A stretch of DNA of 64,000 bases from Candidatus Methanomethylophilaceae archaeon (GTDB lineage Archaea; Thermoplasmatota; Thermoplasmata; Methanomassiliicoccales; Methanomethylophilaceae): positions 1 to 64,000 of the forward strand of contig CALUHR010000003.1 in NCBI GenBank assembly GCA_944320495.1, in the 5' to 3' direction. Both the position numbers and the translations under genes were made by a program. Numbering within the stretch: position 1 is the first letter of the stretch; each line of letters begins with the position of its first letter. This document shows positions 1-64,000 of the stretch, piece by piece. The notes beneath the pieces were generated by a model. That model saw only the letters and a list, made by a program, of their open reading frames with translations. It had not been told where the DNA came from and made no database searches.

Positions 1-1
1 A

Positions 2-115
2 ATCCGTCCCGTGTTCACGCCGCGGGGCAAAAGACCAAAGCGGCCGCACTTCTCCAAAAGCGATAACTACACCGGACGCATCGATCATCCGGAACCGGAA
101 CCGGATGATGATTGA
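2..115 (+). CDS. 3' end of a gene entering the window (partial, unknown product)
   Basis: Open frame from 2 to TGA at 113-115 (...HFSKSDNYTGRIDHPEPEPDDD*); the acidic tail looks like a natural C-terminus. Confidence 0.3.
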   Translation: MRPVFTPRGKRPKRPHFSKSDNYTGRIDHPEPEPDDD

Positions 116-163
116 CCGAGGCTGACCAGTGATGAGCCCTATGAGTTCTGACGGCGGTTCCAC

Positions 164-703
164 TCAGTCCGTGCTGTGGTAATCGGACATGCCGGTGTAC
201 AGGAGGAAGTCGGACAGCTTCATGCCGTCCTCCCATCTCATTATGTAGTTCCCGCTGTTGGAGACCTCGAGCTTCGGCAGCCTCCTGTGCAGCGTGGAGT
301 GCCTGCCCTTGTACTCGTGGTCGCTCGGAATTGTGAAGACCCTCCAAGGATCCCCCCTGAAACCCTTGAGGCGGTAGGCGTAGATCGGGACCAGATGGCA
401 GCGGTTGCACTCGCCCAGCATCGTGTCCGCCTGCTCCACCAGCCTCTGGCTCTTGCTGAAGTGCATGACGGGGTCGGAGGAGCTCTTGACCTCTATGGGG
501 AACGAGAAGTCCCAGCGGAGAGCGACGAGGTCCACCCCTAGAGACCCGGCGGCGCGGATAACGAGGAAGGGCTCCTGAAGCATCGAGTTGTAGGCCGCCG
601 TCTCCATGGCGTTGCATGTCTTGACCATCTTCGCGACAGCCTTCTCGTCGCCGGCCAGCAGGGCCTTGAGCTCGCGTTCGTACACATCGCCGGGTGCGGT
701 CAT
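164..703 (-). CDS. Archaeal Holliday junction resolvase (Hjc-like PD-(D/E)xK nuclease)
   Basis: G..YEREL N-terminus and RAAGSLGVDLVAL...IEVKSS motif typical of Hjc. Confidence 0.75.
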   Translation of the reverse strand: MTAPGDVYERELKALLAGDEKAVAKMVKTCNAMETAAYNSMLQEPFLVIRAAGSLGVDLVALRWDFSFPIEVKSSSDPVMHFSKSQRLVEQADTMLGECNRCHLVPIYAYRLKGFRGDPWRVFTIPSDHEYKGRHSTLHRRLPKLEVSNSGNYIMRWEDGMKLSDFLLYTGMSDYHSTD

Positions 704-790
704 CTTATCGGCACTCGATTCACGGCACCGTATATAAGGCGAATCAGGGGGTGGCCGAAAACCCCCACGAGACAGCGAAAACCCCCGCCG

Positions 791-1486
791 TCAGAACTCG
801 TCCACGAACCTGACGTCGGACGTGTCCACGCCCATGGCCTTGAAGATCGCATCCACGATCCTGGTGCTGTGGACTATGTAGCTGGAGTGGTCGGCGCGCT
901 TCATGATCACTAGCTCCGCACCGGGGATGCTGGAGGCGATGAACTCCGTGTCACTCCTCTTCACGCAGTCCCTGGACCCGGCGACGACCATGGTGGGGAC
1001 GTCGATCCTGGCAAGGTCCTCTGCGGTGATGTCGGGCTCGGTGAGCATCATGCGGATCTTCGGGTCCTTCCTGTCGATGTCCCCCATCCTGTCGATGGCC
1101 ATCCTGAAGCCGCCGAGGGTCTCCGGGCGTGTGTTGGCCCCACAGGCGATCAGATGCGAGAGCGACCCGGGATTCTGGGACGCGTACATGATGGCCACTA
1201 TCGCCCCGTCGCTGAACCCGCAGACCGCAGGCCTCTCGAGCTTGAGCTTCCTTATGAACTCGGACAGGTCGTCCACCATGTCCTGATAGTGGTACTCCCT
1301 GACTGGGGAGCTCTCGCCGTGTCCGCGGGAATCCACCAGGTACACGGTGAAGACCTGCTCGAGGTAGGCGACGGCACGGTCGAAGATCCTGTGGTCCTCG
1401 CCGTTGCCGTGGAGCATGATGAGTGCAGGGCCCTTCCTGCCGCGGACCTCGTAGTACAGTGAGACGCCGTTGGTGGTTACGCGCAT
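791..1486 (-). CDS. Alpha/beta hydrolase
   Basis: LHGNGE, DSRGHGES and GFSDG nucleophile elbow. Start reassigned to ATG 1486 (MRVTTNG), which has an AT-rich promoter-like stretch upstream. Confidence 0.85.
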   Translation of the reverse strand: MRVTTNGVSLYYEVRGRKGPALIMLHGNGEDHRIFDRAVAYLEQVFTVYLVDSRGHGESSPVREYHYQDMVDDLSEFIRKLKLERPAVCGFSDGAIVAIMYASQNPGSLSHLIACGANTRPETLGGFRMAIDRMGDIDRKDPKIRMMLTEPDITAEDLARIDVPTMVVAGSRDCVKRSDTEFIASSIPGAELVIMKRADHSSYIVHSTRIVDAIFKAMGVDTSDVRFVDEF

Positions 1487-1637
1487 GACCGCCCATCGGT
1501 GTCCCCGATATAAAATTATGGGATTCCTAAAACGAATCGGCCGATGTACCGCCAACCGGTCGGAGATACATGGGTCGGAGACGGGGATCGGTGGAAAGGG
1601 GTTGATGAGGGGATGAACCCCTCTTGTTTGTCCGGTC

Positions 1638-2942
1638 TCAAGGCTCCAGTCTGCTGGGGTCCCTGGGGAACAGGATGGCCTCCCTGATGTTGGGCAGGTC
1701 CAGCATCTTCACGAGGAACCTCTCGATGCCGATGCCCCATCCTCCGTGCGGGGGCATGCCGTACCTGAAGGCCTCGAGGTAGAACTCGAAGTCCTCGGGG
1801 TCCAGACCCTTCTTCTGCATCCTCGCGACGAGGACATCGTACCTGTGCTCCCTCTGTCCTCCGGAGGAGATCTCCTGTCCCCTGTAGTCGAGGTCGAAGG
1901 AGAACGAGTAGGGGGTTCCATCCTTCTCCATGATGTAGAAGGGCTTGGCCTCCTCGGGGTACTCGGCGATGAAGTAGAGGTCGTTGCCGCGCTGGGACAT
2001 GACCTCTCCGACGATCCTCTCGCCCTCGGTCCCAAGGTCGTCGCCCTCCTTCAGGGGGAGTCCGGCGTCCTGGACCATCTTCAGGCACTCGCTGTAGGTC
2101 AGGATGGGGTAGGGCCTGGGAGGGACGTTGATCTCCCTGCCGATGGTCTCCAGGAGCTTGGCGCCCCTCTCCTTCAGTCCCCTGAGGACGTAGTCGATGA
2201 TGCCCTCGAGGGTCCTCATCACGTCCTCCATGTTCGAGATCCAGGACATCTCGCCGTCGAAGGAGATGAACTCGGTGACGTGGCGGGTGGTGTTGGACTG
2301 CTCCGCGCGGAAGGCGGGGGCGATCTCGTACACGCGGTCGAGGCCGGTGGACATGAGGATCTGCTTGTAGAGCTGGGGGGACTGGGACAGGTACGCGGGC
2401 CTGTCGAAGTACTGGACCCTGAACAGCTCGGCTCCGCCCTCCGCCCCGGCGGCGGAGATCTTGGGGGTGTTGATGCGCACGAAGTCGGCCTCGCGGACGG
2501 CCTCCTCGATGAGGTCGTACATGAGGGACTTCAGCTCGAAGAGCGCACGGACCTCGGGCTTGCGGAGGTCCATGAACCTGTGGTTGAGGCGGGTGTCCAT
2601 CTCCACGTTGACCTTGTCGATGACGCCCATGGGGAGCGGGGTGCCCGCCTCGGAGACGACCTCGGCGGCCTTCGGGATGAGCTCCAGACCCAGGGCGGTC
2701 TGGTTGCTCTCCTTCACGTCTCCGGTGATCGAGACGACGGTCTCCCTGGAGAGCTTGGTGAGGAGCTCGAAGAGCCCGGGCTCGATCTTCTTCTTGGGCA
2801 TGGTGACCTGGATGGTCCCGTGCCTGTCGCGGAGCGTCAGGAAGGAGATCCCTCCGAGGTTCCTGATGTCCTGGACCCAGCCGTTGACGGTGACCTCGCC
2901 GTCGGAGACGGCGATGTTTCCTGAATCCTTGATTACTGCCAT
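1638..2942 (-). CDS. aspS: Archaeal-type aspartyl-tRNA synthetase
   Basis: OB fold (GWVQDIRNLGGISFLTLRD), LSQSPQLYKQ, FRAE motif 2, GMPPHGGWGIGIER motif 3. Confidence 0.95.
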   Translation of the reverse strand: MAVIKDSGNIAVSDGEVTVNGWVQDIRNLGGISFLTLRDRHGTIQVTMPKKKIEPGLFELLTKLSRETVVSITGDVKESNQTALGLELIPKAAEVVSEAGTPLPMGVIDKVNVEMDTRLNHRFMDLRKPEVRALFELKSLMYDLIEEAVREADFVRINTPKISAAGAEGGAELFRVQYFDRPAYLSQSPQLYKQILMSTGLDRVYEIAPAFRAEQSNTTRHVTEFISFDGEMSWISNMEDVMRTLEGIIDYVLRGLKERGAKLLETIGREINVPPRPYPILTYSECLKMVQDAGLPLKEGDDLGTEGERIVGEVMSQRGNDLYFIAEYPEEAKPFYIMEKDGTPYSFSFDLDYRGQEISSGGQREHRYDVLVARMQKKGLDPEDFEFYLEAFRYGMPPHGGWGIGIERFLVKMLDLPNIREAILFPRDPSRLEP

Positions 2943-3053
2943 TGCGCGAGGGATGGCCGTACTCTATTTATGGGTTGATACAAGGGGGATGAGGGATCGG
3001 AACTGGTTTGCAAGGATACGTTCCGGGAGGTATCACACCTCCCGGAAGTCGAT

Positions 3054-3809
3054 TCACTTGGACTTGCCCTGGTTGGCCACCGCGTTCATCTTCGCGGCCA
3101 CCGCATCCTGGTCCCCGAGGTATCTCTTGGACAGGACGTTGAACTCCTCGTCGAACTCGTAGACGAGCGGCACCCCGGTTGGGATGTTGACACCTACGAT
3201 CTCGTCGTCGGAGAGCCCGTCGAAGCCCTTGACGAGTGCCCTGAGCGAGTTGCCGTGGGCGGCGATGAGAACCCTCTGGCCCTTCATCATCCTGGGCATG
3301 ATCTCCCTCTCGAAATACGGCACAGCCCTGGCGACGGTCTCCTTGAGGCTCTCGGTGAGCGGGAGGTCGTCCTTGGGGACGGTCCTGAACATGGCCTGCT
3401 TCGCGGGGTTCCTCTCGTCCTCGGGGTCGAGCTCCGGCGGAGGAGTGGCATAGGACCTCCTCCAGACGAGCACCTGCTCCTCGCCGTACTTCTTGGCGGT
3501 CTCCGCCTTGTTCAGGCCCTGGAGGGCGCCGTAGTGGCGCTCGTTGAGCTGCCATGCCTTGACGACGGGGAGCCACTCGCGGTCTATCTCCTCCAGCGCC
3601 AGGTTGAGCGTGTGGATGGCCCTCTTCAGATAGGACGTGTAGCAGACGTCGAAGTCCAGGCCCTCGGCGAGCATCAGCCTGCCCGCGGCGCGGGCCTCCT
3701 CCCTGCCCTTGTCGGAAAGGTCCACATCGGTCCATCCGGTGAACAGGTTCTCCTTGTTCCAGACGCTCTCCCCGTGGCGGAGGAGCACCAGAGTCATCTT
3801 GTCTGCCAT
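3054..3809 (-). CDS. gpmA: 2,3-bisphosphoglycerate-dependent phosphoglycerate mutase
   Basis: [37 protein letters not shown]; start at ATG 3809. Confidence 0.95.
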
Positions 3810-3838
3810 GCGACCCGCATCCGTGCATCGATACATAA

Positions 3839-4357
3839 TCATGCATCCCCGCCGGCATCGGGAGACGGCAGTATCACGAACGTCCCCGACGTCTCCTGCC
3901 CGCCATTGGTCACAGTGAGGATGTACATCCCCGATGGGAGATCGTCTATCCCGATGCGCGTGACGGGGCCCATCTCCCACCAGGAGTCGGACACGCCGGA
4001 CGGATCCAGGAGCTCCCATGTAGAGGATATATCACCGTTGACGATATCGGTGAAGAAAACCTCCATACGCCCATTATCGGTCACGGTGGTATCGAATCTC
4101 CCGTCCGTGAACGGTCCGAATGCGACGATGTCGTCGCTGAGCCACACCTGCCTCGGATACTCCGGATCGTCGTCTCCCCCCAGGGCGATGGCGAGGCCGA
4201 CGGCCGCGAACAGCATGAATGCGACCGCCACGACCACCAGGGCCCATTCGCGCTTCGATACGGGGACGAACCTTCTCTTCGCGGGCAGAGGGCTGCCGCA
4301 ATGGCTGCAGTATCCCGATCCCTCGTCGGTCTCCTTACCGCAGACGCCGCACTTCAT
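3839..4357 (-). CDS. Zinc-ribbon, single-TM membrane protein
   Basis: CxxC...CxxC N-terminus, one hydrophobic helix, acidic beta-rich C-terminal domain. Confidence 0.7.
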
Positions 4358-4482
4358 GTGTGTACATGCACGTGCGCGTTATAAAACGGGGCCAGTTCCC
4401 TCCCTGGCACACGTGCCGACCACCCCAGCCTTTAATATGGCCCTCCTGGTTAGGGGGACCAAAGAGGATATGGTGTTCACTC

Positions 4483-5622
4483 ATGTCTGCTGAAAAAGTC
4501 ACTGTTTCGGTAATCAAGGCCGACGTCGGATCCGTCGTCGGACACTCGAGACCCCACCCCGAGATGCTCCAGGCCGCCAGGGACATCCTGAAGGACGCTC
4601 AGAAGGCCGGGACCATCGAGGACTTCTACGTCACCCGCGTCGGCGACGACATCAACCTGTTCATGTCCCACTACAAGGGCGAGGGCAACAAGGACGTCCA
4701 CGGCGCCGCCTGGGAGTGCTTCCAGAAGGCCGCCAGCATCGCCAAGTCCATGAAGCTCTACGCCGCCGGACAGGACATCCTGACCGACGCCTTCTCCGGC
4801 AACGTCAAGGGAGCCGGACCCGGATCCGCCGAGATGACCTTCGAGGAGCGCGGCTCCGAGCCCATGCTCTTCTTCATGGCCGACAAGACCGAGCCCTCCG
4901 CGTACACCCTGCCCCTGTGCAGGATCTTCCTGGACCCGTTCACCACCACCGGACTCGTCATCGACGCCCGCGCCAAGCAGGGATTCGACGTCGAGATCCA
5001 GGACGTCATCGGCCACAAGAAGGTCACCATGTCCTCCCCCGAGGAGACCCTGAGCATCCTCTCCCTCCTGGGCGACACCTCTAGGTACGCCATCAAGAGG
5101 ATCACCTCCCGCGCCGGCATCGGCCCCGCGTGCGTCGTCTCCACCGACAAGCTCAACCTCACCGCCGGCAAGTACATCGGCAAAGACGACCCCGTCTGCA
5201 TCTGCCGCTGCCAGTCCGGACTCCCGTCCGTCGGCGAGTACACCCAGCCCTTCGTCAACACCATGCTCGTCGCCGGCTGGATGAGGGGATCCCACTACGG
5301 TGCGTTCTACCCCTGCAGCCCCGAGGACTCCGACCCCGTCTACTTCGACGGACCCCCGAGAATCTGCTGCCTCGGATTCCAGCTCAACGAGGGCAAGTTC
5401 CAGGGACTCGAGCCCATGGGCGCCAAGGGCGGAGAGCACATCCCGGTGGACTTCTTCAAGAGCGACACCTTCGACCTGGCCAGGCAGAACGCCGTCAGGG
5501 CGAGCAAGTTCATCAGGAGCCAGGGCCCGTTCATGCCCTCCATCCTCGGTCCCGAGGAGATGGAGTACACCTCCAGGCCCGCCGTGCTCAAGGACCTGAC
5601 CTCCCGCTTCGAGGACCTCTGA
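4483..5622 (+). CDS. fbp: Bifunctional fructose-1,6-bisphosphate aldolase/phosphatase
   Basis: IKADVGS..GH, GDDINL, YAAGQDIL, GNVKGAGPG, ADKTEP, GKDDP, GWMRGSH. Confidence 0.95.
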   Translation: MSAEKVTVSVIKADVGSVVGHSRPHPEMLQAARDILKDAQKAGTIEDFYVTRVGDDINLFMSHYKGEGNKDVHGAAWECFQKAASIAKSMKLYAAGQDILTDAFSGNVKGAGPGSAEMTFEERGSEPMLFFMADKTEPSAYTLPLCRIFLDPFTTTGLVIDARAKQGFDVEIQDVIGHKKVTMSSPEETLSILSLLGDTSRYAIKRITSRAGIGPACVVSTDKLNLTAGKYIGKDDPVCICRCQSGLPSVGEYTQPFVNTMLVAGWMRGSHYGAFYPCSPEDSDPVYFDGPPRICCLGFQLNEGKFQGLEPMGAKGGEHIPVDFFKSDTFDLARQNAVRASKFIRSQGPFMPSILGPEEMEYTSRPAVLKDLTSRFEDL

Positions 5623-6290
5623 TGAAGCATCCGGTCATCATAGTGAACTTCAAGGCCTACAGGGAGGTGGAGGGCGACCGCGCCGTCCGCCTCTCCAGGC
5701 TGATACAGAAGGTCTCGACCGAGAACGGGGTGCCGATGGCGGTGTGCCCTCCGCACCTCTCCCTCGGCGTGGTGGCCAGGATGCTGGAGATTCCGGTCTA
5801 CGCCCAGAGCGTGGACCCCCTCCCTCCCGGCCCCGGCACCGGTTACGTCACCCCGTCGATGCTCCACTGCACCGACGTGAGGGGGACGCTGGTGAACCAT
5901 TCGGAGCACCGCATGCCCCGCGAGGACGTCGGTAGGGCCGTCGAGATGTGCAGGGACGTCGGACTCGACGTCTGCGTCTGCGCGGAGGACACCGCCGAGG
6001 CGGCGTCCATGGCCGAGTTCCATCCCGCCATGATCGCCGTGGAGCCACCCGGACTCATCGGAGGGGACGTGTCGGTCACCACCGCGGACCCGGCCATCGT
6101 CTCCGGCACCGTCGACGCGGTCATCGCCGTCGACCCGGAGATTGCGGTCTACTGCGGCGCCGGCGTGAAGACCGGAGACGACGTGCGCACCGCCATGGAC
6201 CTCGGAGCCCACGGCGTGCTCCTGGCGTCCGGGGTCGTCAAGGCCAAGGACCCCGAGGCAGTCCTCAGGGACCTCATCTCCAAGATCTGA
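5622..6290 (+). CDS. tpiA: Archaeal triosephosphate isomerase
   Basis: IVNFKAY, LVNHSEHR, AVEPP.LIG, GVLLASGVVKA; TGATG overlap with fbp. Confidence 0.95.
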   Translation: MKHPVIIVNFKAYREVEGDRAVRLSRLIQKVSTENGVPMAVCPPHLSLGVVARMLEIPVYAQSVDPLPPGPGTGYVTPSMLHCTDVRGTLVNHSEHRMPREDVGRAVEMCRDVGLDVCVCAEDTAEAASMAEFHPAMIAVEPPGLIGGDVSVTTADPAIVSGTVDAVIAVDPEIAVYCGAGVKTGDDVRTAMDLGAHGVLLASGVVKAKDPEAVLRDLISKI

Positions 6291-6328
6291 GGGGCAGAGC
6301 CCCCTCTCAAACGATTTCCTTCTGCGAT

Positions 6329-6351
6329 CAAATCAGGGAGTGGGGACCATC
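6329..6351 (+). repeat. attL core (CAAATCAGGGAGTGGGGACCATC)
   Basis: Identical to 15352-15374. Confidence 0.9.
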
Positions 6352-7592
6352 CTTATCCATCATTCCAAAAATTTGGGAACTTAACCAGTCCATCCGACCG
6401 CTTAACCGTTTATGCTTCCGATACCCCCGCCCCGTATCCATCCTCTACGAATCCAGCTAAGTCCCGCAAACCGAGCTTCTCCGGGGACTGGTTCGGCGAA
6501 TGGCGCTACGACCGCAAGGAGCTCCGTTCCGACCTCGCCAATGGGAGGATCCACCTGAAGAACCGCAGACACCAGCAGAGATTTCTGGACTGGTTACGCG
6601 ACGAGCAGATGATAGTCTTCCAGGACATGAAAACCAGAGAGAAGGTCTACAGCCCCGTCTGCCGTCGTGGAAACCGTCAGTATGCGATGAAGAAGGCAAG
6701 GCAGCGCGATTTGTTTCTGGAGGCATTCAGAACCAAGGAGCTGGACCGCCAAATCGGTAGCAACCCAAACGTCCGGGAGACCTGCGCTCTGCTGATCACT
6801 GTGACCTTCGACAAGAAGAGGTACACTATGGAGGAGGCGTGGGGTATGCTCTCGTCCACGGAGATTCCCGAGTCCAACCTCAAGACAGGGGTACTGAACA
6901 ACCTGACGGCCAACCTTCGGGACATATTCGGACCCCTGTGCAAGATCACCGTCAAGGAAGCCCAGGAGGACGGCTATCCTGCGCCGCATCTGATTGTTCT
7001 CCTCGACAATCCGACGACAGTCAGACTCCATCGTGGCAAGGGAGGTCAGTCATGGCGCATCTCCGATCCTCGCACGCTCAGACGCATCGGCAAGGATCCT
7101 GCACTCCGCAGACTGTCCAGAATTCGCCACGCCGATGCGATCTCTCTGAATCCCATCTGGAAGTACGGATTCATAGACGTGCAGGGCATCGTGAAGGGAT
7201 ACCGCTTCAAGAATCGCAAGGATGCCGTCAGCTACGCATACAAGTATCTCACGAAGTCCCTGACAGACGACCATGGCAGGGAGCTCGAGGGCCTCGATTC
7301 GATCTCCGAATGCAGCACCAAGAGCCTCCGCATATCTCTCTGGGGACATCTCTGCAACAAGTCCTACAGCCTGAGGGACATAACATACGGGAGGAAGGTC
7401 AAGGAGTTCCTAGGCATGCTGCCTGCCGAGAGCATCGATAAAGACGATACGGTAGAATCTAGATGGACGTTCATGAGAACGATTCCCTCGTTCGTCTATG
7501 AGAAGATCGTCATGTGGAATGCCAGAAAGATGCTACGCCCTTTCAGATCCACACCAAAGACCTCCGACACCAATCCGTTACCCTATCTCTGA
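6330..7592 (+). CDS. Rolling-circle replication initiator (HUH Rep); frame open from attL, no ATG/GTG/TTG until 6609
   Basis: Motif 1 LLITVTFD, motif 2-like EAQEDGYPAPHLIVLL, motif 3 YAYKYLTKS. The frame is open and protein-like upstream of ATG 6609. Confidence 0.8.
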   Translation, partial: KSGSGDHPYPSFQKFGNLTSPSDRLTVYASDTPAPYPSSTNPAKSRKPSFSGDWFGEWRYDRKELRSDLANGRIHLKNRRHQQRFLDWLRDEQMIVFQDMKTREKVYSPVCRRGNRQYAMKKARQRDLFLEAFRTKELDRQIGSNPNVRETCALLITVTFDKKRYTMEEAWGMLSSTEIPESNLKTGVLNNLTANLRDIFGPLCKITVKEAQEDGYPAPHLIVLLDNPTTVRLHRGKGGQSWRISDPRTLRRIGKDPALRRLSRIRHADAISLNPIWKYGFIDVQGIVKGYRFKNRKDAVSYAYKYLTKSLTDDHGRELEGLDSISECSTKSLRISLWGHLCNKSYSLRDITYGRKVKEFLGMLPAESIDKDDTVESRWTFMRTIPSFVYEKIVMWNARKMLRPFRSTPKTSDTNPLPYL

Positions 7593-7631
7593 TTCCTTTT
7601 TTGGATTGCCTCTATCATACATAGCCGTCAG

Positions 7632-7854
7632 GCTGCGCTCCGTCCGTCCCACCCCTTCTGCCCGGACGCCCCACGATCATACATCTGGTCTTCTCTACCT
7701 CCTGCTGTCCCAAGCGGGCGGGCAGGCGCCCCCACAGCCGCATGGCAGGGGGCGCGCCCGCACGCCATGGAGCCGCGAAGCGGCGACCGTGCCCGAGCGG
7801 AGCGAGGGCACAGGGGCCGGAGCGTCAGCGTAGGCCCCCAGGACGGAGCGCAGC
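7632..7854. other. Putative replication origin (sso/dso-like structured region)
   Basis: 14-bp perfect inverted repeat 7632-7645/7841-7854 enclosing a GC hairpin 7718-7761 and several AGCG motifs, directly after rep. Confidence 0.55.
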
Positions 7855-7920
7855 GACGTCCCGACTTGATGGAGAGAACGTGAGTTAAAAGTATGAACTA
7901 TTGTTACATTCCCTGTATTG

Positions 7921-8916
7921 ATGAGCAATGCCACCCCCGTCCAAAATGGATTCTTATTTCAGGATTGCTCTGCTATTGTATTATTTTTTGATCACATCAA
8001 AGATGTCAAATCATTCAGGGTCGAAGGTCAAAAAGAAGATATTGAATTCGAGCTTAATGATGGGTCGTTTATATATTCACAATCAAAATACTGTTCGAAA
8101 GATCTCCAAAAAACCAAAGCCAAATCCATTTTTCAAGACGCACTGCGCACGCTATCTTTAGCTGATTCTGAAAAATGTAGCGGTCTTGTCTACACTACCA
8201 ATATCATCTTACCATTCGGTCCTAAAACACCGTCCGTAGATTTTGGTCACCATGATTATTGCATTGATTACTCAAATCTATCCCAGGACAGTAAAAACAT
8301 AATTGATTCGATAATTGAGACAAAGCAACTGCTTCTAGATCGCTCTAAATTATCTATCCGTATAATAGCCTTTCAAGAATCGGACCTCCAGCATACAAAT
8401 AGCGTTGTTTACCAAAACATCAATCGTTTCCTCAATAAATTGGGTAACAGATTTCGGTTTGATGAAGAGAAGATAATGTCTCTTTTTATGGATATTATCA
8501 GCTATAATAAGAATAACAGAGATTTATCTGCACAGATATCAAAACATAATATTATCTGGATTCTGATTGATTATCTAATGTCTACGGTTGATCCAGGTTT
8601 TGATCACTTAGATCCTGCCTTGAGATACGAAGTTGAATCGAAATATGAGGAACTTATCTCAATTTATGTTGAACGTATACAGTATACAACAGCAATATTG
8701 TACGATTACAAGGAGTGGTGTAAAGACCGCTCCATCACTGCTGAAACAGTACAGGATTTTGTTACGACAAACTGGAAACACTATTCTTCTGAATTTGATT
8801 CAGATACTATAGACTTTGAAACTTTGAAGGCCTTGACAATTATAATATTGTCAAAAATATTGACTCTGAGATATATAATTGAAGACATAAAGGGCGTGGC
8901 GGGAATTGTGGATTAA
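7921..8916 (+). CDS. Lamassu/ABC-3C-type effector with N-terminal Cap4-like PD-(D/E)xK nuclease (LmuA-like)
   Basis: NATPVQNGFLFQ...EGQKEDIE...SQSK N-terminus; overlaps the following SMC-like ATPase; very AT-rich. Confidence 0.6.
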   Translation: MSNATPVQNGFLFQDCSAIVLFFDHIKDVKSFRVEGQKEDIEFELNDGSFIYSQSKYCSKDLQKTKAKSIFQDALRTLSLADSEKCSGLVYTTNIILPFGPKTPSVDFGHHDYCIDYSNLSQDSKNIIDSIIETKQLLLDRSKLSIRIIAFQESDLQHTNSVVYQNINRFLNKLGNRFRFDEEKIMSLFMDIISYNKNNRDLSAQISKHNIIWILIDYLMSTVDPGFDHLDPALRYEVESKYEELISIYVERIQYTTAILYDYKEWCKDRSITAETVQDFVTTNWKHYSSEFDSDTIDFETLKALTIIILSKILTLRYIIEDIKGVAGIVD

Positions 8917-10405
8917 ACATATATGCATTGAAGAACCCCCAAACAAAAAGGAGTTTACATTTCACCCAGGCATTAATTTAATTCACAGTCACAATAACTC
9001 ATACGGCAAAACAACGTTGCTTCGTTTTATTTTATATGGACTTGGATTCACAATTCCAAACTTAGAAAAACTTCACATGGAACAATGTTTCGTCACTATA
9101 ACAGTTATTCATGGAGATAGAACAATTATCATCAATAGACATGAATCTGACATCTCTGTTGAGGAATTTAATGAAAAGACATACTATCGCACTCCACGCG
9201 AGTTGATGGCAGCAAGATCGAAAATCTTTAACTCCGATAACAAGCAACTTTTAGAGTCAATTCTTGGAGCCATGTATATAGACCAGGAACGTGGCTGGAC
9301 TCTACTTAATCGCGGAAAGGTAATAGGTTCAAATGAATTTCAGATTGAATCGTTCCTTAATTCAATAGCCAAGGACGATGTTGAATCTTTAATTATTGAA
9401 AAAAATAAACTCAGCAGAGAACTTGAGAGGTATAAACAACTACTTACGTTATCGGACAGACAGAGAACAATCGATGACTTTGATAAAAAAAGAATCAACC
9501 TTTCTGAAATTGAATCTGTACAGACATCTTTGGATTCTCTAAATATCCAATTGAGATCGTTAAAAAAAGAAGAAAAACGTATCAAAGAATCAATAAAGGA
9601 TAATAAAAAATTCATTGATTATATTGATCAAATGAAATTGGTTATAAAAGTTGGTGGCGAGATTATTCCATTGACCCATGACATGATCGTAACATGTCCA
9701 GATAATATGAGTTTCCTTGAAGCTCGTCTTGAAGTAACCCGGATGTCGATTTCTAAAATAACTGAAAAAATGATCAAGACTGAATCCGAATTAAACAAAT
9801 TATTGGATGAAAAAAAGTCTGATGAAATTATAGAAGCTTACTCTATAATACCAATTTCTAAAATCAATATCGATTCTGAAAAAATTCAATCTTCCATTAA
9901 CTTAATGAAAAACAGATTATCGATTTTAAATAAACAAATTGAATCAGCTCAAGATAAAACAAAAATTACAACTAAATTAGATTCACTAATATTGAGAAAT
10001 GCTGACGAACTTAATGTCTCACAATACATACAAAATGCTTCCAGACCTCTTTGCAAAATAGAAAAATTAAAAGGGTTCTCGGGTACAAAGTACAGAAAGG
10101 TCATACTTTCATATAGATTGGCTTATGCTTCATTGATTGAAGAAGTTGAAAAACTCACACTTCCACTAATAATAGACTCCCCTTCAGGTGAAGTGGATGA
10201 TACAAATCTCAGCGAAATGGTAAACATATTCCCCAAACTGTACTCCCATCATCAGGTCATCATTGCCTCGATAGATAGTCTCGACTCTCTTGAAAAAGAC
10301 ATGACCATTGAACTCAACACAGAAAACAAGCTGATTGATGTCCGGAAGGATGAAAATTTATTGGACGTTTTTTTAGATAAGACCGGCAACTATAAACCGG
10401 TCTAA
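8906..10405 (+). CDS. SMC/Rad50-like ABC ATPase (LmuB-like)
   Basis: Walker A NNSYGKTT, coiled-coil middle, FSG signature, Walker B LIIDSP; TTG start. Confidence 0.75.
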   Translation: MWIKHICIEEPPNKKEFTFHPGINLIHSHNNSYGKTTLLRFILYGLGFTIPNLEKLHMEQCFVTITVIHGDRTIIINRHESDISVEEFNEKTYYRTPRELMAARSKIFNSDNKQLLESILGAMYIDQERGWTLLNRGKVIGSNEFQIESFLNSIAKDDVESLIIEKNKLSRELERYKQLLTLSDRQRTIDDFDKKRINLSEIESVQTSLDSLNIQLRSLKKEEKRIKESIKDNKKFIDYIDQMKLVIKVGGEIIPLTHDMIVTCPDNMSFLEARLEVTRMSISKITEKMIKTESELNKLLDEKKSDEIIEAYSIIPISKINIDSEKIQSSINLMKNRLSILNKQIESAQDKTKITTKLDSLILRNADELNVSQYIQNASRPLCKIEKLKGFSGTKYRKVILSYRLAYASLIEEVEKLTLPLIIDSPSGEVDDTNLSEMVNIFPKLYSHHQVIIASIDSLDSLEKDMTIELNTENKLIDVRKDENLLDVFLDKTGNYKPV

Positions 10406-10419
10406 CACTTCTGTAGTCT

Positions 10420-10830
10420 GTGCAGAAAACTCCTGAACAGATCCATTACAATATGTCTCGTATCCGTTGCAAGGACACCAAAATTGAAGTGGAACTCAGA
10501 AAAGAGCTCTGGTCTCGTGGACTCCGTTATCGTAAGAATGTTAAAAACATCCCAGGTAAACCAGACATCGCATTCATTGGAAAGAAGATTGCCGTATTCT
10601 GTGACAGCGAATTCTGGCATGGTTACGATTGGGAACATCGTAAGAACGATATCAAAACCCGCAGAGAGTTCTGGATTCCCAAGATTGAGAAGAACATACA
10701 AAGAGATTTAGAAGTGAACCAGCTACTGGAAGAACAGGGTTGGATTGTCCTGAGATTCTGGGGAAAGGAAATCCAGAAGAATCTCTCAGGCTGCGCGGAT
10801 AGGATAGAAAAGGTGGTGAGAGAAAGATGA
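10420..10830 (+). CDS. vsr: Very short patch repair endonuclease
   Basis: MSRIRCKDTKIE, PGKPDI, FCDSEFWHG, FW.PKIEKN.QRD, GW.VLRFW. Confidence 0.92.
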   Translation: MQKTPEQIHYNMSRIRCKDTKIEVELRKELWSRGLRYRKNVKNIPGKPDIAFIGKKIAVFCDSEFWHGYDWEHRKNDIKTRREFWIPKIEKNIQRDLEVNQLLEEQGWIVLRFWGKEIQKNLSGCADRIEKVVRER

Positions 10831-11906
10831 CGGCCAAATTCAAGTCCATAGACCTCTTCGCAGGGATAGGCGGAATCCGCATGGGATTCGACAGAGCCTT
10901 CGGCGACGAAATCGAAACAGTCTTCGCCAGCGAATGGGATTCCTACGCGCAGCAAACCTACAAGGCCAACTTCGATACTCCCGAAGAGATCAACGGAGAC
11001 ATCACCAAGATCGACGAGAAGGACGTTCCCGACTTTGATATCTGTCTTGCTGGATTTCCCTGCCAGGCATTCTCCATCGCCGGAAAAAAACAGGGATTCA
11101 ACGATGATTACAAAGGAATGTCTCGCGGAACTTTGTTCTTCGACGTTGTAAGAATCTGCGATCTCCACAGACCCAAGGTAATTTTCTGTGAGAACGTCAA
11201 GGGTCTGACGATTCATGATAAGGGGAGAACCTTCGACGTGATCATCAACACTCTGAAGAATATGGGATACACGCCGCTTTATAAGGTTCTGAACAGCAAG
11301 GACTACGGTGTCCCTCAGAACAGGGAGCGTATCTACATCGTAGCTTTCAGGAATGACATAGACTGTTCTGGATTCCAGTTCCCTCAGCCCACCAACTCCA
11401 AGACATGCATCGCTGACATCATGGAAAAGGATCCGGTTTCGGTCAAATACTATCTGAGCGACGTGTATCTGGAGACCCTCAGAAAGCACAGAGCGAGACA
11501 CGAGGCTGCTGGCCATGGATTCGGGTATGAAATCAAAGATCTCGACGGAGTTTCCTCGGCTCTTGTCTGCGGAGGCATGGGACGGGAGAGAAACCTAGTT
11601 ATCGACGACCGCCTTACCGATTTTACCCCGATTACTCATATCAAAGGCAAAGTTAACCGCGAAGGCGTCAGGAAGATGACCCCTCGCGAATGGGCCAGAC
11701 TTCAGGGATTCCCCGACGACTTTAAACTTGTATTATCCGATACCCACCTCTACAAACAGTTCGGCAATTCGGTAACCGTCCCGGTAATCGAAGCCATTGC
11801 AAAAGAAGTCAGGAGGACTTTGGATGGGGATAACAAGGGGGAATTCGGGGGAGTGGTCGGAACCGTACGTTCTGCTCAGTCTGCTCTCCGAGGGTCGTAT
11901 ATATGA
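10827..11906 (+). CDS. dcm: DNA (cytosine-5) methyltransferase
   Basis: DLFAGIGG, AGFPCQAFS, ENVKGL, PQNRERIYIV, YKQFGNSV. Ends at 11891 if CGA is a stop. Confidence 0.95.
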   Translation: MTAKFKSIDLFAGIGGIRMGFDRAFGDEIETVFASEWDSYAQQTYKANFDTPEEINGDITKIDEKDVPDFDICLAGFPCQAFSIAGKKQGFNDDYKGMSRGTLFFDVVRICDLHRPKVIFCENVKGLTIHDKGRTFDVIINTLKNMGYTPLYKVLNSKDYGVPQNRERIYIVAFRNDIDCSGFQFPQPTNSKTCIADIMEKDPVSVKYYLSDVYLETLRKHRARHEAAGHGFGYEIKDLDGVSSALVCGGMGRERNLVIDDRLTDFTPITHIKGKVNREGVRKMTPREWARLQGFPDDFKLVLSDTHLYKQFGNSVTVPVIEAIAKEVRRTLDGDNKGEFGGVVGTVRSAQSALRGSYI

Positions 11907-13125
11907 TGCCGATGGGAATCTCAACATTATAAAGGAAGTATGGCATGACATAAGTTCGGTCATCTTCAAACAGGATTCCAAAGATAAAGTAGGTTCTCTC
12001 AGATATGATATCAATCTGGACAAGAAGACCGTTGATGTCTATCTGAACGGCAATCATCTGATACGCATTTCACGTGAAGAATGCAGAAAGTACGCAGAGG
12101 GGCTTCGCGATGCCATCAGAAACTCGCACAGCTCTAAAGGTACAATCGACATAGACCGTTCCTACTCGGATTACCTCAGATCCATAGGCCGTAATGCTCT
12201 AAAGGCCAGCAGCAAAGACACTCCCGACATCTGGCTGAATATGCCAGATGTCCGCAACACATCGAACAAACCCCTTGGATTCAGCATCAAATCCCGTTTG
12301 AGCAATCATCTGCCTACGATTTTCAACAGCAGCGGAGCATCAAACATCATCTATGAGATTACTGGAGACGTTACCGATGAGAAAATCTCCGAGCTGATGA
12401 AAATGGTAATCGCACACGGTTCGTCTGGTGAAGAACACGACCGCAAATTCGTCTATCCCAATTATCCGCTCCGCATCAAGACCTTCAAAGACATGGGTCT
12501 GGGTCTGAAATACCACAGTGCGGAATCATTAAAGACGGAAGACGACGGAGGCATACTGTTCAAAGGAACTGACCCGTTTGAGAAGAATCTCCTGATGATC
12601 GATTACTGCATGCCCCAGATACTGGCCGATATGACCGCGGAGGCCTACTTCAACGGTGTGATGAACATATCCGATCTCGTCAGAATTCTTGACGGTAAAG
12701 ACAGATTCGGCGTGAATCCATCCGAATCATACCCGTTCTACAAAAAGAAGGTTCAGGACATGCTGGTTGCGATGACCACATCCATGACCGCTGCAAAGAT
12801 ATGGGATGGCACCGAAGGTACCAACGGCGGTCTGATTATCGTGAAGGAGGACGGAGATATCGTTTGTTACCACATCTTCGATCGCAACGATTTCAGAGAG
12901 TTCCTGCTAAACAACATGAAATTCGAGTATCCGGACAATTCCAGATACTTCTCTACGGGAATCATCGAGAATCACGGGAAGTACTTTATGAGCCTGAACG
13001 TGCAGATCCGTATGGGCCAGAAAAAGAGGAAGGGCTCTTCCAGGCAGTCGGAAGGTTACTACGACATCGATGCGGGCAGGTATCTGGACAAGAGTCCGAT
13101 AGAGGAGAAGACCGTTTGGTTCTGA
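11824..13125 (+). CDS. Type II restriction endonuclease, HpaII-like family
   Basis: N-terminus GNSGEWSE.Y...L resembles the HpaII family; adjacent to a C5 MTase and vsr. Recognition site not determined. Confidence 0.7.
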   Translation: MGITRGNSGEWSEPYVLLSLLSEGRIYDADGNLNIIKEVWHDISSVIFKQDSKDKVGSLRYDINLDKKTVDVYLNGNHLIRISREECRKYAEGLRDAIRNSHSSKGTIDIDRSYSDYLRSIGRNALKASSKDTPDIWLNMPDVRNTSNKPLGFSIKSRLSNHLPTIFNSSGASNIIYEITGDVTDEKISELMKMVIAHGSSGEEHDRKFVYPNYPLRIKTFKDMGLGLKYHSAESLKTEDDGGILFKGTDPFEKNLLMIDYCMPQILADMTAEAYFNGVMNISDLVRILDGKDRFGVNPSESYPFYKKKVQDMLVAMTTSMTAAKIWDGTEGTNGGLIIVKEDGDIVCYHIFDRNDFREFLLNNMKFEYPDNSRYFSTGIIENHGKYFMSLNVQIRMGQKKRKGSSRQSEGYYDIDAGRYLDKSPIEEKTVWF

Positions 13126-13131
13126 CAGTCT

Positions 13132-13701
13132 ATGTCAAAATTTCCACAAACCGATAACAAACCCCTTCATTCAACCATCAGACACCAGTTGAAGGTCTCC
13201 AAACTCCACCGCATTACGAGAGAGGACATGGTTAAACTGGATTATTTTAGACGTCAGGTGTTCTCACTCGGAGAGAAACACCGTCAGTTATGGTCCAAGT
13301 ACAACTTCTTTAACATATCTGGGTACACTGATCCCAAGATATGCGAAAAGTACGGTACTCAGGCAGCATCAGAAATGTGTTGTTTGTATGAAGACTGGCT
13401 CGGACTCCGGAGAGAGATAGAACAATTCCTGGAACTGAAGGATCTCCCCATGACCTATGACGAACATGTATGGTCAAGACCGTATGTGGTCTCATCTTCT
13501 GGAACCATGAAGTACGACGGCACCTACGTGACAACGGGATTCGATTCGGGACCGGCAAAATGGTGCGAGATAACCCTGGATGGAATGACGAGCAAGATGC
13601 ATTCCCGTCGTCACCTCCAAAGGATTGAGCAGTATTCGATAGCTGGCTTTGCTACAGGTATTATCGGAATAGTGCTTTCGTTGGTGATGTTCTTTTACTG
13701 A
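13132..13701 (+). CDS. Hypothetical protein with C-terminal TM helix
   Basis: 189-aa ORF ending IAGFATGIIGIVLSLVMFFY. Confidence 0.6.
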   Translation: MSKFPQTDNKPLHSTIRHQLKVSKLHRITREDMVKLDYFRRQVFSLGEKHRQLWSKYNFFNISGYTDPKICEKYGTQAASEMCCLYEDWLGLRREIEQFLELKDLPMTYDEHVWSRPYVVSSSGTMKYDGTYVTTGFDSGPAKWCEITLDGMTSKMHSRRHLQRIEQYSIAGFATGIIGIVLSLVMFFY

Positions 13702-13706
13702 TTTCT

Positions 13707-14054
13707 TTAACGCTTCTCTTTTTCCAACTTCTCCGCACGGGCCTTCCTATCTTTGGCGTATTCCTCCTCGGCCATGCGAAGACGCTCTTCCGGATTAAGA
13801 TCCTGCTCCATCGCCTCTTCCATATGGTCTTCTTCATAGGATATCAAACGGTTACGGATGTCCTGAGATTCAAGATCGAACCCATAGTAAGAGCGAGTCC
13901 TCTTTCTAAGGATGACCTCCCCGTTATGCACATGCCACTCTACGATATCTTCGCCCTTTACCAACTCCAGCAGCTCGGCTATCTTGATACTACATGTGAT
14001 GCGCCCATAGTTGTCGTACTTGGATTCTCCGACTTTCACCATTTTAACCATCAT
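13707..14054 (-). CDS. AbrB/MazE-like DNA-binding regulator
   Basis: SKYDNYGRITCSIKIAELLEL.KGEDIVEW.V.NGEVILRK fits the swapped-hairpin fold; divergent from the integrase. Confidence 0.6.
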   Translation of the reverse strand: MMVKMVKVGESKYDNYGRITCSIKIAELLELVKGEDIVEWHVHNGEVILRKRTRSYYGFDLESQDIRNRLISYEEDHMEEAMEQDLNPEERLRMAEEEYAKDRKARAEKLEKEKR

Positions 14055-14130
14055 TGGCAACGTTGCCAAATAATTTAATATATGGTTGGCAATATTGGCA
14101 ATAATGAATCAAATTGCCGTAATTGCCAAT
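14054..14130. promoter_or_regulatory. Operator array (six TGGCAA/TTGCC half-sites) in a divergent promoter
   Basis: Palindrome TTGGCAACGTTGCCAA 14054-14069, tandem TTGGCAATA x2 14086-14103, two reverse copies, TATA-like TTAATATAT between them. Confidence 0.6.
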
Positions 14131-14355
14131 GAAGGTAGCACACACATTCCTGAGTCTGGAACCGCGCATCCAGATCACACATCCGACCTCTTCACAAGAA
14201 CCAACAGAGCCGCGCACATCAGTGCACTGGGCATCTTCCTGAGGAACTTCCCTCTAGAGGTGTTCGACGACAGCGAGAGATCCTGGTTCCTCGCATTCGA
14301 GTCCAGGGTCTGCAGAATGGAATCCGAGGCCTTCGACGACCTTGGACTGGAGTGA
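14104..14355 (+). CDS. Small ORF upstream of the integrase (possible excisionase/regulator)
   Basis: ORF whose TGA abuts the integrase GTG; no recognisable motif. Confidence 0.3.
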   Translation: MNQIAVIANEGSTHIPESGTAHPDHTSDLFTRTNRAAHISALGIFLRNFPLEVFDDSERSWFLAFESRVCRMESEAFDDLGLE

Positions 14356-15318
14356 GTGGCAACCATGGCAAAGGGCAACTACTCTGGAATATCTTGCATC
14401 AACGAGCACATTGCCAACACCTACAGGAGGTCGAAGGAAGAGACCTCCTCGAAGTACCGCGGAGTCCTCTACCAAATCAACGGCGATCTTCAGCAGAACG
14501 GATACTCCACCAACCCCCGCGAGTTCGATGAGGAAACAATCGAGTTCCTCTTGGGACTCTGGAAGGAGCGCGACCTCGCGGTGTCCACCAAGAACTGGTA
14601 CCTGCACATCCTGAGAAGATACCTCGCCTACTTCCAGAACGACGTTGTGGAGCAGATGGGCGTGGACTTCGGCCAGGACGTCCGCCCCAACGTCAACTGG
14701 CTCTCTGACGAGCAGGCCGAGCAGCTCATGGACATGGAGAAGACTCCTCTCGAGGAGGTCGTCATCCACCTGGAGCTCTGCCTCGGCCTCAGGATTGTGG
14801 AGGTATGCAGGCTGCGCCTCACTGACATCCACTTCGACGAAGACCCCCGCAAGTGCTATGTCTCCGTCCGCGGGAAAGGCAAGGGGGACGGCAAGTGGAG
14901 AAGCATCCCGTTCCACCCAGACTCCAAGGAGGTCTTTAGGCGCTGGATTGCCAGACGCAACGAGATCATCGCCAGGATGCACGAGTTCGACCCCTCGTGG
15001 AAGGTTCCCGATGAATTCCTGATCTGGTGCCACTACGACAACCGCCCCTCCGCTGGACGCTATACCGAGAGAGGTCACAGCCTCGACCGCGCAGTTATCC
15101 ACAAGGTCCGCGACCGTGCCGGATTCGAGTTCTCCAATCACACTCTCAGGAGGACATTCGGCCGCACGCTCTACCGTGCCGGCATCCCGATCGAGACGAT
15201 TTCCAAGCTCTACGGCCATGATGACGTCAAGACAACCATCCGTTACCTCGGGATTGACCTCGACGACATGGGCTCCGCCCTTGCCAGAATGTACGAGTAC
15301 CAGTACTCCAGGAGATGA
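14356..15318 (+). CDS. Tyrosine recombinase/integrase (XerA-like)
   Basis: CLGLRIVEV (R), GKG (K), HTLRRTFGR (HxxR), LYGH...TTIRYL (H, Y). Confidence 0.95.
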   Translation: MATMAKGNYSGISCINEHIANTYRRSKEETSSKYRGVLYQINGDLQQNGYSTNPREFDEETIEFLLGLWKERDLAVSTKNWYLHILRRYLAYFQNDVVEQMGVDFGQDVRPNVNWLSDEQAEQLMDMEKTPLEEVVIHLELCLGLRIVEVCRLRLTDIHFDEDPRKCYVSVRGKGKGDGKWRSIPFHPDSKEVFRRWIARRNEIIARMHEFDPSWKVPDEFLIWCHYDNRPSAGRYTERGHSLDRAVIHKVRDRAGFEFSNHTLRRTFGRTLYRAGIPIETISKLYGHDDVKTTIRYLGIDLDDMGSALARMYEYQYSRR

Positions 15319-15351
15319 TCAGGTGACCCCCTCAAACACGGTCCCCGAACC

Positions 15352-15374
15352 CAAATCAGGGAGTGGGGACCATC
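15352..15374 (+). repeat. attR core
   Basis: Identical to 6329-6351; lies within the inverted repeat GGTCCCC...GGGGACC (15340-15371). Confidence 0.9.
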
Positions 15375-15550
15375 ACTTCCGAAACGCTGCCGGCCCGATG
15401 GTATGGAAATCCTGTACCAAGCCCGGCTTTGATCGGCCATACACCTTTCATCGATTCCCTGCAGATGCCTGAAGCAGACTACCTCTGGCATGCTCGTATG
15501 AGTAGCCTCGAAACATTTTTCTCCGATGCGCGGGAACCGCCCGCGAGAGC

Positions 15551-16750
15551 ATGACCCCGAGACAATGGCTTCCTCTGATCGCGATAGTCATATGCGTATT
15601 CATCGTGAACATGTCGGAGTTCATGCCGATCGGTCTTCTGACCGACATCGCGACCGATTTCGACATCTCGGAGTCCAAGGCGGGTCTGCTCATATCGTTC
15701 TACGCCTGGGCGGTGGCGATCCTCTCACTTCCGATCATGCTTCTACTCCGCAAGATGGAGTACCGCAGGATGTTCCTGATGACCATAGCCCTCTTCGCGT
15801 TCTTCCAGATCCTGTCGGGGATCAGCAGCAGCTACGGGATGCTCATGGCCTCCCGCATCGGTGTCGCCGTCGCTCACTCGATCTTCTGGTCCATAGCCAC
15901 CCCGCTCGCGGTCCGCGTCGTGCCTCCAGAGCTGCAGAAGCTCGCGCTCAGTGCGGTGGCGACCGGTACGTCCGTGGCCATGATCGCCGGACTCCCCCTG
16001 GGGAGGATCATCGGCCTGGCGCTCGGCTGGAGGATGACTTTCATCGTCATCGCCGTGGTCTCGATCGTCGCGCTGGTGCTGCTGATCTTCGTCTTCCCCA
16101 GGCTGGAGAACCCCGGGACCTTCACCCTCAGACGCCTCCCCGGCCTCCTGAGCAACAGGGTGCTCATCGGGATCTACGTTATGCTCGCCATCTACGTCAC
16201 CGGCTACTACACCGGATACAGCTACATCGAGCCCTTCCTGCAGCAGATCGCCGGATTCTCCGAGACGATGACCACCGTCGCGCTGACCGTGTTCGGAGCG
16301 TTCGGGATCGTGGGCAGCATCCTGTTCACCAAGTTCTATGACAGGACCAGGTTCAGGTTCATGATCATGGCCCTGCTCGGGGCGGCGGTCTGCCTCCTTC
16401 TCCTGAGACCGTCCGTCGTCTCGATGCTCCTCGTATTGGCGGTATGCGCCTTCTGGGGGCTCTTCGCCACATGCTTCAACGTGGCATTCCAGAACGAGAC
16501 GCTCCGCGCGTCGCCCGAGGACGGGACCGCGATTTCGATGTCGTTGTTCAGCGGCATATTCAATGTCGGGATCGCCAGCGGTTCGCTCATCGGAGGATGG
16601 GTCACAGACTCCTCCGCCGGCGTGGGTTCCATCGGATTCGTCGGAGCTGCCTTCGTGATCGTGGCGGCGGCCATAACCGCATTCTATCTGATCAGGAAGA
16701 TGAGGATCGCCGACGGGGAACGCGCGAAGCGGCTGGCAGAGATCCGCTGA
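15551..16750 (+). CDS. MFS transporter (SotB/NepI-like efflux)
   Basis: SEFMPIGLL..IA.DF N-terminus, about 12 hydrophobic segments. Confidence 0.9.
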   Translation: MTPRQWLPLIAIVICVFIVNMSEFMPIGLLTDIATDFDISESKAGLLISFYAWAVAILSLPIMLLLRKMEYRRMFLMTIALFAFFQILSGISSSYGMLMASRIGVAVAHSIFWSIATPLAVRVVPPELQKLALSAVATGTSVAMIAGLPLGRIIGLALGWRMTFIVIAVVSIVALVLLIFVFPRLENPGTFTLRRLPGLLSNRVLIGIYVMLAIYVTGYYTGYSYIEPFLQQIAGFSETMTTVALTVFGAFGIVGSILFTKFYDRTRFRFMIMALLGAAVCLLLLRPSVVSMLLVLAVCAFWGLFATCFNVAFQNETLRASPEDGTAISMSLFSGIFNVGIASGSLIGGWVTDSSAGVGSIGFVGAAFVIVAAAITAFYLIRKMRIADGERAKRLAEIR

Positions 16751-16801
16751 CGGTGATCCGACTTCATCACACGGTGTCGGCATACCGCATAGTTTAATAA
16801 T

Positions 16802-16815
16802 TGAACAGTTGTTCA
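16802..16815. promoter_or_regulatory. ArsR/SmtB-type metal-repressor operator
   Basis: Perfect 6-2-6 palindrome TGAACA-GT-TGTTCA just downstream of a TTTAATAA box and upstream of a heavy-metal efflux operon. Confidence 0.65.
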
Positions 16816-16835
16816 TTTGTTCAAGTGAGAAAGCC

Positions 16836-17060
16836 ATGAAAGCCGTACTCAAGCTCGAAGGCCTGTGCTGCGCGAACTGCGCGGCGAAGATAGAGAACGC
16901 CGTACAGAAGATCGATGGTGTCGAAGAGGCCAACCTCTCGTTCATGACCCAGAAGCTGACCATCCAGGCTCCGGATTCCGAGATGGACCGCATAATCGAG
17001 GAGGCCTCCAGGATCGCCAAGAGGATCGAAGCCGAGGTCGTCGTGAGAAGGCTCAAGTGA
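16836..17060 (+). CDS. Stand-alone heavy-metal-associated (HMA) domain protein
   Basis: GLCCANCA motif, 74 aa. Confidence 0.9.
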   Translation: MKAVLKLEGLCCANCAAKIENAVQKIDGVEEANLSFMTQKLTIQAPDSEMDRIIEEASRIAKRIEAEVVVRRLK

Positions 17061-17065
17061 TCCCG

Positions 17066-18949
17066 ATGCGCACGATTGAGAAGAGACTCATCGGAGGGGG
17101 CGTCCTCTTCGCAGTGGGCCTGGTCCTTCACTACGCCGCCGATTCGCCCGGATGGATGGAACTGGCGGTCCTCGGCGCCTCGTATCTGATCATAGGCTAC
17201 GACGTGCTCCTCAAAGCCGTTCGCAACATCGGACACGGGAACTTCCTCGACGAGAACTTCCTGATGTCCGTCGCCACCCTCGGGGCCTTCGCCATACATA
17301 TGTATCCCGAGGCGGCCGCCGTCATGCTGTTCTATCAGGTGGGGGAGTGGTTCGAGGACCGCGCCGTCAACCGCACCAGGAAGTCCATCTCTGACCTGAT
17401 GGACATCCAGCCCGAATCCGCCCGCGTCATCAGGGACGGGAAAGCCGAGACCGTTGATCCCGAGGAGGTGTCCGTCGGAGAGACCATAGAGGTCCTCGCC
17501 GGCGAGAGGGTCCCGCTGGACGGGACCATCCTGGAGGGATGCTCCTCCCTGGACACGAAGGCCCTCACGGGGGAGTCCGTGCCGAGGGATGTCGCCCCCG
17601 GTGATGAGGTCGTATCGGGGACCGTCAACCTGTCCGCGAAGCTCACCGTCCGGGTCACCAGGGAGTACGAGGACTCCACCGTAGCCAAGGTCCTGGAGCT
17701 CGTGGAGGACTCGGTCTCGCGGAAAGCCCCCGCAGAGAGGTTCATCACGAGGTTCGCCAGGTACTACACGCCGGCTGTCGTGGCCGCCGCCGTCATCATC
17801 GCGGTGGTTCCCCCGCTGTTCGGTCAGGACCTGGTGACCTGGGTGTACCGCGCACTCACTTTCCTGGTGGTCTCATGCCCCTGCGCCCTGGTGATCTCCG
17901 TGCCGCTGAGCTACTTCTGCGGGATCGGGGCCGCATCCAGGATGGGCGTCCTGATCAAGGGGGCCAACTACCTGGAGGCGCTCTCCAAGGTCCACTCCGT
18001 GGTGTTCGACAAGACCGGCACCCTCACCCAGGGCCGCTTCGAGATCTCCAAGGTCCATCCCGTGGGATCCGACGACAGAATGTTGATAGACGTCGCGGCG
18101 GCCGCCGAATCCGCCTCCAACCACCCGATCTCCGCCTCCATCCGTAGGGCCGGCAGCGGTTCCGTGGACACGTCATCGGTGGAATCCGCGGAGGAGGTGG
18201 CCGGGATGGGCATCCGTGCCAGGATCGACGGGTCCGATGTGCTGGTAGGTAACCATCGTCTGATGGAGAGCCACGGCATCGGATACTGCGACGAGGAGGT
18301 GGCCGGGACCAACGTCCACGTAGCCCGCGACGGAAGGTACCTCGGACACATCGTCGTCTCCGACGTCGTCAAGGAGGACTCCCGCGAGGCCGTGTCCCGC
18401 CTCAAGGACATGGCTGTGGAGCGTACGGTGATGCTTTCCGGTGACTCCTCGAGGATCTGCCTGGACATCGGATCCCTGGTCGGGATAGACGAGGTCAGAT
18501 GCGAGCTCCTGCCCGGGGACAAGACGGACGAGCTCGAGCGCATAATGTCCGAATGCCCTCCCGGACGCAAGGTCGCGTTCGTGGGGGACGGCATCAACGA
18601 CGCGCCGTCCCTCGCCAGGGCCGACATCGGCATCGCCATGGGCGCGCTCGGGTCGGATGCGGCGATCGAGGCGGCGGACGTGGTCATAATGGACGACGCG
18701 CCTTCGAGGATCCCGGCATGCATCGGATTGGCCAGGAGGGTCAACCGCATAGTCGTCCAGAACATCGTCTTCGCGCTGGCGGTGAAGTTCGGGATAATGG
18801 TCCTGACCCTCGCGGGCCATGCGGACATGTGGCTTGCCGTCTTCGGCGACGTGGGGGTCTCCATCCTGGCCATCCTCAACGCCATGAGGTGCCTGAGGTC
18901 CGCAGAACCTCCTGCGGCCGCCCCCGCGCCCGTGCCGGATGCGGCCTGA
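17066..18949 (+). CDS. cadA: Zn/Cd/Pb P1B-type ATPase (CadA/ZntA)
   Basis: LTGES, SCPCALVIS, FDKTGTLT, HP, VGDGINDAP. Confidence 0.95.
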   Translation: MRTIEKRLIGGGVLFAVGLVLHYAADSPGWMELAVLGASYLIIGYDVLLKAVRNIGHGNFLDENFLMSVATLGAFAIHMYPEAAAVMLFYQVGEWFEDRAVNRTRKSISDLMDIQPESARVIRDGKAETVDPEEVSVGETIEVLAGERVPLDGTILEGCSSLDTKALTGESVPRDVAPGDEVVSGTVNLSAKLTVRVTREYEDSTVAKVLELVEDSVSRKAPAERFITRFARYYTPAVVAAAVIIAVVPPLFGQDLVTWVYRALTFLVVSCPCALVISVPLSYFCGIGAASRMGVLIKGANYLEALSKVHSVVFDKTGTLTQGRFEISKVHPVGSDDRMLIDVAAAAESASNHPISASIRRAGSGSVDTSSVESAEEVAGMGIRARIDGSDVLVGNHRLMESHGIGYCDEEVAGTNVHVARDGRYLGHIVVSDVVKEDSREAVSRLKDMAVERTVMLSGDSSRICLDIGSLVGIDEVRCELLPGDKTDELERIMSECPPGRKVAFVGDGINDAPSLARADIGIAMGALGSDAAIEAADVVIMDDAPSRIPACIGLARRVNRIVVQNIVFALAVKFGIMVLTLAGHADMWLAVFGDVGVSILAILNAMRCLRSAEPPAAAPAPVPDAA

Positions 18950-19063
18950 TGCCCATGGGCCCCCGTCGATAGGAGGCCTTGAAACCACTGACCGCAGACC
19001 CCCTCCGAGTATGACTCGGAGGGCCTGCGTTTCCCTTAAATCCGCACCCTCCGATTCTCACCT

Positions 19064-21151
19064 ATGGATGCGCTCATCAAGGCAACGGCCCTGGTACTGG
19101 TCGTCGCCGCCGTGCTCGCCCCGTTCGCGTTGGACGATTCTGACGCCGAGGCGGAGATGGACGGCGTGATGCTGTACCAGGTCAACCCATTCGACTGCGA
19201 AGGCGTGTCGATCCACAACTACGGGGAATCGACCGTCGACATCAGCGACTACACGATCAGGGACATGCCCCCTGGCAGCAATAACGAGGGAGTGCTGTCG
19301 TTCGCGCAGGGCATGAGGCTGGCACCCGGCGAGACGCTCGTCATCGTCTCGGAGATATCCGGGGACGAGCCGTTCTCCCAGCAGGACAACGTCGTCGTCA
19401 TCGGCGATGGGAAGGTCGAGTCCTCCGGCAGGTTCACCCTGGCCAACGGAGGGGACGACGTCTATCTGATGGACGGGGACCGCGTCGTGGACGCGATGTT
19501 CTACGGCAACGTCGATGTGGACCCGACATACTGGGACGGCCCCGCCGTGACCGAGAAGGACCGCTGGTTCTACCGCGCCGGCACCGTGGACCACGACGAC
19601 AGGTCCGACTGGTACCAGTACACCAGGGGCAGCATCAACGAACCCTTCGACCCCACCAAGAAGTACGATGCCGAGGTAACCCCCTTCCTCTTCCCCGAGA
19701 GCGGCGGGATACCGATCTACGAGGCGCTGGAATCGGCGACCGAGAGCATCTGCATCGAGATGTACCAGCTCGGAAGCAAGAACGTGATCGCGCTGCTCTG
19801 CGAGAAGGCCGCCGACGGCGTGGAGGTCCGCGTCCTCCTGGAGGGGGAATCCCTCGACGGTGGATACGACCCGATCGTCTCCGCCGGCCCCCAGTGGCTC
19901 CAGCTCCTGGAGAACGGCGGGGAGGTCAGACTCATCGGCGTCGGGGAGGACTACAACAGATTCCAGTTCGACCATGCCAAGTTCGCCGTCATCGACGGGG
20001 ACACCACAATAGTCACCTCCGAGAACTGGACCACCGATAACATGAACGGCAGCATCGACGACGACCCGTACGATTCCGGCACCCTCGGGAACCGCGGATG
20101 GGGCGCCATCGTGGAGAGCGCAGGCTACTCCGGGTACATGGCGGACGTCTTCGAGAACGACTGGTCCACAGACTACGGCGATGTCAAGTCCCTCCTGGAG
20201 GTCTACGATAACCTCAACGAGGGCGAGGTCTACTACATAGCCCCGAGTGACTCCGGCGAGTTCCCCTCATACGACGCCAAGGTTACGCCCGTCCTCTCCT
20301 GCGACAACTCCTACAACGCCCTGATGTACTATGCCGGCACGGCCGAGGAGAGATTGTACACCCAGCAGCAGAGCTACTCCGAGTTCGGCACCTACGACGA
20401 GGGATCCCCTCTGATGATCTTCGACGAGGCGTCCCAGCGCGGGGTCGACACCAGAGTGATCTTCAGCAAAAACCTCGAGGATCAGGTCGACCAGATGAAC
20501 GCGAGGACCAACGTCCAGGTCGCCATGATGGACGACCCCTACGTCCACAACAAGGGCGTGATCTGCGACGACGTCGTCTGGGTGTCCTCGATTAACTGGA
20601 CCGAGACCTCCATGTTCCAGAACAGGGAGTGCTGCGTCGCCATCGAGTCCGCGGAGGTCGCCGACTTCTTCGCTGAGGTATTCCTCCAGGATTTCGACCG
20701 CTACTACACCTATGGCGGGTTCACCGCCTACTTCGAGGACATCGAGGACTCCTACCCCTCCGGCGAGGAGGTCGTGTTCACGGTGACCGTCAACCCCGCG
20801 GCAGGCGACTATGAATACGTCTGGGACTTCGGGGACGGCTCCGCGACGAAGACCACGGACATCAACAGGACGGCGGCCAGACCGGCCGACGGTACGCACA
20901 CGCTGTCCGTGCGCATAACCGACATGTCCTCCGGCATCACCAAGACGATAACCGCCGAGTACACCGTGGGAGAGGTCCAGGAGACCCCGTCCGACGATCC
21001 CGCGGGCGATGGGGGATCGACCATCTCCGATCTGCTGGACGGCAACCTGCAGTACATCATCGTCATCCTCGTGGTGCTCCTGTTCGCTGTAGCCGCGGCG
21101 GCGAAGTCCCGCGGAGGGAAGTCGAAGAAGAAGGGCAAGAGGAGGAACCGA
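19064..21151 (+). CDS. Secreted, membrane-anchored phospholipase D-family protein (lamin-tail + 2 HKD + PKD); proposed CGA stop
   Basis: Signal peptide, HAKFAVID and HNKGVICD, YEYVWDFGDG, TM plus KSKKKGKRRN tail, then CGA (21149-51) overlapping the next ATG. Standard code runs on to 21433. Confidence 0.8.
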
Positions 21152-21606
21152 TGGGTTTCTTCATGGTCCGCAGGGCCGGAGGGGCCGATGTGCCGTCGAT
21201 GTACGGCATCTACACGGAAAACCTCGACGACTACGTGTCGGCCGACGCGATCGAGTTCTTCATGCTCCAGTGGCCTCGGGGGCAGCTCGTCGCGGAGGCC
21301 GTCACCGGCGGGACCGCCGGGGCGCTCAGCTCCTTCGTCATGGAGGACGGGGCCGTCTCGGTGGCCCTGCTGGCCGTCGGGGGACCCTTCCGCGGCATGG
21401 GGGCCGGTTCGGCCCTCATGGACCGCATTATAGCGGAATCGATCGCCGTGGGCGCACCGCGCGTACAGCTCGAGGTCCGCGTCACGAACGATCCCGCCAT
21501 CTCGTTCTACGAGAGACGCGGATTCGTCAGGACCGAGACCGTCCGCGGCATCTACGGCGACGGTGGTGACGGCTACAGGATGGTCCTGGACCTCGGTCAC
21601 GCCTGA
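21151..21606 (+). CDS. GNAT acetyltransferase (RimI-like)
   Basis: LAV...FRGMGAGSALM, LEVRVTN..AI.FYERRGF. Confidence 0.85.
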   Translation: MGFFMVRRAGGADVPSMYGIYTENLDDYVSADAIEFFMLQWPRGQLVAEAVTGGTAGALSSFVMEDGAVSVALLAVGGPFRGMGAGSALMDRIIAESIAVGAPRVQLEVRVTNDPAISFYERRGFVRTETVRGIYGDGGDGYRMVLDLGHA

Positions 21607-23479
21607 GCAGGAAGTACACCGCCACCGAGGCGACGATCACGATCGCCGCGGCTATGATCACGTTCAGGACCAGAGGGTCCAACGACAGCCAGGACCCGTC
21701 ATCGCCCTCCGGGACGGAGTCCACATGGTAGACGCCGTTGGCGGTGGCCATGAACGTCACCATCCCCGATGCGGCGTCCTCCTCGTCGGTAACGATCTCC
21801 ATCCTGTTCCCGTCGGAGTCCGTCACGACGGCCACATCTCCGGAAGCGACCCTGTAAGGCACGGACACCTCGACCGTTAGTGCATCCTCCGATGATTCGA
21901 AGCCCGCGAGGTACAGGTCCCACGATCCGCCGGAACCCTTCTCGAGGGATACGACGAACTCGGTACCGCCCACGTACATGGACTCCAGACCCGTTATCAG
22001 GACCCATGAGTCGGTGGAGCCGAAGCGGACCATGGCAGAGTTGAAGTACATATCACCGGACTGGGAGCGCAGGACCACGGCGTCATCGGTCACCGTCATG
22101 ACGTCTATCTTCCCGTCGGTGAGCCTTGGAAAGATGCAGGTGGCCACGATACCATCTCCGATGGTGTCGCCGTTGACCTGCCCGCCTTCGCGCCTCTCGA
22201 TGACCCCGTTGTTCTCGAAGGTCCCCGAGACGTCCACATCACCGCTGAGAATGAGGAACCAACCGTTGACCATCGTCCCGGCGGGTTCGACGGAGAGGGT
22301 CGAGCCGGAGGTCACCCAGAGGTCCGTGTCGATGTAGAGGACCGTTCCCGAGGGCACCGTGAGATCGGAGTATGATGCCCAGACCCCATCCTCCCCGTAG
22401 ACGGCGATCCTGTTCGACGACACGCCCACCGTGTCCCTCAGCTCGGCGCGCTTGACCGATCCCCCGATCTTGTAGTCGGAGAGGTCATAGACCTCGGTGT
22501 CCGAGGCTATGAAGCAGGGGTTGACCCTTATCGTGACGTCGTGCGCGTCCAGGATGACGTTTCTCGGCTGTGCCAATGCGGGAGACTCCCCGTTGCAGAG
22601 AACAGTCGGAGCGTCGAGGATCCCACCGCCGACGATGGCCGTCCCCACGTCCATCTCGGCGCCGATGCTGACGGTGACGTCCCTCTGGACGTAGAACGTC
22701 CAGAGGTCCCCGAGATAGCGGGCATCGCTGTCCTGGACGTCCGAACCGATACACAGATAGCGGACCGAACCGGCCTTGAGGTCGTAGCTCAGATACGTGA
22801 CGACGCAGCGCTGGTTGGACATGTATCCCACGTCTCCGCCGGCGATGGTCACCGACAGGTCGATGCAGCGCCCATCCTCCCCCGACGGGTACAGACGATC
22901 GATGCTCGCGCCCTTCTTCACGGAGATGTCTATGGAACCGATCTCCACCATGCAGTCGGAGGCTATCACGACGTCCACATCGCCCGCTATGGACATCGTC
23001 AGCGATGATACGGGCGAATACGCGGTGAAGTGGGAATCCGGCAACGCGGTCTCGACACGCAGCACCGCCGAGACCCCGGTTATGCTGGTCGCGCTCCCGG
23101 AAACCATGGTGAACTCCACGTCCACCGGCGCCTCCGGGTCGCTGATGGTGTCCAGCGAGAGGACGGTCAGGTTGCGGACGGAGGCACCGTCGAAGACTAT
23201 CGACACCGACCCGTCCACATCCGTCCAGTCGACCAGGGTCAGGTCGGAGTCCTGCCTGTACCTCTGGACCGTGTGCGTCTGGCCGTCCGGACCGGGTTCC
23301 GAAAGACGCTTGGTGACGAGGACGGAACCGTCGTCCTCCGTGACTATGATGTCCGCGTCCGGATACAGCTCCTGGGGCAGCGCTCCGTCGTCCCCGTCGC
23401 CGGCCGCCGCCGATGAGACGGTGACCATGAGGAGCAATAGAACCGCGACGGCTGTGACCGCGACCGGGAGCCTGTTCAT
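21593..23479 (-). CDS. Secreted/membrane-anchored surface protein; proposed CGA stop
   Basis: Signal peptide, acidic beta-rich body, C-terminal TM ending YFLLRRD then CGA. Standard code extends it to 21527. Confidence 0.7.
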
Positions 23480-23555
23480 GGCGGGTCAAGGAACGCACCG
23501 ATTGAAAATGGATTCGCCGGGACGCACGGCCCCGGCGTAATGTGGATCTCCACGT

Positions 23556-25070
23556 TTAGTTGAACATCGTGTCGTCGAGATGCTCGGTCTGGAAGTAGTA
23601 CGAGGACCTCTCCTTCTGCGCGGACGAGACGTCCTTGCCGAGACCCTTGTTGTAGGAGCCGTACCTCTCGCGGATCTGCTCCTCGACACCCCTGGAGCGC
23701 CTGAGGGCGCGCCTGATGTGGTCGGCCTCGATGAGCGGGGAGTCCTCCATGACGGCGATGTCCCCCGCGGCGCGGATGAGACCGCCGAGCTCCCTCAGCC
23801 TGAGGGTGAGGGAGTTGTTCTGGTTGTCCTCCTTGGCCCTGCGCTTCCCCTCCTCGATGATGAGCTCCACCGCCTCGATGGTGGCATGGGGGATATGGCC
23901 GTCCAGGTTGACCTCCTGGGCCACAAACTGGGCGTACTTGGCGCGGTTGCGGGGCGTGTCCGGCATGGCGATGTCGACGAGGACCTCGTACCCTCCGCCG
24001 ATTATCCTGGAGCGGAGCGGCGAAAGGATGTTCTCGAGGTCCTGGATGTTGCACGCCGCCACGAGGATGAAGTCGCACGGGACGTCCTCGACCTTGACGC
24101 TGGCGCCGGCGGACTGCGGGTTGCGGCCGACGATCGGGAAGGTCTTCTCCTGCATCGCCGTGAGAATGTACCTCTGGAGGTCCCCCAGGTGGGAAATCTC
24201 GTCGATGAACAGCACGCCCTCGTGGGCCTCGTGGATGGAACCGGCCACGATCCTCTCGTATGCGGGGGTCCCCAGCTTATCGTGGCCGCCGTAGGGGTCG
24301 TGTCTCACGTCCCCGAGCAGCTCCGTCTCGGACGCCCCCGTGGCGAGCACGAAGGGGTCCCTGTGCAGCTTCACGAGGACCTTCTCGTTCGACGTGCGCT
24401 GAAGCTCGGCGCGCTTGTCCAGAGCCTTCTGGTCGAGCATGCGGATCTTGTCGCCCGCGCGCTCGAAGATGACTACCTCCTCCTCGCCGTCGCGGGTGCG
24501 GGTGGTGTGAACCTTCTCCTTCCCGGCGGTGGCCTGCGGGAGCGCGACCTCGAGCATCCCTCCCAGGAGGTCCTGGAAGGGGTTGTTGCGGCCGCCCATC
24601 TCCACCTTGCTCTTGCTGCAGTGGGGGCAGGTCAGGTCCGTCGGCAGGGAGTACTTCCCGCACTCCTTGCACCTGTAGCCCAGGTGCTCGGCGACGTTGG
24701 GAGGGGCGTTGGGCGGATCGAGCAGAACGCCTACGGACTCGGCGCGGATGCTCTCCTCGCGCTCGACCTCCTCCGCGTCGAGGACCTCCAGGAACGGCCT
24801 CTCCGGGTTCTCCGGGTTCTTGACGACCCTGATCTCCTGCTTCGGCTGGGGCAGGTTCATGGAGAGCGCCCTGGCGATCATCGACTTGCCGGTCCCTGGG
24901 GGCCCGACGAGCAGGAGGTGCCTCCTCTGCCTCGCCGCAATCTTGGCGAGCTCGATGGCCTCCTCCTGCCCCAGGACCCTGTCCAGGGGATCGGAGGGGA
25001 TCTGGATCTCTTCGGTCGACGATAGGGCGGCGACGTCGTCCCAAGTCTCTACGTGTCTCTTCTCGGACAT
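23556..25070 (-). CDS. Archaeal Lon-like AAA+ ATPase with Zn-finger insert, no protease domain
   Basis: LDRVLGQEEA, GPPGTGKS, HEAHEGVLFIDEI, LRLRELGGLIRAAGD; CxxC/CPxC insert. Confidence 0.8.
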   Translation of the reverse strand: MSEKRHVETWDDVAALSSTEEIQIPSDPLDRVLGQEEAIELAKIAARQRRHLLLVGPPGTGKSMIARALSMNLPQPKQEIRVVKNPENPERPFLEVLDAEEVEREESIRAESVGVLLDPPNAPPNVAEHLGYRCKECGKYSLPTDLTCPHCSKSKVEMGGRNNPFQDLLGGMLEVALPQATAGKEKVHTTRTRDGEEEVVIFERAGDKIRMLDQKALDKRAELQRTSNEKVLVKLHRDPFVLATGASETELLGDVRHDPYGGHDKLGTPAYERIVAGSIHEAHEGVLFIDEISHLGDLQRYILTAMQEKTFPIVGRNPQSAGASVKVEDVPCDFILVAACNIQDLENILSPLRSRIIGGGYEVLVDIAMPDTPRNRAKYAQFVAQEVNLDGHIPHATIEAVELIIEEGKRRAKEDNQNNSLTLRLRELGGLIRAAGDIAVMEDSPLIEADHIRRALRRSRGVEEQIRERYGSYNKGLGKDVSSAQKERSSYYFQTEHLDDTMFN

Positions 25071-25072
25071 GG

Positions 25073-26635
25073 TCAGTACAGGTCTTCCTTGGTCCAGATG
25101 GAGATGTCGGCGGGCATCTTGGTGATGTTGCCCTTCCTTGTGCCGACGACGATCCTGATGCCCTTGTCGACGGAGACGTCGAGGATCCTCTGGGAGATGA
25201 CACCGTCGAACACGATGGCGACGACGCCCTCGACGTCCTCCTTCAGGGTGTTGACCAGGCTCTTCACGGCGACCTCGCGAAGGACCTCGTTGCCCTCGCC
25301 GAGGATCTTGGCGTTATGGGTCGTGGAGAGGTCGAGGAGCATGTCCCTGAACTGCTCCTGCTCGGGGGAGAGGGTCTTGTTGCTGGTGGCCCTCTTGCCG
25401 CGGAGTGTCCTGGGGCCCTTGGCCTTGGGCTTCTCCTCCTTCGGCTCCTCTGCGGGCTTCTCCTCCTTGGGCTCGTCCGCAGCCTCGGCCTGGACGGGCT
25501 CCTCGCGGACCATCAGGTGGGTCTCGCCGGGGACGGTGAGGGACCTCTCCGCAGGAGGCATCTCGATGACCTCAGCGGCGGGCTCCTTCTTCCTGAACCT
25601 GTCGATGGCGTTGGAGTCGAAGCGGTCCTTCTTCTCCCTGCGCTCCTCGCGGTCCTTCCTGTCGCGGCGCTCGCGCCTGCGCTCGCCGTCCTCGCCGCGG
25701 TCCCTGCGCCTCTCGTGGTGCTGGGGCTCCTCGGCGGGCTCCTCACGGTACTCCTCGTGGCGGGGCTCCTCGTCGGCGTCCTCGTCGCGGGGCATGGCGA
25801 GCCCGTTCATCTCCATGTACTGGTCCCCGGGCATCTTGTTCCTGAGGCACTTGACGATCTGCTTGGCGGTGAGCTCCTCGACCTCATGGGCGCGCGGTGC
25901 GCGGGCGACGAAGTCGACCTCGGCGACCTGGAAGAGCTCCCTGAGGATCAGCTCTCCGCCCCTGTCGCCGTCGACGAAAGCGGTGGCGACCCTCTCGCGA
26001 GAGAGCTCCTGGACGGTCTTGGGGATGCTGGTACCCTCGACGGCGATGGCGTTCTTGATGCCGGCCTTGAGGAGGTTGAGGACATCGGAGCGGCCCTCGA
26101 CGATGATTATGGCCTCGGAGTCCTTCACGTTGGGTCCGGCCGGGCACCTGTCCTTGCCGTAGGTGGTGATCTCCTCGACCTGAACGCTCTGCCTTACGCT
26201 GTCTGTGAGGTCGATGCTGGTGCCCTTGGACTGCTTGATGAGCTCGTTGAGGAGCTCCTTGGCGCGCTCGACGACCTTCTCCCTCTTGGTGACCCTCACG
26301 TCCTCGATTCCCAGGACGTGGATGGAGGCCTTGCAGGGTCCGACGCGGTCGACGGTCTCGAGGGCGGATGCGAGGATGACGGTCTCCACCTGGTCCAGGC
26401 TGGAGGACATGTAGATGATCCCCTCGGACTTGCCGCCCTTGGATGTGATCTCGACCTCGATCCTGCCGATGCGGCCGGATTTCTGAAGGTCCCTGAGGTC
26501 GAGCTCGTCGCCGAGGAGTCCCTCGGTCTGTCCGAAGATCGCCCCGACCACGTCGGGTTTCTCGACGATGCCGTCGGCGTTGATCTTCGCTTTCACCATA
26601 TACTTAGTTGCACTTGGATCGATATTCATCAGCAC
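25073..26635 (-). CDS. dnaG: Archaeal DnaG-type primase (exosome-associated)
   Basis: VEKPDVVGAIFGQTEGLLG, IIVEGRSDV, DGDRGG (TOPRIM), FDG.ISQRILD. Confidence 0.95.
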   Translation of the reverse strand: MLMNIDPSATKYMVKAKINADGIVEKPDVVGAIFGQTEGLLGDELDLRDLQKSGRIGRIEVEITSKGGKSEGIIYMSSSLDQVETVILASALETVDRVGPCKASIHVLGIEDVRVTKREKVVERAKELLNELIKQSKGTSIDLTDSVRQSVQVEEITTYGKDRCPAGPNVKDSEAIIIVEGRSDVLNLLKAGIKNAIAVEGTSIPKTVQELSRERVATAFVDGDRGGELILRELFQVAEVDFVARAPRAHEVEELTAKQIVKCLRNKMPGDQYMEMNGLAMPRDEDADEEPRHEEYREEPAEEPQHHERRRDRGEDGERRRERRDRKDREERREKKDRFDSNAIDRFRKKEPAAEVIEMPPAERSLTVPGETHLMVREEPVQAEAADEPKEEKPAEEPKEEKPKAKGPRTLRGKRATSNKTLSPEQEQFRDMLLDLSTTHNAKILGEGNEVLREVAVKSLVNTLKEDVEGVVAIVFDGVISQRILDVSVDKGIRIVVGTRKGNITKMPADISIWTKEDLY

Positions 26636-26921
26636 CCTCCTGGGGGTGTTATGTCAGAGAAAACACGGTGCCCCTGCTCCGTCCCTACGCCGTCGGCCCA
26701 AGGCCTCGCACGGCGAGTACCAAACCATTGCGACGATCCATTTGCTGGGTCGGAGCCCCGTTGCCCATCGTCCGCCGGTGTTCGCCCCATCCCCGGGGCG
26801 AGTGATGATAGTGAGTGTGAACAGGGTTGCCAGGTGCAATCCCTAGATGCCGTATTGTTGCATCCTTTATAAACCCGTTATATGGAAATGATGTGGAATG
26901 AGGGGCGAAACCCCTCGTTTG

Positions 26922-29084
26922 TCACATGTCCCTGACGGTTATCCCATCAATCGTCTCGGCGATCGCGCGGGTCTCCGCATCACATGTGAACAGCAGGATC
27001 TGCATCTCCCCGGCCAGCCCGGCAAGAGCGCGGAGCGCCCCCTCCTTCCTGCCCGAGTCGAAGGGGAGCAGCACGTCGTCGAGGATGACGGGGACCCTGC
27101 CCTCGCCCATCTCGCGCGCCACAGCGAGCTTCACGGACAGAAGGACCTGTGCCCTGAGGCCGGAGCTCCATTCCCCGATGCCCTTGACCTCGTCCCCGGA
27201 GCGGATCGACAGGTCCTTGGACCTCGGGTCCGTGTCCAGCCTGTACCTGCCGTCGGTCATCATGGAGAGGAAACGGTCGGCCGTGGCGATCACGCCGGGC
27301 TGCACCTGGGAGTAGATCTCCTCGCATGCGTCGTCCGCGATGGAGCAGGCCAGGAGGCCGACGGCACCGTCCTCCAGGGCCCTGCCCCGCTCGTTCGAGA
27401 GCTGCGCCTTGCGGTCCATCATCCTCTCCAGGTCCTCCGTGTCCAGGATGGCATTCATCTTCTCCTCGATAGTACCGATCTCCTGGCGCACATCGCCCAT
27501 CCTGGCGGAGGAGCTGTCGGTCGGCCTCTCGACGGGGCACACCGGCACGTCGGGGTCGAGGCCCGCGCTGGATATGGCGCCGCGCAGCTCGGCGATCTGG
27601 CGATCGATGTCGGCGGCCCTGCGGGTGCTCTCCAGGGAGCGCTGGAAGCCCTCCTTCCCGGAGAACCTCTGCGTGAACTGCAGGAGCTTCGTATCCGCAT
27701 CGCCCTTGTCGGCCCTGGCGCGGAGCACGTGCCTCTCCATCCTCTCGATGGATGCGGCGGCGTCCCTGGCCTTCGTGAGGCATTCGACGTCATCCTCCAT
27801 CCCGTACGATTCTAGCCCTAGGTCGGACATGACCGATGCCACCTCGTCCTCGAAGGCCGACATCCTCCGCCGCACGGCGCCGATCTCCGCATCCGTCCCG
27901 TCATCGTCTGTATCGGGCGATGGGGAATGGACGCGCACCTCGTGTCCACGGGCACCCAGGACGACGGCGACTGCGCCGACTGCCGTGAGCGCCAGGGCGT
28001 ATGGCGTGTACATGACGCCCAGCACCAGGCCTGCGACGGCGAGGATGAGCCCCAGGACCATGACCGGCATGGATCTGACACGGCGGACCTCGGTGACGGG
28101 TGCGGACCTCTTCGGGGCCCTCTGGCGGGATTCCAGTCCCCTGAGGGTGCGGGAGTCTTCCTTGTACGCCTGCAGACGTCCGGGGAAGGTCTCTATGGCC
28201 TTCGAACGGGCGGCCACCTTGCGGCGGTCGGCACCCCTCAGGTCCCTCTCCTCCTCCTGACGGCGGCTGTTCAGCTGTTCGAGCTCGTTCTCCGCGGCGG
28301 AGGCCCTGGAGACCAGATCGCCGTAGCGGGCCTCGTCCTCAGGAGACACCGTCACGAACTCGCCCAGGTCGGCGCGCTCCTTCTGCAGTCTGGACAGCCT
28401 GTCGTAGTTGGACACGTTGGATTCGTAGATGTCGTGTATCCTCTTTGCCTCGATATCGGCCTTGGATTCACCATTCAGCCTCTCGAGCTCGTCGCAGAGC
28501 TCTGACCTGCGTCTGTCGAGCTCCCCATACCTGTCGACCTGGCTCCTCGATTCGGCGATGCCCGCATCTATGCTGGAGATCTCCGAGTCCAGCGATAGCA
28601 CCTTGCTGCGGGAGTTCGACCTCCTGCCGAGACTGGACTCCCACATCTCCTCCGCCGAGGCCCTTGCCGGGGGGAGCGAGTCCCCTCCGGGCACTGTGAG
28701 GAACCTGCTCCTCACCCCGCCCTCGGTGACGACCTTCTCGTCGTCCAGGTCCGAGGGGGTCATGGCGAAAACGCTGCGGTACAGGACGGGGTCGTCCGTA
28801 CCTGTGGGCATGGCAGGACGTTCCCCCTCGACGTTCTTCTGGACCAGCCTGAGCGTCCTCTCCTCGCCGTCCTGCTCGTACGTCAGGGTCCCGGAGTCGG
28901 TCTTCTCTCTCGACGGATACTGGTTCCTCTTGGGTGAAGGCACGAGCGTGGACCTGATGAACTCCATCACGGTAGTCTTCCCGCTCTCGTTGGGACCGTG
29001 AAGCACGGTGAGCCCGTCCGAGAAACGGTAGCTCCTGTCGCGTATCCCTCCGAAGGAGCGGATGGAAGCGGACCTTATCCTCAT
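26922..29084 (-). CDS. YhaN/AAA_27-like coiled-coil ATPase
   Basis: HGPNESGKTT, central TM pair, SSGLRAQ, ILDDVL..FD..R; ATGA overlap with the upstream nuclease. Confidence 0.85.
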   Translation of the reverse strand: MRIRSASIRSFGGIRDRSYRFSDGLTVLHGPNESGKTTVMEFIRSTLVPSPKRNQYPSREKTDSGTLTYEQDGEERTLRLVQKNVEGERPAMPTGTDDPVLYRSVFAMTPSDLDDEKVVTEGGVRSRFLTVPGGDSLPPARASAEEMWESSLGRRSNSRSKVLSLDSEISSIDAGIAESRSQVDRYGELDRRRSELCDELERLNGESKADIEAKRIHDIYESNVSNYDRLSRLQKERADLGEFVTVSPEDEARYGDLVSRASAAENELEQLNSRRQEEERDLRGADRRKVAARSKAIETFPGRLQAYKEDSRTLRGLESRQRAPKRSAPVTEVRRVRSMPVMVLGLILAVAGLVLGVMYTPYALALTAVGAVAVVLGARGHEVRVHSPSPDTDDDGTDAEIGAVRRRMSAFEDEVASVMSDLGLESYGMEDDVECLTKARDAAASIERMERHVLRARADKGDADTKLLQFTQRFSGKEGFQRSLESTRRAADIDRQIAELRGAISSAGLDPDVPVCPVERPTDSSSARMGDVRQEIGTIEEKMNAILDTEDLERMMDRKAQLSNERGRALEDGAVGLLACSIADDACEEIYSQVQPGVIATADRFLSMMTDGRYRLDTDPRSKDLSIRSGDEVKGIGEWSSGLRAQVLLSVKLAVAREMGEGRVPVILDDVLLPFDSGRKEGALRALAGLAGEMQILLFTCDAETRAIAETIDGITVRDM

Positions 29085-30262
29085 CTGCTCGCCCCCATGC
29101 CCGCCACGAGCATTCCAGTGGCCCTCTCCACGAGACGGACTAGCTCCTCGTCGGTGAGCGATACGTAGTAGTCGCGATGGCGGGCCGCGATCGGATTGGC
29201 GAGGATCCTCTCCAGTATTGCCTCCCTTCCGGAGGCGGCGAGTCTCCTGCCGGAGGCTATGACCTTGGCGGTCATGTCCGAACCGCCGGACCTGGAGTCC
29301 ATGTCGATCGACGGGGACGTCTCGATGATGACCTCGCATACGGTGCATCCGAGCACCTTGGACAGATACTCCGAGCTGTCGTTGAGCCTCAGGGCCCCGT
29401 CCAGCTCGCCGGTCCCCGTGAAAGTAATCCTGACGATTTCCCCCGGGCGCACGGCTCCGCGGGCCTCGTTGATGACGTCGTCCATCGTTCTGCCGGTGAT
29501 GTCCAGGCAGATGTCCCTCCACACGATGCCCTGCGTGGGGACGAAGCGCAACTCCGAGACGCGACCACCGTCCACGGTGACCAGGTAGCATCCCTTCTCC
29601 CCGTCCTCGGTGATCTTCCTCCCCTGGATGTTGCCGGGGTACACCACGTACGGGTTCTCCGAGAGTACTGCGCGCCTGTGTATGTGGCCGATGGCCCAGT
29701 AGTCTACCCCGCGGCCTGACATGTCGGACAGCCTGCACGGGGAGTAGTCGTACTGCGCGCCGACGCTGTCGACGTCGCAGTGCAAGACCGCCACGGTGAA
29801 CCTGTCCGGGGACCCCTGGATCATCGACGGGAGGTTGCGCTCCTCGTGCCAGTCGGCGAAGCTCACACCGGCGATCTCCAGCCCGTCGATCCCGTCCAGC
29901 TCTATGTACTCCGGCTCCGTCCCGAACTCGTGGACGTTCGGGGGGTACGGGATGCTGGACTCCCAGTCGGTGTGCGGGTCGTGGTTTCCACGAGAGATGA
30001 AGCACGGTCTGTCGAGACGTGCCAGCTCCGACGCGAACCTGTGCCTGGTGGCCGGGGTGATCGTCGATTCGTCGAAGGCGTCACCGGCGATGACCATGAA
30101 GTCGGCCCCCTCCGATTTGGCGAGGTCCACTATGCGCGAGAACGACTGGAACACCGACTCGGTCATCCTCTCGCCGGCTTCGGGGTCCTTCGAGGACACC
30201 CCCTTGAACCTGCTTCCCAGATGTAGGTCCGCGCAATGAACGAACCTGAAGTGTGCACCCAT
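29081..30262 (-). CDS. Mre11/SbcD (YhaO-like) metallophosphoesterase nuclease
   Basis: ADLHLGS, AGDAFD, GNHD, DYWAIGHIH, YPGNIQGR. Confidence 0.9.
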   Translation of the reverse strand: MGAHFRFVHCADLHLGSRFKGVSSKDPEAGERMTESVFQSFSRIVDLAKSEGADFMVIAGDAFDESTITPATRHRFASELARLDRPCFISRGNHDPHTDWESSIPYPPNVHEFGTEPEYIELDGIDGLEIAGVSFADWHEERNLPSMIQGSPDRFTVAVLHCDVDSVGAQYDYSPCRLSDMSGRGVDYWAIGHIHRRAVLSENPYVVYPGNIQGRKITEDGEKGCYLVTVDGGRVSELRFVPTQGIVWRDICLDITGRTMDDVINEARGAVRPGEIVRITFTGTGELDGALRLNDSSEYLSKVLGCTVCEVIIETSPSIDMDSRSGGSDMTAKVIASGRRLAASGREAILERILANPIAARHRDYYVSLTDEELVRLVERATGMLVAGMGASR

Positions 30263-30410
30263 GCCTCCAACCAGGCCTTCGCCGTATATGAACGGATGCA
30301 GGGGGGTGCGCCGAAAACCCCAGATTCGTGTTGATGGACCTCTCATCCAAAGATGGATGCGCTTGGACGACCCATCCATTATATCTTCACAGCGGAATCC
30401 GCTGGCCATC

Positions 30411-32237
30411 ATGGACTGCATCAAGAAGAAGGTGAACGAGGAGCTCCAGAGGGGCTGGATCGGCAGCGACCTCGCCTGCAACTACCATCCGTGCCACTTC
30501 ACGGGACAGGACTGCACGTTCTGCTACTGTCCGTTCTATCCCTGCCACGACACCGACCTCGGCGAGATGCTCGTCGGCAGGCGCGGCAACGAGGTATGGT
30601 CATGCTCCGACTGCCTCTTCATCCACCGCACCGAGGTGTGCCAGTTCATCATTTCCGAGGTGGGGCGCCTCGGCGTCACGGAGGCTGGCGACCCCCGCTT
30701 CATGGACATATTCGCCGAAGCCAAGAAACGCTTCTGGCACGAGGGCAGCGCCCTCATGGTCGTGGGAGCCACATCGGACGCAGGCAAGTCCATCACCGTC
30801 GCCGCGCTCTGCCGCATCCTCCACAGGAGGGGCTACATCGTCGCCCCCTTCAAGAGCCAGAACATGAGCCTCAACGCCAAGGCCACCAGGATGGGCACGG
30901 AGATCGCCATGGCGCAGACCGTCCAGGCCAAGGCAGCCGGCCTCAAGACGCCCGACAGCCACATGAACCCCATACTCCTCAAGCCGAAGGGTGACACGGT
31001 GTCCCAGGTTGTCGTGTGCGGGAAGCCGTATGCGGACTACGACGTGGAATCGTACTACGGTGAGTTCGTCCCCGGACCCGGCAGGTCGATCGTCCGCGAG
31101 AACATCGCCTTCCTGAAAAGGCACTACGACTTCGTCCTCATGGAGGGTGCCGGATCCCCGGCGGAGATCAACATCTACGACGTGGACATCGCCAACATGG
31201 GCGCCGCCAGGGAGGCCGATGCCGACGTGATACTCGTGGTGAACGTCGAATGGGGCGGCGCGTTCGCCTACGCGCTGGGAACCATCGAGCTCATCCCGGA
31301 GGAGGACAGGAGGAGGATCAAGGGCGTCGTGTTCAACAACGTCCGCGGAGACACGGAGAGGTTCAGGACCGGGATACCCGAGTTCGAACGCCTCTGCGGG
31401 GTCCCGGTCATCGGCGTCATCCCCCACGGGGACTTCGTGCTCCCCTCGGAGGACTCCGAGGCGCTCAGGAGCGTCGCCACCATGGGCCACGGCAGATGCA
31501 GGATCGCGGCAGTGCGCTACCCGAGGATCGCCAACTTCACCGACCTGGACCCGCTTTTCCTGGAGGATGTGACCGTCGTCTTCGCCGAGAGGCCCGAGGA
31601 CCTGGACGGCGCCGACGCGATCGTCCTGCCCGGCACGAAGAACACCGTCCAGGACCTCCTGTGGATGGAGAGCGCCGGCATCGCCGACAAGGTGCGCTCC
31701 CTCAGGGGCAAGGTGCCGATCGTGGGAATATGCGGCGGGTACCAGATGATGGGGCGCGAGCTCCGGGACCCGGAGGGGATCGAGGGCGGGGTCAGCCGCA
31801 CCCTGCCCGGACTGGGGCTGTTCGACATGACAACCACATTCGGCGACTACTCCAAGCGCGTCGTGAACAGCGAGGGGCGCATGCTCGTCGGCGATGGCGG
31901 CGACATCACTGGCTATGAGCTGCACATGGGCATGTCCGAGGTCCGCGAGGAGCCGCTCTTCGAGATAACCAACAACTTCGACAGGGACAGGGTCACCGAC
32001 GGAGCCGTGAGGGAGAATGAGATGCTCTACGGCACATACCTCCACGGGATATTCGACAGGAAGCCCTTCAGGACCCATTTCCTCTCCAGGATAACGCATG
32101 GAGGGGAGCGCTACGACGCCTCCGACTCCCGCGACTACGACGATATCCTCGAGGAGAACCTCGAGAGGCTGGCGGACGTGTTCGAATCCAACCTGGACAT
32201 GGACGCGGTCATGCGCATGCTGGGGGTGGGCGAGTGA
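30411..32237 (+). CDS. cobQ: Cobyric acid synthase with N-terminal Cys-rich domain
   Basis: CNYHPCH..QDCTFCYCPFYPC domain, then GATSDAGKS, PFKSQNMSLN, EGAGSPAEIN, GICGGYQM, GTYLHG. Confidence 0.9.
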   Translation: MDCIKKKVNEELQRGWIGSDLACNYHPCHFTGQDCTFCYCPFYPCHDTDLGEMLVGRRGNEVWSCSDCLFIHRTEVCQFIISEVGRLGVTEAGDPRFMDIFAEAKKRFWHEGSALMVVGATSDAGKSITVAALCRILHRRGYIVAPFKSQNMSLNAKATRMGTEIAMAQTVQAKAAGLKTPDSHMNPILLKPKGDTVSQVVVCGKPYADYDVESYYGEFVPGPGRSIVRENIAFLKRHYDFVLMEGAGSPAEINIYDVDIANMGAAREADADVILVVNVEWGGAFAYALGTIELIPEEDRRRIKGVVFNNVRGDTERFRTGIPEFERLCGVPVIGVIPHGDFVLPSEDSEALRSVATMGHGRCRIAAVRYPRIANFTDLDPLFLEDVTVVFAERPEDLDGADAIVLPGTKNTVQDLLWMESAGIADKVRSLRGKVPIVGICGGYQMMGRELRDPEGIEGGVSRTLPGLGLFDMTTTFGDYSKRVVNSEGRMLVGDGGDITGYELHMGMSEVREEPLFEITNNFDRDRVTDGAVRENEMLYGTYLHGIFDRKPFRTHFLSRITHGGERYDASDSRDYDDILEENLERLADVFESNLDMDAVMRMLGVGE

Positions 32238-33076
32238 GGATCCTCGTCCTCGGCACGTCCTCCGACGCAGGGAAGACCGTCATCGGCGCCATGATCTGCC
32301 GCCACATGGCCCGCAGGGGGCTAGACCCCGTGCCCTTCAAGGCGTTCAACCTGTCGCTCAACTCCTATGCCACCAAGGACGGCGGGGAGATCGGGATGGG
32401 GCAGACATTCCAGGCGTGGGCCTGCGGCCTCGAGCCTGAGACCGACATGAACCCCGTGCTCTACAAGCCGTCCGGCGGGGGCAGGATGCAGATGATCGTC
32501 GGGGGGAGACCGCTCATGGACATCGGCAACGGCGTCGAGCCCGACAGGGAGGCGGCGGTGAGAGGGATTCGCGAGGCATACGGCAGGCTCTCGTCCGCCC
32601 ACGGATGCGTGGTGTGCGAGGGGTCCGGATCCCCCGCCGAGCTGAACCTCATGTCCAGCGACCTCGCCAACACCGGGCTCATGCGCCTCCTGGGAGTGCC
32701 CGCGGTGCTGGTCGCCGATATCGAGCGCGGAGGGGCCTTCGCAGCGATATACGGGACGTGGAGGATCATCCCGGAGGACGTCAGACCCCTGCTCAAGGGC
32801 TTCGTGATCAACCGCTTCAGGGGCGACGCCTCCATCCTCGGGGACGGCATCAGGAGGATCGAGGAGCTCACCGGCATGAGGTGCCTGGGCGTCATACCCT
32901 ATCTGCCGCTTAGGTTCCCGGAGGAGGACTCGCTGTCGCGGTCCGAGGGGAGGCTCCAGGGCGAGGACGTCAGGCAGGCGTTCCTGTCCAACCTGGACGA
33001 GCTGCTCGACGCGGCGGAGGCCGGCGGATTCGACTTCAGGCTCCTGGAGGACATCACGGACGAGGGTCAGAGCCGA
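32234..33076 (+). CDS. CobQ paralog lacking the glutaminase domain; proposed CGA stop
   Basis: GTSSDAGKT, PFKAFNLSLN, EGSGSPAELN, ADIERGG; jumps from PEEDS to the terminal helix. CGA at 33074; standard stop at 33109. Confidence 0.8.
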
Positions 33077-33166
33077 CGCACGACGACACGATTAACTACC
33101 GACGAGTGATAGTCCAGACAATTCACCCCGGGCGGATCCCCGTACCGGAGGACGGGGGACGTACCC

Positions 33167-34525
33167 ATGAACAGCGAGTACAAGAGATTCATCGAGAGCA
33201 AGGCCAAGGAGTGCCAGTCCATCGACAGCTTCCCGCCGGAGCTCTACGAGAAGTTCGATGTCAAGAAGGGGCTGCGCGACAACAAGGGCAACGGCGTCGT
33301 CGTCGGGCTCACGAGCATCTCCCAGGTCGACGGGACCGAGAAGATCGACGGGAAGAAGGTCCCCTGCGAGGGCAAGCTGCGCTACCGCGGCTACGACATC
33401 GAGGACCTGACCCAGGGGTTCCTGAACAAACGCTTCGGGTTCGAGGAGTGCACCTATCTCCTGCTGTTCGGCAACCTCCCCACCCAGGACGAACTCGAGG
33501 AGTTCAAGATGCACCTGGCCGAGGAGAGGAGGCTTCCCGTCACCTTCACCAGGGACGTCATCATGAAGGCCGCCAACAAGGACATCATGAACTCCGTGTC
33601 CAGATGCATACTGTTCCTCTCCTCCTACGACAAGAACGCCCTGGACAACTCCACCAAGAACGTCCTCAGGCAGTGCATCTACCTGATCAGCGTCTTCCCC
33701 ATGCTCACCGTCTACAGCTACCACGCCTACAACCACTACATCAACGACGAGAGCATGTACATCCACCGCCCGGACCCGAGGCTCTCCACCGCGGAGAACT
33801 TCCTCAGGATGCTCAGGCCGGACAAGTCCTACACCTACCTGGAGGCCACCGTCCTCGACCTGGCGCTGGTTCTGCACATGGAGCACGGCGGAGGCAACAA
33901 CTCCACCTTCACCACCCGCGTGACCACGTCCTCGGGATCGGACACGTACGCGGTCATCGCCGCGGCCATGTCCTCCCTCAAGGGACCGAAGCACGGCGGC
34001 GCCAACCTGAAGGTCATGGACATGATGGACGACCTCAAGCGCCACGTGAAGCATCCGGACAACAGGAAGTCGCTAACCAAGTACCTCTCGGACGTCCTGG
34101 ACAAGAAGGCGTTCGACCACCAGGGCCTGATCTACGGCATGGGCCACGCGGTATACACCCTCTCGGACCCCAGGGCCAAGGTCTTCAAGTCCTTCGTCGA
34201 GAAGCTCGCCGCCGAGAAGGGGAGGCTGGACGACTACAACCTCTACGCCGCCGTCGAGGAGATCGCCCCGGAGCTCATCATGGCCAAGCACCCCAACACC
34301 ACCGGTGTCTCCGCCAACGTGGACTTCTACAGCGGGTTCGTCTACGACCTGCTCGGCATCCCGAGGGAGCTGTACACCCCGATCTTCGCCACCGCCAGGA
34401 TAGTCGGGTGGAGCGCCCACAGGATCGAGGAGATCGTCACCTCCAACAAGATCCTCCGTCCCGCCTACGTGAACATCGGAGAGCCCAGGGAGTACGTGCC
34501 CCTGGACAGGAGGGGTTCCGAATGA
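33167..34525 (+). CDS. gltA: Citrate synthase
   Basis: EHGGGNNSTF, GPKHGGAN, IYGMGHAVY...DPR, ANVDFYSG, RIVGWSAH. Confidence 0.95.
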   Translation: MNSEYKRFIESKAKECQSIDSFPPELYEKFDVKKGLRDNKGNGVVVGLTSISQVDGTEKIDGKKVPCEGKLRYRGYDIEDLTQGFLNKRFGFEECTYLLLFGNLPTQDELEEFKMHLAEERRLPVTFTRDVIMKAANKDIMNSVSRCILFLSSYDKNALDNSTKNVLRQCIYLISVFPMLTVYSYHAYNHYINDESMYIHRPDPRLSTAENFLRMLRPDKSYTYLEATVLDLALVLHMEHGGGNNSTFTTRVTTSSGSDTYAVIAAAMSSLKGPKHGGANLKVMDMMDDLKRHVKHPDNRKSLTKYLSDVLDKKAFDHQGLIYGMGHAVYTLSDPRAKVFKSFVEKLAAEKGRLDDYNLYAAVEEIAPELIMAKHPNTTGVSANVDFYSGFVYDLLGIPRELYTPIFATARIVGWSAHRIEEIVTSNKILRPAYVNIGEPREYVPLDRRGSE

Positions 34526-34971
34526 TCGGCAACCCCAGCAACAAGGCGATCAGGAACGCCAAGAAGGCGCTGGAGTCCCTGGACCTCAACTACGAGGACC
34601 GCGACGGCACCATCGTGCTGAGCGCCATGGGGGACGACCTGCCCATCGGCATGGTCATCATCGCCGACGACGGCAACATGACCCTGAACATCTACTGCTA
34701 CCTGATGTTCGACTTCGGGTCGGAGGCCAGGATGAAGCTCATCCCCGAGCTGAACACGCTGAACAACACCATAAACAACGGCGGGTTCTACATGTCGGAC
34801 GACGAGAACAAGATCTACTTCAAGATCGTCCAGAGCTTCTACGACCAGGTCCCCTCGGACGAGACCATCGCCCACCTGATCAAGGTGGCGTTCAAGACCG
34901 TCGACGTCAACGACGGCAAGCTGAAGGACCTCATCCCGAAGGACGCGATGAAGGACCTGATGTACTCGTGA
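34522..34971 (+). CDS. YbjN-like (sensory transduction regulator) domain protein
   Basis: 149 aa with a LN..N......GGFY pattern; ATGA overlap with gltA. Confidence 0.6.
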   Translation: MIGNPSNKAIRNAKKALESLDLNYEDRDGTIVLSAMGDDLPIGMVIIADDGNMTLNIYCYLMFDFGSEARMKLIPELNTLNNTINNGGFYMSDDENKIYFKIVQSFYDQVPSDETIAHLIKVAFKTVDVNDGKLKDLIPKDAMKDLMYS

Positions 34972-35874
34972 TCGCCTTCCGGCGACCATCCTCTCCACCG
35001 GCCTGCGGGCACCGGCGACGACCTCGTCCGGGAGCTCGACGGCCGGTCCCATCTTCTCCAGGCACTCCAGCACGCCCTCGGGGGTTGCCATCTTCATGGC
35101 CCCGCACACGGCGGACTCGGGGAACCACCACACCCTTCCGGGGACCTCCTTATCGAGCCTGTGCCTCATGCCGACCTCGGTGAGCACGATGAACTCCCTC
35201 GACTCGGACTGGCGGCAGTGGCCGATCATGCCCTCGGTGGAACCGATGAAGTCGGCCATCGCGAGGACCGGCGCCCTGCACTCGGGGTGGGCGAGGACCT
35301 CCGCGCCGGGATGCTCGCGCCTGAGCGCCTCCACCTGGCCGACCGATATGGATTGGTGGATGGGGCAGAACCCGTGCCAGAGCTCGATGTCCTTGGATGG
35401 GTTCTTGGATGCGGCGTAGGAGCCGAGGTTCCTGTCGGGAACGAAGAGGACCTTGTCGGAGGACAGTCCCGAGACGACCTTGACGGCGTTGGACGACGTG
35501 CAGCACACGTCCATCTCCGCCTTGCACGCGGCCGTCGAGTTGACATAGCCGACGACCTCGCACCCGGGGTTGCGAGCACGAGCCTCGCGGATCTGCTCCG
35601 GGGTGCACATCTGCGCCATGGAGCACACCGCATCCGGATCGGGGATCAGCACGGTCTTGCCCGGATTGAGGATCTTGGCGGTCTCGGCCATGAAGGACAC
35701 GCCGCAGAACACGATGACATCGGCGTCCGTCTCGGACGCCGCTATGGAGAGGCCGAGGGAATCCCCGACCTTGTCGGCGATGTCCTGCACCTCTGGCAGG
35801 CAGTAGTTGTGCGCCAGGATGATGGCGTTGCGTTCGCACTTGAGCTCGGCTATCCTCTCCGAGACGTCGACCAT
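34972..35874 (-). CDS. nadA: Quinolinate synthase; proposed CGA stop
   Basis: ILAHNY, GDSLGLS, VFCGVSFMAET, CSMA, YVNSTA, CTSSNA, CPIH, HPEC, C..MK. CGA after ERMVAGR gives 300 aa; standard code gives a junk extension to 34465. Confidence 0.92.
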
Positions 35875-35963
35875 GCCTGCGCGATTGACGCACCCATATA
35901 AATCATGCCCCAATCTATTTAGGAAAACCTAATCGAATGGTATATGCCCCCGATTACACGACC

Positions 35964-36116
35964 ATGTCGGAGATCGTGCTCAACCCCAACTGCAACTGCC
36001 CCAAGGTGGAGTGCCCCAACCACGGGAACTGCATGGCATGCGTGGAGAACCACAAGGCCAACAGCAAGCTCATCCCGTTCTGCCTGAGATTCATGGTCGA
36101 AAACAACCAGGCCTGA
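35964..36116 (+). CDS. Small Cys-rich protein (50 aa)
   Basis: MSEIVLNPNCNCPKVECPNHGNCMACVENHK...PFCLRF; missed by the ORF track because of its size. Confidence 0.7.
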   Translation: MSEIVLNPNCNCPKVECPNHGNCMACVENHKANSKLIPFCLRFMVENNQA

Positions 36117-36283
36117 ACCGGCGGCCACGATTCCAAATCCCGGACGGCCGCCTGCGGGCAATGTCCGGGCGTTTCTTTTCTTCTATCAGATAGTTAGCAA
36201 ATGAACATGCATATGAATATGCAAGTGCATCAGAATATGCATGTGCATATGAATATGAACCATGAAAACATCACGACTACTGA

Positions 36284-36673
36284 GGAGAAGGACAGCCATT
36301 CGCTTACAATGGACTCAATCCTGAATCCATCCCCAAAATAGAGAAGGGTCTCAACGAACTGTGCAATAGGATACCCCGCGCTACATCCCACAGCTCTCAT
36401 ATCACGTCTACAAAGGAGCCGATCAACAATCCGAAAGGAAAGTACAGGGACCCGAAGGAGACGAAGGAAGCAATCCTGGAATCGCTCAGGATCAACGGCG
36501 GCCAAAGCGGACGGGAATTGGCGACATCTGTAGGCTACAATGGCGTGAACAACACCTTCCGCAGATGCTTAGCCGAACTCATGGAGGCCGGCCTGGTCGA
36601 ATACTTGTATCCGGACTCACCCAGGGACAGGCGCCAGAAGATATGTCTGGCAAAACGCGGACTAACGCCCCGA
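36284..36673 (+). pseudogene. Fragment of a winged-HTH (Fic/RecG C-terminal-like) protein
   Basis: AILESL...SGRELA..VG...TFRRCL.ELMEAGLVEY..PDSPRD..QK. No usable start upstream; CGA at 36671. Confidence 0.5.
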
Positions 36674-36716
36674 TTCGGCGCCAACGGATTTATCCGGGAC
36701 CCTCCATGCGAGCCCC

Positions 36717-37091
36717 ATGAACAGAGAGGAAACGGCGGGCAGCAGGTTCGCCTGCAACGACAGGGAGAGGGCGCTTTTCGAGGCGGGGATCAAGATGGGC
36801 ACCATCTACCACCAGTTCGTCGGATCCCCCGTATCCGCAACTACGGTGGATCTCCTGGAGCGGACCATGTCCGAGACCATCATGGTCCAGCCCTACGTGG
36901 AGGATGCACGGATCCGCATCGACCGCTGCCGCATCCCCGACGGGGATGGTACCTATGAGTACGCCTCGCTGACCGGCGACATGATCGACGCGGTCGTCAC
37001 CGTCACTGTGGGTGAGGCGACAGTCGTCGCCGAGATGCGCTACGACGAGGAGCTGGACTATCCCCTGATGTACGTCTCATCCATCTCGTGA
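36717..37091 (+). CDS. mptD: Archaeal dihydroneopterin aldolase
   Basis: FEAGIKMGTIYHQFVGSPVS, Y.SL.G.M, L.YPLMY. Confidence 0.85.
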   Translation: MNREETAGSRFACNDRERALFEAGIKMGTIYHQFVGSPVSATTVDLLERTMSETIMVQPYVEDARIRIDRCRIPDGDGTYEYASLTGDMIDAVVTVTVGEATVVAEMRYDEELDYPLMYVSSIS

Positions 37092-37214
37092 TCCTGGTTG
37101 TTAACCCCAGGTTGAATGTATTTGGATAATACATCCAGCCTGAACATTCGGAGATGAATTAAATAAGAGGTCAACCCATACGGGATAGGCCGACCTTTCG
37201 GCGGGTTGTTGCGA

Positions 37215-37760
37215 ATGATCTCTGACATAAAGATAGGAATCACTGGCCTTCCTGGATCCGGGAAGACCTATGCCCTGTTGCGGGTCATAGAGATGCTGCA
37301 GGACGGGGAGCTGAAGATAGGCGGCATGATCGACGAGCCCGTCGGAGACGGCAGGCACAAGACCGGTTTCACCGTCCGCGACCTTCTCACCGGTGAGACC
37401 GACGTATTCGCCAGCACCGACATCGAGAGCCGCGTCATGGTCGGCAAGCTCGGCGTGGACCTGTCCAAGCTCGAGGCCATCGGCGTGAAGGCGATCAAGG
37501 AGGCCTGCGAGAGCTGCGACATCATCGTCATCGACGAGGTCGGGAAGATGGAGGTCGAGTCCCAGGCGTTCATCGACGCCGTGAAGGAGGCCCTCGACGC
37601 CGACAAACCCATGATCATCACGCTCCACAAGAAATCCAGGAACCCCCTGCTGCAGGACATCCGCAGGAGGGACGACGTCAGGATCCTGGAGGTCACCCCC
37701 ACCAACCGCAACCTGCTTCCATACAAGATCGTGCGCCTCATGAGCGGTGAGAACGTTTGA
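37215..37760 (+). CDS. THEP1-family NTPase
   Basis: ITGLPGSGKT, VIDEVGKME. Confidence 0.9.
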   Translation: MISDIKIGITGLPGSGKTYALLRVIEMLQDGELKIGGMIDEPVGDGRHKTGFTVRDLLTGETDVFASTDIESRVMVGKLGVDLSKLEAIGVKAIKEACESCDIIVIDEVGKMEVESQAFIDAVKEALDADKPMIITLHKKSRNPLLQDIRRRDDVRILEVTPTNRNLLPYKIVRLMSGENV

Positions 37761-38869
37761 GCCACGAGGGTTCCATCATCACCGAGGGCGGGACAAGGAT
37801 CCTCGTCCCCCAGCTCCATTCCACCCATGGACCCGGCAAGAAGATCGGGCCCGTGTTCTTCAACGAACAGATGTCCTTCAACAGGGACGTCAGCGTCATG
37901 CTCCTCCGGGCACTGGAGAGGGACCGCATCCGCGTCGGAGACGCCATGGCGGCCACTGGCTCCAGGTCGGTCCGCATAGCCAACGAGGTCCCCGGCACCG
38001 AGGTCGTCGCCAACGACATTTCCGCCGAGGCCGTCGAGTGGATCGACGCCAACATCGAGCTCAACGGGCTCTCTAACTGCACCTCGTCCAAGAGGGACAT
38101 GCACATACTCTTCTCCGAGTCCAGCTTCGACTACGTGGACCTGGACCCGTTCGGATCCCCCATGCCTTTCCTGCAATCGGCCATCCGCGGATGTGCCAGG
38201 AAGGGGATCCTGGCGGTCACAGCCACCGACATGGCGCCCCTCGCCGGCGCCCATGCGGTGAAGTGCCGCAGAAGGTACCAGTGCGAACCGATACGCGGAT
38301 ACATGTGCCACGAGGGCGGCCTGCGCATCCTCATGTGCAACGTGGCCCGCGAACTGGCCAAGTTCGACCGCGGCATGAGGCCTCTGCTCTCATTCTTCGC
38401 CGACCACTACTACCGCACCTACGTGCAGATCGAGGAGGGAGCGAACGCGGCGGACAGGACCCTGGCCCAGCTCGGATACATGGAGTACGACATGGACACG
38501 CTGGAGCGCTCCACGTCGGACGTCCGCGACGAGAAGCATCCGCTCGGCCCGTTCTGGCTGGGTCCGCTGCACGACCGCGCCCTGCTGGACAGGATGAGCC
38601 CCGAGGGAATGGCCGACGAGCGCAGGTGCGTCAAGTACCTCAACCTCTGGCGCAACGAGCTGGAGGACCAGGTCTTCGTCTACGACATGAGCGAGCTCTC
38701 CTCCCATCTCAAGACGTCCCCTCCGAGGATCGCCGAGTTCGTCGAGCTCCTGAACCAACACGGACGCGCCTCCCTGACGCACTTCTCCCCGACCGAGTTC
38801 ATGACGGACGTACCCCTGGGAGAGCTCAAGGCGCTCTTCGCCGAGGCCAGCCCCGACTCGAAGCTTTAA
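37757..38869 (+). CDS. trm1: tRNA (guanine26-N2)-dimethyltransferase
   Basis: VFFNEQM.FNRD, A.TGSRSVR, DLDPFGSP, VTATD.A.L.G, GPFWLGPL. Confidence 0.92.
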   Translation: MSHEGSIITEGGTRILVPQLHSTHGPGKKIGPVFFNEQMSFNRDVSVMLLRALERDRIRVGDAMAATGSRSVRIANEVPGTEVVANDISAEAVEWIDANIELNGLSNCTSSKRDMHILFSESSFDYVDLDPFGSPMPFLQSAIRGCARKGILAVTATDMAPLAGAHAVKCRRRYQCEPIRGYMCHEGGLRILMCNVARELAKFDRGMRPLLSFFADHYYRTYVQIEEGANAADRTLAQLGYMEYDMDTLERSTSDVRDEKHPLGPFWLGPLHDRALLDRMSPEGMADERRCVKYLNLWRNELEDQVFVYDMSELSSHLKTSPPRIAEFVELLNQHGRASLTHFSPTEFMTDVPLGELKALFAEASPDSKL

Positions 38870-38905
38870 TACGGTCTGGGTCATCCTTCCGCCAGAGGAT
38901 TCAGA

Positions 38906-40213
38906 ATGCCCGGACTAGCCATCATCGGATCGCAGTGGGGAGACGAGGGGAAAGGAAAGATCACAGACTACCTGGACGAGAGGGCGGACATGATCGTCCG
39001 CTTCCAGGGCGGCAACAACGCCGGCCACACCATCATCGTGGACGGCAAGACGTTCAAGCTCCACGGGCTCCCATCCGGTGTCGTTCGTCCGGGGAAGCTC
39101 GCCGTCATCGGGAACGGCGTCGTTGTCAACCTGGAGGAGCTCCAGGAGGAGATCGACCAGGTGCTCGCCGCCGGCGGCAGCATCGACGGACTCAGGATCT
39201 CCGACCGCGCCCATCTCATCATGAACTACCACAAGAAGCTCGACGGCGCCGAGGAGAAGTACCGCGGGAAGAACGTGGTGGGGACCACCAAGAAGGGCAT
39301 CGGACCCGCCTACCAGGACAAGATCGCGAGGATCGGATTCCGCGCCGGGGACCTCCTGGAGGAAGACGTGCTGAGGGACAAGATCCAGTTCATCCTGCCC
39401 TACAAGAAGGACGTGCTCGACCTCATGGGGGCCGAGCCCTGCCAGTGCACCCCCGAGTCCCTCTTCGAGAAGATGAAGGGATGGGGAGACTCCATCGGGA
39501 AGTACATCTGCGACACGTCCGTGCTGATCAACGACGCCCTGGATGAGGGCGGCAACGTCATCTTCGAGGGCGCCCAGGGAGCGATGCTGGACATCGACCA
39601 CGGAACGTACCCGTACGTGACCTCCTCCGCCACCTGCGGAGGCGGCGTCTGCACCGGGTCCGGCGTGGCCCCCAACAGGATCGACAGGGTCCTCGGAGTC
39701 GTCAAGGCCTACACCACCCGCGTGGGCGAGGGGCCCTTCGTCACCGAGCTCAACGAGAAGGAGGAGAAGGAGCTCCAGGCCCGCGGTGGCGAGTTCGGCG
39801 TCACCACCGGACGCGGCAGGCGCTGCGGATGGCTGGACCTCGTCGTCGTGGAGCATGCGAAGAGGATGTGCGGGTTCACCTCCCTCGTCATGACCAAGAT
39901 CGACGTCCTGAACGACATGGCCGAGATCCCCGTGTGCGTCGCGTACGAGATCGACGGCACCGAGGTGAAGCACTTCCCCGCATCCATCGCCAAGCTCAAC
40001 AGGGCCAAGCCCGTGTACGAGACCCTCAAGGGATGGAAGGGCTGGGACAGCACCGAGGAGCTCGTCAAGGGCGGATACGACAACCTTCCGGGCGAGATGC
40101 GCGAGTACATCGAGTTCACCGAGAGGTACCTGAAGACCCCGGTGGACATCGTCAGCGTCGGCCCCGACAGGGACGAGACCATCGACCGCCGCAACGGCGA
40201 CTGGTGGTCCTGA
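38906..40213 (+). CDS. purA: Adenylosuccinate synthetase
   Basis: QWGDEGKGK, GGNNAGHT, EGAQG..LDIDHGTYPYVTSS, GVTTGRGRRCGW. Confidence 0.97.
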   Translation: MPGLAIIGSQWGDEGKGKITDYLDERADMIVRFQGGNNAGHTIIVDGKTFKLHGLPSGVVRPGKLAVIGNGVVVNLEELQEEIDQVLAAGGSIDGLRISDRAHLIMNYHKKLDGAEEKYRGKNVVGTTKKGIGPAYQDKIARIGFRAGDLLEEDVLRDKIQFILPYKKDVLDLMGAEPCQCTPESLFEKMKGWGDSIGKYICDTSVLINDALDEGGNVIFEGAQGAMLDIDHGTYPYVTSSATCGGGVCTGSGVAPNRIDRVLGVVKAYTTRVGEGPFVTELNEKEEKELQARGGEFGVTTGRGRRCGWLDLVVVEHAKRMCGFTSLVMTKIDVLNDMAEIPVCVAYEIDGTEVKHFPASIAKLNRAKPVYETLKGWKGWDSTEELVKGGYDNLPGEMREYIEFTERYLKTPVDIVSVGPDRDETIDRRNGDWWS

Positions 40214-40285
40214 GACCTTTAACGCTTCTTACCGCCCCGCCCTGGGCGGGGCACCCTTATCTTATACCCAGACCATTCAGATGGC

Positions 40286-40597
40286 ATGTCGGAATGCGAG
40301 GTTACCGTACACGCCGGCGTCTGCAACATGACCACCGTCATCCGCGCCAAACCCAACGATGACATGACCGTGTCCATCGAGATCGAGAGCAACTGCCCCA
40401 TGGTCAAGAAGACCCCCGTCCCCACCCTCGTCCCGTGGGAGGAGATCGGGCTCCCGATGAGCCAGTCCGCCATCTACAAGTGGGCCAGCGAGAACATCGG
40501 GCACACCGCCTGCCCCGTCCCCTGCGCCATCCTCAAATCCATCGAGGTCGCGGGAGACCTGGGACTCAAGAAGGACGTCTCCATCGAGATCAGATGA
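40286..40597 (+). CDS. Small conserved Cys-containing protein
   Basis: GVC..TT, SNCP, H.ACPVPCAILK.IEV pattern. Confidence 0.7.
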   Translation: MSECEVTVHAGVCNMTTVIRAKPNDDMTVSIEIESNCPMVKKTPVPTLVPWEEIGLPMSQSAIYKWASENIGHTACPVPCAILKSIEVAGDLGLKKDVSIEIR

Positions 40598-40759
40598 GAC
40601 CCATGGGGGCTCCGGCCCCCGACAAACCCATTCTCCAGGAGGACGCCGCGACATGTGACGTCCCCGATGCTTCTGCCGATGACTTCCTCAGCATCCGCCC
40701 CTGACGAAGGAACGCGATGCCCCCGTCGGTTTACCGCATCGCACATCGCCCCCATCCAT

Positions 40760-41962
40760 TCGGAGCCTGGCAGTGGAGGACGTCCCCCTGCCCTCCCCTC
40801 CGCACGCCAGGATAACGAGGCACGAGCAGACCGCGGCCATCAGGAGGAACGCGGCGCCCAGGTACCCGATGTACGGAAGGCCGAAGGAGTCGAAGACGAT
40901 TCCCGCGAGATAGGAACCGGCGGCTATCCCCACGTTGAACGACGTTGGGTTGAGCGAGGATACGAGATTGATCGCCTCCGGATAGTCCCTGGTCCCGATC
41001 TCCAGCAGATGCACCTGCACGGAGGCGTTCATGACGTACATCATGAGCCCGATGAGCAGTATGTCGGCCATCCCGGTGACCGCGCCCGCCAGAGCCGTCG
41101 GCAGCAGGAACAGTGCCAATCCCTCCAGCAGGCATCCCCAGCGGACGGTGCGGAACCCCCCGTGGGAGGCTATCCTCCCGGACATCAGGTTGCTGGCCAG
41201 GACGGCCACCCCGTAGGCCATCAGACCGAGGGACACCATGCCCTCTGAGAAGCCGAGCTCGTCCTCGAATATCGGCGTGATGTAGGTGTACACGGCGTAG
41301 ACACCGCCAGCGCTGAAGACCGTCACCAGACATGCGAGCAGGACCCTCGGATCCCTCAGCATCCTCCGTGCCGCGCCCTTACGCCTCGGCCCCGCATGCC
41401 CTCCCGAACGCGGGAGCGTCCTCGCAGCGAAGGCCAGTGCGACGAGCGACATTACCAGTATCAGGACGAACACCGATCTCCACCCGAGGACTCCGGACAT
41501 GTAGGTCCCCAACGGGACGCCCACTATCGACGAGAGGCTGAACCCGGCGAAGACCCACGACACGGCCGCGGAGCGGTGCCTCTGCGTGACCAGGTCCATC
41601 ACGAAGGTCAGACCCACTGCCAGGAGCGACCCCGATGCGGCGGCGGTGACCACGCGGGACACCAGCAGCGGGACGTACCCCCACGACACAAGCGACAGCA
41701 GGTTGGCCAGGATGAACACGACCGCCAGGGACATGGCGAGCCTGTACCTCCCGAACCTCCCCGTGACACCCGTTATAAGAGGCGTGAACACGGCATAGCT
41801 CAAGGCGAAGACGGACACCAGCGAACCGACCGCGGTGTACTCGACACCGAGCCCCGACGCGATGTCAGGCAGGATGCCCATGACGATGAACTCGCTGGTC
41901 CCCATGACGAAGCTCAGGAAGACGAGCGCGACAACCGCCGGAGTGAACAGCCTGTCATCCAC
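40760..41962 (-). CDS. MFS transporter; proposed CGA stop
   Basis: GTSEFIVMGILPDIA N-terminus from GTG 41962, about 12 TMs. First CGA follows STARL; standard stop at 40688. Confidence 0.85.
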
Positions 41963-42046
41963 GCCCGTTCGAGAGCCGAGGCCGTATTTAGCACTGATGA
42001 CACGCGAGGGTTTTATACGATGCTGGCAGTGGACGACCCGATCAAC

Positions 42047-43255
42047 ATGAAGAAGATCAAGGCATCCAGGCGCTCGATGGGTATGAACTACGCGATACGC
42101 GAGGTCACCGTCCCTGCCGCCGCCGCCAAAGCAGCGGGAGTGGATCTCCTTGATCTCAACATCGGGGACCCCAACAAGTGGGACTTCGAGACCCCCGAGT
42201 ACTTCAAGGCCACCCTCCGCGCGGCAGTGGACGAGACGGACAACGGGTACGGGGACTCCCAGGGCAACCTGGACCTCCGCGAGGCCATCGTCGACCGCGA
42301 GTACGAGAAGCACGGCATCCACATCACGTCCGGCGACGTCTACGTCACCGCAGGTGTCAGCGAGGCCATCAACGTTATGATGGGGACCCTCATCGAGCCG
42401 GGAGACGAGATCCTCGTCCCCGGGCCCGGCTACCCCTCGTACGCTCAGTACATCAACTTCTACGAGGGCCGTACCGTCCCCTACAGGCAGATCGAGGAGG
42501 AGGACTGGCGCCCCGACGTGGACATGATCAGGAAGAGGATCACCGACCGCACTAAGGCGATGATCATCATCAACCCGAACAACCCGACCGGCGCGGTCTA
42601 CGACGAGAAGACCATCCGTGAGATGGGCGACCTCGCCGCGGAGTTCGACATACCCCTGATCTCCGACGAGATCTACGACAAGATCGTCATGGAGGGCGAC
42701 TACTTCTCCGCGTCCCAGCTCCCCGACGACATACCCCGCGTGATCTTCAACGGGTTCTCCAAGGTCAACCTGATGCCCGGCTGGAGGATGGGCTACATGT
42801 ACTTCATGGACGAGAGGGGCCTGATGGACGAGGTCCGCGAGGGTCTCATGAAGCAGTTCCGTGCGAGGATCTGCCCCAACGTCCCCTGCCAGGCGGCAGC
42901 CCGCGCCTCCCTGCAGGGCCCCCAGGAGTACATCGCCGAGATGAACAGGAAGCTGAAGGAGAGGGCGGACTTCTCCTACAGGCGCCTCAACGAGATCGAC
43001 CGCATCTCCACCCGCCGTGTGAAGGGAGCGTTCTACATGTTCCCCAGCATCGACCTCAGGGACACCCCCTGGAGGACGGACAAGGACTTCGTCCTCGATC
43101 TGATCAGGGAGGAAGGCGTCGTCGTGGTGCACGGCTCCGGTTTCTGCTCGGAGTTCGGACAGGACCACTTCAGGACAATAACCCTGCCCCCGATGGAGAC
43201 GCTGGAGGAGGCCTACGACAGACTGGAGCGCTTCCTGAAGCATCACGCGTCCTGA
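42047..43255 (+). CDS. PLP-dependent class I/II aminotransferase (AlaA-like)
   Basis: LNIGDP, GYG.SQG, INPNNPTG, DEIYD, NGFSK...PGWRMGY, GAFYMFP. Alternative start at 42020. Confidence 0.92.
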   Translation: MKKIKASRRSMGMNYAIREVTVPAAAAKAAGVDLLDLNIGDPNKWDFETPEYFKATLRAAVDETDNGYGDSQGNLDLREAIVDREYEKHGIHITSGDVYVTAGVSEAINVMMGTLIEPGDEILVPGPGYPSYAQYINFYEGRTVPYRQIEEEDWRPDVDMIRKRITDRTKAMIIINPNNPTGAVYDEKTIREMGDLAAEFDIPLISDEIYDKIVMEGDYFSASQLPDDIPRVIFNGFSKVNLMPGWRMGYMYFMDERGLMDEVREGLMKQFRARICPNVPCQAAARASLQGPQEYIAEMNRKLKERADFSYRRLNEIDRISTRRVKGAFYMFPSIDLRDTPWRTDKDFVLDLIREEGVVVVHGSGFCSEFGQDHFRTITLPPMETLEEAYDRLERFLKHHAS

Positions 43256-43326
43256 ACCGATATCTGAAAAAAATCCAGACGATGGCTGGAGACTGACCTC
43301 CGGCCATCGTCGAAACGGTTTCGTAC

Positions 43327-43898
43327 TCACGGCCGCTGCTCCGGCTCCCAGGGAAACTGGGGCCTGAGCAGGCATACCATCATCATCAGTGTCCCGGACC
43401 CGTTCATCCTGACGGACTGGAACCCGTATCCGGTGTAGTACTCCATCAGCTCCGGCTTGCAGTCTATGCGAACAACCGGGCATCCGATGATCGCGTTGGC
43501 CTCGCGGATGAGACCCATCGCATCGGCCATGAGCTGCTTCCCGAATCCTTTCTCCGAACCGTCGGCGCGTCCGAGCTGGCCTATCAGGTACGTCTGGGCC
43601 ACATCGGTCTCGGACTGCACGTTGAGGTGCTTGTACATGGATTTGGAGATCCGGGAGTCCTTCGGTACGATCCCGCAGCGCATGCTGAGGCTGAAGTATC
43701 CGAGATCGAGCCGCTCTCCGTATCCAGAGCCAGATAGACCCTGGCCAGTTCGCGCTTCTCATACGGGATAGCCGATCTGTGAAGGAAGTCCTCGAGGTCC
43801 TTATCCCTGGAGCATCTGAAGGAACTCAACCTCTTCCGAATGTCTTCCTCGGGATAGGACCTGATGAACTCGCTTAGGGGGAATATCCTGTATACCAC
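43327..43898 (-). pseudogene. GNAT acetyltransferase (toxin-like) with a 1-nt frameshift
   Basis: F.C.RDKDLEDFL...A in one frame; LGYFSLS...YLIGQLGR...GFG..LM..A in another. The frames join near 43703-43708. Confidence 0.75.
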
Positions 43899-43907
43899 TA
43901 CTCTCCC

Positions 43908-44075
43908 TCAGCCCTTCATGAACTTGTCCATTATCGCGCGGTCGGTGCAGAGTTCGACCTTCCGGTAGGGGAGCACCTCATCGATCTCCCCGACACGCTC
44001 TATGGCCTTCTCCATGTTGGCGATGGCCTCGGGCGTGTCCAGGATCAGGTCCTCGTAATATGAACCCGTGGCCAT
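43908..44075 (-). CDS. Small protein upstream of the GNAT gene (putative antitoxin)
   Basis: 55-aa ORF MATGSYYEDLILDTPEAIANMEKA...KFMKG, 9 nt from the GNAT start. Confidence 0.55.
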   Translation of the reverse strand: MATGSYYEDLILDTPEAIANMEKAIERVGEIDEVLPYRKVELCTDRAIMDKFMKG

Positions 44076-44163
44076 TTCGAATCACCGGTAAATCGTTGGT
44101 CGACATCCCTTATAAAAGATCGGCATGCGCCAACCCTGCGGACGGATGTCGTTCCCGTGGGGA

Positions 44164-45978
44164 TCAGTGGCCCTCGTCCTGATCGTCGGCGTCCATGGCC
44201 TGCCTCTCCAGCCTGTTCTGGCGGTACTTCTTGACGTACACGGAGAGGATCACGAGGGCCGCCGCGGCCACGACCACGGCATAGTACCACAGCTCGACGT
44301 TGACGGCGTTGGGCACGATGAGGATGATCAGGAAGTCGATCAGCAGGATCAGCAGATACGTGTTTATGTCCAGCAGCCTGAGGAACCTGTCGTAGACCGC
44401 GGACGGGTTGCTATCCGAGCCCTCCCTGTTGGCGATGCGCTTGGCCCCGCCGATGATGATCTCGTCCAGGAACTTCACGTTGTTGATCATGTAGTACGTG
44501 GGGATCGTCAGGAGCAGGAAGTTCACTCCGAGGATGATCAGGACCCAGCCGGCCTGGCTCCCTCCGAACGCGGTCAGCAGCCAGTCGCAGAGCGGCGGGA
44601 GCAGGAAGTAGAACGCTATCTCGATGACCGCGATGACCAGGATGTTGATGTACGCATGGGTCATGCTGCGGTAGACGGCCTTCTGGGACTTCTTCGAGGA
44701 CGCGGAGAGGCGGTCGTAGGTCCTGGACCTGGCGTCGTTGAGGGAGCAGCATGCGGCGTAGACCTTGCGGGGGCATCTGTCCACAGCCTTGTCCCACAGG
44801 GCGCCGGAGTAGCGGGCAGCTATAGGCAGGACGATCATGGACATGAGCGCGGCGCCGATGACAGAGGTGTAGAACGAATCGCCGACGACGCCGCTGGACA
44901 GCGCCTCGGCGGCGATGATGAAGGCGAACTCTCCCATGGCGCACAGACTGGTGGCCGACAGGAACCCGTTCTTGCAGCTCTCGTTACCGATCCAGTAGGC
45001 GAGGAAGACGGTGGCGCTCTTCAGGACGAAGAACAGCAGGAAGAAGATCAGGATCGTGCTGAAGTTGTCCACGAGGATGGACGCGGGGAACACCTCCGCA
45101 CCCACGCTGATGAAGAACACGGCCATGAAAAGGTCGCGCATAGGCTCGATCTTGTGATTGATGTCCTTGGCCTTCCTGCTGCTGGCGACCATCATTCCCA
45201 TCAGGAAGGCGCCGATGGCCATGGACAGACCGGCGTACATCGAGAGAAGGGCCATTCCGAAAGCGAGTCCCACGGACGTCACGGTTAGGATCTCGTCGGA
45301 CACGTTGTCGGAGATCCAGTTGATGACCTTCGGGACTATCCTCAGACCGATCACGATGCTGATGATCATGAACGCGAGGATCTTGACGATCAGGACGATG
45401 ATCTCGTTGATGTCCATCCCGCCCATCCCTCCGGCGGCGTAGTTCGCCATCAGCGGCGTGATCATGGACAGGATGATGACCTGGCCTATGTCCTCCATGA
45501 TGGTGATGAGGACGAGCATCTCGATGTGCTCCTTGTCCAGCTTACCCTGGGACTTGAGGACCCCCATGACGACGGCCGTGGACGAACCGGAGATGATGGC
45601 GCCGAGAACGATGGACTGGGTCATGTCGTAGCCGAGGAGCGAGCCTGCGATGAAACCGCCAAGGACCATCAGGGGCAGCTGGATCACTGCCACCAGAATG
45701 GCGAAGGACCCCTGCTTGCGGATCTTCTTGATGTTGATCTCCAGTCCTATGCAGAACATAAGCAGTATCAAGCCGAAGTCCTTCAGCAGCGAGATGATCT
45801 CTTCTTCGGCGAGGATCGTCTCCTCGTCCTGATGGATGAACATCACATTGACGAGGACGATACCGGCGATAATGTAGCCGATGAGGGGCGGGAGCTTGAG
45901 CTTGTTGAAGATGATGGAACAGACTGCGGCCAACAGCGTGAAAAGCGCCAATGCCGTGACCATCACTATCTCTTCCAT
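44164..45978 (-). CDS. CPA2/KefC-family cation:proton antiporter
   Basis: LPPLIGYIIAG, GLILLMFCIGLE, SSTAVV, MEDI, LSMAIGAFLMG, GEFAFII. Confidence 0.9.
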   Translation of the reverse strand: MEEIVMVTALALFTLLAAVCSIIFNKLKLPPLIGYIIAGIVLVNVMFIHQDEETILAEEEIISLLKDFGLILLMFCIGLEINIKKIRKQGSFAILVAVIQLPLMVLGGFIAGSLLGYDMTQSIVLGAIISGSSTAVVMGVLKSQGKLDKEHIEMLVLITIMEDIGQVIILSMITPLMANYAAGGMGGMDINEIIVLIVKILAFMIISIVIGLRIVPKVINWISDNVSDEILTVTSVGLAFGMALLSMYAGLSMAIGAFLMGMMVASSRKAKDINHKIEPMRDLFMAVFFISVGAEVFPASILVDNFSTILIFFLLFFVLKSATVFLAYWIGNESCKNGFLSATSLCAMGEFAFIIAAEALSSGVVGDSFYTSVIGAALMSMIVLPIAARYSGALWDKAVDRCPRKVYAACCSLNDARSRTYDRLSASSKKSQKAVYRSMTHAYINILVIAVIEIAFYFLLPPLCDWLLTAFGGSQAGWVLIILGVNFLLLTIPTYYMINNVKFLDEIIIGGAKRIANREGSDSNPSAVYDRFLRLLDINTYLLILLIDFLIILIVPNAVNVELWYYAVVVAAAALVILSVYVKKYRQNRLERQAMDADDQDEGH

Positions 45979-46108
45979 CTTCCACCCGCGAATGCGATGC
46001 ATTGCTACGATTTATAATGTACATCTGTGACCACCGGGACAATGGGAATATCTCCACCAGCCGGTTTTATCTATTAAATATTGGATGTATAATCCAATAG
46101 GTGTGCTG

Positions 46109-46504
46109 ATGGCCCCAGACGATCCAAGGAAGAAGGTTTGCCTGCGCTGCGGTCACGGATGGATCAGCCATGTCGAGACCCCTGCCAGGTGCCCGTCCTG
46201 CGGTTCGTACCGCTGGAAAGACGAACCGCGGGAGAACCTCTGTCCGGTCTGCGGCCACATGTGGCGCTCGCGCTCCGAGGGCTCCGGAAAGAGATGCCCC
46301 GCCTGCAGAGCGCGTCCGAGAGCATCATCAGATCATGATGGAGGGCACTGCGTGGAAGCGGTCGATAGCAAGAAGGAGGAGATAGTCGGCAGATACCTCA
46401 AGGGCGAGGGATGTGTCAAGATATCCATGGACACAGGACTGTCCGTCGACACCGTGATGAGAACTTTGAAAGGGGTTTCCGACGGCGGGCGCCTGAGGAT
46501 GCGA
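46109..46504 (+). CDS. Double zinc-ribbon plus HTH protein; proposed CGA stop
   Basis: CLRCGHGW...RCPSC and CPVCGHMW...RCPAC, C-terminal HTH-like helices. CGA at 46502; standard stop overlaps ribH. Confidence 0.7.
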
Positions 46505-46520
46505 CGCCCGCCGAAGGCGA

Positions 46521-46931
46521 TCACTCCAGCCTCTGGAGCATCTTGACGACCGCGTCGACGACCTCGCGGCCCTTCTCGATGCGGTCCATCGCCTGGAGCT
46601 CGGTCATGCCGGGGCCAGTGACTCCGAACCCGACGGGCTTGTTGTACTCGAGACCGAGGTCCATGATCTTACGGGACGCCTGGGCGACGACGACCTCGTC
46701 GTGCTTGGTCTCGCCGGTGATGACCGCGCCGAGTGTGATGACGGCATCGATGTCGTCCTTCTCGAGCATGTTCTTGACAGCCATGGGGATCTCGAATACC
46801 CCGGGGACCAGGATGGTCTTTGCAATCTTCACTCCGAGGAACTCGGCCTCCGCCTTCGCCCTCTCGATCATGAGGGATGTGACCTCGAAGTTGAACTCCG
46901 CTGCGACCATCCCGATCTTGTACTCCTTCAT
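46521..46931 (-). CDS. ribH: Lumazine synthase
   Basis: AEFN, VPGVFEIP, LGAVI.GET.H.E.V, FGV.GPG. Confidence 0.93.
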   Translation of the reverse strand: MKEYKIGMVAAEFNFEVTSLMIERAKAEAEFLGVKIAKTILVPGVFEIPMAVKNMLEKDDIDAVITLGAVITGETKHDEVVVAQASRKIMDLGLEYNKPVGFGVTGPGMTELQAMDRIEKGREVVDAVVKMLQRLE

Positions 46932-46935
46932 CTCG

Positions 46936-48532
<1,597 letters not shown>

Positions 48533-48797
48533 CCTGTGGGTGTATCCGTAACGCCGTCATAACCGAAAGCGACATACCAGATACATGGTAGATGGTAAGG
48601 CGGATTGTAGCCCCGCCTTCGAGGATGTGGTGTGAGAAACGGGGAGGAACGCCACCCTAGCGATAGGAGGGAAACGTGACGGATGCAGGATGGCGTTTCC
48701 CCCGCCTCGGGCGCCGGATGCCGCCCTCGGCGGGGAAGGGGAGGGCCGGGTGTGTCGTCCCGGCGGTCCCCGTGGTTTCGCTCTGGTCCCTGGGGAC

Positions 48798-50186
48798 TCA
48801 GTGCTTGATGTCGAGACCGGCGTCCCTGAGGGTGGCGACGGCCTTGTCGTAGATGTCCAGGTACTCCTGGGTCGGCTTGACGGTCTTGACGTCGTAGCAC
48901 TCCTGGAAGGTCTTGCCGGCCGGAGCGTCGGTGAAGTGGGCCTCGTAGGCGGGCACGATCTTGTTCAGGATCTCGTTGACGTCGGAGATCTTCATTCCGC
49001 AGGTGGCCACGGCGGCGTTGCCCATGATCCTGGCCTCCATTCCGGTGGTCTTGTCCTGGACGACTCCCTTGGCGGCGGCGGATCCGGAGAGGAGCTCCCT
49101 TCCGGAGGCGGTGTCGGTGATCGCCTGGGCGGCGGTCTCCAGCAGGCACATCTCGGTGCAGGGTCCTGCCATCGGGTAGTACTGGTTGGCCAGGAGCAGG
49201 TCGGTGTTGGCGTCGACGGCTGCGGCTGCCCAAGCGGCGACCTGGAGGGTCTCTCTCGCAGTGGTGACTCCCCACCTGATGTGGATGGGTCCGTCCAGGT
49301 GGAAGTTTCCGCTGAAGCAGGCGAAGGATCCGAGGGTGGTGGCGACGTCGCAGATGGCGGTCTCCTCGACGCCTCCGGTGTATCCACCGAAGATGGGCAT
49401 CTGCTCGATCATGATCATGTCGCCGACGGTGGTCCATCCGGCCAGCATGTTCAGTCCGGTCATGTCGATCTTCAGCTCGTTGAGCTGGGAGCACTCGTGC
49501 GCGTCGGTGATCCTGTGTCCCGCGTTGGGGAGATCGGCGCAGAGACGTCCGGCCTCGGACAGAGGCGTCTCGGGTCCCTAAACACCCATGCCGGGCCTGG
49601 CTGCCCTAACACGGGCCTCCTTGACGGCCCTGAGCTCGGCCATGGTCGCACGGATCTCGTAGGGGGTCTTGGTCTTAGCCGGGTGGCCCTCGATCGTGGT
49701 CATGACTCCGTTGACGAGGGTGTCGACGACTCCCTCCTGGGCGTAGGACTGCATGACCTGCACGAAGACGTCCTCGGAGATCGGGGATCCGGTGGGTCCT
49801 CCCTGGATGATCGGCTTGACGTTGCTGTTGCCGTGCCTGGGGTAGAACCTGGCGATGTCTTTTCCCTCTCCGTAGATCATCTTGGTCGGGGTCTTCTTGA
49901 TTCCCTCCCAGACCTCCTCCTCGGTGACGTGCATGACACGGCCGAGGTCCTGGTTGTAGTAACCGACGGTGACCAGCATCTCAAGTCCGGCCTGGAAGAG
50001 CCTGTTGACCATGTCCTTGTCCTCGGGGACGATCTCCTTCGGGTCGAACTTGATGTTGTACTTCTCTTTGAGAGCGGTGAGGTTCTCGGGGGTGATCTTG
50101 TAGTCCCAGTCCTCCACCTTGACTTTCTTTCCCTTCACGAACCTGTCGTAGACGTCGGGGATGGTGAGTGCCCTTGTTGCTGCCAT
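48798..50186 (-). CDS. mtmB: Monomethylamine methyltransferase MtmB (Pyl at codon 203)
   Basis: QGGPTGSPISE, then RPGMGV-TAG(49578-80)-GPETPLS, then HECSQLNELKID, NQYYPMAGPCTEMCL. Two ORF-track pieces join in frame, 462 aa. Confidence 0.97.
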
Positions 50187-50223
50187 TTCTTTTCCTCCTT
50201 AGTAGTTCCTATGGCGTTTTGCT

Positions 50224-50862
50224 TCAGGCTCCGACAAGCTTGTCGACGAGTCCGATGATCTCGTTCGCGGTCTCGGAGTATCCGTCGGCTCCGATCTGGT
50301 CGCACCACTCCTGGCTGCAGGGGGCTCCTCCGAAGATGCACTTGTAGGGGGCCTCCGCCTCGTTCTTGGCCTCGACGAGCTCCCTCTGGGACTCGAGGGT
50401 GGTGGTCATGAGAGCGGATCCTCCGATGACCTGCGCCTCGTTCTCGTCGGCGGCGTCGAGGAAGTCCTGGGCGGTCACGTCGGGTCCGAGGTCGATGACC
50501 TTGTATCCGGCACCGCGGAGCATGGCGCAGCAGACGTTCTTTCCGATCTCGTGGATGTCTCCCTCGACGGTTCCCATGATGACGCATCCCTTGAGGGATC
50601 CGGCACCGGCGGTCATGAGGGGCTCGAGGATTTTGAGGGCCATCTCCATGGTCTTGGATGCGGCGACGACCTGCGGGAGGAAGATCTCGGCCTTGTCGAA
50701 CCTGTCGCCGATGACTTCCATTCCCTTTCCGAGTCCGTCTCCGATGATCTCTGCGACGGAGATGTTGGCGTCGATGGCCTTCTGGGTGGCCTCCTGGACG
50801 AGCTTTATGTCCCAGGTCTCGACAGACTTCTTCAGATCTGCAAGGATCTCCTCTTTGCTCAT
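50224..50862 (-). CDS. mtmC: Methylamine corrinoid protein
   Basis: GTVEGDIHEIGKN B12-binding motif, SALMTTT, GGAP; directly upstream of mtmB. Confidence 0.93.
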   Translation of the reverse strand: MSKEEILADLKKSVETWDIKLVQEATQKAIDANISVAEIIGDGLGKGMEVIGDRFDKAEIFLPQVVAASKTMEMALKILEPLMTAGAGSLKGCVIMGTVEGDIHEIGKNVCCAMLRGAGYKVIDLGPDVTAQDFLDAADENEAQVIGGSALMTTTLESQRELVEAKNEAEAPYKCIFGGAPCSQEWCDQIGADGYSETANEIIGLVDKLVGA

Positions 50863-51160
50863 TTCTTGTTCCTCCTTTTTTTCTGACCGGAGTCAGAGGC
50901 TCTTACGAGCTTGTATAATGAATCTGAGGGGTCACTATTTAATGTTTACTGTTATCCGATTTGTATTATATTTAAACTTTATGTTTTTTGAAAAAGTGTG
51001 TAGAGTATGCTATTTCAATATTTCGACCAAGAGGAGGCAATTGGATATTATTTGAATCCATTAAACAGATTGTTTTAAATATTAGTCTCATAAAACATCC
51101 ATTTGTCATCCATCCAACACATAAAGGTACATCTCCGGAAGAGAAGATAGGACTGAAGGG

Positions 51161-51206
51161 ATCCTCCCCCGACGGGAGAAAGGAGTCGAAGAAAACGGGG
51201 GAGGAT
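51161..51206. terminator. Inverted repeat downstream of the Rh-type transporter
   Basis: ATCCTCCCCCG / CGGGGGAGGAT 11-bp perfect inverted repeat, plus a second GC hairpin near 51208-51226. Confidence 0.45.
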
Positions 51207-51235
51207 GCGGCGGGGTTCCCCCCGCCAGTGGTTTC

Positions 51236-52447
51236 TCAGGCTTCCGCAGGAGAGGCGGCTGGAGCCTCCTCGGGAAGGTCCTTGGGAGCCTCGGTCTTCA
51301 CGAAGTCGAAGTCATCGTCGCATATGACCATGGATCCGCGGGTCGCCCTGACGACGAGTCCGATGACGAATCCGGTGACCATCACGATGACGAAGACGAT
51401 GATCGCGATGACGAAGGTGGACACGCTGCCGACGATGACGGACACGAAGATGGCACCCATCCATCCGCCGACTCCGTGCAGGTTGTGGACGCCCATCATG
51501 TCCATGACCCCGATCTTCTTGGTGAACCAGGGCTGGAGATAGACGAAGCACAGGGTTGAGACGGCACCGGCGATGAGTCCGATGAGGAGTCCTCCCCAGG
51601 GTCCGACGGAGAGCAGCGGGGCTCCGATGGCGACGGGTCCGCAGAGCATGGCATAGGTGAACACCAGGCAGTTGATCTTGCCCAGCATGGAGCTCACGAA
51701 GTACGTGCTCAGCAGGGATCCGATTCCGGCCATGTAGCAGGTGATGGTCCCGGTGGTGACGCTCTCGAGCGGGAGCAGGGAGCACACGAAGGAGGGCCAG
51801 AGCATCCACAGGAGCATGGACGCGAGCCAGACGAACGTGACGCTGTGGGTGGTCGTGTACATGGGCTCGTCGAACGCCGTCTTGTCACGGATACCGAGGG
51901 CGACGCCGATACCGAAGTAGGCGGCGCACAGGTGGACGAGGACGGATCCTCCGGGGTCGGTGGCGAGGGTGCCGAAGATCTCGACGTTGCCGATGATGTA
52001 CTCCACGAGGCAGTAGACGAAGCCGAAGGCCACGCCGATGAGCAGGTACTGCCACATCTTGCAGGTTCCGAGGAACACCCCGATCGCGATGACGAGGGTG
52101 ATGGCGCAGATGACCGCCCTGATCAGCAGGGCCTGGTCCCACACGGTGTAATCGAAGACGAACTGCTGGAGCGCCAGGTAGATCACGAAGCTCGCAGCGG
52201 CGGATAGCAGGGTGGCGAGACAGACGCCCCACTCGAACTTCCTGATGAAGATCATCAGGAATGCGACAAGCATGAGCATGAACCACACGTCAAGGTTCTT
52301 GCTGAACTGATACTGCTCCTGCGGGTTGGAACCATCGGAGATGCTCACGAAGGAGAATCCCCCAGTGAACTCGCCATAGAACAGCACAGCCACGATGATT
52401 ATCGCGATGATGAGCACTGCCAGCATCGCGGACTGTTTCTTTTCCAT
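51236..52447 (-). CDS. Ammonium transporter superfamily, Rh50-like
   Basis: DVWFMLML..FLM.FIRK, DPGGS..VH..AAYFG, LW..WPSF, D..GVHNLHG are Rh-type rather than AmtB-type motifs. Confidence 0.8.
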   Translation of the reverse strand: MEKKQSAMLAVLIIAIIIVAVLFYGEFTGGFSFVSISDGSNPQEQYQFSKNLDVWFMLMLVAFLMIFIRKFEWGVCLATLLSAAASFVIYLALQQFVFDYTVWDQALLIRAVICAITLVIAIGVFLGTCKMWQYLLIGVAFGFVYCLVEYIIGNVEIFGTLATDPGGSVLVHLCAAYFGIGVALGIRDKTAFDEPMYTTTHSVTFVWLASMLLWMLWPSFVCSLLPLESVTTGTITCYMAGIGSLLSTYFVSSMLGKINCLVFTYAMLCGPVAIGAPLLSVGPWGGLLIGLIAGAVSTLCFVYLQPWFTKKIGVMDMMGVHNLHGVGGWMGAIFVSVIVGSVSTFVIAIIVFVIVMVTGFVIGLVVRATRGSMVICDDDFDFVKTEAPKDLPEEAPAASPAEA

Positions 52448-52864
52448 TTTCGAATCCCCTATCTTCTGTTGCTTTCGACCCTATCGGGTCCTGATTAGGG
52501 GAAACATCCGGCACGGCGGTCCTTCCGCCGATTTCCCTGGAGACTCGCCGCGCACCGGATTTCAAATCCTCGGCCCGGTCGGTCGTAGGGGGCTCGACAC
52601 ACAGCCCGAAGGCCATACCCCGTTCCGCCCTAGCGGGCTGCGGTCCGTCTCCTCGCCTCATGGAAAGGCTGAGGAACAAATCTCATCCATCGGTATAAAA
52701 AACTGATGCATAGGACCACGTGGGGGACTGCCAGCTATTTCAACCTTGTTTGGATGGATGGACCCATACGGATGCGGAATCGGTCCATTGCCGGGATTGG
52801 AATGGACGTTCACCGGAGCCATATGCGTCGGACCTCGGTAATTGAGGTCCACCGGCACATCGTG

Positions 52865-53483
52865 CTACCAGGAGAACCTCATCGCACGTCGGAGCATGGA
52901 GAACGCGACCTTCGCCAGCGCCTCCGTTTCGCTCTCGACCTGCGTCGTCCATTCGAGCGTCCAGTCGTCAGACAGGCTCTCGGGAGACCCATCCGGGGAT
53001 CGCAACCTCTTCCGCGTCCCAGCGTTCCTGTCGATCTCCCTCGGCTCGCCCCCGGGGACGCGCACGGTCCCGAGCCTCGCATCTTCCCGTAGGGTTCGGA
53101 GGCGTCCTTCATGAATCCGAGTGGCGGCGGGAGCCACCAGGTCACGCAGCTCGGCAGCGTCATGACCTCCCCTGGTCCCCGCACAGCCTGTCCATCAGCT
53201 GTTCTTCGCAATCCCTCCGATCTCCCCGCACCCCGGGAGGCACTGAATCATCGCAGAGGCTGCACGCGGTCACCATCAGCATGGCGCCGTAGCCGTATCA
53301 GTAGGGCCAGCCCGTATGGCGCGGGCATCCGTCGTCGTTCCATGTCCCGTGGGTCACGCCGACGTCCCTCCCGGGGGATCCGAGGATGTGGCACGTCCAC
53401 CCCTCGGCGAGCCTGCGAATGGTGGTCCCCCGATCGTGGCAATGACATCTGGTCAGGGTCCCCGCGTAGATGCCAGGCCCCAT
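52865..53483 (-). pseudogene. Probable decayed gene
   Basis: AAAGGAG RBS and ATG at 53483, followed by protein-like frames broken by several TGA/CGA codons and frame changes. Confidence 0.3.
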
Positions 53484-53592
53484 GCCGATCGGTCTCCTTT
53501 CCGATGACGTCCGTTCCGACGTTTTCAACGCCGCGGATCGGGATGACCGTGCCCCATAACCTGTTATAAGGACCGGTCCGATACCGCATCCG

Positions 53593-54876
53593 ATGACTCA
53601 GGAAGACGCCCAGTACATCAGAAGCAAGGTGATGGCGCACAACAAATGGTTCGAGGAGTGCATCCCCATGATCGCATCCGAGAACCTCATGAGCCCCCTT
53701 GCCAAGGAGATGCTCATCTCCGACTTCGCGGACAGGTACGCCGAGGGCCTCCCCGGCAAGCGCTACTACCAGGGCAACATCTATGTCGACGAGGTCGAGC
53801 TCAAGGCGATCGAGCTCGCCAAGAAGGTCTTCGACGCCGACTTCGCCGATGTCAGACCCATCTCCGGCACCGTCGCCAACATGGCGGTGCTCTTCGCATT
53901 CGCCCAACCCGGCGACACGATCACCACCTGCGCCCTGGCCCAGGGGGCCCACATCTCCACCTGCGAGTTCGGTGCCTTCGGACAGAGGTCTGTCAACTCC
54001 GTCAACTACCCGTTCAACGAGCACGACATGAACCTCGACGTGGACGGCACCATCAAGCTCCTGAAGGAGGTCAGGCCCAAGGTCGCCCAGTTCGGACTGT
54101 CCGTCTTCCTGTTCCCCCCGCCGCTCAAGGAGCTCCAGGACACCTTCAACGAGATCGGGTGTCTGGTCTGGGAGGACTGCGCCCACGTCCTCGGCCTCAT
54201 CGCCGGGAAGCAGTTCCACGACCCCCTCAGGGAGGGTGTGAACATCGTGTCCTCCTCGACCCACAAGACCTTCCCCGGACCCAACCACGGTCTCCTCCTC
54301 GGACAGAACCTCACCGAGGAGCAGGAGAAGCAGCTCCAGAAGGCCGTCTTCCCCGGAGTCACCTCCAGCCACCACCTCCACGCGATGGCCGCCCTCGCCG
54401 TGACCCTCGCCGAAATGGACGTCTTCGCGAAGGACTATGCGGCCCAGACCTGCAAGAACGCCAGGGCCCTCGGGCAGGCGCTTTACGAGCGCGGGGTGCC
54501 CGTCCTCTGCCCGGACCTCGGATTCACCAGGTCCCACGCCATTGCCGTCGACGTCTCCCAGTTCGGAGGCGGGAAAGACTGCGCCAAGGCCCTGGAGGAC
54601 GCGAACATCATCTGCAACAAGAACATGCTTCCCAGGGACACCAGCTCCGTCAGGCCCTCCGGCCTCAGGCTCGGGGCCCAGGAGATGACCAGGCTCGGAA
54701 TGAAGGAGAGCGACATGGTCGAGGTCGCCGACCTCATCTCCCGCGTCGTGGTCAAGAAGGAGGACCCTGCCAAGGTTAAAGAGGACGTCAAGACCTTCAA
54801 GAGGCAGTTCACCTCGATACAGTACTGCTTCAACGCGGGCGAGCCCGCCTACGGCTACCACAAGCTCGTCGAGTGA
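53593..54876 (+). CDS. glyA: Serine hydroxymethyltransferase (archaeal)
   Basis: IASEN.MS, RYAEG.PG.RYYQG, GAHIS, SSTHKTFPGP, SGLRLG. Confidence 0.96.
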   Translation: MTQEDAQYIRSKVMAHNKWFEECIPMIASENLMSPLAKEMLISDFADRYAEGLPGKRYYQGNIYVDEVELKAIELAKKVFDADFADVRPISGTVANMAVLFAFAQPGDTITTCALAQGAHISTCEFGAFGQRSVNSVNYPFNEHDMNLDVDGTIKLLKEVRPKVAQFGLSVFLFPPPLKELQDTFNEIGCLVWEDCAHVLGLIAGKQFHDPLREGVNIVSSSTHKTFPGPNHGLLLGQNLTEEQEKQLQKAVFPGVTSSHHLHAMAALAVTLAEMDVFAKDYAAQTCKNARALGQALYERGVPVLCPDLGFTRSHAIAVDVSQFGGGKDCAKALEDANIICNKNMLPRDTSSVRPSGLRLGAQEMTRLGMKESDMVEVADLISRVVVKKEDPAKVKEDVKTFKRQFTSIQYCFNAGEPAYGYHKLVE

Positions 54877-54890
54877 ACGGAGGGATGCGC

Positions 54891-55169
54891 ATGGGATTCA
54901 TGGACAAGATGAAGGATGCGGTCAAGGACGCCGACACCAAGATCGGCAACTCCATCGACAAGAGCAAGCTCGACTCCCAGATCAGGGACGAGGAGCGCAA
55001 CATCGAGAAGCTGGAGGCCGAGATCGGACAGGAGGTCGTCAAGACCCTGAAATCCGGCAAGACCGTGGCCGAGGCCAACATCCAGGCCAACTACGACAAG
55101 ATCCTCGAGTCCGAGAAGAAGATCGAGGAGCTCAAGGCCAAGAAGGAAGCCATCGGAAAGGAGGAGTGA
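54891..55169 (+). CDS. Small charged coiled-coil protein
   Basis: MGFMDKMKDAVK...; Lys/Glu-rich; followed by the hairpin CGGCGGGG-AGA-CCCCGCCG. Confidence 0.75.
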   Translation: MGFMDKMKDAVKDADTKIGNSIDKSKLDSQIRDEERNIEKLEAEIGQEVVKTLKSGKTVAEANIQANYDKILESEKKIEELKAKKEAIGKEE

Positions 55170-55342
55170 TCCCCTCGGCGGGGGAGACCCCGCCGCCCAA
55201 ACGACTTACCATCCCCGGATTACGTATGTGCGCCATCCGTTACAGTCCGGACGGCTTGTAACTACGCTTTCGTGCAACATTCTTTTTTTGTTAGATAGCT
55301 TAATAAGTCCACGGGTCGGTTCCCATTTAAAAGGGGGAGACC

Positions 55343-56080
55343 ATGGACACAGAGGAGATTCTCAGGAACCTATAGGATTCGGTCGTGAAGCTCGACGTGG
55401 ACGGCTGCCGCAGATACGCGGAGATCGCCATGGACTCCGGCATGCCTCCAGAGGAGGCCATTGAGAGGGGACTCGCACGTGGCATGGACCGCATCAGCGA
55501 CATGTTCGACGAGGGCACCGCCTATCTCCCCCAGATCCTGATGGCATCGAAGGCCATGGACGCCGCCCTGGACGTCATCATCCCGCATATCGAGAGGCAG
55601 GGGTCCTGTCTCCGCGGGATAGTCGTCATGGGATCCGTCAAGGGCGACATCCACTCCATCGGCAAGAACGTGTGCTGCGCCATGCTCCGCGGCGCCGGAT
55701 TCAAGGTCGTCGACCTCGGAACGGACGTGGATCCGGACAAGTTCGTCAAGGCCGTCGAGAAGCATCATCCGAACGTGGTCGGCGCCTCGGCACTCATGAC
55801 CGTCAGCCTCCCCCAGCAGAGGCAGCTGGTGCGCATCTTCAGGGAGAACGGCATATCCGTTCTCACCATCTTCGGCGGCGCCCCCTGTAGCCAGGAGTGG
55901 GTCGATGAGATCGGAGGGGACGGGTACTCCGACTCAGGCGCGAGCATCGTCAGGCTCGTGCGCTCGCTCCTTGGCATCGACGTCCAGGTCGGATCCGGCC
56001 AAAAGGATTATATCGGAATTGACCGGGATGGGGAGCCAGATGACGGCCAAACGCTATGTCGACATTTTCGAGGCATATGA
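55343..56080 (+). CDS. mtmC: Second methylamine corrinoid protein, with in-frame TAG at codon 11
   Basis: GGGGGAG RBS, ATG 55343, MDTEEILRNL-TAG-DSVVKLD aligns with MtmC1 MSKEEILADL-K-KSVETWD; GDIHSIGKN motif. Ends at 56062 if CGA is a stop. Confidence 0.85.
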
Positions 56081-57419
56081 CCGGTTCTTCAAGGGGGAGC
56101 GCGTCACCGAGAACGACTGGGACTACAACATAGTCCCGAAGGCGGCGGCCGACATCAAGGAGAAGTTCAAGATCTCGTTCGGAAGGGACATCATCCCCAC
56201 CGATGAGGACCTGTGCGAGAGACTGTTCCTCGCAGGCATCGACATGCTCCTCACCACCGGGTTCTACAACACCGATCTGAAGAGGGTCATGAGGATCGAC
56301 GAGGACGAGCTCTTCGAGGGACTCAAGATGGCGCCGACGAAGCTGCAGCTCGGCTCCGGCAAGGACCAGCGCGAGTGCCAGGCCCGCCGCGGCAACGCCC
56401 GTCGCAAGCCCATCATCCAGGGTGGCCCTACCGGGGCGCCCGTGTCGGAGGCGAGCTTCGTCCCCATGATCCGCTCTTACGCCCAGGAGCCCGTCGTAGA
56501 CACGATAGTCAGCGGGGTCCTGAGCACCATCAACAACCATCCGGCGACCACCAACACGCCCTGGGAGATCCGCGCCACGATGGCCGAGACCAGGTACGTG
56601 AGGGAGGCATGCCTGATGGCCCAGCGCCCAGGCATGTGCATCTAGGGGCCCCAGACCCCCCTCTCCGCCGCGGGGAGGCTGGCGTCGGACCTCACGCAGC
56701 ACGGCCTCAAGCCCTACGACGCCCACGAGTGCTCCCAGCTGAACGAGCTGAAGATCGACATGTCCGCCCTGAACATGATGGCGGGCTGGCAGGCCGTGGG
56801 GGACATCGTCATGATGGAGCAGATGCCCATCTTCGGAGGCTACGTCGGAGGCGTGGAGGAGACCGCGATCTGCGACGTGGCGACAATGATCGCATCGTTC
56901 GCGATATTCGACTGCGACATCCACCTGGACGGCCCGATCCACATCAGATGGGGGACCACGACCACCCGCGAGACGCTGAAGATCGCCGCGCACGCCGCGG
57001 CCGCTCTGGACCAGAACACCGATTTCCTGCTGGCCAACCAGTACTACACGATGGCCGGGCCCTGCACGGACATGTGCCTGCTGGAGATCGCCGCCCAGGC
57101 GATGACCGACACCGCCTCCGGCAGGGAGCTCCTCTCCGGCGTGGCGTCGTCCAAGGGAGTCAGCCGCGACAGGACCACGGGCATGGAGGCCAGGTTCATG
57201 GGGGAGGTCTCGCTCGCGACCTGCGGGATGAGCATAGAGGACGTCAACAGCACGATCGACAACGTCCTGAAGCTCTACGAGAAGGACTTCGCGAAGGCGC
57301 CCCAGGGAAAGACGTTCCAGGAGTGCTACGACGTCACCACGATGGAGCCCAGCGACGAGTATGTGGAGCTCTACGACAGGATGGTGGACGTCCTCGGTAC
57401 CTGCGGGATGGACTTCCGA
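56040..57419 (+). CDS. mtmB: Second MtmB (Pyl at codon 202); proposed CGA stop
   Basis: RPGMCI-TAG(56643-45)-GPQTPLS. Collinear with mtmB1 to GMDF, then CGA 57417-19, giving 459 aa; standard code runs to 57908. Confidence 0.93.
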
Positions 57420-57758
57420 TCGCTCCTTGTTCTCCTCGGACACCAGGTTGAGGCCGGCCACCCCGGCGACGATCATGAAGAGGCAGATCCAGCCGACCCA
57501 GTTCAGACCCTCGTCCATCCAGATCATGCCCACCACGACGGCCCCCACGGCGCCGATGGCCGTCCATACCGCGTAGCACGGGCCTGTCGGGAGACCGTGC
57601 CTGAATCCGAGGTTGAGCAGGTACATGCTGATGCCCAGGAAGATCATCATGGGGATCATCCAGAGAGGCTCGGAGAACCCGTCTGTGAACTTCAGGCATG
57701 TCGCCCATGCGGTCTCCGCGACGCCTCCTGCGAGGACGTAGAGCCATCCCCTGTTCAC
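57420..57758 (-). CDS. SMR family transporter (SugE/Gdx-like); proposed CGA stop
   Basis: GTG start overlapping the upstream TGA; W..L.GG.AE.AWA..LK..DGF, YAVWTAIG, four TMs; CGA gives 112 aa. Confidence 0.85.
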
Positions 57759-58087
57759 AGCACCATCCCCCTGGAGAGCTCGAGGCCTACGACACCAGCG
57801 AGGATCAGCCCCACCAGGACCATCTTGACCGCCCCGACTGCCTCCCTGTACAGGAAGTACCCGACGGCCATGGTGCACACGGCACCGATGCCGGTCCACA
57901 TGGCGTAGGAGACGCCCATGGGTATCGTCTCCATACCCACGCCCATAAGGACGGGACTGAGGACGGCGAAGAACACGGTCGCCGCGAGCCATGCGATCCT
58001 GCGGTCCTCGTCGAACCTCTTGAGCGTTATGACCCAGACGGGCTCCAGCAGCCCGGCGGCGATTATCCACAGCATCCCTGCGTCCAT
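57755..58087 (-). CDS. SMR family transporter (SugE/Gdx-like)
   Basis: AGLLEPVW..TLK, SYAMWTGIG, YRE, GVVGL. Confidence 0.9.
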   Translation of the reverse strand: MDAGMLWIIAAGLLEPVWVITLKRFDEDRRIAWLAATVFFAVLSPVLMGVGMETIPMGVSYAMWTGIGAVCTMAVGYFLYREAVGAVKMVLVGLILAGVVGLELSRGMVL

Positions 58088-58151
58088 GGGGCGGGCAATG
58101 TCGCACGCTTAATAACGGTTGCCGGGAGGCTGAACGGCACTGAACAGAGTG

Positions 58152-58165
58152 TAAGGATAACCGAA
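58152..58165. promoter_or_regulatory. Possible DtxR/IdeR-type operator
   Basis: TAAGGATAACCGAA partly matches the TTAGGTTAGCCTAA core and lies upstream of dtxR-feoB. Confidence 0.3.
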
Positions 58166-58197
58166 TTATTTTTAGGTAGAGCGATTATCCCAGTCCG

Positions 58198-58863
58198 ATG
58201 ACCACAGGGAACCGCGAGGACTATCTCATCAACATTCTCAGACTCACAGAGGGCGAGGGCGTGGCCAAGACCACCGAGCTCGCCTCCTTCATGGGCGTTT
58301 CGCCCGCCAGCGTGAGCGAGATGGTCAAGGTCCTCGCGAAGGAGGGTCTCGTCTCCTACGAGAAGTACAAGGGCGTCGCCCTCACCGACAAGGGTCTGAC
58401 CTACGCTCGCCAGATCCGCAAGAAGCACCATGTGGTCGAGCGCTTCCTCACCGACTACCTCAACGTGGACCACAAGACCGCCCACGAGGAGGCCTGCCGC
58501 ATCGAGCACGCCATCTCCGACGAGTCGGCGATCAGGATGTGCCACATGATGGGCACCCCGGTGGACGTGGACTGCCAGAGCTGCATCTCGCCCTGCAAGG
58601 CGGTCTCCGAGGGGATCATGAACATCCTCCCCCTGAACAAGCTCGCCCAGAGCCAGTCCGGGAGGATATCCCACATCAAGTCCGACGATGCGGAGGTCGT
58701 GAAGAAGCTCATCTCCATGGGGTTCGTCCCCGGCAGGGAGATCTCCATCGAGGCCATCCTCTCGGACGGCGGACCCCGCGTGGCGCGCATCGGAGACGCC
58801 ACCATGGCGCTGGACTACAGGCTCGCGTCCTGCATCTTCGTGGACGTCGAGTCCGAGAGCTGA
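58198..58863 (+). CDS. DtxR/MntR-family metal-dependent repressor with C-terminal FeoA domain
   Basis: EDYL..I, VSPASVSEMV, LT..G, RKHH..ERFL, AC.IEH; C-terminal L..MGF.PG. Confidence 0.93.
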   Translation: MTTGNREDYLINILRLTEGEGVAKTTELASFMGVSPASVSEMVKVLAKEGLVSYEKYKGVALTDKGLTYARQIRKKHHVVERFLTDYLNVDHKTAHEEACRIEHAISDESAIRMCHMMGTPVDVDCQSCISPCKAVSEGIMNILPLNKLAQSQSGRISHIKSDDAEVVKKLISMGFVPGREISIEAILSDGGPRVARIGDATMALDYRLASCIFVDVESES

Positions 58864-58897
58864 GTAATTATAGGGAGCGCCCATCGGGGTCCCCAGC

Positions 58898-60850
58898 ATG
58901 TCTCAACCTTCAGGAGGACCCGTCGCCGAGGGCGGCGGACGCGTCCTCAGGGTGGCCCTCGTGGGCCAGCCCAACGTGGGCAAATCCTCGCTCTTCACCC
59001 GCCTGACCGGCGTGGGCGTGATATCCTCGAACTACCCCGGCACCACGGTGACGTTCGAGGAGGGCGCCATCACCAGGAACGGCTCCACAGTCAGCGTCCG
59101 CGACCTGCCCGGCACCTTCGGCATATCCGGGAACTCGGACGACGAGAGGGTCGTCATCAGGAACCTGAGGGAGCAGGGGTTCGACTGCATCATACTGGTG
59201 GCCGATGCCACCGGCCTGTCCGGGAGCCTTGTGCTGTGCGAGGAAGCCCTCGAGCTGGGGCTCCCGACCATCGTGGCGCTCAACAAGATGGACGAGGCCC
59301 GCAAGAGGCTGTCCATCGACAGCTCGAAGCTGGAGGAGGCCCTCGGCGTGCCGGTAATTCCGGTGTCCTCGAAGACCTCCGAGGGCGTCGACGAGCTCGC
59401 TGACGCGGTATGCGCCGGGAAGGCGAGGCTCCCCAAGTCCGACATGCGCTTCGACGACGGGATCGAGGCGGCCATCGCAGGGATAACTGAAGCCCTGCCG
59501 GACGGCATGCCATTCTCCAAGCGGGGCGTGGCCATCAAGATCCTCGAGCACTCGCCCGAGTTCGACCCCCTGGCCGACGACGACACCCGCCGTTCAGCCG
59601 GCCTCATGCGCCGCGTGTACTCGGAGCGCGAGGGCAGGTCCATGGCGGTGTCCATCGCCACCGAGAGGTACTCGTGGGCGGAGAAGGTCGTGTCGTCCTG
59701 TGTCGAGAAGGACGAGAGCAGGCTGTCCCTTGCCGACAGGATATCGGACATCACAATCACGCCGATCACCGGCCTGCCGATCCTCGTGCTGATATGCCTC
59801 GGCATACTCACGGTGATCGTCTACGCCGGCTCGTTCCTCGACGGGGTGGTGAACGGTGTCTACAGCTCCGTCATCGGGAGCGCTCTCATCGACTTCGGCC
59901 GCTCCATCGGAGGGGACTTCGGCGAGGCCGTGTTCACCGGGATCGACGGGAGCTTCCAGGCGATGCTGGCGCTCGTCATCCCCTACATCCTCGTCTTCTA
60001 CATCATCCTGGGCATCCTGGAGGATTCCGGATACCTGACCAGAGCGGTCGTGCTCCTGGACAACATAATGCACCACTTCGGTCTCCACGGAGGCTCTTTC
60101 ATCCCCATGATCGTCGGCATCGGGTGCAACGTGCCGGCCATCCTGGCGGTGCGCACGGTCAAGTCCCGCAGGGAGAAGATCATCCTCTCCTCTATAATCA
60201 TCATGGCCGTCCCCTGCTCGGCGCAGCTGGCCATAATCATGGGCGCCACAGGGTCCTACGCCGGGGTGCTCTATGCGTTCGGCATCCTCGTGATGCTCGT
60301 CTGCCTCGGCATGGCGGTCGGCGTCCTCATGAACAGGTTCCTGAGATACGAGCCAAGCGACCTCGCCATGGAGCTGCCCCCGCTGCAGATGCCCACGGTC
60401 AAGAACATCCTGTTCAAGACCTGGCACAGGATCAAGGACTTCCTCTACATCGCGTTCCCCCTGCTCGTGGTGGGCTCCATCGTGGTGGAGATCCTCATCT
60501 CATACGATCTGCTCGGGGCCATCGTCGATCCGCTCTCGCCCATCACCGTCGGCATCCTGGGACTTCCGGCCGTCTGCACCATAGCGTTCATCGTCGGCAT
60601 CCTGAGGAAGGAGATGGCCGTAGGGATGCTCTCGGTACTGGCAGGAGGGGTCGCCCTGGAGGAGTTCATGACGCCGGACCAGTTCGTGGTGTTCGGAGTG
60701 GTGATGGCGGTGTACATGCCGTGCCTCGCCACCCTCCTGACGATGTGGCGCGAGATCGGGTGGAAGGAGACCATCTGCGTGAGCGTCCTGTCCATAGCGG
60801 TGGCCATCGCCCTCGGAGGGGCGGCCAACCTGCTGCTCCAGCTGTTCCGA
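58898..60850 (+). CDS. feoB: Ferrous iron transporter B; proposed CGA stop
   Basis: GQPNVGKS, NYPGTTV, DLPG, NKMD, G.GCNVPA, MELPP, Y.PC.ATL. Last TM ends LLQLF followed by CGA CGA (650 aa). Confidence 0.93.
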
Positions 60851-60902
60851 CGACGCCTCCGGAGGAACCAAGCATATTATCGGATGATGCCATCCAGCGC
60901 TC

Positions 60903-62165
60903 ATGACAGTCAAAGAATCGGTGACATCCGACGCCCTCGTGGTGGATGCGCCAACGTGCAGGGACGACTGCTCCGCCACCAGGGTCCTGCTGCAGGACCA
61001 GGCCAGGACCGTCGTCTTCCAGGACCTCGACGGCGGCAGGGCCGTGGGCAACAGGTTCTCCACCAGGGAGAAGATGGCCGCGGCGCTGAACATCCCCAAG
61101 GACGGCATCGTCAACCACATCCTCGAGGCGGTCAACCACCCGATCCCCTGCGAGGTCGTCGACGACCCGGAGTTCGCCGCATGCGAGCTGCCCCTGGACC
61201 TCACCGCCCTGCCCATCCCCAAGTACTTCCCGGAGGACGGCGGCAGGTACGTGACCTCGGGAATCGTGGTCACCGAGTTCGAGGGCTACAGGAACGTCTC
61301 CTTCCACAGGATGATGATCATGGACGAGAGGCACATCGCCATCAGGCTGGTGCCCCGCCACCTGTTCACCATCCACCGCATGGCGAAGGAGAAGGGACAG
61401 GAGCTCGGGATCACCATCTGCATCGGCGCACAGGCCGAGGTGCTGCTCGCCGCCGCGACGTCGATGGACTTCGGCGCCGACGAGCTCGAGGTCGCCTCCG
61501 CGATGCACAAGGCCGGACACGGCACCCCGCTCAGGGTCGGACGCTGCGCCAACGGCCTCCTCGTGCCCGCCGACACCGACTACGTGATCGAGGGGAGGAT
61601 AACACTCGAGGAGACCAAAGAGGGTCCGTTCGTGGACATCACCGGCACCTACGACTTCGAGAGGCAGCAGCCGGTCATCGAGGTCGACAGGATCACCTCG
61701 TGCAAGGATCCGATGATGCACCTCCTCCTGCCCGGAGGATGGGAGCACTACCTCCTCATGGGACTCCCCAGGGAGCCCATGATCCTCAAGGCCGTGAGGC
61801 AGGCCGTGCCCGGCGTGAGGAACGTCAGGCTCACCGAGGGCGGATGCTGCTGGCTTAACGGAGTGGTCTCGATCAGGAGGAACAAGGCGGGCGACGGGGT
61901 CAACGCCGGCATGGCCGCCCTGTCAGGTCACACATCCATGAAGCAGGTCATCGTCGTGGACGAGGACATCGACATCTTCGACGACCGCGAGGTCGAATGG
62001 GCGGTCGCCACCAGGATGCAGGCGGACCGCATCGTGAAGATCCCCGGAGCCGCCGGATCCTCGCTGGACCCCAGCTCCCACGGGGGGACGACCTGGAAGG
62101 TCATAATCGACGCGACGATCCCGCCCGAGGCGGACCTGTCGCTTTACAAGAAGGCAACGCTCTGA
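60903..62165 (+). CDS. UbiD family (prFMN-dependent) decarboxylase
   Basis: DLTALPIP....EDGG.Y, NVSFHRM, EGPFVD.TG.YD, VVDEDID, IDAT.P. Confidence 0.9.
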   Translation: MTVKESVTSDALVVDAPTCRDDCSATRVLLQDQARTVVFQDLDGGRAVGNRFSTREKMAAALNIPKDGIVNHILEAVNHPIPCEVVDDPEFAACELPLDLTALPIPKYFPEDGGRYVTSGIVVTEFEGYRNVSFHRMMIMDERHIAIRLVPRHLFTIHRMAKEKGQELGITICIGAQAEVLLAAATSMDFGADELEVASAMHKAGHGTPLRVGRCANGLLVPADTDYVIEGRITLEETKEGPFVDITGTYDFERQQPVIEVDRITSCKDPMMHLLLPGGWEHYLLMGLPREPMILKAVRQAVPGVRNVRLTEGGCCWLNGVVSIRRNKAGDGVNAGMAALSGHTSMKQVIVVDEDIDIFDDREVEWAVATRMQADRIVKIPGAAGSSLDPSSHGGTTWKVIIDATIPPEADLSLYKKATL

Positions 62166-62210
62166 GCGCCTTCCGGGGGCCGTCTTCGGACGGCTCCCTC
62201 AAACCCAGAT

Positions 62211-62480
62211 TCGGTCCTCGGCCTCTGTCGAGTCAGCGGAGGGCATCGCGACATTCTGCATCAGGAGCTGGCCCTTGTCGGTCAGCACGAGGACGTCGTC
62301 GGCGTACTCCATGTAGCCTATCGTGATTATCGTGTGGACGCTCTTGGATGCGCGGTAGTCGCCCTCGACCCTGTCGCGCGACCATCCCGCGTACCTGCGG
62401 ACATCCTTCTGGAGGGACGACACGTACCTCGGACGATCCATCCGCGGTTCGGCGTTCCTCCTGCGTAGAGTGAATCTCAT
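62211..62480 (-). CDS. Hypothetical protein
   Basis: ORF from ATG 62480; CGA at 62211-13 or TGA at 62199. Confidence 0.5.
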
Positions 62481-62672
62481 TCCATCCCGTGTTACCCAGT
62501 TTTTAATACTATAAAAAACCAAGGCATGGAGCTACACACCGCCTACAATGCTCGGTCTACGGAAACTAGAGTGTACTAAGCTAGAATGACCGAAGAACGA
62601 TGCGTCCCCGGCTTTTACGCGTGATGCGACGGGCATCCGCACCGCGCTCGTCGCGGTGGGAGATGCGATAGA

Positions 62673-64000
62673 ATGCAGAAGAGCACAGCGGCGGTATGCC
62701 TGGCGATGGTCATGCTCACCATGACCCTCGTCATGGGTGCCGCACCGCCGATGGAGGCTGAGCCGACGGAGTTCACGGACTACGAGCTCGACATATCGTC
62801 GGTCACCAGCAACTACACCAAGAGGGAGATCGGCGGGATAGAGTACAACGTGATGGTCTCGGCGAGTCCGGGCGAATACACGAACAAGACGAACTTCTCG
62901 TCCGATTACATGATCCTGAAGGTCAGCGAGGTCGATTGGAGCAGCTTCAACGGCACGGACATCGACGAGGTGGTCCTGACGACCTACGTGAAGAAGGTCG
63001 ACGACTACGCCTTCGCGAACACCTCGGACCTTCACACCTTCACAACGCACGGCAACGTCACCGCCACATACGCGGCGAAGTCCTTCGACGGGGACCAGAA
63101 TACCCTGAAGGTCTTCGACCTCAGGTCCCACGGCACCATAGACACCAGCGGGGACTTCTACAAGGAGTACAGGGGAGCCGTCATCATCGACGGCCCGAGC
63201 GACATACCGTCCGGATTCAACTACGGCAGGATAGTCGACGTCTCCGGCGTCACCAAGAACGAGCTCTACCACATCAGCCACAACCCGGACACCGGCAAGC
63301 TGAGGATCCAGTACGTCGGCCACGGGCTGCTGCAGTGCACCGACGACACCGGCAAGGTGACCATGCCCGACAGCACCGTCGAGTCCTACGGGAACATGCT
63401 GGAGTTCTCATACTCCGGCAAGCGCATGGACATCGGCTACGTCACGGCGAACATCGACTTCGGAGCCTTCGGCATCGGGACGAGGGGCATCCAGCTGAAG
63501 CAGTACGACAACGCCCTGCCCGTCCCCGAGGGATACAACATCGACGGCGGGTTCCGCGGATGGAGCATCAACGGCATAGACGTCGGGACCTCCCTGGACA
63601 TAGACGAGTACCAGAGGATCGTCGAATCGGGGGCTCAGACCCTGACGGCGGTGCCCATCATAGAGACGTACACCATCTCCTTCGACCTGTCCGGCCTCCC
63701 CTCCGGGGAGAGCGCGACACTGCAGCCCATGACCCTCACCGGCACCGGGACCTACCCGCAGCTGCAGAGCGAGCACTACCATGTGGTGAACTGGAGCGTC
63801 GACGGGACCATGCACGCCCCAGGCAGCGCTATCACCGACCTGAGGGACCACACCGCCGTCGCGGTGTGGGAGGTCAGGCCCGACTGCCACTACCAGGTCA
63901 GATACCTGAACGTGGATTCCTCGATCGCTGGCGACGAAGGCACCAAGCCCTACGGCACCGTGATGTCCATAGGCGACCTGATACCGAAGGGCGAGACGCA
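62673..64000 (+). CDS. Large secreted surface/adhesin-like protein (partial; LRR_5-like and InlB B-repeat-like segments)
   Basis: Signal peptide MQKSTAAVCLAMVML..., VDDYAFANT, GFRGWS, TYTISFD, NWSVDG; frame open to the window end. Confidence 0.75.
   Translation, partial: MQKSTAAVCLAMVMLTMTLVMGAAPPMEAEPTEFTDYELDISSVTSNYTKREIGGIEYNVMVSASPGEYTNKTNFSSDYMILKVSEVDWSSFNGTDIDEVVLTTYVKKVDDYAFANTSDLHTFTTHGNVTATYAAKSFDGDQNTLKVFDLRSHGTIDTSGDFYKEYRGAVIIDGPSDIPSGFNYGRIVDVSGVTKNELYHISHNPDTGKLRIQYVGHGLLQCTDDTGKVTMPDSTVESYGNMLEFSYSGKRMDIGYVTANIDFGAFGIGTRGIQLKQYDNALPVPEGYNIDGGFRGWSINGIDVGTSLDIDEYQRIVESGAQTLTAVPIIETYTISFDLSGLPSGESATLQPMTLTGTGTYPQLQSEHYHVVNWSVDGTMHAPGSAITDLRDHTAVAVWEVRPDCHYQVRYLNVDSSIAGDEGTKPYGTVMSIGDLIPKGET

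Follow-up and report, generated by a model that had tools for sequence, protein, structure and literature searches.

A predicted rolling-circle initiator gene split at the attachment site of a probable integrative plasmid of Methanomassiliicoccales

The Integrated Element

In the 64-kb window (the whole stretch of DNA that was analysed), the exact 23-nt sequence CAAATCAGGGAGTGGGGACCATC occurs twice in direct orientation, at 6329-6351 and 15352-15374, and flanks an element of ~9 kb. A pair of identical 23-mers within 64 kb is not a product of chance. The features of the element are as follows.

6329-6351, + strand: attL core, exact 23-nt repeat
6330-6497, + strand: Rep leader, 56 codons lacking ATG, GTG and TTG, predicted to be disordered (AlphaFold2 pLDDT < 50, residues 1-56)
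6498-7592, + strand: folded Rep body, predicted HUH-like rolling-circle initiator, stop at 7590-7592
6609-6611, + strand: ATG, first canonical rep start in the integrated state, inside predicted strand 93-99
7632-7854, no strand: GC-rich inverted repeats 3′ of rep, a 14-nt perfect inverted repeat plus inner stems
7918-13125, + strand: low-GC cargo (PDC-M46A, PDC-M46B, Vsr, Dcm methylase, HpaII-type restriction enzyme)
13707-14069, - strand: 120-aa gene, divergent from the int operon
14104-14355, + strand: 83-aa ORF, stop abutting the int start, 94% identical to 6876-7124 of relative L002
14356-15318, + strand: tyrosine integrase (int), intact when integrated (PF00589, E=7.6e-20; phrog_1)
15310-15320, + strand: Shine-Dalgarno (SD)-like AGGAGATGATC, in the final codons of int and extending over its stop
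15323-15351, + strand: detached rep 5′ end, GTG plus nine codons (M-T-P-S-N-T-V-P-E-P)
15323-15472, + strand: orphan ORF that remains after integration, 49 codons in the standard code, stop TGA at 15470-15472
15352-15374, + strand: attR core, exact 23-nt repeat

The core corresponds to the final 21 nt of tRNA-Tyr(GTA), CCA included, followed by TC. ARAGORN with default settings detected no tRNA, either in the window or across 13 related loci, and Rfam returned nothing; inspection of flanks together with ARAGORN in intron-search mode revealed tRNA-Tyr(GTA) genes, with a 33-36-nt intron, that end in the same core in 24 related loci. The intron-bearing tRNA-Tyr gene is the usual target of this plasmid family, and the window copy occupies a secondary site after tpiA, with no tRNA at its attL. 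The tRNA-Tyr of the host genome, on contig C13, is 1 nt off the core and has no Rep nearby. A search of 20 relatives for an empty tpiA-MFS site recovered the MFS gene in four, with neither tpiA nor a core in the 1.5 kb fetched; on contig L059, from a close relative of the host, a decayed element occupies the same tpiA-MFS site.

The integrase is 97% identical to those of relatives L001 and L002, and its stop (15316-15318) lies 33 nt before the core, leaving att outside the int ORF; L010 is the sole case in which the int stop overlaps the core. The 83-aa ORF would be the first gene of a putative orf83-int-rep operon in the circular form, and this gene order is repeated in L001 and L002. The 120-aa gene, previously described as AbrB-like, has no Pfam match and is 97% identical to a 115-aa gene of L002. 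The inverted repeats, in a region that aligns to L002 at 87%, are a candidate replication origin. Within the cargo, PDC-M46A and PDC-M46B (an LmuB-like ATPase) form a candidate defence pair. Pfam and PHROGs searches found no virion genes in the element.

A Rep Frame Detached From Its Start

The Rep frame is open from 6291, directly after the tpiA TGA (6288-6290), to 7592, and reads the attL core as K-S-G-S-G-D-H. Its first ATG, GTG or TTG is the ATG at 6609, which leaves 93 codons with no canonical start; as judged from its codons, the leader is not translatable from the chromosome by such a start, and no SD-like sequence lies ahead of M6609. At the other end of the element, a GTG (15323-15325) stands 4 nt past the int TGA. 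When 15323-15351 is joined to 6329-7589, as the preliminary description had proposed for the excised circle, the product is 1290 nt, or 430 codons, in frame, and the last codon of the detached 5′ end takes its final base from the first base of the core. A corresponding single ORF exists in the natural circle L002, and the called Rep proteins P0028 (contig L001) and P0008 (contig L002) begin with the N-terminus encoded by the detached 5′ end.

The sequence GGAGATGAT at 15311-15319 overlaps the int TGA and lies within the SD-like stretch, which we take to be complementary to the archaeal anti-SD; the host assembly does not include the 16S 3′ end. Translation would probably begin at GTG 15323, on a transcript shared with int. 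A promoter scan re-found only TTGGCA repeats, with a bacterial model that is uninformative for an archaeon. The att repeats, the Rep frame without a start before 6609, the SD-like sequence and the GTG were all recovered where the preliminary description had placed them. Its statement that the orphan start runs into CGA at 15380-15382 holds for the presence and frame of that codon and fails for its meaning: CGA is Arg in table 11, and the orphan ORF therefore extends to 49 codons. No support was found for CGA as a stop: the host genome has a tRNA-Arg(TCG) gene and uses CGA at ~3 per 1000 codons in long ORFs filtered for being sense-like, the crude long-ORF count being contaminated by antisense ORFs.

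The Rep Protein

The AlphaFold2 model of Rep, in which residues 1-56 are the leader, has pLDDT 86-96 from residue 57 on, with helices at 62-70 and 79-90. These two conserved helices, encoded at about 6513-6599, lie ahead of the first ATG of rep, and M6609 lies inside a predicted strand, so a product begun there would lack both. Conservation, like the predicted fold, continues upstream of M6609, a stretch that the preliminary description had noted as protein-like; W88 is invariant, and differences between the window and L005 upstream of M6609 fall 9, 11 and 21 times at codon positions 1, 2 and 3. Homologues annotated with a start at 6609 are integrated copies that the gene caller has shortened, for example P0018 (L006), which lies beside tRNA-Tyr. 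Bridging Rep CDSs in the family measure 410-430 aa.

The fold of Rep is putatively HUH-like. The best VIA matches of the model are all HUH Reps or transposases, led by SIRV1 ORF119 (Z 6.2, rmsd 3.4 over 114 residues) and Helitron (Z 5.8) and followed by Vientovirus, AAV5, RepB and nanovirus Reps at Z 4-5. A Foldseek search of the PDB returned nothing at E<=0.001, its best E-value being 0.05. The window Rep scores 17 bits (E 0.007) against PF23343 (REP_ORF2-G2P), below the gathering threshold of 27.8 bits, and 15 of 20 aligned homologues match this family at E<=0.01 (best 5e-7). HUH Reps are characterised by a His-hydrophobic-His motif II and a catalytic Tyr in motif III. The window family of Reps has a single invariant His, in G-Y-P-A-P-H followed by two hydrophobic residues, and an invariant Y..K-Y-L.K motif (Y302, K305, Y306) with a putative catalytic role.

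A Natural Circle and a Conserved Arrangement

Relative L002 is a closed 18.5-kb circle (99-nt terminal overlap) with a single att core, which lies within its rep ORF. Its int ends at 8090 and, after 4 nt, rep runs from GTG 8095 to 9327 as one open frame through the core. L002 and the window element are colinear except for a break that falls precisely at att, and their int modules are 91.5% identical in DNA. An integrated copy in a 656-kb chromosome contig matches L002 at 99.9% identity over 10.3 kb. L001 and L007 share the int-4 nt-rep junction.

The arrangement is conserved across the family. Of 45 related rep genes, 40 keep their frame open across the att core, as do 6 of 90 control frames, and the core is read in three different frames across lineages. 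Upon in-silico excision, a start codon within about 15 nt of the int stop and in the element's own rep frame is present at nine of ten cognate junctions, against 5 of 20 non-cognate frames; the start codon co-varies with the frame. This independent comparative evidence supports the att-split structure that the sequence of the window suggested.

The leader itself is variable. ATG and GTG together occur 3 times in 1230 leader codons of 26 representatives, compared with 46 in 2408 off-frame codons and 231 in 7889 Rep-body codons; TTG is not depleted (21 in 1230). The low Met and Val content may be no more than a compositional trait of disordered sequence. In L002, 60 nt are deleted in frame where the leader meets the domain, so this part is dispensable. 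Several lineages have a TTG, GTG or ATG in frame after att and ahead of the folded domain, from which an integrated copy could produce a complete domain. Relatives at tRNA-Ser (about 40% Rep identity) have their own ATG about 90 nt after the tRNA and no split, and Reps of 24-27% identity at tRNA-Tyr likewise have their own start downstream of att. A scan of IMG/VR viral contigs with the Rep alignment found no relatives.

A Proposed Excision-Dependent Initiator

We consider it probable that the window holds the integrated copy of a small Methanomassiliicoccales integrative plasmid in which rep is rebuilt, and coupled to Int, only by excision. In the circular form the 83-aa ORF, int and rep lie head to tail, and rep would start at the GTG just past the int stop, with an SD-like sequence ahead of it in the final int codons. 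The rep ORF of the circle crosses attP, which imitates a tRNA-Tyr 3′ end, and a predicted disordered leader of roughly 56 codons before the putative initiator domain. Recombination by Int at the core leaves the start codon, SD and presumed operon promoter at the right end and the remainder of rep at the left end, which follows a tRNA gene in most hosts and tpiA in the window. With these parts at opposite ends, full-length Rep therefore cannot be encoded by the chromosome, and M6609, the sole canonical start of the window copy, would yield a Rep without its two conserved helices. Excision would restore rep and tie Rep synthesis to Int translation, and rep would be silent when integrated. The likely benefit would be that no rolling-circle initiation takes place inside the chromosome.

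A stronger version of this model has about even odds in our judgement: that coupling across attP makes Rep strictly dependent on excision, that selection purged ATG and GTG from the disordered ~55-codon spacer, that the arrangement was kept or re-invented in all three frames of a fixed, tRNA-derived core, and that this is the first initiator known as an attP-bridging gene.

The geometry could be real and still be a by-product of compaction and of int-rep translational coupling, with no selected switch, if integrated copies continue to make Rep, whether from TTG, GTG or non-canonical starts inside the frame or by read-through that begins at an upstream tRNA or tpiA promoter. The in-frame TTG and other starts lie 43-104 nt past the core in many lineages, and this reading also fits the undepleted TTG, the ATG retained by tRNA-Ser relatives and a leader that is variable and disordered. 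It accords poorly with leaders almost free of ATG and GTG and with a window copy that has 93 codons without a canonical start and no SD-like sequence at M6609; moreover, even relatives with their own ATG have rep severed from the int operon by integration. We regard it as unlikely.

Slightly less likely still is a reading of the window copy as a stranded or decaying secondary-site insertion, in which nothing is switched whatever the family does. Its attL without a tRNA, the C13 tRNA-Tyr that differs from the core by 1 nt and lacks a nearby Rep, and the decayed element at the same tpiA-MFS site in a closely related host agree with this. Against it, the two 23-nt cores are identical, int and rep are intact, and the int module remains close to that of the natural circle.

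That chance or an artefact of gene calling accounts for the open frame upstream, with Rep starting at or near M6609 and att in a non-coding leader, is very improbable: database homologues of 324-332 aa do start near the equivalent of 6609 and the first 56 residues have no predicted structure, but those short homologues belong to integrated copies in which the frame stays open farther upstream (P0018 among them), the open frame exceeds its controls with start codons that co-vary with it, the differences from L005 upstream of M6609 gather at third codon positions, and the conserved helices and invariant W88 precede a methionine that is itself within a strand.

Comparison With Known Systems

The preliminary description knew of no att-split Rep. 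Bridging of attP by a coding sequence has precedents, as does a replication operon built by excision, which weakens that claim to novelty; the distinction here is that the bridging gene is a replication initiator. In haloarchaeal pleolipoproviruses, a CDS that begins at the end of int bridges attP in Halfvol1, Halfgib1, Humcor1, Harhisp1, SNJ2 (orf26) and HRPV-9 (Dyall-Smith et al. 2021, PMC7911831). As in the window element, it starts on the same strand near the int end, is whole only in the circle and is split on integration; in contrast, it is short and variable and ends at a CxxC-protein gene, and SNJ2 orf26 is HopBA1-like (PMC7911831). The bridging CDS of the window element encodes a 430-aa initiator in a small plasmid of a Methanomassiliicoccales host with no virion genes found, and no CxxC gene follows it.

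Excision of SNJ2 links the integrase gene to replication genes at the other provirus end, replication functions are expressed only from the circle, and the authors state the idea of genome topology linked to activation (NAR 2026, PMC13107129). The SNJ2 Rep gene (ORF19, Rep-Arvir, TBP-like fold) is, however, intact, at the far end of an 11-gene operon with a promoter inside int (PMC13107129), whereas in the window element the Rep ORF itself is cut. Rep-Arvir combines a TBP-like Rep_trans-type catalytic domain with a MarR-like wHTH (PMC13107129). The best fold matches of the window Rep are HUH Reps, and neither Rep_trans nor MarR structures occur among its best 50 VIA matches or its Foldseek matches.

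Integration of Tn916 likewise parts a promoter from DNA-processing and replication genes that excision re-joins; Tn916 is bacterial, and the separation is transcriptional (promoter and antiterminator), with no ORF across the junction (PMC11658703). In mycobacteriophage BPs, attP also lies inside a gene other than int, and integration alters the encoded protein (PMC4557955). There and in BPs relatives, a repressor gene loses its 3′ end, giving the active form in the lysogen (PMC4557955); in the window element, a replication gene loses its 5′ end, start codon and SD included. SSV1-type 'suicidal' integrases resemble the present case in that an archaeal element, on integrating, splits one of its own genes (PMC7253208, PMC8371274), but the gene split there is int, which in the window is intact. 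The window integrase has the Phage_integrase domain and intact gene of a Class II (pNOB8/lambda-type, non-suicidal) tyrosine integrase; an attB at a tRNA 3′ end, also characteristic of that class, is found in the tRNA-Tyr relatives and not in the window.

Implications

An integrated rolling-circle replicon must not fire within the chromosome; for ICEBs1, replication of the unexcised element kills the host (PMC3715440). Known safeguards are repressors or the separation of promoter from gene, as in Tn916 and SNJ2, and here the safeguard would sit in the reading frame of the initiator. A conserved family, a natural circle and frame co-variation together go beyond the comparative support available for the haloarchaeal bridging ORFs. 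The elements constitute a widespread and hitherto undescribed family of plasmids from methanogens of gut and rumen, for which few genetic tools exist, and their attP/Int/tRNA-Tyr module and candidate replicon may serve for building vectors. They also carry a warning for annotation, as gene calling on integrated copies yields Rep genes that are cut short or given an N-terminus from the tRNA intron. N-termini of the form 'MFSEENPIQPLKSAGPLF...' were considered as host-provided starts and rejected, being the translated tRNA-Tyr intron and 3′ exon.

Organization of the element and its divided rep frame

A 23-nt exact direct repeat, CAAATCAGGGAGTGGGGACCATC, is found at 6329-6351 (the attL core) and at 15352-15374 (the attR core) of the window. 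Between the two copies the integrated plasmid carries, in order:

Rep-like ORF
GC-rich inverted-repeat region
Cargo, low-GC, ~5 kb: PDC-M46A/B candidate defence pair, Vsr, Dcm and a HpaII-type restriction enzyme
189-aa ORF
120-aa gene, minus strand
83-aa ORF (orf83)
14356-15318, tyrosine integrase (int)

Two of the low-GC cargo genes (7918-10405) give PADLOC matches to PDC-M46A (E 7e-67) and PDC-M46B (E 7e-123), and LmuB ATPase models match the second gene as well. Where orf83 and the 120-aa gene diverge, the interval 14040-14130 contains TTGGCA/TGCCAA in several copies together with a TATA-like stretch rich in AT, and is likely the control region of an orf83-int(-rep) unit.

The open rep frame extends from 6291, immediately 3′ of the stop codon of the host gene tpiA, to 7592, and the first ATG, GTG or TTG within it is ATG 6609. 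At the right end of the element, int terminates in TCC AGG AGA TGA and is followed by a GTG at 15323; joining 15323-15351 to 6329-7589 yields an ORF of 430 codons. A preliminary description had claimed that att separates rep from its start codon, and all of its coordinates were correct when the frame, the repeats, the integrase end and the junction were rechecked. The observation is confirmed and its interpretation is supported in structure; we regard the split geometry as very probable. One detail did not hold, namely that the detached frame stops at CGA 15380. CGA is no stop in the standard code, and therefore the orphan ORF at attR extends over 49 codons, to TGA 15470-15472; a tRNA-Arg(TCG) gene is encoded on host contig C13 (413317-413390), and CGA is present in sense-like ORFs. 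Genome-wide this codon is rare yet present. Of 11 genes checked (4489-18946), 10 have no in-frame CGA and the foreign dcm has one. None of this supports CGA as a stop. In the window (6288-6290) as well as in L059, a metagenome contig (OJMH01006201.1, 1-7124) from a very close host, the TGA stop of tpiA shares the reading frame of rep, such that read-through would give a TPI-Rep fusion; this is probably a coincidence.

The joined rep gene in a circular relative

Contig L002 (ENA ERZ16268202 scaffold_12273) encodes P0008, a Rep that shares 85% identity with the full-length window protein and 91% with its body from M6609 onward. The contig has one att core, and its 99-nt terminal overlap makes it a closed circle of ~18.5 kb. 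In L002, int (7137-8090) is followed after 4 nt by GTG 8095, from which the ORF reads via the core into rep; the same int-4 nt-rep junction occurs in the related contigs L001 and L007. L002 and the window align in two segments with the breakpoint precisely at att, L002 6464-8152 corresponding to window 13692-15380 (91.5%) and L002 8257-9626 to window 6522-7892 (87%). Across 10.3 kb, L002 is 99.9% identical to an integrated element in L004, a 656-kb chromosome contig; thus one element has been observed both circular and integrated. The N-terminus forecast for the joined Rep of the window is the exact start of P0028, a protein representing a cluster of 155 sequences. Compared with the window (6352-6521), the circular L002 (8147-8257) has an in-frame 60-nt deletion, so that its Rep is 20 residues shorter where the leader meets the folded domain.

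Extent and identity of Rep

A homologue search with the frame 6330-7589 retrieved 57 relatives, many of them 410-438 aa in length with 97-100% query coverage, even at only ~40% identity. Conservation in the alignment begins ~36 residues upstream of M6609 and includes an invariant Trp (W88). In an AlphaFold2 model (mean pLDDT 80), residues 1-56 are disordered and the confident fold starts at about residue 57, with helices at 62-70 and 79-90; M6609 is residue 94 and falls within the strand 93-99. Homologues that begin near the equivalent of M6609 had been named in advance as evidence against an upstream start. Database proteins of this kind (324-332 aa) do exist, but they derive from integrated copies in which the upstream frame is still open (e.g., P0018, from the L006 copy), and therefore they do not refute it.

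The window protein has a sub-threshold Pfam match to PF23343 (REP_ORF2-G2P), which matches 15 of 20 aligned homologues with a best E of 5e-7. Fold searches rank HUH Reps and Helitron transposase at the top with middling scores (Z 4-6.2), and the motifs G-Y-P-A-P-H and Y..K-Y-L.K are invariant in the alignment. Rep is likely to be a HUH-like rolling-circle initiator. A distant homologue (27% identity) is the sole product of L129:1-1618 (Ga0307378_10271846), a contig of 1.6 kb whose ends overlap by 122 nt and which may be a minimal circular replicon.

Reading through att across the family

Scans of genomes and metagenomes yielded 121 further loci; the hits on genome contigs are almost all from Methanomassiliicoccales assemblies, and the metagenome contigs are without taxon names. 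For 45 rep genes a core lies ≤450 nt upstream. No stop interrupts the rep frame between core and conserved domain in 40 of these, all of them among the 42 genes with a Rep ≥38% identical to that of the window; the remaining two forward frames, read across this interval, are open in 6 of 90 cases. The core is read in three frames across lineages (K-S-G-S-G-D-H, Q-I-R-E-W-G-P and N-Q-G-V-G-T); therefore the att-encoded peptide is immaterial, and it is reading through att that matters.

Start position co-varies with this frame. Seven integrated elements excised in silico and three int-rep contigs were scored for a start codon overlapping the int stop or within ~15 nt of it and open to the core. 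Such a start lies in the element's own rep frame at 9 of 10 junctions (7 of 8 independent arms), compared with 5 of 20 non-cognate frames. An eighth excised element, L012, which has a truncated int, a degenerate attR core and no in-frame start, was left out of the count. Start codons are also depleted in the leaders of 26 representatives <70% alike, where one ATG and two GTG occur in 1230 codons, against 46 in 2408 codons of the same DNA read off-frame and 231 in 7889 codons of the Rep body. Among Val codons, GTG is used in 2 of 40 cases in the leader and in 78 of 418 in the body. The leaders contain 21 TTG codons and show no depletion of this triplet. The composition of disordered regions may account for part of the ATG and GTG depletion. 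Frame co-variation and start-codon depletion both speak to selection.

The otherwise variable leaders contain a motif, [D/N]-L-T-[S/C]-T-T (window 6375-6392; leaders of L004, L009, L013, L026 and P0026), that occurs in both main frame classes and may act through its peptide or through its DNA, e.g., as an Int arm site. Its Leu is often TTG, which explains the TTG enrichment in the leader.

In the wider family the circle order int-attP-rep is universal. Relatives at tRNA-Ser(GCT) (Rep ~40% identical) and Reps 24-27% identical at tRNA-Tyr have their own rep start downstream of att, and thus the split ORF is a derived feature of one clade. The tRNA-Ser(GCT) loci (L021, L023, L024, L033, L097) have a rep ATG ~90 nt after the tRNA. 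An integrase ~22% identical to that of the window is present in L097; none was found in the examined parts of the other four.

Precedents and a possible switch

A literature search turned up neither this plasmid family nor a Rep split by att. The arrangement nonetheless belongs to a known kind. Haloarchaeal pleolipoproviruses have a CDS that starts at the int end, contains attP and is present in the circle only (Dyall-Smith et al., 2021, PMC7911831, section 3.7). In SNJ2, excision builds an integrase-containing replication operon in which the bridging orf26 is expressed and all genes are required (PMC13107129). Tn916 has the same topology, with a promoter parted from DNA-processing genes (PMC11658703). 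New here is that the replication initiator serves as the bridging gene, and that this occurs in a different archaeal order and type of element.

After integration the remainder of rep lies ~9 kb upstream of its start codon and SD-like sequence and of the orf83-int unit that precedes them, whereas in the circular form rep is again one ORF. The abutting stops and starts, together with conservation of the module in L002, suggest co-transcription of orf83, int and rep, and translation of Rep may be coupled to that of Int. The chromosomal copy would make no functional Rep, and by analogy with ICEBs1 (PMC3715440) its absence would protect the host by keeping rolling-circle replication from starting within the chromosome. 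We lean modestly toward such a switch function.

Insertion sites

In relatives, a tRNA-Tyr(GTA) gene interrupted by an intron of 33-36 nt lies to the left of attL, and the att core comprises its last 21 nt, CCA included. In Methanomassiliicoccales this intron is at position 38 (L003:9961-10074; host contig C13:59181-59292, corresponding to L050:1410-1521). Default ARAGORN and Rfam at gathering scores miss the gene, so that att sites there look “intergenic”. Database N-termini of the type MFSEENPIQ... were ruled out as genuine; they are translated tRNA intron and 3′ exon, and therefore gene-caller artefacts.

The window copy departs from the usual pattern in three respects. It has no tRNA at its attL. 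The host genome's own tRNA-Tyr, on C13, has a core that differs by 1 nt, and that genome has no second Rep. In L059, where TPI is 99% and MFS 98% identical, the tpiA-MFS site holds a different, decayed element (Rep 71% identical, int truncated, attR core absent). Within that host lineage the locus therefore serves as a secondary att site of some standing. In the window, the 23-nt tRNA-Tyr 3′ fragment follows tpiA after the interval 6291-6328. Elsewhere, two or three different family members are arrayed in tandem behind one tRNA-Tyr (L004:700-21275; L019; L010; L062), giving hybrid int(A)-att-rep(B) junctions, some with mismatched frames.

Follow-up and report, generated by a model that had tools for sequence, protein, structure and literature searches.

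In the genome under study (hereafter G000), that of a gut methanogen from a 'Ca. Methanoprimaticola'-type genus of the Methanomethylophilaceae (1.77 Mb), CGA is shown by coding potential and alignment to occupy orthologous stop positions in approximately 24% of genes. The pattern is genome-wide and lies far beyond chance, and, leaving the mechanism aside, we consider it very probable that translation ends at these CGAs. The idea goes back to a sequence-only reading of part of the 64,000-nucleotide stretch that was analysed (the window, meaning the whole of that stretch), which had proposed that CGA is a stop and TAG pyrrolysine.

Gene ends at CGA across the genome and the genus

Genes were called with a codon model of our own, which was seeded with AGG/CGC-rich ORFs, scored CGA as neutral and selected non-overlapping genes. 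Coding potential was lost at the first in-frame CGA in ~393 of 1608 called genes (24%), the census of terminators in G000 being TGA 1128, CGA 393, TAA 60 and TAG 27. Genome-wide, 91% of the tails following a first in-frame CGA were non-coding by this model, as against 10-25% for the control codons CGG, CGT, AGA, TCA, CTA and TGT, and not one of 83 long open stretches 3' of CGA ends looked coding. Internal CGA occurs at ~0.27 per 1000, mostly as noise, with a handful of credible cases among ~510,000 codons; most of the 'internal' CGAs flagged by the caller proved to be in-frame gene-gene junctions or 5' leaders and were discarded as sense codons. CGA is shown in this way to be essentially purged from gene interiors.

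An asymmetry of 393 ends to a handful of interior codons is unlike an ordinary rare arginine codon, and it weighs against the view, to our minds highly unlikely, that CGA is plain arginine throughout, the stops having been lost by T-to-C changes under GC pressure and the proteins bearing C-terminal extensions to the next standard stop. Such extensions would also have to be reconciled with tails in G000 that have non-coding codon usage, are random in length (median 24 codons and maximum >300 to the next standard stop) and cross neighbouring genes, and with the conservation of G000 CGA ends in the sister species G018. The next standard stop lies within 10 codons of CGA in 33% of G000 ends (null 25%), which is near random. 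What speaks for plain arginine is that tRNA-Arg(UCG) is present and conserved, that L18e and aRF1 use CGA for arginine, and that in the species making lighter use of CGA a back-up stop is found within 10 codons in 55% versus 28% (p = 4e-6), an enrichment reminiscent of tolerated read-through.

Comparison with relatives (labelled G018, G013, G043, G045 and so on) points in the same direction as the codon model. G018 (CASFYI01), a separate assembly ~94% identical to G000, has most of the G000 CGA ends too, and CGA and TGA swap in both directions: the aligned codon in G018 is CGA for eight G000 CGA ends and TGA for two, and it is TGA for 27 G000 TGA ends and CGA for two. The two codons are thereby shown, as far as alignment goes, to be interchangeable between sister species. 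CGA ends align with relatives' stops as often as TGA ends do, the orthologues stopping at TGA or TAA, so that one mark of a sense-to-stop change, the appearance of the codon where relatives have a standard stop, is displayed by CGA. Its share of gene ends is 29% in G018, 24% in G000, 22% in G045, 12.5% in G050, 11% in G004, 10% in G013, 4% in G043, 2% in G008 and 1.4% in the outgroup. The same pattern recurs in independent public assemblies, namely CASFYI01, UBA480 and Ca. Methanoprimaticola sp. MG2.

Outside the reading frame nothing is unusual: the CGA/(CGA+TGA) ratio is 0.40 and 0.92 in frames +1 and +2, and likewise in G013 and G043. This equality excludes a motif-linked miscall and any frame-blind editing of the message, and, with independent assemblies in concordance, DNA modification could be rejected as well, in keeping with the earlier argument against a methylation-linked miscall. 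The chance that these CGAs are TGAs altered by a systematic error of base-calling, of assembly or in the database is negligible, given that the effect is frame-specific, that several public assemblies from different projects agree, that sites vary one by one and in both directions between ~94% identical genomes, and that the pattern co-occurs with lineage-specific changes in tRNA and aRF1.

The sequence-only reading had also considered mRNA C-to-U editing, by which CGA would become UGA and a standard code would operate on the edited message. CGA and UGA are indeed one C/U transition apart, sister species exchange CGA for TGA and vice versa, and the ends share a context bias that an enzyme could read, U standing at +4 after 55-61% of CGA ends versus ~30% of TGA ends (the -1 base at CGA ends is mostly C/G, and +4 mostly U). 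However, out-of-frame CGA (xCG/A, xxC/GA) occurs at the same frequency as in relatives that have few CGA ends, which means that editing would have to recognise either the frame or ~390 single sites, with no motif to go by beyond the weak +4 U, and would have to spare the in-frame CGAs of aRF1 and L18e. C-to-U editing of mRNA is not known from archaea, and we regard this explanation as exceedingly improbable. A frameshift onto a stop was rejected on the grounds that CGA and its neighbours contain no stop in either shifted frame; for AGA/AGG in human mitochondria, such a slip by -1 to UAG has been put forward.

CGA ends and TAG codons in the window

The eleven CGA codons originally reported withstood re-examination: every one of them lies in frame and was correctly placed on its strand, the codon-model caller recovered 10 of the 11 ends, and in the long open frames CGA does not occur before the proposed end and is plentiful after it. 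Five cases had been singled out as strongest. In nadA (quinolinate synthase; 34972..35913, minus strand; CGA at 34972-34974) the Pfam profile, matched over 1-294 of 295, finishes at residue 310 and CGA is codon 314; this end is CGA in G018, G013 has TGA two codons further on, and the codon adjoins the TGA (34969-34971) of a convergent plus-strand gene. In mtmB2 (monomethylamine methyltransferase; 55905..57419, plus strand; CGA at 57417-57419) the profile, complete over 1-450 of 450, finishes at residue 502, CGA is codon 505 and G013 has TGA at the aligned position. The small multidrug resistance (SMR) gene (57420..57758, minus strand; CGA at 57420-57422) matches Multi_Drug_Res over 2-93 of 93 just before its CGA. 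The ends of SMR and mtmB2 together form the palindrome CGATCG, two convergent CGA terminators that abut; there are 12 abutting convergent CGA/CGA pairs genome-wide.

The feoB frame (58898..60850, plus strand; CGA at 60848-60850; Pfam) is free of CGA over codons 1-650, the 336 codons that follow contain 26, and its orthologues in five same-genus genomes read ...F-TGA at the aligned codon; by the standard code the protein would acquire 336 extra codons and run through the next gene. In the PLD-like/PKD surface protein gene (19064..21151, plus strand; CGA at 21149-21151) the PLDc_2 and PKD domains finish at residue 635 (Pfam) and the first CGA is codon 696; the end is CGA in G018 too, and its last base is the first of the following gene's ATG (CGATG, start 21151). 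Further ends belong to a surface or membrane protein gene (21593..23479, minus strand; CGA at 21593-21595), where the aligned codon is CGA in G018 and TGA in G013; to a CbiA/CobQ-like ATPase gene assigned by Pfam (32234..33076, plus strand; CGA at 33074-33076), where it is TGA in G018; and to an MFS transporter gene (MFS_1 by Pfam; 40760..41989, minus strand; CGA at 40760-40762), whose alignment with G018 fragments, with non-triplet gaps, directly after the CGA.

Three of the ends that had been called only plausible are graded the same here. The short HTH-like ORF (36518..36673, plus strand; CGA at 36671-36673) and the gene for a Zn-ribbon-like small protein (46085..46504, plus strand; CGA at 46502-46504) have no Pfam match, and G018 has CGA at both positions; their ends are only plausible. 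The hypothetical ORF at 62211..62522 (minus strand; CGA at 62211-62213) meets a TGA three codons later, which leaves its end ambiguous and merely plausible. The caller adds a CGA end at 11889..11891 (plus strand) in a 355-codon gene outside the range that had been read before, and a possible one at 56060..56062 (plus strand) in the gene upstream of mtmB2, with a standard stop five codons on.

The companion claim, that TAG is for the most part a sense codon, likewise found support. Coding potential continues 3' of 14 of the 21 testable in-frame TAGs, and, as code 34 would have it, such continuation extends to genes other than methylamine methyltransferases. PylS is present, its C-terminal domain scoring above cut-off. 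In the window, in-frame TAG (Pyl) codons lie at 56643-56645 in mtmB2 and at 49578..49580 (minus strand) in the first mtmB copy, the latter being kept in G018 and G013. TAG in G000 is mostly sense (Pyl).

tRNA-Arg(UCG), aRF1 and a possible route to termination

Of the interpretation put forward in the sequence-only reading, CGA at orthologous stops and TAG as mostly sense are supported; loss of tRNA-Arg(UCG), an aRF1 with obviously relaxed first-position recognition and the absence of internal CGA are not. The tRNA gene is present in G000, looks foldable and is conserved, being 100% identical in G018, and what one sees in place of the lost or disabled cognate tRNA of a sense-to-stop change is features of weakening alone. 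One is a 31-39 mismatch in 21 of 21 genus sequences (two other genera have a U31-A39 pair), and the other is U32/C38, found in G000 and G018, the 19 other genus members having C32/A38. A homologue of this tRNA was not found in the G007/G008/G015 subclade, the one with fewest CGA ends, which runs counter to any plain trend of more stops with a weaker tRNA.

In eRF1 the first base of the stop codon is read by NIKS and YxCxxxF, and both motifs are unchanged in the G000 aRF1, the sole change being G28S, which alignment with solved aRF1/eRF1 chains places in the GTS loop. A genome search for bacterial RF/ArfB (PF00472) returned none, and there is one aRF1 and one Pelota; acquisition from bacteria of a further release factor, or of a rescue factor like ArfB/ICT1, was accordingly set aside. 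Neither G28S nor U32/C38 can be a necessary cause, since G045, whose GTS loop is normal and whose tRNA has C32/A38, reaches 22% CGA ends; the changes specific to G000 are thus not required.

CGA is also, to judge from two genes, demonstrably not only a stop. Codon 78 of aRF1 (Arg78) is CGA in 30 of 30 and 37 of 39 genus genomes and varies outside the genus; Arg186 of the same protein is CGT, another rare arginine codon, and is equally conserved. Arg30 of L18e is CGA class-wide, including in species that use CGA as an ordinary sense codon, and its occurrence in 13 other family genera and five other class families disqualified it as a lineage-specific sensor. Hence CGA, though otherwise nearly absent, does stand at conserved internal positions, and its in-frame presence in aRF1 and L18e implies a dual-meaning, probably leaky stop rather than a clean reassignment. 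At least two essential genes still require CGA to mean arginine, and this would be why tRNA-Arg(UCG) has been retained. Codons with two meanings are known elsewhere: UAG can stand for Pyl as well as stop, and UGA for Sec as well as stop.

We lean towards a model, built from sequence comparison, in which CGA would be a fourth termination codon, context-sensitive, probably somewhat leaky and used to a graded extent across the genus. The tRNA would be kept and yet weakened, through the genus-wide loss of the 31-39 pair closing the anticodon stem and, in G000, through the added U32/C38, so that the ribosome would wait at CGA and the single aRF1, which in G000 carries G28S in its decoding loop, could outcompete the tRNA and release the peptide, most readily where U follows. 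Under GC pressure TGA would drift to CGA, near a back-up stop first and anywhere later; the species series from ~2% to ~29% of ends displays such intermediates, with a nearby back-up stop first and none later. Against this model stands a tRNA that is conserved and seemingly functional.

An alternative that we think unlikely holds that the tRNA is so scarce or weak as to leave CGA unreadable, whereupon aPelota/ABCE1 would split the stalled ribosomes and peptidyl-tRNA hydrolase would free the protein, termination taking place without recognition of CGA by a release factor. The unchanged NIKS and YxCxxxF of aRF1, the genus-wide weakening of the tRNA anticodon stem and the presence of Pelota would fit this account, as would the scarcity of CGA ends in highly codon-adapted genes that a slow, costly route predicts (6% in the top codon-adaptation quintile, 37% in the bottom). 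Such a route would, however, be very costly for 24% of all genes; conservation of CGA at the codon level within the aRF1 gene is easier to reconcile with a link to aRF1 than with one to Pelota, and the preference for U at +4 is similar to the known influence of tetranucleotide context on release factors.

Returning to competition between aRF1 and a weak tRNA, we tentatively entertain, as a conjecture that is rather unlikely to hold, that the dual meaning of CGA (stop at hundreds of ends, arginine at a few retained sites) is put to use at Arg78 as a feedback sensor: abundant aRF1 would cut its own synthesis short at codon 78, and scarcity of aRF1 would let the weak tRNA-Arg(UCG) read through.

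Relation to known codes

In the literature searched, termination at CGA in Methanomassiliicoccales is nowhere described. To our knowledge the established stop codons of cellular genomes all start with U, and the established prokaryotic code changes are all stop-to-sense or sense-to-sense, so that CGA termination, if true, would be the first sense-to-stop change in a free-living organism and outside organelles. Capture of a sense codon as a terminator would add to the ways in which codes are known to evolve and raise the structural question of how C at the first stop position is dealt with, whether by aRF1 or by another route. In practical terms, roughly one protein in four of these gut methanogens comes out of a standard gene caller fused to a junk tail or to a neighbour, which makes public annotations of the genus systematically wrong, along with its pangenomes and the databases used in its metaproteomics. 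Ca. Methanoprimaticola sp. MG2, with ~10% CGA ends, seems to be cultured or enriched, and the claim is therefore directly testable.

The closest formal parallels are the organellar sense-to-stop codes (NCBI tables 2, 22 and 23), i.e. AGA/AGG in vertebrate mitochondria, UCA in Scenedesmus and UUA in Thraustochytrium mitochondria. There, as here, the sense codon is very rare inside genes and replaces standard stops at their ends; however, organellar genomes are tiny, encode about a dozen proteins and lack the cognate tRNA, whereas the present organism is free-living, with ~1600 genes, ~390 CGA ends and the tRNA retained. A second parallel is bacterial prfB, the RF2 gene, which is autoregulated via an in-frame UGA. 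The CGA at aRF1 codon 78 is similarly a clade-conserved in-frame terminator codon in a release-factor gene, but there is no frameshift site, and with CGA at a conserved arginine, read-through by tRNA-Arg would yield the normal protein. Regulation of aRF1 via this codon is purely hypothetical; were the sensor real, it would be the first release-factor autoregulation loop in archaea.

Within the same archaeal family, all TAG means pyrrolysine in code 34, for which Methanomethylophilus is named (Kivenson et al., bioRxiv 10.1101/2024.09.30.615893). G000 resembles it in its mostly sense TAG and its PylS; code 34 is, however, a stop-to-sense change of TAG, its description leaves CGA unmentioned (10.1101/2024.09.30.615893), and the change considered here would run in the reverse direction and be added on top. 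Blastocrithidia and Condylostoma have ambiguous stop/sense codes, a tRNA with a short anticodon stem and an altered eRF1 (PMC13092985). Common to them and to the present case are a dual-meaning codon, a tRNA whose anticodon stem has 4 bp and a change in the decoding domain of eRF1/aRF1. In those organisms the change is from stop to sense, and near-cognate reading of UGA is strengthened by the short stem (PMC13092985), whereas here it would be from sense to stop, and our proposal is that lack of the 31-39 pair weakens reading by the cognate tRNA. Finally, a stop meaning of CGA has been speculated upon for two hydrothermal-vent archaea in which CGG is Trp, where the absence of CGA from identifiable domains raised the idea; the author says that a stop meaning could not be inferred (Melnykov, bioRxiv 10.64898/2026.04.02.715157). 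Those archaea belong to another lineage, with ~50% GC, a reassigned CGG and no tRNA(UCG) found (10.64898/2026.04.02.715157). In contrast, the evidence from gene ends is direct in G000, CGG is Arg-like and tRNA-Arg(UCG) is present.

CGA as a gene end in the window and across the genome

Gene ends at in-frame CGA, an Arg codon in the standard code, are real and genome-wide in this archaeon (genome G000: 1.77 Mb, 14 contigs, 61% GC), whose contig C3 supplies the window as its positions 1-64000. A search for relatives with its aRF1 protein, the archaeal release factor, led to the Methanomassiliicoccales, family Methanomethylophilaceae, where members of the same genus include 'Candidatus Methanoprimaticola sp. 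MG2' (G013), UBA480 (G045) and the metagenome bin CASFYI01 (G018), the last being 93-96% identical to G000 in DNA. Eleven such ends had been proposed in the window from its sequence alone, and all 11 codons are indeed CGA in the frame and on the strand claimed, although as gene ends those of the HTH fragment (36671), the Zn-ribbon protein (46502) and the ORF at 62211 are only plausible.

In the standard-code open frames of the window ORFs, CGA is absent before the proposed end and frequent beyond it; feoB has none over 650 codons and then 26 over 336, and in the PLD gene the earliest in-frame CGA is codon 696. Pfam profiles are matched up to the same points: NadA over 294/295 positions, to residue 310 (CGA is codon 314), MtmB over 450/450, to residue 502 (CGA is codon 505), and SMR over 93/93, finishing just before its CGA. 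At the aligned codon TGA stands in five same-genus feoB orthologues (...F-TGA), in the G018 orthologue of the CobQ-like gene and in the G013 orthologues of mtmB2 and the surface protein. A gene finder based on codon usage, in which CGA was given a neutral score, found two extra CGA ends, at 11889 and 56060. The window also holds a low-GC island at 8001-12000 (39.5%, where the rest has ~62%), which may be of foreign or mobile origin.

Real G000 genes encode Arg by AGG and CGC, and since CGA, CGG and CGT are each rare in them, the rarity of CGA by itself is no proof. The decisive control was the coding potential of the 60 codons that come next once a rare codon has first appeared in frame. In 91% of the 260 genes that could be tested, the stretch behind CGA looked non-coding, as against only 10-25% for the other rare codons CGG, CGT, AGA, TCA, CTA and TGT. 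None of the 83 long open stretches beyond CGA ends looked coding-like, and CGA ends match TGA ends in how often they align with a stop in relatives. CGA accounts for 393 terminators (24%) beside 1128 TGA, 60 TAA and 27 TAG. Exchange with G018 runs both ways, with CGA ends of G000 facing 8 CGA and 2 TGA there, and TGA ends facing 27 TGA and 2 CGA.

Could these codons be sequencing or editing artefacts? The share CGA/(CGA+TGA) in the two off-frames of genes is 0.40 and 0.92 in G000, the same as in G013 (0.41, 0.89) and G043, another genome of the genus (0.38, 0.90), so that neither a general T-to-C conversion nor selection against off-frame CGA is at work; this rules out a motif-linked miscall as well as editing blind to reading frame. 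CGA ends also occur in assemblies of unrelated projects; the UBA480 aRF1 gene terminates ...RYRPN-CGA and G013 feoB ...GIF-CGA. Whatever the mechanism, it is very probable on these genomic patterns that translation terminates at these CGAs.

Spread across the genus and sequence context

From 43-200 kb sampled per genome, the CGA share of gene ends is 29% in G018, 24% in G000, 22% in G045, 12.5% in G050, 11% in G004, 10% in G013, 4% in G043 and 2% in G008. An outgroup family in which CGA is an ordinary codon gives 1.4%, and other genera of the Methanomethylophilaceae give 1-7% (~90 genes each), not clearly over background. In G000 the next standard stop lies within 10 codons of the CGA in 33% of cases, close to the null of 25% from TGA ends; in species with lighter CGA use such a back-up stop is found in 55% vs 28% (Fisher p = 4e-6). 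We read this difference in distance as an evolutionary series in which TGA-to-CGA changes were first tolerated near a back-up stop and later anywhere, and early tolerance of that kind suggests leaky termination.

Use of CGA ends falls with codon adaptation, from 37% in the least adapted quintile of genes to 6% in the most adapted. The next base is U at 55-61% of CGA ends and at ~30% of TGA ends, a preference partly accounted for by two kinds of junction. First, 88 CGA ends genome-wide are followed by TG, 51 of them with a coding frame opening from the A (in the window, 21149-21153), and these CGAUG stop/start overlaps parallel the coupling junctions known as UGAUG. Second, CGA is involved in 26 of the 28 exactly abutting convergent terminator pairs, 12 of which form the palindrome CGATCG (in the window, 57417-57422). 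Overall, however, the window has fewer copies of this palindrome than expected (26 vs 58), a hint that it may be the target of a restriction-modification system.

Residual Arg meaning and the decoding machinery

After in-frame gene junctions and 5' leaders were removed, very few credible internal CGAs were left genome-wide. Two of them, in aRF1 and L18e, stand out, and the proposed absence of CGA before expected ends is not supported. In the L18e gene (G000:C13:191557-191913, minus strand), codon 30, within the motif W-R-D, is CGA throughout the genus (30/30 genomes), in 27/27 genomes drawn from 13 other genera, and in five more families of the class; three families depart from this with AAG, AGG and AAA, and third positions next to the codon vary freely. 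A rare codon is here conserved at the codon level deep across the class. Such an ancient sense CGA implies that G000 has to retain the ability to decode it as Arg, which would explain why tRNA-Arg(UCG) is kept and makes the codon dual-meaning.

The sequence-only reading had supposed that this tRNA was lost, but its gene is present at C13:413317-413390, identical in G018. Positions 31-39 are mismatched in 21/21 genus sequences (A·A, C·A or U·C), which shortens the anticodon stem to 4 bp, whereas a U31-A39 pair is seen in two other genera. U32/C38 occurs only in G000 and G018, with C32/A38 otherwise. As release and rescue factors G000 has a single aRF1 and a single Pelota; neither a bacterial-type RF nor ArfB was found. 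The proposed relaxation of aRF1 finds little echo in its motifs, as NIKS and YxCxxxF are kept and the only substitution in any decoding element, G28S, is confined to G000 and G018 and aligns to the Gly of the GTS loop in solved aRF1/eRF1 chains. Since G045 reaches 22% CGA ends with neither G28S nor U32/C38, both are ruled out as causes and may instead tune the trait.

Searches of the whole genomes of G007, G008 and G015, which have the fewest CGA ends, detected no homologue of tRNA-Arg(UCG) (BLAST plus 5' and 3' patterns); in-frame CGA is kept there in both aRF1 and L18e, and the tRNA gene may be intron-split or diverged. The complete genome G008 also has a [NiFe]-hydrogenase small-subunit-like motif ...YYVP-CGA-CPP (C1 ~187031-187159); the usual Gly stands at this place in G000 (PGCPP), so that G008 shows a true G-to-R change or else a base error.

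Our best reading is that CGA serves as an additional, context-sensitive, probably leaky terminator beside a residual Arg meaning, and as to mechanism we lean slightly towards aRF1 competing with a weakened tRNA.

Comparison with known codes

TAG, as had been proposed, is largely a sense codon, probably for Pyl: coding sequence goes on beyond 14 of 21 in-frame TAGs, some of them in genes that encode no methyltransferase, PylS is present, and two mtmB copies carry the codon (49578-49580, minus strand; 56643-56645, plus strand). This is consistent with the all-TAG-as-Pyl code reported for the Methanomethylophilaceae, without mention of CGA (10.1101/2024.09.30.615893). In G057, from another genus of the family, 15 of 91 called genes in C2:1-100000 'end' at TAG, likely because TAG is sense there and the caller cut them.

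The aRF1 gene (G000:C2:85936-87165, minus strand) has CGA at codon 78, a conserved Arg; the codon is CGA in 30/30 and in 37/39 genus genomes and variable beyond the genus, which invites a feedback reading like that of prfB. Alternatively, it may have a pausing role, because Arg186, just past GGQ, is as strictly conserved as the non-preferred CGT (30/30 genus genomes); other Arg sites of aRF1 switch freely among AGG, CGC and AGA.

Our literature search turned up no earlier account of CGA termination in Methanomassiliicoccales; a CGA stop has only been speculated for two unrelated vent archaea, in a preprint that by its own statement could not infer it (10.64898/2026.04.02.715157). CGA termination would constitute an alternative genetic code of the sense-to-stop kind, so far known only in organelles.

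Follow-up and report, generated by a model that had tools for sequence, protein, structure and literature searches.

CGA as a probable fourth stop codon, context-dependent and probably leaky, in Candidatus Methanoprimaticola

The genome described here (1.77 Mb in 14 contigs, 61.6% G+C) belongs to the genus Candidatus Methanoprimaticola (family Methanomethylophilaceae) and comes from the chicken gut. The window, positions 1-64000 of contig C3, holds the monomethylamine methyltransferase gene mtmB2 and its paralogue mtmB1, a pair of small multidrug resistance (SMR) genes and feoB (Table 1). The two halves of mtmB2 match positions 1-195 (E 3.8e-83) and 197-450 (E 8e-132) of the 450-position Pfam model PF05369 (MtmB), and an in-frame TAG (pyrrolysine) codon lies between them at 56643-56645, as is typical of the MtmB family. 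The match stops 2 residues short of an in-frame CGA codon. On the opposite strand, SMR1 and SMR2 form a pair of the known type, with two adjacent genes of about 105-115 aa that both match PF00893. SMR2 starts with a GTG codon at 57758, which overlaps the TGA of SMR1 (GTGA), and its sequence runs to ...SEENKE, with GAG at 57425-57423, before it also reaches CGA.

Table 1. Features at and around the mtmB2/SMR2 junction.
Feature	Position	Strand	Remarks
mtmB1, mtmB2 paralogue	48798..50186	-	in-frame TAG, ordinary TGA stop; found by tblastn and translation
mtmB2, monomethylamine methyltransferase	56040..57416	+	459 codons, ATG at 56040, last residue F459 at 57414-57416
CGA, putative stop of mtmB2	57417..57419	+	T at +4; TGA in orthologues
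CGA, putative stop of SMR2	57420..57422 (complement of TCG)	-	G009 orthologue, coding-score drop
Palindrome CGATCG	57417..57422	both	two stop-like CGA back to back, zero gap
SMR2, small multidrug resistance protein	57423..57758	-	112 aa; PF00893, E 4.6e-21, model 2-93 of 93
SMR1, partner SMR protein	57755..58087	-	110 aa; PF00893, E 3.7e-19; ordinary TGA at 57757-57755
feoB	58898..60853	+	650 codons; tandem CGA CGA at 60848-60853; FeoB_N, Gate and FeoB_C domains complete

The sequence at 57411-57430 reads GAC TTC CGA TCG CTC CTT G, as given in the original prediction, which had proposed that two convergent genes end back to back on CGA. Both frames were confirmed to reach CGA on adjacent bases, mtmB2 at 57417-57419 and the SMR gene at 57422-57420. 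Under the standard code, the next in-frame stop beyond the mtmB2 CGA is a TAG, 163 codons on, and the SMR2 frame continues without a standard stop for 490 codons, with a tail antisense to the whole of mtmB2. The coding score, a codon log-odds measure trained on 542 clear genes, falls from +0.66 upstream to -0.32 downstream of the mtmB2 CGA, and from +0.78 to -0.28 at that of SMR2. Neither read-through tail matches a Pfam family, and neither gene contains a further in-frame CGA. The proposal that the mtmB2 CGA lies where mtmB1 ends holds for the CGA end but not for its exact position, because mtmB1 (61% identical) ends in GLDIKH followed by TGA and is two codons longer. As mtmB1 ends on TGA, it serves as an internal control that this stop is still in use. 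The junction has the form of TGATCA with both T bases changed, which is a description of its form rather than a demonstrated ancestry. In relatives, 2 to about 30 bases separate the stops of the two genes (TGAGTTCA, TGAGCTCA). A second CGA-ended gene, feoB, adjoins the mtmB2/SMR2 locus. It ends in ...LLLQLF CGA CGA, followed by 336 codons without a stop, and feoB of a related genome (G013) likewise reads TTC CGA CGA, with a TGA three codons further.

The mtmB2-SMR arrangement is kept in three species of the same genus (G009, G013 and G010), and alignment of the orthologous junctions places a TGA (GLDM-TGA) at exactly the codon where the present genome, G000, has GMDF-CGA. The SMR orthologue of G009 ends in ...NLVSDDPEA and TGA, which gives a protein equal in length to SMR2. 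Database homologues of the part of MtmB that follows the TAG are nearly all 216-252 aa long; they end at the equivalent of F459 and span no more than the first 57% of the 382-aa ORF that read-through would give. The read-through form itself does occur: NCBI, ENA and Logan assemblies yield a cluster of 41 members that share at least 90% identity, and the contigs that carry them reach 805 kb. This cluster was compared at the level of protein sequences, and all nine of the members aligned read GMDF-R-S at the junction; a second cluster, from a more distant species, reads GLGL-R-G. Because these members carry Arg at the stop position, an arginine codon must be fixed there in nature. In a strain that is 93% identical, the tail is 84% identical, compared with 99.1% for the MtmB domain, which indicates that the tail is not conserved as a protein; the SMR gene on the opposite strand accounts for the similarity that is left. 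The long, conserved C-terminal tails that would have spoken against an end at CGA were thus not seen. Together with the orthologous TGA, the same-length SMR protein of G009, the complete Pfam models and the tails without family matches, these comparisons uphold the view that both genes end at CGA. The exact junction pattern had no match in a scan of JGI metagenome contigs.

The third codon positions of this genome are about 92% G+C and the second about 40%, so real genes are easily recognised. With gene ends called by our own codon-score method rather than by a validated gene finder, the genome has 157 confident ends at CGA, 690 at TGA, 17 at TAA and 6 at TAG, which puts CGA at about 18%. A looser count gives 171 CGA and 747 TGA ends, and the window contributes 7 CGA, 28 TGA and 1 TAA. 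In-frame CGA occurs about 0.9 times per 1000 codons, mostly in terminal position, compared with 35 per 1000 out of frame, and only about 4 CGA codons in the genome are clearly internal. For in-frame CGA codons that follow 40 coding-like codons and have long flanks (n = 86), the sequence after the codon is non-coding-like in 86% of cases. The corresponding value is 2-8% for ten other codons, mostly rare, which include CGG, CGT, AGA, TCA, CAA, CTA, TGT, ACA and GGT. The observed/expected ratio of out-of-frame CGA is 0.93 for NCG/A and 0.97 for NNC/GA (14,587 cases; the slash marks the codon boundary). Out-of-frame CGA is therefore not depleted, and the constraint is aware of the frame in which CGA is read, as expected if it acts at decoding and not through a process directed by the sequence itself. 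A global loss of TGA was considered and rejected, as TGA is still the main stop.

Comparison with related genomes gives the same picture of the gene ends. In at least 11 genes, the orthologue in G008, G013 or G018 has TGA at the CGA of G000. Eight genes share their CGA end with G018 and three with G013, and one gene has TGA in G018 and CGA in G000. Taken together, these cases reveal a turnover between the two codons. Between-species substitutions at codon positions 1, 2 and 3 number 66, 60 and 178 upstream of CGA, but 141, 68 and 51 downstream in the same frame, and frame-breaking indels are more numerous downstream than upstream. A CGATG stop-start overlap is found at 44 of the 157 CGA ends, compared with TGATG at 54 of the 690 TGA ends; 18 of the 44 CGATG overlaps lead into a coding-like frame with a translation that begins as a protein N-terminus would. 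CGA is thus nearly absent inside genes and takes the place of the orthologue's stop where the coding signal ends, which is the pattern of a sense-to-stop reassignment.

The context of the CGA ends differs from that of the TGA ends. A T directly follows 65% of the terminal CGA codons, compared with 31% of the TGA stops. This bias is also present in G018 and G013, and it makes zero-gap convergent junctions rich in CGA: among the genome's 11 junctions of the form YGATCR, 4 are CGATCG, 6 are mixed and 1 is TGATCA. A further stop or CGA lies within five codons of 46% of the CGA ends but only 22% of the TGA ends, and the codon adaptation of CGA-ended genes is lower (0.53 vs 0.62). From these features we infer that CGA would be a weaker, leaky stop, best tolerated where the context favours it and where expression is less high. 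Its use also varies among relatives. In G008 (53% GC), CGA stands at 2 of 120 ends, both directly followed by a standard stop; in G013 (Candidatus Methanoprimaticola sp. MG2, 59% GC), 17 of 163 ends in 400 kb are CGA and 146 are TGA; and in G018 (63% GC), CGA is found at 15 of 130 ends. The share thus climbs with G+C, from about 2% in G008 to 10-11% in G013 and G018 and about 18% here, which fits a T-to-C drift at stops once CGA has become acceptable.

The release factor aRF1 is encoded by a single-copy gene, and no second, CGA-specialised paralogue was found in the genome. We compared aRF1 with that of 25 relatives from the order and then of 80 more from the family. The substitution G28S (GRGTELIS) is the sole change at a column that is otherwise invariant in these relatives; among the 105 aRF1 genes, it occurs only in G000 and in G018, whose aRF1 is identical. 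G28 aligns with G31 in the GTS loop of human eRF1, a loop that modulates stop-codon selectivity and whose backbone has been proposed to contact G2 of UGA (PMC3384315; PMC3632111). NIKS, the motif with which eRF1 reads the first base of the stop, is unchanged, and so is YRCDSxF. An arginine at the position equivalent to yeast L123, within YRCDSxF, was considered as a lineage marker and rejected because it is conserved across the whole order. As G013 has CGA ends without G28S, this substitution is not required; it may strengthen the trait, but the trait cannot have originated with it.

The aRF1 gene contains exactly one in-frame CGA, at the conserved Arg78, with C at +4. This codon is CGA in 43 of the 44 distinct aRF1 genes of the genus, whereas 208 of the 227 columns with an invariant residue vary synonymously and the other Arg columns use AGG, CGC or AGA. 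In other genera of the family, the CGA of aRF1 tends to sit at Arg25 instead. A conserved, in-frame, stop-like codon inside a release-factor gene is also the hallmark of bacterial RF2 (prfB), which retains one in-frame codon that its own product would terminate on. prfB requires a +1 frameshift, whereas reading by tRNA-Arg would suffice here, with CGA at a conserved arginine, and the regulation is presumed by analogy.

A loss of tRNA-Arg(UCG) was rejected as an explanation because the gene is present; it was recovered from 17 genomes of the genus, with the G008-type copy detected by a covariance model. Its anticodon arm is aberrant throughout the genus. The G000-type tRNA has a 31-39 mismatch (A-A, C-A or U-C) together with G37, and the G008-type has C33 in a CCUCGAC loop, whereas in two outgroup genera the tRNA is canonical, with a five-pair stem and a CUUCGAA loop.

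We read CGA as a probable fourth stop in this organism, dependent on context and probably leaky. We estimate a probability of roughly 0.78 that it is read mainly as a stop beside TGA, in which case mtmB2 and the second SMR gene would both terminate at the CGATCG palindrome. On the same reading, the long read-through ORFs seen under the standard code would be artefacts. In a joint account of these observations, which we regard as reasonably likely, CGA would be a true fourth stop in this genus: aRF1, aided by G28S in this lineage, would read it in a manner dependent on U at +4 and against an attenuated tRNA-Arg(UCG), and would tune its own level through the single in-frame CGA of its gene. The single aRF1 would recognise CGA as a look-alike of UGA, best when U is at +4, and would compete with the retained tRNA-Arg(UCG) with its abnormal anticodon arm. 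With G+C pressure as strong as it is here (GC3 about 0.92), TGA stops would drift to CGA wherever this is tolerated, and termination at CGA would be leaky. The in-frame CGA of aRF1, in its weak +4 C context, is probably a feedback sensor of the factor's own activity, like the UGA in prfB. The chemistry is plausible because yeast eRF1 detectably reads CGA as a stop. Several observations count against CGA as a stop: the tRNA-Arg(UCG) gene is present, the NIKS motif is unchanged, G013 has CGA ends without G28S, and the +4 T bias is not accounted for. In-frame CGA also occurs at conserved arginines, namely R78 of aRF1, the 'NPR' of carB in G018, and a flavodoxin-like gene, which indicates that the codon is still read as Arg at least sometimes.

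We consider it unlikely that CGA is starved or effectively unassigned, so that ribosomes stall there and are rescued by a codon-independent action of aRF1 or by aPelota/ABCE1, without CGA being a true stop. The aberrant anticodon arm of tRNA-Arg(UCG) across the genus and the near-absence of CGA in the lower-GC relative G008 are in line with such stalling, and the backup stops and tandem CGA codons suit a weak signal. A rescue reading has also been proposed in work on CGA in yeast (PMC7379694). On the other side, routine stalling at about 18% of genes would be costly, including at the CGATG overlaps, which resemble normal sites of termination and reinitiation. In addition, the GTS-loop substitution in the codon-reading domain of aRF1 coincides with the highest use of CGA, and Pelota-type rescue is not known to hydrolyse peptidyl-tRNA. 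C-to-U editing of the mRNA, which would turn a genomic CGA into UGA and leave the code standard, seems to us quite improbable. Editing of CGA to UGA that creates stops is established in plant organelles. The genomic DNA is compatible with editing, and the strong CGA-T context could serve as a recognition motif for the enzyme. Against this, the avoidance of CGA is strictly frame-specific, with NCG/A and NNC/GA at expectation, so an enzyme acting on CGA or CGAT would mis-edit thousands of sites, and its NCG/A edits would be missense. The CGA inside aRF1, the GTS-loop change and the altered anticodon arms of the tRNA all indicate decoding, and to our knowledge no mRNA editing is known in archaea.

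A real loss of the stops, with the two genes being nonstop mutants or pseudogenes whose long tails are translated, is very improbable. The standard-code ORFs do continue past both ends, and the identical read-through ORF has been called in many assemblies, but both genes are otherwise intact, each tail is antisense to the coding region of the other gene, and the mtmB2 tail evolves far faster than the domain. About 160 genes behave alike, always with CGA and with no other codon. The least probable explanation, and in our judgement an extremely doubtful one, is a sequencing, base-calling or assembly error at a palindromic and possibly methylated TGATCA. The two changes are symmetric between the strands, and errors at a methylated palindrome can be symmetric on both strands. 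TGATCA is, however, not avoided in the genome (614 observed vs 584 expected) and CGATCG is not enriched, so there is no systematic conversion of TGATCA sites, and restriction avoidance or methylation-linked base-calling at this site was rejected. Contigs assembled independently from run X1, a metagenome of chicken gut, show no difference at the junction, Arg stands at the stop position in the nine checked variants from other assemblies and in a second species, and CGA ends also occur in the separate assemblies G018 and G013. These data agree with the earlier judgement that two independent assembly errors are unlikely. Reading of CGA mainly as a stop therefore remains our preferred explanation.

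Sense codons that became stops are known from organelles, the closest established parallel, such as AGA/AGG in vertebrate mitochondria (NCBI table 2), UCA in Scenedesmus (table 22) and UUA in Thraustochytrium (table 23), with more cases in the mitochondria of green algae (PMC6821328, PMC12574857). As in these codes, the sense codon vanishes inside genes and replaces a standard stop at their ends. Organelle genomes are tiny, with a handful of genes, and have usually lost the cognate tRNA, whereas the present genome is cellular and of a free-living type (about 1.8 Mb), keeps the tRNA gene and TGA as its main stop, and uses CGA partially, at about 18% of ends. In yeast, eRF1/eRF3 weakly but detectably decode one terminal CGA as a stop in competition with tRNA-Arg (Wada and Ito 2018, PMC7379694), and UGA-biased eRF1 variants are better at decoding CGA (PMC7379694). 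This is a low-level misreading in reporters, while natural genes would depend on CGA here.

A context-set dual meaning of a codon also involves a competition between release factor and tRNA in two eukaryotes, Condylostoma and Blastocrithidia; in Blastocrithidia, an altered anticodon stem and a mutant eRF1 take part. These systems (PMC4967479) are changes from stop to sense, whereas the change proposed here is from sense to stop and in an archaeon. For two archaeal assemblies from hydrothermal vents, a CGA stop has been suggested as a possibility (bioRxiv 10.64898/2026.04.02.715157). There, too, CGA is absent from recognisable domains and a stop meaning was raised. The vent archaea belong to another lineage, their tRNA-UCG was not found and CGG is read as Trp, unlike the present case; by the authors' own account, stops lie outside what their method can infer, and the suggestion was made without gene-end evidence (bioRxiv 10.64898/2026.04.02.715157). 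In our literature search, no paper turned up in which a change from sense to stop is established for a cellular genome, or a CGA stop for this organism, and none of the papers that mention Methanoprimaticola addresses its code.

If CGA is indeed a stop here, a reassignment from sense to stop would for the first time be seen outside organelles, in a cellular genome, and a genus of archaea from the guts of animals and humans would use a code that has no NCBI table. Public annotations would then be wrong for about one gene in five to ten, with fused or over-long proteins and false antisense overlaps, as exemplified by the 718-aa ORF across the mtmB2/SMR locus. The genus would also offer a living 'ambiguous intermediate', with a tRNA retained in altered form, a changed release factor and a stop usage that follows G+C, and the reassignment would be spreading under G+C pressure. 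Code-inference tools that are unable to call stops miss the sense-to-stop class. Relatives in the family supply PylRS/tRNA-Pyl pairs for synthetic biology (PMC9630628), so the rules of termination matter when their genes and parts are reused.

The Logan contigs from run X1 are identical to the present genome over 57029-57620 and 60711-60912, and this run may be the source sample. Two further DNA runs (X3 and X5) and one RNA run (X15) cover the junction or the feoB end with a few differences and are uninformative for positions 57417 and 57422.

Besides the zero-gap CGATCG junction between mtmB2 and SMR2, other sites in the window also have genes that end on CGA. At the mixed TGATCG junction, which also has no gap, one of the two convergent genes ends on CGA and the other on TGA; among the relatives, the CGA is kept in G018, while in G013 a TGA stands two codons further on. 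The feoB gene ends on a tandem CGA CGA, which recurs in G013 and is followed there by TGA three codons downstream. In a read-derived contig of the chicken-gut metagenome run X1, a joint omits 60844-61025 around the feoB end, with a short side of 21 letters. Upstream of mtmB2, the corrinoid protein ORF overlaps mtmB2 by 40 bases, and its last eight codons include two CGA. Outside the window, CGA probably also ends the Pelota (aDom34) gene in the studied genome and in G018, where the open frames holding the homologue extend to 858 and 777 amino acids, respectively, compared with approximately 350 in other relatives.

Coordinates of the features discussed (G000, studied genome; C, contig; L, extracted sequence piece)
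Feature	Location	Strand
Corrinoid protein gene, upstream of mtmB2	window 55343-56080 (ORF 55385-56080)	
Mixed junction, TGATCG	window 34969-34974	
feoB end, CGA CGA	window 60848-60853	
Pelota (aDom34) homologue	G000:C1:21757-22086; G018:C86:4935-5264	
aRF1	G000:C2:85936-87165 (L013:937-2166)	minus
tRNA-Arg(UCG)	G000:C13:413317-413390 (L181:1509-1582)	

The sole aRF1 gene of the studied genome encodes GRSTE instead of GRGTE in the GTS loop, with Ser replacing an otherwise invariant Gly. Its single in-frame CGA is the codon of Arg78, and CGA is kept at this position in 43 of 44 genes of the genus. The gene for tRNA-Arg(UCG) is retained, and the tRNA has a UUUCGGC loop and an A31-A39 mismatch. 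In other members of the genus, CUUCGGA is combined with a mismatch at 31-39, or the loop is CCUCGAC and carries C33; the outgroups have the canonical form.

Several CGA codons lie, or seem to lie, inside genes. In the carbamoyl-phosphate synthase of G018, the conserved Arg of the motif EVNPRVSRSSALASK is encoded by an in-frame CGA (L059, G018:C86, minus strand, near 17769); therefore, unless the gene is impaired, CGA retains its Arg meaning at some sites. The CGA at 194145 of G000:C13 (minus strand) appears internal and immediately precedes a HAD-phosphatase-like start (AVFIDRDDTV), near which no start codon was found; it may mark a two-domain junction at which CGA is read through. In a flavodoxin-like gene (G000:C8, plus strand), the CGA at 55685 falls within the motif GKTI-R-PFCTNEGSG, and the coding signal persists past it.

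Elsewhere in the window, G+C content drops at 8001-16000, to 0.395 between 8 and 12 kb and 0.52 between 12 and 16 kb, compared with 0.61 for the genome; this island may be foreign or mobile DNA.
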